Notes under the pieces: generated by a model | Databases searched by the model: none | What the model was told of the DNA's origin: nothing | What the model saw: only the letters and a program-made list of their open reading frames with translations | Position numbers and translations under genes: made by a program | Origin: Candidatus Scalindua sp. | GTDB lineage: Bacteria > Planctomycetota > Brocadiia > Brocadiales > Scalinduaceae | Direction of reading: 5' to 3' | Assembly: GCA_031316235.1 (NCBI GenBank) | Contig: JALDRA010000001.1 | Span: 1,260,001-1,292,000 of the forward strand | Length of the DNA stretch: 32,000 bases | Shown: in pieces, positions 1 to 32,000 of the stretch | Position numbering within the stretch: position 1 is the first letter of the stretch | How the letters are laid out: every line of letters starts with the position of its first letter

Positions 1-491
1 CTGCAAACAGCAAGACTCCTGAACATATGATAGGATGATGTAACCAAAAGAGAATTCTTTACATTTTGTTCTTTTAATATTGTCATTACGTTTTTAATGT
101 TTTCATAAGAGTTCTGAGAGTTATTCTCAGTCATGATACTTTCTTCATGAATACCGATTTCTACCAGAAAGTTTTTCATTAATTCGGCGACAGACGGCAT
201 TCCCTCCTTAAGGACACCACCACATATTATTATTTTGTCTGCGTAACCCTGATTGTATAAATTATACGCATGGATCATCCTTTGATACGTGTTTCTCTCA
301 AATATATGTTCGGTATAATTTGCCGAAGAGAGAAGAACGATAGCATCTGCTTGCCTGACTTCCGACTCTACTTCTAAAATTGCATATAAATAATTGGTAA
401 CTGGAGTAAAAGGAAAAGTTAGAGCAATTACGTTTAATCCGAGCAGGAAAAAGAATAGTAGTTTATAGTTGGTACCATTGCTTTTTATCAC
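1..491 (-). CDS. DUF218 (YdcF/SanA/ElyC-like) envelope-associated protein; the 3' end runs off the window and the gene is absent from the ORF track
   Basis: Hand translation of the minus strand from GTG at 491 stays open to position 1. It reads VIKSNGTNYKLLFFFLLGLNVIALTFPF (N-terminal TM helix) ... QADAIVLLSS ... IIICGGVLKEGMPSVAELMKNFLVEIGIHEESIMTENNSQNSYENIKN ... LLVTSSYHMFRS. The GG...S-x-AE-x-M...E-x-x-S-x-N-S-x-EN pattern is typical of DUF218. An in-frame TAG lies three codons upstream of the GTG. Confidence 0.6.
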   Translation of the reverse strand, partial: MIKSNGTNYKLLFFFLLGLNVIALTFPFTPVTNYLYAILEVESEVRQADAIVLLSSANYTEHIFERNTYQRMIHAYNLYNQGYADKIIICGGVLKEGMPSVAELMKNFLVEIGIHEESIMTENNSQNSYENIKNVMTILKEQNVKNSLLVTSSYHMFRSLAVC

Positions 492-535
492 GAAAGACTA
501 CCAATTAAATTTATAACACACACAACAATAATGTC

Positions 536-1957
536 TCAAGATACCCCTAATCTCTTCTTTCTGGAGATAGTTTTAAAGAAAAGTCTATATGCAAACTTAA
601 CGTTTACTTTAAAATTCGTATATGATCTTATGTTTAAGAGCTGTGTGACCAAAAAAGGAATCCTTAGATAGGTACTTTTTACAGCAAGTTCAAAATAGTA
701 CTGAAGTTCTTGCCTTGTAAATCCCTTGGGGATATAAGCAAGTGTATAGGTATTATGCTTTGACCAGTCTTCAACAGAAAAACCATCTTTTTTGACCATT
801 TCATACAACTCTGTCCCCGGATATGGTGTAGCATACGTAAAAGAACAAACACTTTTATTGAATGTTCTTGCAAACTCAATTGTTTTCATTATTGACTTCG
901 TTGTCTCTCCAGGCATACCTATTATGAATCCCAAGTCAGGAGTGAGTCCGGCCTCTTTTATCATTTGTATACCCTCTTTTATTTTCTCTATACTTTCGTT
1001 CTTTCTCATACTTTTCAGCATTTCATTATCAGCGGATTCAACACCGATAAATATCTTTACGCATCCACTTTTCTTCATGAGCGCCAACGTCTCTCTATCC
1101 ACATGGTCCGCTCTTATGCTACACCCCCACTTAATCGGCCTTTTAATATTTATGAGTCCTTCACAAATATTTCTGAGCCATTTGTTACTTACGTTCAGGG
1201 TAGAATCAGCTAGAGTCAAATTTCTTACATTATATCTGTCATATAAAAGCTTTATCTCTTCCAGAACTTTCCCAGGAGACTTTGCTCGATAGCTTTTCCC
1301 TATTATACTATGGCCACAAAAAGTACATGAAAATGGGCATCCTCGGCTTACTATTAGACATGCATAATTCTTTTCTATTGTCCATCTGTCCCAGTATTTT
1401 TCCATGGGTAACGATTCCCAATCTGCAAATGGTAAGGAATCTAAATTCTGGATATTTTCCCTAAAAGGATTTATCCTGACTTCACCTTCTTCCCTATAGG
1501 CAATCCCTTTTATATCTTGTAAAGGTTTCCTCAGTTGAATACTCTCTACTAGCTCAAGCATCGTTAACTCACCTTCACCGATAACGGCAATATCAACATA
1601 TGGATAGTTACTTAACAGGTTCTGGTATTCTATGGATGCATGAATCCCACCAAGAACCGTAACCATCTTTGGTAATAATGTTTTCATCTCTCGTAAAAAC
1701 TGTACCGTTTGCCCGACATTGTGCGTCATTACCGTAATACCCAGGATATCTGGGTTTATGCTTTTAACGTATTCTATTATTTCATCTCGACTTTTTTGCT
1801 GAGCAAATGCATCCAACAGAACAACGTCACACCCATTCTGTTTTAAGACACTCGACACCATTGCTAAACCATATGGTTGTAAAAGAGCGGCATAATCAGA
1901 GACATCATCTAAATTTTGAGGTAAGTGTAACAAAAGGGTTTTTACTTTATTATCCAT
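536..1957 (-). CDS. Cobalamin-binding-domain radical SAM enzyme (class B rSAM, methyltransferase-like), paralog pair 1
   Basis: 473 aa ORF. The N-terminal region is Rossmann-like and resembles a B12-binding domain (LLLHLPQN...VLGGIHAS...IAVIGEGE). The radical SAM cluster motif is SRGCPFSCTFCG (CxxxCxxC). The GVESADNEML and GFIIGMPGET motifs are typical of the B12-rSAM family. Confidence 0.9.
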   Translation of the reverse strand: MDNKVKTLLLHLPQNLDDVSDYAALLQPYGLAMVSSVLKQNGCDVVLLDAFAQQKSRDEIIEYVKSINPDILGITVMTHNVGQTVQFLREMKTLLPKMVTVLGGIHASIEYQNLLSNYPYVDIAVIGEGELTMLELVESIQLRKPLQDIKGIAYREEGEVRINPFRENIQNLDSLPFADWESLPMEKYWDRWTIEKNYACLIVSRGCPFSCTFCGHSIIGKSYRAKSPGKVLEEIKLLYDRYNVRNLTLADSTLNVSNKWLRNICEGLINIKRPIKWGCSIRADHVDRETLALMKKSGCVKIFIGVESADNEMLKSMRKNESIEKIKEGIQMIKEAGLTPDLGFIIGMPGETTKSIMKTIEFARTFNKSVCSFTYATPYPGTELYEMVKKDGFSVEDWSKHNTYTLAYIPKGFTRQELQYYFELAVKSTYLRIPFLVTQLLNIRSYTNFKVNVKFAYRLFFKTISRKKRLGVS

Positions 1958-2139
1958 TATTCATTTCTCACTATTGTTAATGGGGTTAGGATAGCCATAA
2001 TTGTTTTTACTTCATTAATAGCTATTAAGCACTTTTCTTTAATACAGCGAGTGTGTAGTAGATCGAAATATATCTCTTTTTTTAACAGCTCTTTGAAAAG
2101 ACGACGCTTACTGCTTCTAAAAAATTAAAAAAGATACAC

Positions 2140-3558
2140 CTACCGCTTAAAGGTAACAAACCTTTTAAAGAAAATACTATAAGCGGCAGTCATCATTATT
2201 TTCAAATTACGAAATGATCTTATCTGTAATAACTGATTTAAAATAAAAGAGACTCGCAAGTAAAAACTCCTTACCGCAAACTTATAATAAAATTCAAGTT
2301 TTTCTTTTGTGAGATCCTTTGGGATATAAGCCATTGTATACAAATCATGCTTAGACCAATCTTTCACTTTGAACCCCTCTTCCTGCGCAATTTCGTAAAA
2401 TTCTGATCCCGGAAACGGAGAGGCAAGAGAAAAAGTGCAAATACCCTTTTTTATTCGCTTCGCAAATTCTATTGTATTTTTAATTGAATCTTCGGTCTCA
2501 CCAGGCATTCCCAGGATAAACCCACAATCAGTCGTTATCCCAACTTCCTCAAGTAGTCGAATACCCTTCTCTATCTTTTCGATCGTAGTACCTTTTTTCA
2601 TTCTTTTGAGAACTCTGTTGTCAGCAGATTCTACCCCCACAAAAGCTCTGATACATCCGCTTCTCTTCATGAGCTTCAGGACTTCTCTGTCAAGCCTTTC
2701 AGTCCTTACATTACAACCCCAAATAAGATGCTTATTCATTTCTAATATACCTTCGCAAATTTCACTCAACCATAGGTTATCCAGATTAAATGTTGAATCG
2801 TGGAATAAGATCTGTCTAACATGAAATTTGTTATACAATAAATTTATTTCCTCAAGAATATTTCCTGGTGATCTCATCCTCGCCTTAACACCGAGAGCGG
2901 TCCTGGCTCCGCAAAAGGTACAAGCATATGGACATCCTCGACTTGCCATAATACCACCGTAGTTCTTTTTCACTGTTATGGCATCAGAATATTTTTCCAT
3001 AGGAAGAGATCCCCAGTCTGCAAAAGGTAATAAATCTAAATTTGCGATATATTCTCTCACAGACGTAATCTTTGTTTCTCCACGCACTCTATGGGCAATT
3101 CCTTTGATCGTATCTAATGAATTTCCACCTTGAATGCTCTCTATGATTTCAAGCATTGTCTGTTCACCCTCACCAATTACGGCTATATCAATTTCCTTAT
3201 TATTACCCATAAGATTGTCGTAATCAGCGCATACATGTGGACCACCAACTACAACTACAATTTCAGGCATGAGTGTCTTTATCTCTTTAAGAAACTGAAT
3301 AGTATAGAAAAGATGCTGTGACATTATAGAAAGTCCAAGGATTTGGGGATTTAGTTCTTTTACATATTCTAAGATGGCGTCTTGCTCTAAACGGTAAACC
3401 GCAGCATCAAACAGTGTCACATCCTTTTTATGGTATTTTAAAAACCCTGAAATAATAGCGAGGCTATACGGATGTAGTATGTTCGTAATCTCATGTACAT
3501 TATCCAGATTTTGAGGTAATCTTAATAGTAAGGTTTTGATATTGTCTTTCATACTCAT
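2140..3558 (-). CDS. Cobalamin-binding-domain radical SAM enzyme (class B rSAM), tandem paralog of 536..1957
   Basis: 472 aa ORF with motif SRGCPYACTFCG. It is collinear with 536..1957 over its full length, and roughly half the positions are identical by eye (LPFADW-SLPMEKY, GVESADN, GMPGET, TIEFA). Confidence 0.9.
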   Translation of the reverse strand: MSMKDNIKTLLLRLPQNLDNVHEITNILHPYSLAIISGFLKYHKKDVTLFDAAVYRLEQDAILEYVKELNPQILGLSIMSQHLFYTIQFLKEIKTLMPEIVVVVGGPHVCADYDNLMGNNKEIDIAVIGEGEQTMLEIIESIQGGNSLDTIKGIAHRVRGETKITSVREYIANLDLLPFADWGSLPMEKYSDAITVKKNYGGIMASRGCPYACTFCGARTALGVKARMRSPGNILEEINLLYNKFHVRQILFHDSTFNLDNLWLSEICEGILEMNKHLIWGCNVRTERLDREVLKLMKRSGCIRAFVGVESADNRVLKRMKKGTTIEKIEKGIRLLEEVGITTDCGFILGMPGETEDSIKNTIEFAKRIKKGICTFSLASPFPGSEFYEIAQEEGFKVKDWSKHDLYTMAYIPKDLTKEKLEFYYKFAVRSFYLRVSFILNQLLQIRSFRNLKIMMTAAYSIFFKRFVTFKR

Positions 3559-3583
3559 CTAGTTTTTCTGCAGCATAAAGGAG

Positions 3584-4669
3584 TTAGTTAATTGTTTTCG
3601 CCGTAAAAGTCCCATTTCTTAATCGATTAGCAAGAAACAGAGCTATTTTTTCGAAACTGTATCCCGTTATATTTATAACAGCGTCCGTTAAACTTAATCG
3701 TATTCCTGATGGTATACTTAAAATTGGTGGTGTACCTAATACTATGCAATTTTCACATAATGGAGATATGTCCAGATAATCTCCCTCTATCATAGACATT
3801 CTCAACCTAACCATCTCTTCTCCATTCCAAATATCAATAAACGATTTTTTTGTTATGTTGCCAATTACATATTCATGGTTTGCGTTATAAACACACGGGA
3901 CAACATCACCATTCCACATAATGCACGCCGTGCTCCAGAGTCTTGAACAAGGACCACAAACGTTACGGTTGTCTCGATAAGCAAATTTATCCGTATCCTT
4001 GAATGTACTTCCCCAAGTTGAGACCTCCCTTGTTCGTATTTCATCTATCAGCCCATCAAAAATTTTTAAGAAAGTTTTTTTCTCCATTTCACTGTAATCT
4101 TCAATTTCAAGTTCCAGGATAGATAATATGGAATAAGGGTACTTACTCTTCCTCTCCTTCTTTAATTTTAAAAAATAGAGAATGTTACGCAGTGTCTTTT
4201 CATAATTTGCTCCTACTCTGGCGCTTTCATACATGCTCTTTTTGAGGCCATCAAAGGCAAAACTTATTTCTGATATTCCAGATTCCAATAAGAGTTCAGC
4301 CTTTTTTTTGGTTAGTAATGTGGCATTTGTATTGAGGAGTACCTTTATCTCTTTTGAATTCGCATATTCAACCATCTTAAAAAATTCAGGATGAAGTAGT
4401 GATTCTCCACTAATTGCGAGCGTGACCGCTGAAGTATATTCGCTTATCTCCACAATTATTTTTTTATAGAGCCTATAATCCATAAAACCTTTTTCAATAT
4501 CAACTTTCCCCGTGCCGGTTGGACACATAATACACTTCAAGTTGCAATTGTTTGTCGGTTCAAGCCATATATAACTTGGCGGATTGACCAGGATTGTCCG
4601 CTTATTGTGGTAGCTCCTTAATGCCCTGAAATTGTTAGATAATATGCTAAATTTCTTTTTGGCTCTCAT
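3584..4669 (-). CDS. Radical SAM enzyme with C-terminal SPASM/twitch-type auxiliary cluster domain
   Basis: 361 aa ORF. The N-terminal motif is EPTNNCNLKCIMCP (CxxxCxxC). The C-terminal CSRLWSTACIMWNGDVVPC fits CX12GX4C, and a later CENC follows. Confidence 0.85.
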   Translation of the reverse strand: MRAKKKFSILSNNFRALRSYHNKRTILVNPPSYIWLEPTNNCNLKCIMCPTGTGKVDIEKGFMDYRLYKKIIVEISEYTSAVTLAISGESLLHPEFFKMVEYANSKEIKVLLNTNATLLTKKKAELLLESGISEISFAFDGLKKSMYESARVGANYEKTLRNILYFLKLKKERKSKYPYSILSILELEIEDYSEMEKKTFLKIFDGLIDEIRTREVSTWGSTFKDTDKFAYRDNRNVCGPCSRLWSTACIMWNGDVVPCVYNANHEYVIGNITKKSFIDIWNGEEMVRLRMSMIEGDYLDISPLCENCIVLGTPPILSIPSGIRLSLTDAVINITGYSFEKIALFLANRLRNGTFTAKTIN

Positions 4670-4681
4670 TATTATTTATTT

Positions 4682-6145
4682 TCAACCATATATCCTATAG
4701 TTAATCATTGAAGTCCTCAGAGCCTCAAAATAATTTGAATATGTTCTCTTCCTTTTTTGGATATAAAGCCCTTTTAATAATACGAAAGGATGTAAAAAAA
4801 TGACCTTTGCAAGAAAGAGGAAAAACCCAGGATATTTAAACAGGTTATAGTTTGGATTCTTTTCACTTGTCGATTGAAATAGCTGTCTGTAATATGCCAG
4901 ATCATTTTGGACTTCGGAAGAACGAAATGTTTGATTCTCTGTCAAAGAGTATGAAACCTCATCCAGTCGTTTATCATCCTCATCACTATATAAAGGAGTG
5001 CCAGGCATAGGCATATAGTAATTAACGGCCACAAAGGTAGAATTTATCTCTTTTAAGAGATTGCCTGTCATTTCCATATCATCCATGGTCTCACCAGGAA
5101 GTCCAATAATCATGTAGGAATAAGAGTAAATGCCCGCATCATTAATCGCCTTCACTCCCCTCTTTATCTGATCAACATTAATACCCTTGTTTACCATCTT
5201 TAAGATCTTCGGCGAGCCGGATTCAATACCAAGTGCCAGTTGAAAAAAACCAGCTTTCTTCATTAATCCAAGAATTTTTGGATTATCTACCTTATCCACT
5301 CTTGTTTGAGCATAAATTTTCAGCTTGATTTTCTCCTTCAGTATCTCCTTACAGAACTCTATGATTCTTTCGTTTTTGTAATAAAAGAGATCGTCAAGAA
5401 AAACCAACCCCTTGATTTTGTAGTTTTTTACCTGCCACTTTATCTCTCCGATAATGTCATCGATTGTCCTTTCCCTAAACACATTCCTTACGTTTTCTGT
5501 GCAAAATTTGCATCCAAAGGGGCAGCCTCTGTTAGCCATCATAAATCCAGTCTTGAGAAAGTGCCCGGGAATGCCACCAAGTCTGATATTTGTATAGTGT
5601 GCGTATTCAACAAGATCAAAAGCTGGATACAAGAGGGTATCAAGGTTTTTTGGATCACGATACTTAGTAGTAACAAGATCTTTTCCATTCTGATACGCAA
5701 TTCCGTTAACGTCTTCAAGACCACGTTGTAAATTATATGCATTTAATAATTCAACGATTGTTTCCTCCCCTTCACCGATTACGACCGCGTCTGCACCATA
5801 AGCTAGATATTTTTCCGGTACATAAGATGGGTCTTTTCCTCCACATACTACTATTTTCTCTTTTGTTGTTGCTTTGATCTGCTGTATTATCTCACCGGTA
5901 ACGCTTCTATTCCAACTGATTACTCCAAAACCGATAAAATCAGGGTCATATTTGTACAATTCAATCCACAACTTTTTATTCTTCTTTTTGTTGTAGTTTT
6001 CATCAATAAATTCTATTACTTTAACCTCATATCCAGCATCCGCTAAATAACTAGCAACATATAATAACCCCAAAGGTGGTCTCCATCCCTTTCTTGGGTT
6101 TATGAGCAATACCTTTCTTTTTGCTGGAAGAGTTCTCATTATCAT
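4682..6145 (-). CDS. Cobalamin-binding-domain radical SAM enzyme (class B rSAM), paralog pair 2
   Basis: 487 aa ORF with motif NRGCPFGCKFCT. The N-terminal part resembles a B12-binding domain (LLINPRKGWRPPLGLLYVASY...VVCGG...VIGEGE). It also carries LGIESGSPKIL and IIGLPGET. The start may be M1 (6145) or M3 (6139). Confidence 0.9.
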   Translation of the reverse strand: MIMRTLPAKRKVLLINPRKGWRPPLGLLYVASYLADAGYEVKVIEFIDENYNKKKNKKLWIELYKYDPDFIGFGVISWNRSVTGEIIQQIKATTKEKIVVCGGKDPSYVPEKYLAYGADAVVIGEGEETIVELLNAYNLQRGLEDVNGIAYQNGKDLVTTKYRDPKNLDTLLYPAFDLVEYAHYTNIRLGGIPGHFLKTGFMMANRGCPFGCKFCTENVRNVFRERTIDDIIGEIKWQVKNYKIKGLVFLDDLFYYKNERIIEFCKEILKEKIKLKIYAQTRVDKVDNPKILGLMKKAGFFQLALGIESGSPKILKMVNKGINVDQIKRGVKAINDAGIYSYSYMIIGLPGETMDDMEMTGNLLKEINSTFVAVNYYMPMPGTPLYSDEDDKRLDEVSYSLTENQTFRSSEVQNDLAYYRQLFQSTSEKNPNYNLFKYPGFFLFLAKVIFLHPFVLLKGLYIQKRKRTYSNYFEALRTSMINYRIYG

Positions 6146-6147
6146 AC

Positions 6148-6313
6148 TATACTCATCTTATAATGGTTTTCGGATAAAATCAGATAAAGAACGGATCGGG
6201 TAAAGCCCTCGGCGTTTTCTGTCCGGGGATAACAGCAGCCAGGCTTTGGTTCCTTGAAAAAACGTAAACCAAATAGGTTTTAGTATCTTTGCCTGACAAC
6301 CATTACTAAGAGT
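6148..6313 (+). repeat. MITE-like intergenic repeat, copy A (most complete, with terminal inverted repeats)
   Basis: The left end TATACTCATCTTATAATGGTTTTCGGATAAAATC is shared with copies at 17334, 29128 and (reverse-complemented) 22592. The right end AACCATTACTAAGAGT (6298-6313) is an imperfect inverted copy of ACTCATCTTATAATGGTT. There are internal hairpins (CTTTGGTT/AACCAAA and AAACC/GGTTT). Confidence 0.8.
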
Positions 6314-6328
6314 TATTATCCGTTTTTT

Positions 6329-7942
6329 TTAAAATTTTTGCATATGAAACTGTATTGCATCTTTTATTACTGCCATAGGCGACATTTGGTGTGTCTTATG
6401 TGCAAGATATCTTAAATAAAATCCTTCAAGAAAAATCAATGGATGAAACAGAATATACTTTAATAAGAATAAAATAAAGCCTGGATACGAAAATAGGTTC
6501 TTATTTCTATCCACAACCGACAGGGACTCAAACTCATCTCCTACCATCTTAAGAGCATCTAAAGGAATAGTGGTAGAAAATTCAGGATAATCTGTCGTAT
6601 ACGTAAACCCTTTAAAACCTTTTCTATCTACTAAAAACTTTGCACTACTTATTTCAAACTCAAAAGAAGGTGTACCGGGCATTGGCATATAATAGTTAAC
6701 GGCAACGTTAGTAGCCTTGATCTTTGTAAGCAATGCTCTCGTCATTTTCCTGTCTTCATCGGTTTCTTCCGGATGGCCTACTATGATGAAGGCGAACGTG
6801 TTAATACCGGCTTCATTATAAATCTCAAAGGCATTTTCTATCTGTTCAACAGTAATACCTTTCTTCATAGAATCCAGGATTTTTTGTGACCCTGACTCAA
6901 CACCAACAGCTAAAAGCAGAACACCGGCATTTTTCATCAGTTCCACTGTCTCTTTTTTTACTTTGTCAACCCTTGCGTGGCAAAAAAACTTTGTTTTTAC
7001 GTTTCTTTCAATTATCTTCTTACAAAATTCAACAGTGCGACTTTCTCTAAAATAAAAAAGATCATCAAGTACCACAAAACCCTCGATATTGAATTTATTT
7101 ATCTGCCATTCTATTTCATCTATCAAATCATCAACACTTCTTTCCCTGTATGAGCTACGGATGTTTGTTGTACAGAATTCGCATCTATAGGGACATCCAC
7201 GACTTCCGAAAATAAACCCTGCCCGCAGATAATGGCCGGGTATGCTCTGTAAACGAAAATCTACATATTTTTCATAATCGACAAGCTCAAATGCTGGACG
7301 AAGAATATAGTCCATCGGCAGAAATGATCTCTGTGGGGTAGATGTAATCTTACGGTCTCTTAAATATGCAATACCTTTAACCGCATCTAATGATTCTTGA
7401 AAATTTAAGGCATCCAGCAACTCAACAATAGTAATCTCAGACTCTCCGATAGTACAGAAATCTGCACCACTAAAGAGCAGATCGTTCGGGTTAGAAGTTG
7501 CATGTTTACCGCCACAGATAATGATTTTTCGAGGCATCTCTTCCCGAACCTTGGATATTAATCTTTGAGTAATCCTGAATGTTGAACTGATAACTCCAAA
7601 TCCGACAAAATCAGGATCATAGTTCTTGAGGTCTCTCCAGATTCCTCTATTATATCTGACATTGGGTGGATAGAGTTCATCCAGGAATTCGAAAATTCTC
7701 ACTTCGTATTGATTATCCAGTAAATATGCCCCGATATATAAGAGTCCCAGTGCCGGACGGCCTCCCTTTCTCGGCTGAATCAAGGCAATCCTGTTTCCCA
7801 CTCTTTTGTCAGCCCTGTTGCGGGATCTATCAAGAACAGTATGACTTTCTTCCATGATAATCCTGTCGTTGTCTCTGAGTGTAGACGCCACTTTTTTTTC
7901 ACTATGAGAAACTGTATTATCTACAATACACCGCACGCTCAT
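6329..7942 (-). CDS. Cobalamin-binding-domain radical SAM enzyme (class B rSAM), tandem paralog of 4682..6145 with an N-terminal extension of about 50 aa
   Basis: 537 aa ORF with motif SRGCPYRCEFCT, collinear with 4682..6145 (ALGLLYIGAY, YDPDFVGFGVIS, VAVNYYMPMPGTP). A strong Shine-Dalgarno AGAGGAGG lies 9 nt upstream of the ATG at 7942. Confidence 0.9.
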   Translation of the reverse strand: MSVRCIVDNTVSHSEKKVASTLRDNDRIIMEESHTVLDRSRNRADKRVGNRIALIQPRKGGRPALGLLYIGAYLLDNQYEVRIFEFLDELYPPNVRYNRGIWRDLKNYDPDFVGFGVISSTFRITQRLISKVREEMPRKIIICGGKHATSNPNDLLFSGADFCTIGESEITIVELLDALNFQESLDAVKGIAYLRDRKITSTPQRSFLPMDYILRPAFELVDYEKYVDFRLQSIPGHYLRAGFIFGSRGCPYRCEFCTTNIRSSYRERSVDDLIDEIEWQINKFNIEGFVVLDDLFYFRESRTVEFCKKIIERNVKTKFFCHARVDKVKKETVELMKNAGVLLLAVGVESGSQKILDSMKKGITVEQIENAFEIYNEAGINTFAFIIVGHPEETDEDRKMTRALLTKIKATNVAVNYYMPMPGTPSFEFEISSAKFLVDRKGFKGFTYTTDYPEFSTTIPLDALKMVGDEFESLSVVDRNKNLFSYPGFILFLLKYILFHPLIFLEGFYLRYLAHKTHQMSPMAVIKDAIQFHMQKF

Positions 7943-7969
7943 GAAATTGAAACCTCCTCTACTGAATGA

Positions 7970-9217
7970 TTATTTAACGCCAAAAAACTCTTTCACTTTA
8001 CCGGCAATATACAACATATCTTTCTTCCCGAGGCTTATGTGTGTAGGGAGAAATATAAGTTTATTGTGCAGTTTCTGAGCATTCGGGTATTTTCCTTTTG
8101 CATATGGCTTAAACCTTTCAAGGGTTGTTGTATCAATCGCTGTCTCATCCTGCGCATCAATTTTGTGAATAGTCAGGAAGCGCTGAAGTTCTTTACTCCT
8201 CTCAGTCCAGATGGCATAATGTACAGAAACATTCTCTCTGTCCGTGAAATCCCGTGGAATGTGTAATCCTGGAATATTTGACAATTGATCACTCAGGATT
8301 TCTGCATTTTCCATCCGTTTTCTGTTTGTACTGTCTATCCTTTTCAGCTGACTGAGCCCCAGCCTTGCCTGGACATTATTCATGTCGACCTTGAAACTAT
8401 CGGGTACACTATCGTATGACGGCATTTTCACCCTGAATCTTCCGGCATACTCCTCCTTCCCCTTTACCTGAAATTGATACACTAAGGGATAGAGAGAAAA
8501 CCGGTAAAGATAGGGGAGGTTAAGATACTTAAGCAAACTTCCCTTGATTGTTTGTATACAGAGCTCTTTTGTCGATATATGCGAAAAATCACTTTTCAGA
8601 TCTCTGAGTTTGCTGATAAATCCATCATCATCTGAAGTTACCATAGCTCCGCCAAACCCATAAAAGCTCTTACCATAACCAAAACTGAATGAACCGATAT
8701 CAAACGAACCGATTCGTTTACCTTTATAGGTTGCCCCGCACGATCTGGCACAATCCTCCACAACACGGAGATTGTGTTTTTTGGCAATTTTCATTATTGG
8801 ATCCATATCTGCGGGAAGCCCATTCAGGTGAGTAGGATAAATCACTTTAGTTCTCGCTGTAATAGCCTTCGTTATTTTACGATGATCAATACTCTGTGTA
8901 TCAAACTGAACATCAACAAAGACAGGTTTCAAACCTGCCATGACGACCATTGCGGCATCTACCCAGAAGGTAAATGCGGGGAGAATTACCTCGTCTCCCT
9001 CTTCAAGCCCAAGAGCCTTGAGCGCATAGTACGTCCCGGTACGGCTGTACGGAAAGGCAACGGCATTTTTTGTACCAATATATCTGGCATACGCCTTTTC
9101 CAATTCTGCGACTTTATCATTGCACGTTGCTTTTTTGGTATTCACTATCTGCAACAGGGATGAAATGACTTCAATTGTCTTCAAATCAACCGAAGTCCTG
9201 GACATTGCCTTTAACAT
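7970..9217 (-). CDS. DegT/DnrJ/EryC1/StrS-family PLP-dependent sugar aminotransferase (or dehydratase)
   Basis: 415 aa ORF with family-typical segments: ELEKAYARYIGTKNAVAFPYSRTGTYYALKALGLEEGDEVILPAFTF, VVEDCARSCGATYKGKRIGSFDIGSFSFGYGKSF (candidate PLP lysine) and IFLPTH. AGGAGG lies 7 nt upstream of the ATG. Confidence 0.85.
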   Translation of the reverse strand: MLKAMSRTSVDLKTIEVISSLLQIVNTKKATCNDKVAELEKAYARYIGTKNAVAFPYSRTGTYYALKALGLEEGDEVILPAFTFWVDAAMVVMAGLKPVFVDVQFDTQSIDHRKITKAITARTKVIYPTHLNGLPADMDPIMKIAKKHNLRVVEDCARSCGATYKGKRIGSFDIGSFSFGYGKSFYGFGGAMVTSDDDGFISKLRDLKSDFSHISTKELCIQTIKGSLLKYLNLPYLYRFSLYPLVYQFQVKGKEEYAGRFRVKMPSYDSVPDSFKVDMNNVQARLGLSQLKRIDSTNRKRMENAEILSDQLSNIPGLHIPRDFTDRENVSVHYAIWTERSKELQRFLTIHKIDAQDETAIDTTTLERFKPYAKGKYPNAQKLHNKLIFLPTHISLGKKDMLYIAGKVKEFFGVK

Positions 9218-9291
9218 TATGTACCTCCTTTAATTGATATTGATTAATACTTCTTAAGGGGTCGGGAAAAGCAACTTTACATTCTTGCATC

Positions 9292-10347
9292 TCATTTTAA
9301 GGTTACCTTTGCCTGATCATTATTCACAGAATCCTCAACTATTTGCTGTACACGCCAGCAGTCGCATTTAGAGCATGTTTTGACCTTTTGATGGTTTCTT
9401 CTAAAATTATTAATTCTGTCTCCATGCCAGATATCATTTATATCTTCTTCCAAGACATTTCCAAATTTAGAATTTGGCAAGACACAGCAGGGAAGCATAT
9501 CTCCATCATGATTGATTAATGGATAATCCAGTAATCTTGTACAACATGAATCCATTCTGAGGAAATACTTAAAATGTTTATACAAAAAGCCCATGAATCC
9601 GGTAAAAAACTGATCCTGCAAACAATCTATTCTTACGTTATACTTTTTTCTCAGTCGGGAAAATTCTCTAAATACCTCCTTCTCTTTTTCTCTACCAGGC
9701 CGTTCAAGGCCATTATCAAAATACATATGCATGCGTAATACATTTATTCTGTGAATATTATTGTTTGCCCCCCACTCGATAACATCGTACACATCTTGCT
9801 CCCTATCTTTGAACAAGACAGTTTGAAAAGATATCTTTGGAGTATCTACTTCCATTTCTTCTTTCAGCGCACAAAACATCTTTATATTTTTTAAAACTTC
9901 TTTATCGCGATGTGCAATTTCATCAGTACTGTTTCCGTTAATACTTTCAAGAGAGAACGAAATAGTATCTAAACCTGACAAAATTATTTCTCTTATCTTT
10001 TTGTCACTATTTAACAACAATCCGTTTGACGTTATCTTGACAATCATTCCTTTTGCTTTGCAATACTTGATAGAATCTAATATTCTCGGGTGAGTCAGAG
10101 GTTCTCCCAAACCGACAAGACTTATCTCCTTTACGCCTTCGAGTCTGTCAATTATTTTTTTAAACGTTTCGTACTCTATATGTGTTTTTTCAATACCAAC
10201 ATGATGAATGGGACACATTTTACATGTCAGATTGCAGGCATTCGTAATATCAAGTTGAACAAAATAGGGAAACCGTGCTGGTTTGTGTAAAATCCTTTTC
10301 AGTACCATTAAGGGAAAAGGTTCAGGTTTAATATTACTTTTTACCAT
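9292..10347 (-). CDS. Radical SAM enzyme with SPASM-type C-terminal domain, paralog pair 3
   Basis: 351 aa ORF. It carries DITNACNLTCKMCP (CxxxCxxC), and CTRLLDYPLINHDGDMLPC fits CX12GX4C. The terminal motif is CSKCDC. Confidence 0.85.
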   Translation of the reverse strand: MVKSNIKPEPFPLMVLKRILHKPARFPYFVQLDITNACNLTCKMCPIHHVGIEKTHIEYETFKKIIDRLEGVKEISLVGLGEPLTHPRILDSIKYCKAKGMIVKITSNGLLLNSDKKIREIILSGLDTISFSLESINGNSTDEIAHRDKEVLKNIKMFCALKEEMEVDTPKISFQTVLFKDREQDVYDVIEWGANNNIHRINVLRMHMYFDNGLERPGREKEKEVFREFSRLRKKYNVRIDCLQDQFFTGFMGFLYKHFKYFLRMDSCCTRLLDYPLINHDGDMLPCCVLPNSKFGNVLEEDINDIWHGDRINNFRRNHQKVKTCSKCDCWRVQQIVEDSVNNDQAKVTLK

Positions 10348-10368
10348 AACTGTTTTCGTTTTTTATTC

Positions 10369-11388
10369 CTAGTTCAATTCAATCTGTCTTAATCGTGCAA
10401 AATCACATCCTGAACACCAGGGAGTTTTATAATAGTTTTTTCTGAAAATTTTATATTTAGCGCTCTTCCAGATCTGTTTTAAATCTTCACCACACAAATT
10501 TCCCATCCTATTGTCAACCAAGGCACAGCATGGATTCACATACCCCTCTACATTGATATACACAAAATCGTGTAGCCTGATACAGTGCCTGTCCATCCCT
10601 AATAGACGTTTAAAGTGTTTATACAAAATTCCATTTATTCCTGTGTATACCCTATCCTGAATACAGTCTATTCTTATATTATGTTGCTTCCGATACTGGT
10701 CAAACTTACGAAAGATCGCTTTCTCTTCCCGTACAGTTGGTCTCTCAACATTTGTTAATGTATTATGCTTTTCAAAACGGGCAACATTCACTCTGTCAAT
10801 ACCATTTAAAGCCCCCCATTCGATAATATCGAAAATGTCTCTTTCCCTACTCTTTATCATTAGTGTTTGGAGGGTTATCTTAGGAACTTTAGAGTTCAAC
10901 TCTTTCTTAAGCTCAACCAATCTTTTTATGTTCTCCAAGGCAGATTGATTCGGATGCGCTATATCGTTCACCTCTTCAATACTTTCCAGAGAAAATGTTA
11001 CTAAATCTAAGTCTGAAGTGATGAGATCCTTTATTTTTCTATCTGGTTTCAGGAGCATTCCATTTGAAGTTAATTGGGTTTCAAACCCTTTCTCCTTACA
11101 GTACCTTATGGCATCTAAGATTTTAGGATGTAACAATGGTTCACCATACCCACAAAGTGATACCGTATCAACACCTTCAATCTTATCGATAATTTGTTTA
11201 AATAATTCAATATCCATGTGCTTATAATCAAGTTTAATAAAATGCTTAAAACACATAGTACAATCCAGGTTACACAGGTTGGTTATCGCTATTTGTGCAC
11301 TTCTTGGAAATTCTGCCGGAATATTTAATGCTGTCTTTAGTATTTTTTTTGTGATACTTTTATTCATCGTATGTATTATGGTTGTCAA
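10369..11388 (-). CDS. Radical SAM enzyme with SPASM-type C-terminal domain, tandem paralog of 9292..10347
   Basis: 339 aa ORF. It carries AITNLCNLDCTMCF, and CIRLHDFVYINVEGYVNPC fits CX12GX4C. The terminal motif is CSGCDF. It is collinear with 9292..10347 (GEPL-HP-ILD-I-YCK-KG, ITSNG/LTSNG, DVIEWGA/DIIEWGA). Confidence 0.85.
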   Translation of the reverse strand: MTTIIHTMNKSITKKILKTALNIPAEFPRSAQIAITNLCNLDCTMCFKHFIKLDYKHMDIELFKQIIDKIEGVDTVSLCGYGEPLLHPKILDAIRYCKEKGFETQLTSNGMLLKPDRKIKDLITSDLDLVTFSLESIEEVNDIAHPNQSALENIKRLVELKKELNSKVPKITLQTLMIKSRERDIFDIIEWGALNGIDRVNVARFEKHNTLTNVERPTVREEKAIFRKFDQYRKQHNIRIDCIQDRVYTGINGILYKHFKRLLGMDRHCIRLHDFVYINVEGYVNPCCALVDNRMGNLCGEDLKQIWKSAKYKIFRKNYYKTPWCSGCDFARLRQIELN

Positions 11389-11402
11389 GCCATGAACACT
11401 AT

Positions 11403-12455
11403 TTAAGGTGTAGCCAGTGATGGTTTTTTGAAACGTTCAGCTTTTTTATCTATCTTCTCTATATCATGAAGTTTGCTAACGGCCAGTCTGATCGTTTCCT
11501 TCCAGTCAGTAATCGTATACCCAAGTTCCCTTTGCGCCAATTCAGAAGTATAAAATAGATTCTTAGTGACCATCATTGCCACAATTTTGCTAATGTCTGT
11601 ATCTTGTTTTACAATTACAGAAAATATTTCAACCATTAAACCAAGCAAGAGCAAGAGCGTTTTAGGCAAACGAATATTAGGCGCTTTTCCTGAAGAGGCA
11701 GAAGCAATCTCACCAAGATATTGTTTATATGTTATATTACATCCGCCCAAAATATATCTCTTACCGCATAGACCCTTTTCATAACACTGTACCAATCCTC
11801 TCACGAGATCATTTACATTGGTAAGACACAGCCCTCCGGGGGGGAACACCTTCAGTTTTCCTTTTGCAATACTCATGAAGGTACGAAACTGATCGTTTTT
11901 CATACCATGGGCACCTACAGTGCTACAGGGAATTGCAACAACTGCATCCAAACCATTTCGAACCTCTTTGAGTACCTCTTTCTCTCCTCTATATTTTGAA
12001 ATGGCATAGGGATCGTAATAAGCGTTAAAGGTATATGTTTCGTCTGCTATTTTATCATTATCCGGATAACCAACTGCGCTTGATGAACTGACATGAATAA
12101 GACGCAACCCACCAACTCTTCTTGCCACTTTAGCAATAGTCCTGGCCGCTCTAATATTGATAACATCTCTCATATGTTGATATCTCTTTAATGATGATCC
12201 ACAGACAGCAAGGTTATAAACCACCTCACATCCTTCCATTGCATTTTCGAGGCTTGTCTCAACCGTCTCTTTATCTGATAAGTCTCCCAGTACTGATTTC
12301 CAGGACAACCCAATCAAGTTTTTTAAGTCTGAACTCTTCCTGTGATAGATAACAACCTCATTTCCTTTCTCTCTTAAATATCGAACAAGATTGCTGCCGA
12401 TAAATCCTGTCCCACCTATGACTAACGCCCTATTTGTCTTCTCTGAATTTTCCAT
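11403..12455 (-). CDS. NAD(P)-dependent epimerase/dehydratase, extended SDR family
   Basis: 350 aa ORF with the N-terminal dinucleotide motif VIGGTGFIGSNLVRYL and the catalytic YAISKYRGE (YxxxK). Confidence 0.85.
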   Translation of the reverse strand: MENSEKTNRALVIGGTGFIGSNLVRYLREKGNEVVIYHRKSSDLKNLIGLSWKSVLGDLSDKETVETSLENAMEGCEVVYNLAVCGSSLKRYQHMRDVINIRAARTIAKVARRVGGLRLIHVSSSSAVGYPDNDKIADETYTFNAYYDPYAISKYRGEKEVLKEVRNGLDAVVAIPCSTVGAHGMKNDQFRTFMSIAKGKLKVFPPGGLCLTNVNDLVRGLVQCYEKGLCGKRYILGGCNITYKQYLGEIASASSGKAPNIRLPKTLLLLLGLMVEIFSVIVKQDTDISKIVAMMVTKNLFYTSELAQRELGYTITDWKETIRLAVSKLHDIEKIDKKAERFKKPSLATP

Positions 12456-12466
12456 AATAAATTAAA

Positions 12467-13480
12467 TCAATTCGTATTCCCATTGTTCAGTAGAGAAACT
12501 CCGGTCTCTGAGAACTTAAAATCCAGAAATTTTAAGTTCTCATCCGCCATCACCCCTCGGAGTTCTTCCTGTCTCTCTTCATTACAGTAAAAGACAAAAT
12601 ACCCTCCTCCACCTGCCCCGGTTATCTTACCTCCCAGGGCACCATGTTTAAGGGCAATATCATAGACACGATCAAGAAAGTCACTCGTAATTCCTCTGCA
12701 CATTTCCTTCTTATATTTCCAGGCCACATCCAGTAATGTCCCAAACAATTCCAGATCACCCAGCTCCAGAGCTCTCTTGATGTCGTAGGCGTTATCCTTT
12801 ACCCTGGCCATGGCAGTAATGATCGATGATCCATCCCTCTTTGTCGAATCATCCTGTTTCTGCAATATCGTTGTGGCTTCTCTGGTTCGACCGGTAAAAA
12901 ACAGCAACAAATTCTTTTCCAGTCTTGTTTTTACGTCTGGTTCAATTGATATCGGGGTAACGGAAACCCTGTTTTCGTAAAATTCCATAAAGTTCAAGCC
13001 GCCGTACGCAGCAGCATATTCGTCCTGTTTTCCAATCGGAAGGTTCAGTATTTCTCTTTGTATGAAATACGCGTCTTCAGCAATCTGGCGTTGAGTAAGG
13101 GTTTCATTCTTCAGCCTGGAACAGAGGTGAACCATATTCACCGTTACCGCGCCTGAAGACCCGAGCCCGCTTCCGGGAGGAACTTCAGATGCGGTAAAGA
13201 GATCAAATCCGTGATAAAGTCTATAATGCTTAATCACAGCACTGGGGATATCAAAACCTTCACCGAATTTCAGACTGTAAAAATCATCCACAGAAAGAAG
13301 TGACTGAAAGTCAGAAGAGATCATCTGAATCTTTTCATCTTCACGCGGTTTATAGAAACTGTAAAAATACTTGTTGATCGTAATGCTTACGACAGCACCG
13401 CCATGTTTTTCATAAAACCCCGGCATATCAGTGCCACCGCCACCAAAGCTGATCCGGACCGGTGTTCGGGTAATAATCAT
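12467..13480 (-). CDS. GHMP-superfamily sugar kinase, COG2605 / HddA-like (D-glycero-D-manno-heptose-7-phosphate kinase or fucokinase-type)
   Basis: GHMP motif EVPPGSGLGSSGAVTVNMV, QDEYAAAYGG, the C-terminal GKITGAGGGGYFVF, and an N-terminus MIITRTPVRISFGGGGTD typical of this family. The ORF track extends the gene to a TTG at 13537. The ATG at 13480 is preferred because it matches the family N-terminus. Confidence 0.8.
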   Translation of the reverse strand: MIITRTPVRISFGGGGTDMPGFYEKHGGAVVSITINKYFYSFYKPREDEKIQMISSDFQSLLSVDDFYSLKFGEGFDIPSAVIKHYRLYHGFDLFTASEVPPGSGLGSSGAVTVNMVHLCSRLKNETLTQRQIAEDAYFIQREILNLPIGKQDEYAAAYGGLNFMEFYENRVSVTPISIEPDVKTRLEKNLLLFFTGRTREATTILQKQDDSTKRDGSSIITAMARVKDNAYDIKRALELGDLELFGTLLDVAWKYKKEMCRGITSDFLDRVYDIALKHGALGGKITGAGGGGYFVFYCNEERQEELRGVMADENLKFLDFKFSETGVSLLNNGNTN

Positions 13481-13617
13481 TTCGTTTAACTGTTCCCTAT
13501 AAATAGTATGTCCATCGTAAAGACGCCAGACACGCAAAGGTAAAACGATAGTAATAGAGAAGATTGGTTACAATGTCCAATACCCACAGATGGGATTAAA
13601 GAATTGGTAATACTCTT

Positions 13618-14358
13618 TTAAACTAAGCGCCATTTACAGTGAACTCTCTCATTATAATGCTGCTTTACGTAATCCTTAAATATCCTTAAACGCTCCGGAG
13701 TACCGATATCATAAAATCTTTCCTGTGTGACAAAACCGGCACACTCCTGTCCGGCTATATAGTCTGGGAAAATCTCCCGTTCAAGGGATACCTCTTTATC
13801 CGGAGGTATACTATCCAGAATATCTTTTTTCAGCGCCAGGACCCCGGCATCCACGTATTGGAGAACAGGGTTTCCTCTATTTTTATCATACCGCGTTACC
13901 ATCCCTCTGTTATCAAGAGATACATTATTCGGCACTGAAGTATCTACCCTGTTGTCGTACACAACCATCAGGACTTTTTTATCTACTTCAAAGAAACGCC
14001 TTTCTATTGATGAATAATTTACAGGCAGGAAAGAATCTCCGTATATAAGGTAGAAACAATTGTCTAAATGTTTTGCTGCATTTTTTAATGCACCGCCTGT
14101 ACCAAGCGGGTTTTCCTCAAAAGAATAGGTAATACTCATATCCCTGGACTGGCCGTCACCAAAGTGGCTTTGTATCTGTCCCCCCAGATAGCCGACGCAA
14201 AGCAGGATATCAGTTATCTTATACCTTTTCAGATACTGAAGCTGGTATTCAAGGTATGGTTTCCCAATAACCGGTATCATAGGCTTGGGAGTCTTCAGGG
14301 TTAATGGCCCGCATCTGGTTCCCAACCCGCCAGCCAGAATTACTGCTTGCAGTGTCAT
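13618..14358 (-). CDS. Sugar-1-phosphate nucleotidyltransferase (NTP_transferase family, HddC/RmlA-like)
   Basis: MTLQAVILAGGLGTRCGPLTLKTPKPMIPV carries the G-x-G-T-R pyrophosphorylase signature, and LGTGGAL and YGDSF follow. The track start at 14412 is a TTG that coincides with a predicted -35 box, so the ATG at 14358 is preferred. Confidence 0.8.
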   Translation of the reverse strand: MTLQAVILAGGLGTRCGPLTLKTPKPMIPVIGKPYLEYQLQYLKRYKITDILLCVGYLGGQIQSHFGDGQSRDMSITYSFEENPLGTGGALKNAAKHLDNCFYLIYGDSFLPVNYSSIERRFFEVDKKVLMVVYDNRVDTSVPNNVSLDNRGMVTRYDKNRGNPVLQYVDAGVLALKKDILDSIPPDKEVSLEREIFPDYIAGQECAGFVTQERFYDIGTPERLRIFKDYVKQHYNERVHCKWRLV

Positions 14359-14384
14359 AGAATAAATATAATTTATCAGTGAGA

Positions 14385-14412
14385 AATATATAACGTGTGC
14401 AGCTTCAGGCAA
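14385..14412 (-). promoter_or_regulatory. Candidate sigma-70-type promoter for the nucleotidyltransferase-to-DUF218 operon
   Basis: The minus strand reads TTGCCT (14412..14407), a 16-nt spacer, then TATATT (14390..14385). The -10 box ends 26 nt upstream of the ATG at 14358. Confidence 0.4.
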
Positions 14413-14415
14413 ATA

Positions 14416-14438
14416 CTTATCACTATGAATGTGATAAG
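14416..14438. promoter_or_regulatory. Perfect 8-bp inverted repeat (CTTATCAC-N7-GTGATAAG) directly upstream of the candidate -35 box; possible operator or activator site
   Basis: Read directly from the sequence: cttatcac tatgaat gtgataag. It abuts the -35 box at 14407-14412. Confidence 0.3.
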
Positions 14439-14882
14439 ATAAGGAAAGCTAAAATCATGCCGATATGTGATTTCGCAAGAGACGAAAAAGGCACATCCCG
14501 AACTTTCTATGTATAAATGACTTACACACATTGTTTATGAAGAAATAAATCGTGGGGAATATTTCACTTTCTCTGTACGTTATGCAGTATAATTTTTCAA
14601 CACAATGTGGAAAAATATTCCCTCATCCCTGAAAGAAGGATTTGTGCAAAAAGACCTATGGAAAATGATGGTATCCAAACAAGGGCTCAAAGGAAAGAAA
14701 TTACAGCAAGAATAGGCAATGGGGCAACATGCGGAGTTAATTCTATTTCTTTGCAGTTTAAAGTAATGAACCAGTTGATTTATTTGACTAGATTTTGTTG
14801 GCAATTTGAACTGTTTATAGACGATGAAGAGATTTTGGTATTGAAAGGGCATACCTTTCTGATTTTGTTTAAGTAACGATTT

Positions 14883-16970
14883 TTACCAGAGAGCTTTGAT
14901 CTGTTCTAGATTCATCATTGCGTCTTCATTCTCCGGATCCAGTTCCAAGGCTTTTTGAAAACACAATGATGCCTTTTCATTATTCCCCTGCCTGGAATAG
15001 ACGAACCCCAGATTGTTCAATACCATGGGACTACCGGGTTTAAGCTTGAGAATGTTAACGAATATTCCTTCTGCCTCTTTGAACTTATCCTGGTGGCAAT
15101 AAGCTTCGCCAAGTTTACCCAGCAAGTCTATTCTGTATGTTGTTGAAACCATTTGTTTTTCAATAATCCTGTTGTAAAATCTGAAGAGAAGCCTGTAATT
15201 ACCTGACCGGATTAAGCACTCACCCAGTATCAGCAAGTGTTCTATTTTATAGGGGTCTTTTGCCAACAGCTGTTTTGAAATCTCCAGAGTAGAATCCCAA
15301 TCTTGAGGATCAAGATTATCTAAAGCCACGTTTTCCTTTGAATTTATCTCTATTCTTTTCTGTATGGATTTATTATTGGTTTTTTCAAAAAATGACATTA
15401 ATTTTGTTAATTCCTCATCTGCCCTAAACAGAGGATACCCTTTTAGGTTTTCATCCCTTGCATAACATACCCCACTCAATTTTTCGAAATCTTTAATATC
15501 TCCTCTCCCATCGGATAAGACTATTATCTCAGGAAACCCTGATTTAAAGACATTCTCTCTCTGTTTTATTATTTTAAAATTCTTAAATTTATAAATCGAA
15601 TTCAAAAAATCAAGCAAAGCGGGATTTGATCTATTGTAAATTTCCAGGTAGTCTTCTGCATATAAGCAAATTCCGGGTTCAAGGCAAAATGTGTCCATTT
15701 CTGAATAAAGATATAGGTACGGACTCCAACCGCAAATGAGAATTTTATCATCAGGATTGGAGCTATTTTTTATATATTTTGCAATCTTAATTGGATTTTC
15801 ATAATTTACTTTTGTAAACTCTTCACCATAAAACTTTTTGAGAAAACCGTACGGGTCTTTATGGGGAATGTAGAATTTATAATCAATGCAGACGGCATAG
15901 AAAAACAGACCGAAAACCACTAGGGTACTACACCATTGTATGATATTAAAATGAGGCAAAACATTTAAAGTAGAAACCATTTCACTCAGGCTATAACTAG
16001 CCAGAATGACAAACCATGGTACCATATAGAGCCAGTAATGAGGAAAAAATGTTCCTCGCATAAAGACCATCCAAACAGATGCAATGAGGCATGCAAACAG
16101 TCCACAATAAATGATTGAAAAGCTATTATTAATAAAAGTAATTAATGTAATAATGGTAAGAAACATTAAGGGAAACATAGATGAAGAATTTTTCAAAATA
16201 ATCTTTTTTTTTGCTTTCTTGTGTATCTCTCCCCTTACGAAACCTCTTGGATAAAATTTATTATATTTCTTTGGATTGATAGCAGAGGGAAACATCATTA
16301 ACCAGTTGCAGGCTAGATATTCCCAAAAAGCTCCTCTCTTCAAATAATAAATGAGCGGTATAAGATTAGAAACGAAGACACCTCCACCAAAGATAAAGAA
16401 CGAAGTCAAGGTACTGTTTAGTCCCATCATTATGAGAAGATATCCGGGTAGATAGAGGACAGCTGTTTGCTTGACCAGAATTGAATAACCAAAAAAGAGA
16501 CCCGATAGGGCAATGAGAAGATGGCTGTCAGTCTTGGATGACTGGAGGATTAAACAGAGACTGGCAAGTAAAGGTAGGGCTAAAATCGTTTCAAAAGGCC
16601 CCCAATTCCCGTCAATACGTGGGTTTACTATATAGAGAGCATAGAGTATTCCCGCTATCATCGCAGCTGAAAGGCCACATAAATCATAGACTATCCAGTA
16701 TACAATAAATGCAGAGAGAGAGCACCATAAGCACATTAGCCTGTTGTAATATTTATTCTCTTTTCCAACAAAGAATTGCAGCACTATTAAATGTAAATAA
16801 TGCCCTATTGTGTAAACAGGAATATCTTTAAAGAAGGTAATTTTTCTTTTCAACACCTGATCTACATAATATGAACTTCCTGCCTGATCCTGTCCATATG
16901 GAGTTTTAAGGAAAGGTATCCAGGTGATAATACCAAAAGCAAAGATTAAGATACTGGTATAATATTCCAT
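14883..16970 (-). CDS. Polytopic GT-C-fold glycosyltransferase (ArnT/PMT-like) with a C-terminal TPR domain
   Basis: 695 aa ORF. The N-terminal 370 aa or so has many hydrophobic helices (ILIFAFGIITWIPF, LSAFIVYWIVYDLCGLSAAMIAGILYALYIV, LALPLLASLCLIL, FFIFGGGVFVSNLIPLIYY, PLMFLTIITLITFI, WLYMVPWFVILASY, LVVFGLFFYAVCI). An acidic first loop (YGQDQAGSSYYVDQ) is present. The C-terminus has TPR-like repeats (EAYCHQDKFKEAEGIFVNILKLKPGSPMVLNNLGFVYSRQGNNEKASLCFQKALELDPENEDA). Confidence 0.7.
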   Translation of the reverse strand: MEYYTSILIFAFGIITWIPFLKTPYGQDQAGSSYYVDQVLKRKITFFKDIPVYTIGHYLHLIVLQFFVGKENKYYNRLMCLWCSLSAFIVYWIVYDLCGLSAAMIAGILYALYIVNPRIDGNWGPFETILALPLLASLCLILQSSKTDSHLLIALSGLFFGYSILVKQTAVLYLPGYLLIMMGLNSTLTSFFIFGGGVFVSNLIPLIYYLKRGAFWEYLACNWLMMFPSAINPKKYNKFYPRGFVRGEIHKKAKKKIILKNSSSMFPLMFLTIITLITFINNSFSIIYCGLFACLIASVWMVFMRGTFFPHYWLYMVPWFVILASYSLSEMVSTLNVLPHFNIIQWCSTLVVFGLFFYAVCIDYKFYIPHKDPYGFLKKFYGEEFTKVNYENPIKIAKYIKNSSNPDDKILICGWSPYLYLYSEMDTFCLEPGICLYAEDYLEIYNRSNPALLDFLNSIYKFKNFKIIKQRENVFKSGFPEIIVLSDGRGDIKDFEKLSGVCYARDENLKGYPLFRADEELTKLMSFFEKTNNKSIQKRIEINSKENVALDNLDPQDWDSTLEISKQLLAKDPYKIEHLLILGECLIRSGNYRLLFRFYNRIIEKQMVSTTYRIDLLGKLGEAYCHQDKFKEAEGIFVNILKLKPGSPMVLNNLGFVYSRQGNNEKASLCFQKALELDPENEDAMMNLEQIKALW

Positions 16971-17260
16971 AACAGACTATTAGAAAATTTAACTCATCGA
17001 GGAATTGCAGAGACAGAAGAGGCATGTGTAACGCCTCGATTAAGGGAAAAGTCTTTTCCTGCGCAGGATTTTCAGATATATCCATAAGGCCGGCGATTAC
17101 CATTACAGAATGGATGTCAAATATCTTTTCCAGGCTTCCGGGTTTAAAAAGCTAAAAACATGCCAAACAAATAACCGTTACTCAAGTTGTTTCCCGGGGC
17201 AAGTGCATCTGATCCTGTTTTTTTACACGTGATTATCATTTCAACACTTTGCAGTTAAAA

Positions 17261-17289
17261 TATACTCATTTCAAAATGATTTTCTGAAT
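17261..17289 (+). repeat. Solo copy of the MITE-like repeat terminus
   Basis: TATACTCATTTCAAAATGATTTTCTGAAT compares with the copy B terminus TATACTCATCTCATAATGGTTTTCGGAT about 70 bp downstream. About 23 of 28 positions match by eye. Confidence 0.5.
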
Positions 17290-17333
17290 GGGTATATGCT
17301 AAAACAGGAATGGATTACCTCATAATGTGCCGC

Positions 17334-17548
17334 TATACTCATCTCATAATGGTTTTCGGATAAAATCCGAGACAAAATTGAGCGAGTACAAGTCCTCGGC
17401 GCTTTTTGTCCGGGGATACCTTCACCAGGATTTGGTATATCTCCTTGACAAAAAAAGATAAAGATCTCTCAAGGATGATGTTGATTGGAAAAAACGAATT
17501 TGAGCCGACCTGAATGTGATCCCGTTTTATCCGAGAAAGATATGGGAT
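17334..17548 (+). repeat. MITE-like intergenic repeat, copy B (right boundary uncertain)
   Basis: TATACTCATCTCATAATGGTTTTCGGATAAAATCCGAGACAAAATTGAGCGAGTACAAGTCCTCGGCGCTTTTTGTCCGGGGATACCTTCACCAGGATTTGG aligns with copies A, C and D. TTTTATCCGAGAAAGATATGGG (17525-17546) looks like a degenerate inverted terminus. Confidence 0.75.
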
Positions 17549-17733
17549 ACAGAATTTACCAATGTATTGGGGGAACGCCTGAAACGTGAAGTTGTAAAAA
17601 AAGCACAGAGCAGGCAAAGTGCTGCACCTGACACAAAAGACGGGTATTTTTTCACATGTGCCGATCCTTTTAACCGTTTCGGTTTTCCAATGCCCCTGTC
17701 TGCCCGTGACAGGTGAGCAATGACTTCAATTTT

Positions 17734-19641
17734 TCAGTTACTGGTAGGTGATTGTGTAACGCCTGAATTGGGTTGTTTTTCAAGGGGATCCTGATCGGTT
17801 GAAAACTGTTTATGTGTTTTCTGAAAGGCACTTCTCAGAACAGTCTTTATCAGAAGGGATGAGAGATGGAATATTGATGCAAGGAAATTTCTGTTGATGG
17901 CAAGTGTTAAGAAAATAATTGGTTTCTTCATTCTATTAGCCCTTGCAACATCATATCGGCTGGTGAGAGAGAAGATCCTCTGAAGCGGCAGGTGTTCCTG
18001 AAAATTGAGAATATCATCGAGATAAAGAGAGATGCATCGGTAGTCCGCCTCCATTTTACTATCATTAATTGATAGCTCTGTTGTGCTTCCGTTCATTGAA
18101 AGCTTGAAATCTACACTCTTCCCCCTGGAATGATAAAATCTGAAAATAATCCTCCTGCCAAATTTCCTTAACAGGTTTGCGTCTCTAAAACTGGCATCTT
18201 TTACCTCACTTCCCACAAGGGCATGCAGATATTCAAACATACAGTCCTTCAAATCGCTCCGACTATTTCTATCATCATTCGTCTCAATAACCGCAACATT
18301 TATTAACCGGAATACCGCCTCCAGAATCATACCCGATATGGTACGCTGGCGGGAAGAGGAGTCAATGCCATAAAACTTTCCATTACAATAGGCCAGCATC
18401 TTTTTGAGTGTTCTCAAGTCGATCTTATTTGGCTCTACTACTGTACCAAAGTTGTTGTACAGATCCCAATTGTAACTGTTAATAGCATTTTCCCTTTTAT
18501 ATTCTTCATAAATTTGAGTTCCCGGGTACGGGGTCATCACCATAAACGCCGCCTGTTTCAGCCCAGCCATCCGGGCGTACTCTGGATAACGCTTAATGTC
18601 TTCTACTGTTTCATTCAGGTGCCCGATAATAAAGTATCCCTGCACCTTTATCTTATAATCGTTCAATATCTCAATGGCCCTTTCGCAGGTCTTGGGAGAT
18701 GTCGCTTTCTGTATCTTCTTCAGGGTTTCAAGATTGGGGCTTTCAATCCCCAGGCTTACGTGCCTGAGCCCGATGCCGTGCAGTTTTTTCATGATCCGCT
18801 CGGCTTTAATGATGTCTGTTGATCTGCTCTCAGTCCAGATCTTGAAATTGGTTAAATCATTTTCAGACATCAGATCGACAATCTTTTCCATCCTGTCCAC
18901 GCTTGTCAATACGTTTGCGTCCCATATCTTCAGGATCTTACGTTTTTTGGTAGTGTGGATCATCTTCAGCTCTTCGATCACATTCTCAGGGCTTCTGCAT
19001 CTCCAACTCTTGTTTACCATATCGTTTGAACAGAAAGAGCACTTTATCCTGCAGCCCCTGGAAGTAAATACCGTATCAAACAGATAATCATTACCTGCAT
19101 TCCCGAACCGTTTTGGTCTTATTTCACGCAGGGGGTGGGGAATTGTGTCCAGGTCTTCGATGAGAGCCCTGTCGGGATTATGGACAATAGTGCCGTTATG
19201 TTTAAAAGATAACCCCGGTATATCCTCTGATGGGCCATTGTTGACAAGCTCCTTGAACGTCAACTCTCCCTCGCCTCTTATTACGGCATCCACGCAAGGA
19301 GAGGTGAGAACTTCACCCGGTAGCGCAGTAGGATGATATCCTCCCAATACTACGTATAACCCGTACTCTTTAGCTATCCTGGCATATTCCAGGGCATTCG
19401 AGTATGCACCCGTCATTGCAGATATCCCGATAAAATCAGCGGAGTGCCTACTGAGATATCTTTTGAATGCACGCAGTGGATTATACGAATAGGTGTCAAC
19501 GGGAATGGTGACGGTATCAACATCGTCCTTTACCATTCCAGCGAGGTAACACACCTCGGTAATATCGGAAATTACTAATCCATATGGTATGTCTACCTTC
19601 TGTGGCGCCTTTAATAAACAGACATTGTTAAAATAGCTCAT
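17734..19641 (-). CDS. Cobalamin-binding-domain radical SAM enzyme with a C-terminal extension of about 200 aa and unknown function
   Basis: 635 aa ORF with motif SRGCRIKCSFCS (CxxxCxxC). The N-terminal part resembles a B12-binding domain (FIGISAMTGAY...VVLGGYHPT...VIRGEGE). It also carries LGIESPNLETL and IIGHLNET. Its ATG (19641..19639) overlaps the leuA TGA stop (19640..19638). Confidence 0.9.
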   Translation of the reverse strand: MSYFNNVCLLKAPQKVDIPYGLVISDITEVCYLAGMVKDDVDTVTIPVDTYSYNPLRAFKRYLSRHSADFIGISAMTGAYSNALEYARIAKEYGLYVVLGGYHPTALPGEVLTSPCVDAVIRGEGELTFKELVNNGPSEDIPGLSFKHNGTIVHNPDRALIEDLDTIPHPLREIRPKRFGNAGNDYLFDTVFTSRGCRIKCSFCSNDMVNKSWRCRSPENVIEELKMIHTTKKRKILKIWDANVLTSVDRMEKIVDLMSENDLTNFKIWTESRSTDIIKAERIMKKLHGIGLRHVSLGIESPNLETLKKIQKATSPKTCERAIEILNDYKIKVQGYFIIGHLNETVEDIKRYPEYARMAGLKQAAFMVMTPYPGTQIYEEYKRENAINSYNWDLYNNFGTVVEPNKIDLRTLKKMLAYCNGKFYGIDSSSRQRTISGMILEAVFRLINVAVIETNDDRNSRSDLKDCMFEYLHALVGSEVKDASFRDANLLRKFGRRIIFRFYHSRGKSVDFKLSMNGSTTELSINDSKMEADYRCISLYLDDILNFQEHLPLQRIFSLTSRYDVARANRMKKPIIFLTLAINRNFLASIFHLSSLLIKTVLRSAFQKTHKQFSTDQDPLEKQPNSGVTQSPTSN

Positions 19642-21155
19642 TGGGGAGAAAGTTTTACTGCTACCTTGTTTATTGCATTTAAATACGCTTTTGCGCTCGC
19701 CTCAATTATATCGGTGCCTACGGATCGCCCCCGATACGTTTCACCGTTGGCTTCCATCTCGATACTCACCTCACCCATGGCATCCTTTCCGCTTGTTACC
19801 GACTGGATACTGTAATCGATGAGCTTTACCTTGATTCCTGTCAATACATCAATCGTCTTAAAGAGTGCATCTATCGGCCCATCCCCGATAGTAGCATTGT
19901 CCACAATTTTATCTTTACCGACACGGAGCCTTACACCAGCTGTCGGTACCACGTTTGGGCCACAACTTATACTTAAACTATCAAGTTCATAAATATGAGG
20001 AACTTCTGATTTTTCGACCTGTATTATAGCCTCAATATCCTGATCATAAATATCTTTTTTTTTGTCAGCCAGAAGTTTGAATTCGTTGAAAGTGTGTTCG
20101 ATCTCTTCTTTCGAAAGGTCATACCCCAGCTCTTTGACACGTTTTTTGAATGCGTGCCGTCCTGAAAGTTTTCCGAGAACAAGCTGCGTCTTCGGTAAAC
20201 CAATCTCTTCCGGCCTCATAATCTCATACGTAGTCCGCTCTTTCAGCATCCCGTCTTGATGAATACCGGACTCGTGTGCGAAGGCATTTTCGCCAACAAT
20301 CGCTTTATTCCTTTGTACCCGCAAACCTGTTAAACCGCTCACTATCTTACTCGTGGCCATTATTTCATGGGTTTTTATACGGGTAATCTGACCGAAAAAA
20401 TCCCTTCGTGTCTTCAGTGCCATAACAATCTCTTCCAATGCGGCATTTCCCGCTCTCTCTCCGATTCCGTTGATGGTACACTCCACCTGGGTAGCTCCCG
20501 CTTTTATAGCTGCTAACGAATTGGCAACTGCCAGGCCAAGATCATTATGACAGTGTACGCTGATAACGGCTTTTTTGATATTTCTGACATTCTCTTTCAG
20601 GTTTCGTATTATCGCCGCATACTGCTCCGGCACGCTGTATCCAACGGTATCAGGTATATTTACAGTTTTCGCCCCGGCATCGATAACGGCCTCCACAACC
20701 TCTACTAGAAAATCGGGTTCGGTTCTTGACGCGTCCTCCGGTGAGAACTCCACATCATCTACATATTTCCTTGCAAGCTTTACCCCTTTTACAGCGGTCT
20801 TGATGATCTCCTCTTTTGCCTTGACTAATTTGAATTTTCTATGAATTTCAGACGTAGCAAGAAAAACGTGGATTCTTGGCAATTTTGCCTGTTTCAGGGC
20901 CTTTGCCGCAAATTCGATATCTTTCTCAACCGCCCTCGCCAATGCTGCAATACAAACGCCCTTAATCTCCTTTGCAATTGTGCTGACTGATTTGAAATCA
21001 CCTTCGGACGTAATCGGAAATCCAGCCTCTATTACGTCTACATTCAGGACTGCAAGCTGCCTTGCTATCTGAAGTTTCTCATTGGGATCAAGGCTCGCAC
21101 CCGGGGATTGCTCCCCATCCCTCAACGTAGTATCGAAAATGATAATTCTTGACAT
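19638..21155 (-). CDS. leuA: 2-isopropylmalate synthase
   Basis: 505 aa ORF with IFDTTLRDGEQSPGASL, HCHNDLGLAVANSLAA, ECTINGIGERAGNAALEE and a C-terminal LeuA dimerisation/regulatory region. Confidence 0.95.
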   Translation of the reverse strand: MSRIIIFDTTLRDGEQSPGASLDPNEKLQIARQLAVLNVDVIEAGFPITSEGDFKSVSTIAKEIKGVCIAALARAVEKDIEFAAKALKQAKLPRIHVFLATSEIHRKFKLVKAKEEIIKTAVKGVKLARKYVDDVEFSPEDASRTEPDFLVEVVEAVIDAGAKTVNIPDTVGYSVPEQYAAIIRNLKENVRNIKKAVISVHCHNDLGLAVANSLAAIKAGATQVECTINGIGERAGNAALEEIVMALKTRRDFFGQITRIKTHEIMATSKIVSGLTGLRVQRNKAIVGENAFAHESGIHQDGMLKERTTYEIMRPEEIGLPKTQLVLGKLSGRHAFKKRVKELGYDLSKEEIEHTFNEFKLLADKKKDIYDQDIEAIIQVEKSEVPHIYELDSLSISCGPNVVPTAGVRLRVGKDKIVDNATIGDGPIDALFKTIDVLTGIKVKLIDYSIQSVTSGKDAMGEVSIEMEANGETYRGRSVGTDIIEASAKAYLNAINKVAVKLSPQ

Positions 21156-21156
21156 A

Positions 21157-22152
21157 TTACTTCGCTTGAATCCACTTCATAAGTTTACGGAGTTTAGCAC
21201 CAACCTTCTCAATCTGGTGGTCTTTATCCTTTTTTACCAGTGCGTTAAAGACTGGTCGGCCCGCCTTGTTTTCCAGAATCCACTCCTTGGCAAAACTACC
21301 GTCCTGTATCTCAGAGAGTATTTTCTTCATCTCCTTCTTCGTTTCTGCATTGACGATCCTTGGCCCCCTTGTCAAATCACCAAACTCGGCTGTATTGCTT
21401 ATCGAATGTCTCATGTAGGATAGACCTCCCTGATAGAAAAGGTCTACAATCAATTTTAATTCATGCATACATTCAAAATATGCCAGTTCCGGCTGATATC
21501 CAGCCTCTACAAGTGTCTCAAAACCGGCCTTTACCAGGGCAGAAGCTCCGCCACACAATACTGCCTGCTCACCAAAAAGGTCTGTCTCTGTCTCTTCATC
21601 AAATGTAGTCTCCAGTATACCGGCCCTTGCACCACCAATTCCGTTCGCATAGGCTAAAGCGGTTTTTTGTGCCTCCTTTGAAGGATCCTGATATACCGCT
21701 AACAAACAGGGAACCCCTCCACCTTTTTCATATTCACTCCTCACCAGATGGCCGGGACCTTTCGGGGCAACCATGATCACGTCTACATCATTCTGTGGTG
21801 TTATTTGTCCAAAATGAATATTAAAGCCGTGTGAGAACAGGAGCGTTTTACCTTTTTTGAGATGCGGAACGATTTCAGCCTCATACACACTTGTCTGCAG
21901 CTCATCAGGTATCAAGAGGGCAATCAGGTCACTCTCACTGGTCGCGGTGGCCGCAGATACCGGTTTAAAACCGTGCTTAACTGCCAGATCATGGTTTGGA
22001 GATCCCTTCCGCTGCGCAACAACAACATCAAGGCCACTTTCACGAAGATTTTGTGCGTGGGCATGCCCCTGACTGCCATAACCAATAATTGCTATCTTTT
22101 TCCCTTTCAGCGGGGTTATACTCGCATCTTTTTCTGAATACATCTTAGCCAT
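21157..22152 (-). CDS. ilvC: Ketol-acid reductoisomerase (class I)
   Basis: 331 aa ORF with [29 protein letters not shown], and [11 protein letters not shown]. Its stop lies 1 nt upstream of the leuA start. Confidence 0.95.
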
Positions 22153-22424
22153 TTTTTTACCTTTCTATGTTTTGAATTTTTTTCATTTGATTACCGAGCC
22201 GGAACCAAAAAGGAATAAATTGTACAGGTATTCCTGTTCTGCCGGGCTGTTACATATTTCCCTTTAAACACACCAGTGGGATGGTAAATCACTCTCCAAT
22301 TGACAGTTCCCGGTTAAAAAAACACAAAGTCTCTACGATTTTCTGATCTCTTAAATCCTCTTTCTGCAGCTGCACCAACCAATATGCACGTCACCAGACC
22401 ATACCGATACCAACGGAGGAATGG

Positions 22425-22592
22425 CAAAGGGTGATGCCTTGCGGGAAAGAATATACTAAAACCGATCTGGTTTTAGATTTTTCCAGGAACCAAAGCCTGG
22501 CTGCTGATATCCCCCGGACAAAAAGCGCCGACGACTTTACTCGCTCCATTATCTCTCGGATTCTATCCGAAAACCATTATAAGATGAGTAGA
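22425..22592 (-). repeat. MITE-like intergenic repeat, copy D (inverted relative to A, B and C)
   Basis: The reverse complement reads TACTCATCTTATAATGGTTTTCGGATAGAATCCGAGAGATAATGGAGCGAGTAAAGTCGTCGGCGCTTTTTGTCCGGGGGATATCAGCAGCCAGGCTTTGGTTCC...GGTTTTAGTATA. This is closest to copy A. No clear second inverted terminus is visible. Confidence 0.75.
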
Positions 22593-22657
22593 GATCAAGG
22601 GAGGGGGGAGGGAAGATGCTTCCTTAATTTATTGATACTCTGCCTGATCAGACCTTA

Positions 22658-23137
22658 CTATTTCGGGCCACGGCTCATTGCAATCCTACCGGTACGTGCA
22701 ACCTCTTTTATACCATACGGCCGAAGCAAGTTTAAAAAAGCTTCAAGCCGCTCTTCCGGCCCTGAAATCTCTACAACCATGTCTTTCTGTCCCACATCTA
22801 TGATCTTCCCCCGAAAGACATCAACAAGTTCCACAATTTCACTCCTTCTCCCTGCAATTGCGTTTACCTTTATCAGCATAAGGTCTCGTGCAACATGTTC
22901 CTTGCCCGTAAAATCTGTAACTTTGATAACGTCGATGACCTTACCCAACTGTTTGCGAATCTGTTCAAGTATCGACTCGTCCCCACTGACAACAATTGTC
23001 ATTCTCGACATTGTTTCATCTTCAGTCTCTCCAACAGCCAGGCTTTCAATATTAAAACCTCTGCCGCTGAAAAGGCCTGTAATTCGTGATAATACACCAA
23101 CCTTATTTTCAACCAGAATTGATATTACATGTTTCAT
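22658..23137 (-). CDS. ilvN: Acetolactate synthase small (regulatory) subunit
   Basis: 159 aa ORF. MKHVISILVENKVGVLSRITGLFSGRGFNIESLAVGETED forms the ACT domain typical of IlvN/IlvH. Confidence 0.9.
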   Translation of the reverse strand: MKHVISILVENKVGVLSRITGLFSGRGFNIESLAVGETEDETMSRMTIVVSGDESILEQIRKQLGKVIDVIKVTDFTGKEHVARDLMLIKVNAIAGRRSEIVELVDVFRGKIIDVGQKDMVVEISGPEERLEAFLNLLRPYGIKEVARTGRIAMSRGPK

Positions 23138-23237
23138 GCATTAACCCATTTCTGCTCGTCATAACACCTGCCTTACCCCCCTGCTTATCATTAGATGCCA
23201 TTCCAGCCTTACGAGCCTAATAGCCGGCTGGTAGTTT

Positions 23238-24443
23238 TCATTCATATTGTAAATTAATCATATTTTGCCGTGCAGCATCCAAGGTTGCCTGATACACCAG
23301 TTTCAGCGGTAACCCTCTTTCTCCTGCAATTTTTCTGCAATCTTCATATTCAGGAACAACATTTCTGATTTTGCCGTTAAACATACCGATCTTTACCTGG
23401 ATCTTACCAAATTCAGTCTTTACACTGACAAGCTGCCGGGAGAGCTTCTTGCGAATCGTTTTATATTTCCTGATGCCAAAGGTTGTCGACTGGTAGAAAA
23501 TACTATCTTCTACCCTCGATACATTTTTATCTTCAACAATAACGGTTACCAGTGATCCCGGCCGTGATTTCTTCATCTGTACAGGAGTTATATAGCCATC
23601 CAGTGCACCTGCATTGAAGATCTCCTCTAATAAATATCCCATGTGTTCACCTGGCATGTCATCAATATTGGTCTCCACAACCCAAACCTCATCCTGTTCA
23701 TGCAATGAGGCGGTTTCACCGACCAGTACTCTAAGCAAATTGGGAATCTGAGGTATTTCACGACTACCAACACCATACCCGATTTCTGATAATACAATTT
23801 CCGGGCACATCTTTACATTTTCCCCTAACGTGGTCAGGATTGCGGCCCCTGTGGGAGTCGTAAGCTCGTATTCTATATCTGTGCCTATTATGTTGCACCC
23901 CTTTAAGAGTTCCGCTGTTGCCGGAGCAGGTATTGGAAAATTCCCGTGATCACATGAAACCATGCCTGTACCGGTTCTTATCGTCGAAAAATACACCCTT
24001 TCAATCTTAAGATCATGAATAGCGATTACTGCCCCGATAATGTCAATAATCGAATCAACAGCACCGACTTCATGGAAATGGATTTCTTCTGGAGTTGTAT
24101 CATGTATGTGAGCCTCCGCCTTTGCCAGATTTGAAAAGACTTTGATGCTGTCTTCCTTGACACGTTTATCGAGCTCACTGTCATCAACACTCTTTAGAAT
24201 AGATTTAAGGGTTCTTCTCTGGTGCCCACCTTTTTCTGTTTTCACCGGCTGGACGGATACCTCAAATTTTGTCCCCGTAATCCCTGAACGAAGCACTTTT
24301 TTTTTGCCAAGTTCATATCCATCTATTTTAAGCTTTCTGAGTTCTGCTTCAAGCGTATCAAGCGGGAATCCGGCATGAAGCAATGCCCCCAGGATCATAT
24401 CTCCACTTGCACCAGAAAAACAATCAAAGTATGCAATTTTCAT
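23238..24443 (-). CDS. larC: LarC-family nickel insertion protein (DUF111; nickel-pincer cofactor biosynthesis)
   Basis: 401 aa ORF. The N-terminus MKIAYFDCFSGASGDMILGALLHAG and HFHEVGAVDSIIDIIG are hallmark LarC/DUF111 segments. Confidence 0.85.
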   Translation of the reverse strand: MKIAYFDCFSGASGDMILGALLHAGFPLDTLEAELRKLKIDGYELGKKKVLRSGITGTKFEVSVQPVKTEKGGHQRRTLKSILKSVDDSELDKRVKEDSIKVFSNLAKAEAHIHDTTPEEIHFHEVGAVDSIIDIIGAVIAIHDLKIERVYFSTIRTGTGMVSCDHGNFPIPAPATAELLKGCNIIGTDIEYELTTPTGAAILTTLGENVKMCPEIVLSEIGYGVGSREIPQIPNLLRVLVGETASLHEQDEVWVVETNIDDMPGEHMGYLLEEIFNAGALDGYITPVQMKKSRPGSLVTVIVEDKNVSRVEDSIFYQSTTFGIRKYKTIRKKLSRQLVSVKTEFGKIQVKIGMFNGKIRNVVPEYEDCRKIAGERGLPLKLVYQATLDAARQNMINLQYE

Positions 24444-24610
24444 AAATCAGTTACTCCACACCAACCAGGGTAGCAGGCATTTGTAAATATATAAGCATAT
24501 GTAAATCAGCAGCTTATAGATTTTCAAATGCACAATGTTAGCACACGTTTTTTACAGAGTCAATGAAAAACCCCCCGATGACTTCCCTGCTGGTTTCCTG
24601 ATTCCATAGT

Positions 24611-24660
24611 CTCCGGGTCGGCAATTTCTTGTTTTTTTACCGGAAATTGCCGACCCGGAG
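24611..24660. repeat. Perfect 18-bp inverted repeat with a 14-nt spacer (strong stem-loop) in the larC-nadD divergent intergenic region
   Basis: CTCCGGGTCGGCAATTTC (24611-24628), ttgtttttttaccg, then GAAATTGCCGACCCGGAG (24643-24660). No U-tract follows on either strand. Confidence 0.7.
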
Positions 24661-24923
24661 AGTGCATGACCAAAGCTTCGGATTGTTAAAGGAAGATGGG
24701 TAATAGCAAAGCCGGTGAATTATCATCTGCAGCCGTTTCAATGCAAAGCATGAAACCGTGTTTATCGTACAGCTTAACATCTGCAGATCTCGTATAAATC
24801 CTGACCTCCACGAATGTTCCCGTTCAGGCGGCCACGAATTCTTTTCGGGCCATGATTTATCGATACCCTTTTTTAGTACTGGCTCGGGGGTAAAAGGACA
24901 GAACAATCATCCTTGTTTCATCC

Positions 24924-24951
24924 TTGACATTACTATTATTCTTAATATTAT
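24924..24951 (+). promoter_or_regulatory. Candidate sigma-70-type promoter upstream of nadD
   Basis: TTGACA (24924-24929), a 16-nt spacer, then TATTAT (24946-24951). It lies 80-120 nt upstream of the candidate nadD starts. Confidence 0.45.
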
Positions 24952-25072
24952 ATTTCTCTCTAATCCCCCACATTCTTGGAATCTATTAACAGCAAAAGAC
25001 TCTCCCTCGCCCCGTTCAGTATCACATAGAGTGATTACGGGGAATGACTCTTTTTTTAAAAGGCGATTAAAC

Positions 25073-25750
25073 TTGAGCATTACATACTCTTCAACGTTCT
25101 TACAAAGAAAACGGATCGGCATACTGGGAGGCACCTTCAATCCCATTCATAACGGACACTTGATTATGGCTGAAGAGGTTTCCCGCTACCATAACTTATC
25201 AAAAATCATTTTTATTCCCACCAACATTCCACCTCATAAAAAAGCCGACTCACTGGCCGGTGCGCAACATCGTTATCAGATGGTTAAAGAGGCCATTCGA
25301 AAAAATGAAAAATTTGCAGTATCTGATTTAGAAATCAAACGTAAAGGAAAATCATATACGATAGACACCATACAGGAGATTCTCAGATCCTGCATACCTG
25401 CCACTCAAACAGAAGCAGATAATACGGATTGTGAGGTTTTCCTCATTTTAGGGTCAGATTCATTACAAGAGCTGGTTTTGTGGAAAAACATCAAGACACT
25501 TTCACAATTATGTTCCTTTGTAATCGTAAACAGGCCGGGATACCCGACAAAGATTCCGGAAAACCTTACAGACATGATCGGCAGGAATAAAGCGCTTGAT
25601 ATAGAAAAATTACGGGTAGAAATAGAACCTGTTGGGATTTCGTCTAGCGATATAAGGCAAAAATTGAAAAAGAACGTCTCAATTCATGGCCTGGTACCAC
25701 CATGTGTGGAGAGGTATATACTAGATAACGGCTTATATTTACTCCCTTGA
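25073..25750 (+). CDS. nadD: Nicotinate-nucleotide adenylyltransferase
   Basis: RIGILGGTFNPIHNGHL carries the (H/T)xGH nucleotidyltransferase motif, and ISSSDIR is the typical NadD C-terminal motif. The track ORF starts at 24758, but the first 100 aa or so show no family resemblance. In-frame TTG (25073) or GVG-position GTG (25031) are plausible starts, so the start remains uncertain. Confidence 0.8.
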   Translation: MSITYSSTFLQRKRIGILGGTFNPIHNGHLIMAEEVSRYHNLSKIIFIPTNIPPHKKADSLAGAQHRYQMVKEAIRKNEKFAVSDLEIKRKGKSYTIDTIQEILRSCIPATQTEADNTDCEVFLILGSDSLQELVLWKNIKTLSQLCSFVIVNRPGYPTKIPENLTDMIGRNKALDIEKLRVEIEPVGISSSDIRQKLKKNVSIHGLVPPCVERYILDNGLYLLP

Positions 25751-25798
25751 TAAAAACTTTGAGGCCGGTATAATCAGGCTCGACCTCCACTCAATACG

Positions 25799-26398
25799 CT
25801 AATCAATCTCTTTTTTAAGGTTTTCAACCGCCCTTGCAACTAAAGCGGACGCGAAGGCTCTTTCATGGAGATCGTCTGAACTGCCCTTTACCTTAAACGA
25901 CCAAACCGTCTCATTTGTTAATACCTCTATACATTCTGCCTGAAACGAAACCTTACTGTGTATTGCGGAGGCAAATTTACCAAACAATTTTTTATACGAT
26001 ACGCCGAATGTCTCAATTACACCAATAACAACGGCATCAACACCCAGAGACCTTCCCAGGTTTTCATAATCTGATCCCATTAAGATCTCTTCTTCGCGAA
26101 TCTTCATTGAAAAAAGCTGTTTTTTTAAATCCCTTCTATCCAGAACTGCATATCTTCCCCACTTTATCAATTCTGACGCTGTAATGTCTGCAAGTACGGA
26201 ACCTGCATCCGGAACTGCTATTACCTGTGATAAACTAAACTTCGATTCATCCTCTTCATCCCAGGTTGTTTCGAACATCAAAACAGCGATTTTTTGGATT
26301 TCTTGTTGTGGAAAGCCCCTGTTAACGGTAAAGTCAGGACCCGAATTTGTCGTCACACAGCCTGAAAGTAACAAAAAAAATAACAGGTACCTCTTCAT
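25799..26398 (-). CDS. Putative lipoprotein (CsgG/LpoB-like pattern, tentative)
   Basis: MKRYLLFFLLLSGC forms a signal peptide with a lipobox Cys. KIAVLMFETT ... LADITASELIKWGRYAVLDRRDLKKQL ... LGVDAVVIGVIETF resembles the CsgG/LpoB-type lipoprotein pattern. The track start (TTG at 26428) would add 10 aa. Confidence 0.65.
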   Translation of the reverse strand: MKRYLLFFLLLSGCVTTNSGPDFTVNRGFPQQEIQKIAVLMFETTWDEEDESKFSLSQVIAVPDAGSVLADITASELIKWGRYAVLDRRDLKKQLFSMKIREEEILMGSDYENLGRSLGVDAVVIGVIETFGVSYKKLFGKFASAIHSKVSFQAECIEVLTNETVWSFKVKGSSDDLHERAFASALVARAVENLKKEID

Positions 26399-26728
26399 GG
26401 TTTTCAACAATGAGAAAAAACTTGACAATGTATAGTAGTTTTTTTAGAATTCCGGTTTTCTTTAATATAAACCCATCCACTGGTATTTCCACAATCTTTA
26501 GAGTAGTTGCTACCTAAATACAATAAATGCACAGGCGCTCAACATCTAACTGTCAATATCATAATCGCGATAGCCGGATATCTTATGAAAAGTTCAAGAG
26601 TAAAGATCTAAAGTCCTCCCTTTCGTTCATCTTTATAAAGGATTTGCACTGAATAGTAATATTAATTCATAATTTATTCAACATTTATATTGAGAAAAAC
26701 AGAGGAATTTTTTGATTTATTTTCATAA

Positions 26729-27805
<1,077 letters not shown>

Positions 27806-27826
27806 AATGTATAAGGAATCCTGACT

Positions 27827-29017
27827 ATGACCAAACTGTTTATTAAAGACGTCAACCTCAAAGGGAAAAAGGTCTTTGTACGTGTGGATTATAACGTTCC
27901 CCTTGATGAGCAGGGGAATATAACTGATGATGCCAGAATACGTGCTACCCTGCCAACCCTAAACTATCTTCTTGATGAAAACGCGAAGATTGTCCTGGCA
28001 TCACACCTGGGAAGACCAGGTGGAAAGATCGTACCAGGCCTCAGTGTCAGACCAATTGCAAAGAGGTTGAACAGACTACTCGGTAAAGAAGTAAAGCTTG
28101 CAAAGGATTGTATAGGGCCGGACGTAGAGCATCAAATAAACAATTTGAAGTCTGGTGATGTCCTGCTTCTGGAAAATCTGCGTTTTCATAGTGAAGAAGA
28201 AGAAAATGATCCGGAATTTGCGAAGGCCCTTGTAGGTTCCTGTGATGTATTCATACAGGAAGCTTTTGGTAACTGTCACAGATCTCATGCCTCCATGGTA
28301 AGTATCAATGGTGCCGTTTCACAGGCTGCCGCTGGATTTCTTTTAAAGAAAGAGATTGATTATTTCGAGAAAGCTATAAACAATCCTTTAAGGCCCTTGG
28401 TTGCCATAGTTGGCGGTGCAAAGGTTGTGGATAAGATTAAGATTATCGAGAACCTCGTTAAAAAGGTTGATAAATTACTCATTGGTGGCGCGATGGCATT
28501 TCCCTTTCTCAACGTTCACGGCTATGGGGTAGGAAAAGCGAAGATTGATGAGACCGTAATAGTAAAGGTAATGATGATAAACAAGCTTGCAAAAGAGCGG
28601 GGGGTGAAGATATATCTACCCGTAGACTTTGTAATAGCAGACAATTTTGATAAACGGGCCGAGACAAAGGTTGCAACATTCCAGGAGATTCCTGATGATT
28701 GGTATGCGCTTGATATAGGGCCTGCGAGTACAAAGCTCTTCTCTGAAGCGATGCAGAACGCGAAAACTATTATCTGGAATGGGCCTATGGGTGCATTTGA
28801 AATGGACGCTTTCAGCAGAGGTACATACGCAATGGTTGAGTCAGTAGTTTCGGCATATGCTTTGACTATTGTCGGAGGAGGAGACACTGACCTTGCATTC
28901 CATAGGATGGGAGAATCGTATAAGGTTTCCTTTATTTCCACTGGAGGTGGAGCATTCCTGGAGCTGCTGGAAGGTAAAGAACTTCCCGGTGTGGCAACCC
29001 TTACCGACAAGACCTGA
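27827..29017 (+). CDS. pgk: Phosphoglycerate kinase
   Basis: 396 aa ORF with VRVDYNVPL, ASHLGRP, NLRFH, GGAKVVDKI and STGGGAFLE. Confidence 0.95.
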   Translation: MTKLFIKDVNLKGKKVFVRVDYNVPLDEQGNITDDARIRATLPTLNYLLDENAKIVLASHLGRPGGKIVPGLSVRPIAKRLNRLLGKEVKLAKDCIGPDVEHQINNLKSGDVLLLENLRFHSEEEENDPEFAKALVGSCDVFIQEAFGNCHRSHASMVSINGAVSQAAAGFLLKKEIDYFEKAINNPLRPLVAIVGGAKVVDKIKIIENLVKKVDKLLIGGAMAFPFLNVHGYGVGKAKIDETVIVKVMMINKLAKERGVKIYLPVDFVIADNFDKRAETKVATFQEIPDDWYALDIGPASTKLFSEAMQNAKTIIWNGPMGAFEMDAFSRGTYAMVESVVSAYALTIVGGGDTDLAFHRMGESYKVSFISTGGGAFLELLEGKELPGVATLTDKT

Positions 29018-29127
29018 CAAAACATTTCGCAACTCCAGGAAACAAAGAACAGTGCAATGTCATTCCGGGCTTAATAAACTGATAAGGTGAAAATATATTA
29101 CCGAACAACCGTGTTGATATTCTTACG

Positions 29128-29281
29128 ATACTCACCTTATAATGGTTTTCAGATAAAATCCGAGACAAATTTGAGCGAGTATACCTTCACCAAGATTTGG
29201 TTTCCGGTAAAACCGAAAACCAAATCGGTTTTAGTATAGCAGAGGCCTTTTGCGAGGTTGTTATTTTCCGAAATCATTCTC
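29128..29281 (+). repeat. MITE-like intergenic repeat, copy C (carries an internal deletion of about 28 bp relative to copy B)
   Basis: ATACTCACCTTATAATGGTTTTCAGATAAAATCCGAGACAAATTTGAGCGAGTATACCTTCACCAAGATTTGG is followed by a 10-bp hairpin GATTTGGTTT/AAACCAAATC and GGTTTTAGTATA. TCCGAAATCATTCT (29267-29280) is a degenerate inverted terminus. Confidence 0.75.
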
Positions 29282-29338
29282 CCTGCTGGCTGTTTGGCTA
29301 AGGCAGGAAAACGACTACATAACGACGAACAGGAGTAA

Positions 29339-30025
29339 ATGTATATGCTGATAAAAATAGCCGCATCAATACTTGCCGCTGATCCTACAGAATTCGGAAA
29401 AGAACTGGAGAGGGTAGAAGACGCCGGCATAGATCTGATACATATTGATGTTATGGACGGACATTTTGTCCCCAACATAACAATGGGCCCTTTTATTGTT
29501 GAAGGGATAAAGAAAAAGAGCCGCGTACCTCTGGATATCCATCTCATGATTGAAAATCCAGAAAAATACATAGACTCCTTTGCAGACAAAGCAGAAAAAA
29601 ACGATGTGATAACGTTTCATATTGAAGCGACTGACAATCCTTTAAAAGTAATCGCCATGATAAAAGAAGCTGGGCTTAAGGCCGGGGTTGCGATCAGCCC
29701 TGATACGGATGCAAACTCCGTAAAAGAGCTTTTGAACTCGATTGACATGATTCTCGTAATGAGTGTTTATCCAGGATTTGCGGGACAAAAGTTTATCAAA
29801 GCCGTATGCAGCAAGATTGAAACATTGAGAAATTCAGCCCCGAAAGAGTTAGACATTGGGGTAGATGGCGGAATAAAACCGGAAACAATATCTGATGCTG
29901 CATCCGCAGGAGCAAATGTATTCGCCGCAGCAACATCCATATTTGGAAAGAGTGACTATAAAAAAGCGATACAGGAACTTCGTCTGATCGCTCAGAATCA
30001 CAGTAAGCTTTTAATCAAAAATTAG
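29339..30025 (+). CDS. rpe: Ribulose-phosphate 3-epimerase
   Basis: IAASILAAD...LIHIDVMDGHFVPNITMGP and MSVYPGFAGQKF are present. AGGAG at 29331-29335 is better spaced for the second ATG (29345), so the start is either 29339 or 29345. Confidence 0.9.
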   Translation: MYMLIKIAASILAADPTEFGKELERVEDAGIDLIHIDVMDGHFVPNITMGPFIVEGIKKKSRVPLDIHLMIENPEKYIDSFADKAEKNDVITFHIEATDNPLKVIAMIKEAGLKAGVAISPDTDANSVKELLNSIDMILVMSVYPGFAGQKFIKAVCSKIETLRNSAPKELDIGVDGGIKPETISDAASAGANVFAAATSIFGKSDYKKAIQELRLIAQNHSKLLIKN

Positions 30026-30088
30026 TAGCCGAACTGGTGATAACCTTATATTTTAACCCCTTTACCGTAATCAAAACTGAGAGGTACA

Positions 30089-30910
30089 TTGTTGTTTTTT
30101 AAAAGAAAAAGAAATATGCCCGATGGTTTGTGGACAAGATGCGAGGGATGCAAGAGTGTGGTCTACAAAAAGAAGGTGGAAGAAAAACTCTCCGTCTGTC
30201 CTGAGTGTAATTTCCACTTCAGGATCCCCACATCTGAACGGATAAAGATTATGCTCGACGAAGGGAGTTTTGAAGAATACTGGAAAGATATGTCACCTGT
30301 TGACCCCCTGAACTTTAAAGACCGCATCAGTTATAAAGACAGGGTGAAAATGGAAAAGAAAAAAACCGGTTTAAATGAAGCTGCCACAGCCGGGAAGGGA
30401 ACGATTGAAGGAAAGGAAGTCATCTTTGTTGTAACCGATCCAAGTTTTATCATGGGGAGTATGGGATCTGTTGTTGGAGAGAAGATAGCTAGGGCGGCTG
30501 AAAAGGCACTGGAACTAAGATTACCGATTATTATTGTCTCCGGTTCCGGAGGTGGCGCAAGAATGCACGAAGGGGCCTTCTCTCTTATGCAGATGGCAAA
30601 GACCAGCTTTGTGCTGTCTCGATTACATGAAGCAGGCATTCTCTTCGTCTCAATACTAACCGATCCCACACTCGGTGGTGTAATGGCAAGTTATGCATCA
30701 CAGGCAGACATAATAGTTGGTGAACCCGGCGCTCTTGTAGGATTTGCAGGGCCAAGGGTAATAAGGGAAACCATAAAGAAAACTCTACCAAAGGGGTTTC
30801 AGACAACAGAATTCATGCTTGAACACGGTTTCATTGATATGATAATTGAGAGAGGCAGGCTGAAGCAGGAGCTTTCAAAAATTTTAGAATTTTGCGATAG
30901 TGTGCACTGA
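30089..30910 (+). CDS. accD: Acetyl-CoA carboxylase carboxyltransferase beta subunit
   Basis: N-terminal zinc ribbon CEGCKSVVYKKKVEEKLSVCPECNFHFRI, with GSMGSVVGEKI and SGGARMHEG. The TTG start at 30089 is preceded by GAGG. An alternative ATG lies at 30116. Confidence 0.9.
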   Translation: MLFFKRKRNMPDGLWTRCEGCKSVVYKKKVEEKLSVCPECNFHFRIPTSERIKIMLDEGSFEEYWKDMSPVDPLNFKDRISYKDRVKMEKKKTGLNEAATAGKGTIEGKEVIFVVTDPSFIMGSMGSVVGEKIARAAEKALELRLPIIIVSGSGGGARMHEGAFSLMQMAKTSFVLSRLHEAGILFVSILTDPTLGGVMASYASQADIIVGEPGALVGFAGPRVIRETIKKTLPKGFQTTEFMLEHGFIDMIIERGRLKQELSKILEFCDSVH

Positions 30911-31044
30911 ACATATGAGAGAAATATCCGTATGTGAATGTCCTCGATTTACATAAAAATACCGCTTCCCCGCCAACATGGTCTACAAAGAACAGATGGC
31001 ATGAAAAAAAATGCGGAAATAATCAAAGTATTTATGTTTACGGG

Positions 31045-31073
31045 TTGAAAAATCTAAAATATCATGGTATATA
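31045..31073 (+). promoter_or_regulatory. Candidate sigma-70-type promoter for tRNA-Asn
   Basis: TTGAAA (31045-31050), a 17-nt spacer, then TATATA (31068-31073). It lies about 40 nt upstream of the tRNA 5' end. Confidence 0.4.
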
Positions 31074-31114
31074 TAGTTCACATTCAGGAGAGAAAAAGAA
31101 AAACGAGAATATTT

Positions 31115-31189
31115 TCCCCGGTAGCTCAATGGTAGAGTGGGTGGCTGTTAACCACTAGGCTGTAGGTTCGAATCCTACCCGGGGAGCCA
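31115..31189 (+). tRNA. tRNA-Asn (anticodon GTT), with CCA encoded
   Basis: Manual cloverleaf: acceptor TCCCCGG/CCGGGGA, D arm GCTC-AATGGTA-GAGT, anticodon arm GGTGG-CTGTTAA-CCACT (anticodon GTT), T arm GTAGG-TTCGAAT-CCTAC, discriminator G plus CCA. Total length is 75 nt. Confidence 0.9.
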
Positions 31190-31196
31190 CATTAGA

Positions 31197-31233
31197 CGGA
31201 CAGGGTCAAAAAGCTCTGTCCGCTCTTTATTTT
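31197..31233 (+). terminator. Rho-independent terminator after tRNA-Asn
   Basis: Stem CGGACAG (31197-31203) pairs with CTGTCCG (31216-31222), and CTCTTTATTTT follows. Confidence 0.6.
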
Positions 31234-31463
31234 CATACACTTGTCTCGGTTCTAACCTTAAATAATCCTCTTCTAGTTTGGGATAATATCTCATCCTGTC
31301 TTAGACCGGTATTTAGGGTAAAAACTACTATTTCATAGATCCAGTCAGGACAATTTGCAAGAAGCCTCTTCTCATCGTCCTGGGTTAACCATCTGTCACG
31401 CTCGTTATTCTCTTCCTCTTTTCTTATTTTACGAAAAGGCTTATCCTTGAGCCATTCCCATTC
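31233..31463 (-). pseudogene. Tyrosine recombinase (phage-type integrase) fragment, truncated at both ends
   Basis: Hand translation of the minus strand gives EWEWLKDKPFRKIRKEEENNERDRWLTQDDEKRLLANCPDWIYEIVVFTLNTGLRQDEILSQTRRGLFKVRTETSV*. The R-x-LT-x-DE...LL...VVFTLNTGLRQDEIL stretch matches the start of the integrase catalytic domain, including the first conserved Arg. The fragment has no start codon, has an in-frame TAA directly upstream, and is only 76 codons long. It abuts the tRNA terminator. Confidence 0.6.
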
Positions 31464-31501
31464 TTAAATAGCTAAACTGAAAGCTTTTAAGAGGAGTCTG
31501 A

Positions 31502-32000
31502 TCATTGCAGGCAATCCAGTTTTGCCCAGTTTACCGAGAGGCCGTCTGTTGAAGTATCACTGGCAAAGCCAAACCCTACCCTGCCTGATGCAAGAGAGGT
31601 GTCGTGGCCACTCCAGACAAGTCTGCCGTTAATAAAAAACGTCAAGCTGTCACCGTGTGCAACGACCCGCAGTATATTCGAATTATGTTCGTTTGTGTTT
31701 ATGGCAGATGATAACGTCCAGCCCTGAAGCTCTTTGGTGACTCCACCTAGAGTCTTATATATGGAATATTTACCTGAATTTCTGATCTGAAACGAATAGG
31801 AGTTAGCCGGTTTGCCATTACTCATAACGGCTCCGCTTGCCCTCACTAAAAGACGGATAACTTTATTATTCCCAATTGAACCTCGTTTTAATTCTGCACT
31901 GAAATCAAAGTTTGAATAGATAGCGTTATAAGTGGATGTTGATGACTTGTTACTCACACCATCTGTATGATAATAATCAGACCAGCAACTATCATCACTT
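31502..32000 (-). CDS. Hypothetical protein with a C-terminal concanavalin/LamG-like beta-sandwich pattern; the 5' end probably lies beyond the window
   Basis: The track gives 151 aa from GTG at 31957, but the frame stays open upstream to the window edge (..SDDSCWSDYYHTDG-VSNK..). The alternating beta-strand pattern LRVVAHGDSLTFFINGRLVWSGHDTSLASGRVGFGF...LSVNWAKL resembles DUF1080/LamG-type domains. This is a weak, by-eye assignment. Confidence 0.5.
   Translation of the reverse strand, partial: SDDSCWSDYYHTDGVSNKSSTSTYNAIYSNFDFSAELKRGSIGNNKVIRLLVRASGAVMSNGKPANSYSFQIRNSGKYSIYKTLGGVTKELQGWTLSSAINTNEHNSNILRVVAHGDSLTFFINGRLVWSGHDTSLASGRVGFGFASDTSTDGLSVNWAKLDCLQ

Follow-up and report, generated by a model that had tools for sequence, protein, structure and literature searches.

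The locus examined here lies on the chromosome of a Candidatus Scalindua sp., a marine anammox bacterium, within a window of 32,000 nucleotides (the whole stretch of DNA that was analyzed). From position 14358 down to position 1, an ORF list and Pfam domain searches of the window located 12 co-oriented genes on the minus strand, in the order originally predicted. From 5' to 3' in the operon these encode a nucleotidyltransferase, a GHMP kinase, an extended SDR, two SPASM radical SAM enzymes (rSAMs), and a DegT aminotransferase, followed by two B12-domain rSAMs, a third SPASM rSAM, two further B12-domain rSAMs, and a DUF218 protein. These genes and the two that lie upstream of them are listed below.

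17734..19641, minus strand: B12-binding radical SAM protein, 635 aa (eighth rSAM), 25-28% identical to the cluster B12-rSAMs
14883..16970, minus strand: polytopic membrane protein whose C terminus carries TPR repeats (TPR matches), 695 aa; candidate GT-C glycosyltransferase
13618..14358, minus strand: sugar-1-phosphate nucleotidyltransferase, ManC/HddC-like, 246 aa (PF00483, 78 bits)
12467..13537, minus strand: GHMP kinase, HddA-like, a relative of the heptose-7-phosphate kinase family (PF00288 + PF08544)
11403..12455, minus strand: extended SDR, HpnA/3beta-HSD-like oxidoreductase (PF01370, 93 bits)
10369..11388, minus strand: radical SAM/SPASM enzyme SPASM_8 (PF04055 + PF13186)
9292..10347, minus strand: radical SAM/SPASM enzyme SPASM_7 (PF04055 + PF13186)
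7970..9217, minus strand: DegT/DnrJ/EryC1-family sugar aminotransferase (PF01041, 240 bits)
6329..7942, minus strand: B12-binding-domain radical SAM enzyme B12_5 (PF02310 + PF04055)
4682..6145, minus strand: B12-binding-domain radical SAM enzyme B12_4 (PF02310 + PF04055)
3584..4669, minus strand: radical SAM/SPASM (twitch-like) enzyme SPASM_3, BtrN-like (PF04055 + PF13186)
2140..3558, minus strand: B12-binding-domain radical SAM enzyme B12_2 (PF02310 + PF04055)
536..1957, minus strand: B12-binding-domain radical SAM enzyme B12_1 (PF02310 + PF04055)
1..491, minus strand: DUF218 protein of the SanA/YdcF/ElyC family; a hydrophobic stretch at the N terminus resembles a membrane anchor (PF02698)

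The intergenic gaps within the cluster are 11-80 nt, save for two of 182 and 183 nt, and a scan of the window detected no minus-strand terminator-like sites between cluster genes; both features support co-transcription. As had been predicted, each of the seven rSAMs carries one CxxxCxxC motif. The Pfam Radical_SAM matches (E-values of 1e-15 to 1e-27), together with this motif in every enzyme, indicate that the rSAM assignments are not due to chance. The GC content of the rSAM genes is below that of the flanks, which consist of ilv/leu and glycolysis genes.

None of the cluster genes reached a curated NCBIfam cut-off in the profile search (equivalog cut-offs in bits: HddA, 600; HddC, 300; gmhA, 209; HpnA, 368; BchE, 481; TIGR04072, 360), and thus all of the substrate assignments rest on analogy. 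A characterized counterpart of the cluster was not found in the literature either, in keeping with the original prediction that the gene composition matches no characterized pathway.

The nucleotidyltransferase gene begins with an ATG at 14358, in agreement with NCBI protein P0240. An NCBI Ca. Scalindua protein matches the enzyme at 100% identity, and those of other Scalindua/Brocadiales share 64-80%. In NCBIfam the enzyme scores highest against mannose-1-P guanylyltransferase (148 bits; cut-off 440) and HddC (126 bits; cut-off 300). The GHMP kinase, which 10 of 14 tabulated related clusters encode, has NF049969 HddA as its top NCBIfam match (217 bits; cut-off 600). The SDR contains the YxxxK motif as YAISK, is closest in the PDB to 3wj7 (1e-33), and scores 191 bits against TIGR03466 HpnA (cut-off 368). 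The DegT enzyme retains the PLP lysine in the sequence SFGYGK, as judged from the corresponding lysine of 7b0m. Nearly all related clusters encode this enzyme. Among solved structures it is closest to a sugar aminotransferase, GDP-perosamine synthases, and ArnB, and it also resembles 2-deoxy-scyllo-inosose aminotransferases. The window contains no GmhA or GmhB gene, and an 11-nt gap is found where relatives carry a SIS gene.

SPASM_8 and SPASM_7 are paralogues (48% identity) with the motifs CNLDCTMC and CNLTCKMC, and their orthologues in an Omnitrophica MAG (L016) are 58 and 64% identical, respectively. SPASM_8 has seven C-terminal cysteines and SPASM_3 only six. BtrN is a weak PDB match of SPASM_7 and the closest PDB match of SPASM_3 (1.7e-13), orthologues of which (47-79% identity) occur in most related clusters.

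The B12-domain enzymes form two paralogous pairs, B12_5/B12_4 (46% identity; motifs CPYRCEFC and CPFGCKFC) and B12_2/B12_1 (52% identity; motif CPFSCTFC in B12_1). B12_4 is 66% identical to its L016 orthologue, and the B12_2 orthologue group comprises about 66 clusters at an identity of at least 40%, from Omnitrophica, Magnetococcales, and Desulfobacterales. The top NCBIfam match of B12_5 is BchE (175 bits; cut-off 481). The scores of B12_2 for HpnJ and BchE are 211 and 209 bits, and those of B12_1 are 207 and 256 bits, respectively, all under the cut-offs. AprD4 was matched in the PDB by B12_2 (1.8e-20) and is the top PDB match of B12_5 (1.8e-16). The four enzymes thus score nearest to BchE, HpnJ, and AprD4 and not to C-methylases, and the "heavily C-methylated" product first proposed is not supported in that form. 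BchE is a cyclase, HpnJ catalyzes a ring contraction, and AprD4 is a diol dehydratase that functions without cobalamin. Judged from these matches, methylation is one possible chemistry among several open to the B12-domain enzymes.

The DUF218 reading frame runs off the left end of the window, which holds the first 163 of its 211 codons. Its translation matches positions 5686-6321 of contig L001 (L001:5686-6321) exactly, the full-length protein scores 93.6 bits against PF02698, and the gene recurs in most related clusters. At the other end, the protein initially described as a GT-C/TPR glycosyltransferase has solid TPR matches but is no more than a candidate GT-C enzyme, with a PMT_2 score of 22.7 bits against a Pfam cut-off of 26.1. 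Orthologues (64-70% identity) were found in the Scalindua genomes L046 and L047, and L049 encodes a 695-aa TPR protein at the equivalent position (a match by size, repeats, and position). The gene is always upstream of the nucleotidyltransferase gene; the two are neighbors in the window, in L047, and in L049, whereas 6 kb separate them in L046. The eighth rSAM of the original prediction does exist as a gene, but it probably does not belong to the system. It appears unrelated because of its low identity to the cluster enzymes, its housekeeping-like GC content (0.433), its 4-nt overlap with the leuA stop codon, and the 763 nt and terminator-like hairpin (17037-17019, downstream of this gene) that set it apart from the cluster. 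None of the related loci that were compared yielded an orthologue of it.

Among solved structures, those closest to the rSAMs belong to sugar enzymes and not to peptide maturases. The analysis supports a nucleotide-sugar activation and tailoring locus, as first proposed, over the peptide or ladderane systems named as alternatives; both of these are poorly supported. SPASM and B12-domain rSAMs are common as RiPP maturases, and weak matches to the ApyD, rSAM_ocin_1, and WgkB models were obtained. All of the RiPP model scores are far under their cut-offs, however, and no plausible precursor ORF was found in the intergenic regions of the cluster. The gaps of ~180 nt are not kept (the equivalent genes are 47-113 nt apart in L018 and L019), a peptidase and an ABC exporter are absent, and the constant partners are nucleotide-sugar genes, so that peptide maturation is very improbable. 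Ladderane or other core-lipid (alkyl-chain) tailoring particular to anammox bacteria would suit the host, and the "ladderane" B12-rSAM model TIGR04072 was matched at 102-148 bits, but its cut-off is 360. The window has no ACP, FabZ, or KS genes and differs in this from the ladderane cluster of PMC10139942. Such a function would be expected to be anammox-wide and anammox-only, and the opposite was observed: the closest orthologues sit in non-anammox phyla, and the block varies between Scalindua genomes, whereas ladderanes are universal in anammox bacteria. We regard this alternative as extremely improbable.

The comparison of gene neighborhoods showed that 11 of the genes are syntenic in L016 (58-66% identity) and in a second Scalindua-like contig, L018 (60-92% identity), while the cluster is rearranged in Magnetococcales, Desulfobacterales, Pseudodesulfovibrio, and the cultured Desulfobacula phenolica. 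Related clusters are spread over several other phyla of anaerobes, with one member in culture. GmhA-like SIS genes are located within the clusters of L016, L018, and L047 (107 bits against TIGR00441 gmhA for L016; cut-off 209), GmhB-like HAD domains are fused to the nucleotidyltransferase in L003 and L023, and L048 has an HldE-like gene (PfkB + cytidylyltransferase-like). These genes, and HddA as the top match of the window's kinase, point to a heptose-type starting sugar, in support of the heptose-like product suggested earlier.

It had also been suggested that the system continues to the left, and glycosyltransferases are found there in close relatives. This part of the operon lies outside the window and is known only from relatives and from a 7.7-kb contig with the same sequence as the window. 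The window itself covers roughly the right-hand two thirds of the probable Scalindua glycan locus. To the left, close relatives encode a very conserved 430-aa rSAM (rSAM430), an HpnJ-like B12-rSAM (390 bits across the full HpnJ model, under the cut-off), a GT2, and a small methyltransferase. Among solved structures rSAM430, which is more strongly conserved than any other enzyme of the family, is closest to BlsE (1e-9). Many loci also contain a polyprenyl-phosphate-type GT2, which resembles PpgS/AglJ/Dol-P-hexose-transferase, together with DUF2304 and a flippase-like membrane protein (TIGR00374); the minimal cluster L033 has a DUF2142 membrane protein alongside. The leftward GT2, DUF2304, and flippase-like genes suggest that the product probably takes a lipid-carrier route. 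In four Scalindua genomes a TPR protein of ~695 aa is encoded upstream of the nucleotidyltransferase and GHMP kinase genes, after which the rSAM block is different in each. A constant TPR-nucleotidyltransferase-GHMP kinase segment with a variable rSAM block is a layout typical of surface-glycan loci.

Three other destinations for the product were considered. A glycolipid or hopanoid-type head group is unlikely. In that case HpnJ/Cds-like chemistry would make a lipid-attached sugar carbocyclic (cyclitol-like) and aminated, and the remaining B12-rSAMs would have the lipid or the head group as their substrate. Scalindua makes hopanoids, the gene palette mirrors hpnA/I/J/L, HpnJ is among the top matches of B12_1 and B12_2, and the HpnA-like SDR, the leftward HpnJ-like enzyme, and an LPG_synthase_TM/flippase-like gene in relatives fit as well. 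HpnJ and Cds have been proposed to be ring-contracting rSAMs that act on lipid-linked sugars (review PMC13459092). Every HpnJ and HpnA score is under the curated cut-off, however, no shc, hpnH, or hpnG gene is present in any locus, and the GT2 is unlike HpnI. Omnitrophica, Magnetococcales, and Desulfobacterales are not known to produce hopanoids, and the nucleotide-sugar module, the Dol-P/Und-P-type GT2, and the GT-C-like proteins better suit a carrier-lipid route.

It is improbable that the cluster makes a diffusible natural product of the butirosin, apramycin, hygromycin B, or pactamycin kind, either aminoglycoside/aminocyclitol-like or containing a heptose. The closest solved relatives are the antibiotic enzymes BtrN, AprD4, and BlsE, and the resemblance of the DegT enzyme to 2-deoxy-scyllo-inosose aminotransferases, the patchy, HGT-like distribution, and the low GC of the rSAM genes would agree with this. 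Against it, a sugar-phosphate cyclase, a resistance gene, and an exporter are absent from all loci examined, whereas the polyprenyl-phosphate-type GT2 with DUF2304, the flippase-like protein, DUF218, and TPR/GT-C-like proteins recur. Some variants contain genes for PAPS synthesis and sulfotransferases, which are typical of surface glycans. Glycosylation of flagellin, a cytoplasmic protein, is quite improbable. In Ca. Scalindua rubra, flgL-fliW-csrA lie 8 kb upstream of the locus, a TPR+GT1 protein being encoded between them, and the flagellated Magnetococcales are rich in the cluster family. Flagellar genes adjoin only one of the ~15 loci compared, however, and the window is flanked by amino acid and glycolysis genes. 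Flagellin does not receive its glycans in the periplasm, the compartment in which lipid-carrier and GT-C-type components work.

The best reading, which we consider moderately probable, is an oxygen-independent pathway to an envelope glycan that resembles Arn and includes a hypervariable block of radical enzymes. The cluster is uncharacterized and, from its sequence, appears to activate, aminate, and remodel a heptose-type sugar with at least seven radical enzymes. By analogy, we infer the substrate, each chemical step, the lipid-carrier route, and the acceptor. The GHMP kinase and nucleotidyltransferase, relatives of HddA and HddC, would make a nucleotide-activated heptose-type sugar. The HpnA-like SDR would oxidize this sugar, and the DegT enzyme would aminate the resulting keto-sugar. 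The seven rSAMs would then remodel the amino-sugar without oxygen. For the three SPASM/twitch enzymes C-H oxidation or epimerization is most likely, with BtrN as the model; the four B12-domain enzymes may catalyze methylation, dehydration, or ring rearrangement, with GenK, AprD4, and HpnJ as models. The operon would run on leftward, as in close relatives, through DUF218, rSAM430, the HpnJ-like B12-rSAM, the GT2, and the methyltransferase. A lipid carrier would probably take up the sugar, which after flipping would be joined on the periplasmic side to an acceptor in the envelope, either an S-layer or other glycoprotein or LPS. By the logic of Arn (L-Ara4N), the TPR membrane protein would attach it. 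The GT2 with DUF2304, the TIGR00374 protein, and the DUF2142 protein beside L033 support this envelope route. Both GDP-heptose and an S-layer protein with oligo-heptose O-glycans have been reported from Kuenenia, another anammox bacterium (preprint 10.1101/2020.12.03.409086).

Against the envelope-glycan pathway, 9-10 radical enzymes seem excessive for one seven-carbon sugar, rSAM430 also occurs in contigs without any sugar gene (65-66% identity), and the window lacks GmhA and GmhB. Gene content and order, domain identity, catalytic motifs, conservation across phyla, and strain variability are established for the cluster. If the reading is right, an anammox bacterium activates, aminates, and remodels a heptose-type sugar anaerobically, probably for a cell-envelope glycan.

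Among known systems, the heptose pathways share an HddA-like GHMP kinase adjoining an HddC/ManC-like nucleotidyltransferase, with GmhA-like SIS and GmhB-like HAD parts in related clusters. They differ in the scores (217 vs 600, 126 vs 300, and 107 vs 209), in the isomerase and phosphatase missing from the window, and in the 7-10 rSAMs that come later in the pathway here, a series that no known heptose pathway has. BtrN (butirosin), AprD4 (apramycin), and BlsE (blasticidin S) are the nearest solved relatives of SPASM_3, B12_2, B12_5, and rSAM430, and these enzymes and GenK (gentamicin) abstract hydrogen atoms from sugars or cyclitols. The matches are distant (E of 1e-9 to 1e-20) and mostly to the rSAM core, and the cluster has neither a 2-deoxy-scyllo-inosose synthase nor an antibiotic-type context. 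With hopanoid hpnA/I/J/K/L and archaeal Cds, the cluster shares an HpnA-like SDR, HpnJ-like B12-rSAMs, an HpnL-like flippase-like protein, and a GT2, but the scores are below equivalog cut-offs, hopene synthesis, an HpnI-type GT, and the HpnK deacetylase are missing, and the cluster occurs in lineages not known for hopanoids. The Arn system (ArnA, ArnB, ArnC, ArnE/F, and ArnT; L-Ara4N on lipid A) likewise combines SDR oxidation of an NDP-sugar with a DegT transaminase (ArnB is among the best matches of the window enzyme), a polyprenyl-phosphate GT2, a flippase, and a PMT_2-family GT-C transferase, the last a candidate only here. Arn acts on another sugar, with a formyltransferase/deformylase that is absent here and without radical SAM enzymes. 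No Wzx/Wzy/Wzz or ABC exporter was found among the loci compared. The constant genes followed by a variable block in the four Scalindua genomes, and the rSAM genes of lower GC than the flanks, resemble O-antigen and capsule loci, except that the variable part consists of rSAMs and not of glycosyltransferases.

The ORF list and Pfam scans exactly reproduced the 12 minus-strand genes, in the same order, of the original prediction. These genes and the two minus-strand genes upstream of them are listed below.

Genes of the cluster and its upstream flank
17734-19641, minus strand, 635-aa B12-binding radical SAM enzyme (rSAM)
14883-16970, minus strand, TPR protein of 695 aa, upstream of the cluster
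13618-14358, minus strand, nucleotidyltransferase (NTP_transferase)
12467-13537, minus strand, GHMP kinase
11403-12455, minus strand, extended SDR
10369-11388, minus strand, SPASM rSAM (SPASM_8)
9292-10347, minus strand, SPASM rSAM (SPASM_7)
7970-9217, minus strand, DegT
6329-7942, minus strand, B12-domain rSAM (B12_5)
4682-6145, minus strand, B12-domain rSAM (B12_4)
3584-4669, minus strand, SPASM rSAM (SPASM_3)
2140-3558, minus strand, B12-domain rSAM (B12_2)
536-1957, minus strand, B12-domain rSAM (B12_1)
491-1, minus strand, DUF218, cut by the window end

The gaps between the cluster genes are 11-80 nt, apart from two of 182 and 183 nt, and in the scan none of them yielded a terminator-like hairpin on the coding strand. 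The TPR gene is separated from the cluster by 524 nt. A terminator-like hairpin lies at 17037-17019, between the 635-aa B12-rSAM and TPR genes; overall, the promoter and terminator scans were not above the expectation from shuffled sequence. The B12_2 and nucleotidyltransferase proteins match NCBI proteins from a Candidatus Scalindua sp. MAG at 100% identity. The right half of the window carries ordinary chromosomal genes (leuA, ilvC, ilvN, larC, nadD, gap, pgk, rpe, accD, and tRNA-Asn), and this tRNA was the sole RNA found in the window, with no cobalamin riboswitch or other RNA element. The GC content within the cluster is a mosaic. The rSAM genes (0.363-0.365) and the TPR gene (0.357) are low, and DegT (0.418) and the kinase and nucleotidyltransferase (0.431) match the housekeeping genes (0.416-0.446).

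The 635-aa B12-rSAM was left out of the system because it is only 25-28% identical to the B12-rSAMs of the cluster, its GC content is of the housekeeping kind, and there is a 4-nt overlap with the leuA stop codon. An ilvN-ilvC-leuA operon apparently ends with this gene, which carries a C-terminal extension of ~200 aa without a family match. The NadD gene (24758-25750, plus strand) encodes 330 aa with an N-terminal extension of ~115 aa, also without a family match, which may be an artefact of the GTG start codon.

All seven rSAMs of the cluster score 58-95 bits on PF04055 (cutoff 29.5), and each contains one CxxxCxxC motif. Four of these enzymes have an N-terminal B12-binding Rossmann domain (PF02310, 49-86 bits, cutoff 32.1) and are of the class B (cobalamin-dependent) type by domain, with putative cobalamin binding and methyl transfer. 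AprD4 has a B12-binding domain, yet it acts as a cobalamin-independent diol dehydratase. The SPASM/twitch domain was found at 44.5-57.8 bits (PF13186, cutoff 21.5), and the numbers of C-terminal cysteines in SPASM_3, SPASM_7, and SPASM_8 are 6, 8, and 7, respectively. Three paralogue pairs are apparent: B12_1/B12_2 (52% identity), B12_4/B12_5 (46%), and SPASM_7/SPASM_8 (48%).

No protein of the cluster reached the curated cutoff of any NCBIfam model. The top matches of the B12-domain enzymes were BchE and HpnJ, with the C- and P-methylase models scoring lower. The BchE model (TIGR02026) gave 167-256 bits for the four enzymes against a cutoff of 481.35, and no bacteriochlorophyll genes were found nearby. 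The model for HpnJ, the hopanoid cyclitol-ether rSAM (TIGR03471), gave 121-211 bits (207 for B12_1 and 211 for B12_2) against a cutoff of 577.6, or 578 when rounded. The SPASM enzymes scored 112-134 bits on the tungsten-cofactor maturase model (cutoff 380). The nearest solved relative of SPASM_3 is BtrN (1.7e-13), that of B12_2 and B12_5 is AprD4 (1.8e-20 and 1.8e-16), and those of rSAM430, a 430-aa rSAM encoded to the left of the window, are BlsE or MoaA (1e-9). The similarity to BtrN, AprD4, and BlsE suggests that the radical enzymes are of a sugar type. The same similarity would also suit a diffusible aminoglycoside-like product, an outcome that we regard as quite improbable.

Two alternatives raised in the original prediction did not survive the analysis. 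Peptide (RiPP) maturation is highly improbable: no credible or conserved precursor small ORF was found in the gaps, the ~180-nt gaps are not conserved in relatives, and all of the RiPP maturase models scored far below cutoff. A ladderane pathway is scarcely credible. The TIGR04072 scores are 102-148 bits against a cutoff of 360, fatty-acid genes are absent, and the block varies between Scalindua genomes. Orthologues occur outside the anammox bacteria (Omnitrophica, Magnetococcales, and Desulfobacterales), so the genes are not restricted to that group.

The sugar-activation enzymes point to the GDP-heptose pathway at scores below the equivalog cutoffs. The HddA, HddC, and GmhA models gave 217 bits against 600, 126 against 300, and 107 against 209, respectively, the last for a SIS gene of the Omnitrophica MAG contig L016; these models were nevertheless the top or near-top matches. 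The nucleotidyltransferase scored 148 bits on the ManC model and 126 bits on HddC. The SDR contains the YxxxK motif and is HpnA/3beta-HSD-like. DegT belongs to the DegT/DnrJ/EryC1 family (PF01041, 240 bits, cutoff 19.8), has the PLP-binding lysine aligned in the motif SFGYGK rather than the histidine of the dehydrases, and is closest to the GDP-perosamine synthases and ArnB. The full-length DUF218 protein, taken from the identical contig L001, scored 93.6 bits on PF02698 (cutoff 27.6). The protein upstream of the cluster had been described as a GT-C/TPR glycosyltransferase. Its TPR repeats are clear, and the GT-C part is a candidate assignment, with PMT_2 at a sub-threshold 22.7 bits (cutoff 26.1) and a weak PMT_2 match in the orthologue from the Scalindua contig L046. 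A PDB profile search for the GT-C fold was swamped and returned only TPR proteins, and the single-sequence AF2 model had a pLDDT of 42.

The B12_2 orthologue group comprises ~66 clusters at ≥40% identity, from Omnitrophica, Magnetococcales, Desulfobacterales, and other MAGs, below which there is a sharp drop to generic B12-rSAMs. In L016 the orthologues of the SDR, both SPASM paralogues, DegT, all four B12-rSAMs, DUF218, and SPASM_3 are 58-66% identical and in nearly the gene order of the window. The same orthologues are 60-92% identical in L018, a second Scalindua-like contig. Rearranged versions were found in Magnetococcus (L020), Desulfobacterales (L003 and L021), Pseudodesulfovibrio sp. 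(L048), and the cultured Desulfobacula phenolica (L023). A minimal form (L033/L034) consists of SPASM_3, rSAM430, a flippase-like protein, DegT, a B12-rSAM, and an HpnJ-like gene, and adjoins a DUF2142 membrane protein. A conserved ~530-aa protein without a Pfam match recurs in L003, L023, L030, and L048 (e.g., L023:3157-4752), where it adjoins NTP-HAD, kinase, or HldE-like genes in these non-Scalindua clusters. Other rSAM-dense loci exist: two deltaproteobacterial MAGs (L005:6683-19721 and L007:8033-17360) contain tandem arrays of 5-6 B12-binding rSAM genes that are only 24-30% identical to the rSAMs of the window.

The expectation that the system may extend to the left was borne out in relatives. 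The operon runs past the position of the left edge of the window in L016, L018, L022, L024, and L025, where it adds rSAM430, another B12-rSAM, a 329-aa GT2, and a ~204-aa methyltransferase. In the genome under study, the 7.7-kb contig L001, which is identical to the window, adds 2.1 kb, places rSAM430 after DUF218, and ends just past it. No gene of the family is better conserved than rSAM430, which is 52-67% identical across all other phyla; its ~115 clusters make up a tight family whose lower edge is sharp. Its structural model has a pLDDT of 90, and the fold search neighbours (SkfB, viperin, SuiB, BlsE, and MoaA, at a TM of ~0.5) are of a generic rSAM/twitch kind; we therefore assign no specific function to this predicted fold. 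Two further contigs (L029:9968-11263 and L039) encode rSAM430 orthologues of 65-66% identity among unrelated neighbours. These contigs have a high GC content and no sugar genes, and the neighbours are DUF72, PLP Orn/DAP/Arg-decarboxylase-like, URO-D-like, and nitroreductase genes; a second, different use of the enzyme may be found here. The additional B12-rSAM aligns with the HpnJ model from end to end and scores 390 bits, below the cutoff of 577.6. A pathway to a hopanoid- or calditol-like lipid head group would draw on the HpnA/HpnJ/HpnL-like gene palette of these loci, and we consider it unlikely.

Four Scalindua genomes share the TPR membrane protein, nucleotidyltransferase, and kinase as constant genes, with the TPR protein 64-70% identical in the two genomes measured (L046 and L047). 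The radical block that follows the kinase differs in gene content and order in every one of the four. Constant genes joined to a variable radical block constitute a layout typical of surface-glycan loci under diversifying selection. In Ca. Scalindua rubra the homologous locus (L047:1-9790) lies just downstream of flgL-fliW-csrA, and the genes ahead of it encode a GFO/Hexapep fusion, a TPR+GT1 protein, an rSAM, and a GT2 with DUF2304. The flagellar genes beside this locus raise flagellin glycosylation as an alternative, but they are seen at this one locus only, and we judge it very unlikely.

From the gene content, motifs, conservation, and variability observed here, we somewhat favor the reading of the locus as an oxygen-independent pathway with the logic of L-Ara4N addition to lipid A (Arn), in which an NDP-heptose-type sugar is subjected to radical tailoring and delivered to an envelope acceptor. 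Every chemical step, and the acceptor, is proposed by analogy. An NDP-heptose-type sugar would be formed first, then oxidized and transaminated. The SPASM enzymes would carry out oxidation or epimerisation, and the B12-domain enzymes methylation, dehydration, or ring rearrangement. The genes to the left of the window (rSAM430, the HpnJ-like enzyme, GT2, and the methyltransferase) would act next, and the product would be carried on a lipid carrier to the envelope acceptor.

The heptose start draws on related loci. In L016, L018, and L047 a GmhA-like SIS gene separates the kinase from the SDR or DegT, L003 and L023 encode a fusion of the nucleotidyltransferase with a HAD phosphatase, and L048 contains an HldE-like gene. 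Between them, these loci would have every component of the established heptose-activation routes. For the anammox bacterium Kuenenia, a preprint has reported GDP-heptose as well as an S-layer protein bearing oligo-heptose O-glycans (10.1101/2020.12.03.409086). Genes that would suit an envelope route also occur at related loci: DUF2304 accompanies a GT2 similar to the polyprenyl-phosphate sugar synthases PpgS and AglJ, and there are DUF218, GT-C-like membrane proteins, and a flippase-like protein of TIGR00374. The homologous cluster of D. phenolica is headed by a split transketolase, with N and C parts (L023:529-2267), which may provide a ketose phosphate or lengthen the sugar chain by two carbons. 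Some variants hold genes for PAPS synthesis and a sulfotransferase. In L018, APS kinase, ATP sulfurylase, a pyruvate-kinase-like gene, and a sulfotransferase lie inside the cluster (15208-17906 and 21267-21413), which suggests a sulfated product.

Several points weaken the Arn-like model. All of the family scores are under the equivalog cutoffs, the window contains neither GmhA nor GmhB, the GT-C fold of the TPR protein is only a candidate, the radical enzymes seem too numerous for a single sugar, and rSAM430 also occurs in the two contigs with unrelated neighbours. A bolder version, which we offer only tentatively, is that the locus may be the variable half of a widespread, unrecognised anaerobic pathway. 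Here, NDP-heptose and 9-10 rSAMs could give rise to a new class of envelope sugar, a carbocyclic (ring-contracted, HpnJ/calditol-like) and/or multiply C-alkylated derivative of an amino-heptose. A polyprenyl-phosphate carrier would bring it to the S-layer or the outer membrane, and radical enzymes rather than glycosyltransferases would be the source of diversity among strains.

If the proposal is true, strict anaerobes would have a radical-based route to surface-sugar diversity in place of oxygenases or additional glycosyltransferases. Several new sugar-modifying rSAM activities would then be encoded in the locus, including the tight unannotated 430-aa family and an HpnJ-like enzyme outside of hopanoid biosynthesis. 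Marine anammox bacteria (Scalindua) are important in oceanic nitrogen loss, and the locus would provide a genetic handle on their little-known envelope glycans. The question is experimentally testable because a related cluster is present in the cultured sulfate reducer D. phenolica (GCA_900105645.1).

The original prediction that this composition fits no characterised pathway agrees with our full-text literature searches, which found no description of such a cluster, and with the NCBIfam cutoffs, none of which was reached. The kind of system, a nucleotide-sugar tailoring and glycosylation locus, is already known. As far as our searches show, the undescribed features are the density and diversity of rSAMs in such a locus, the conserved core of rSAM430 and the HpnJ-like enzyme, and the radical block as the variable element.
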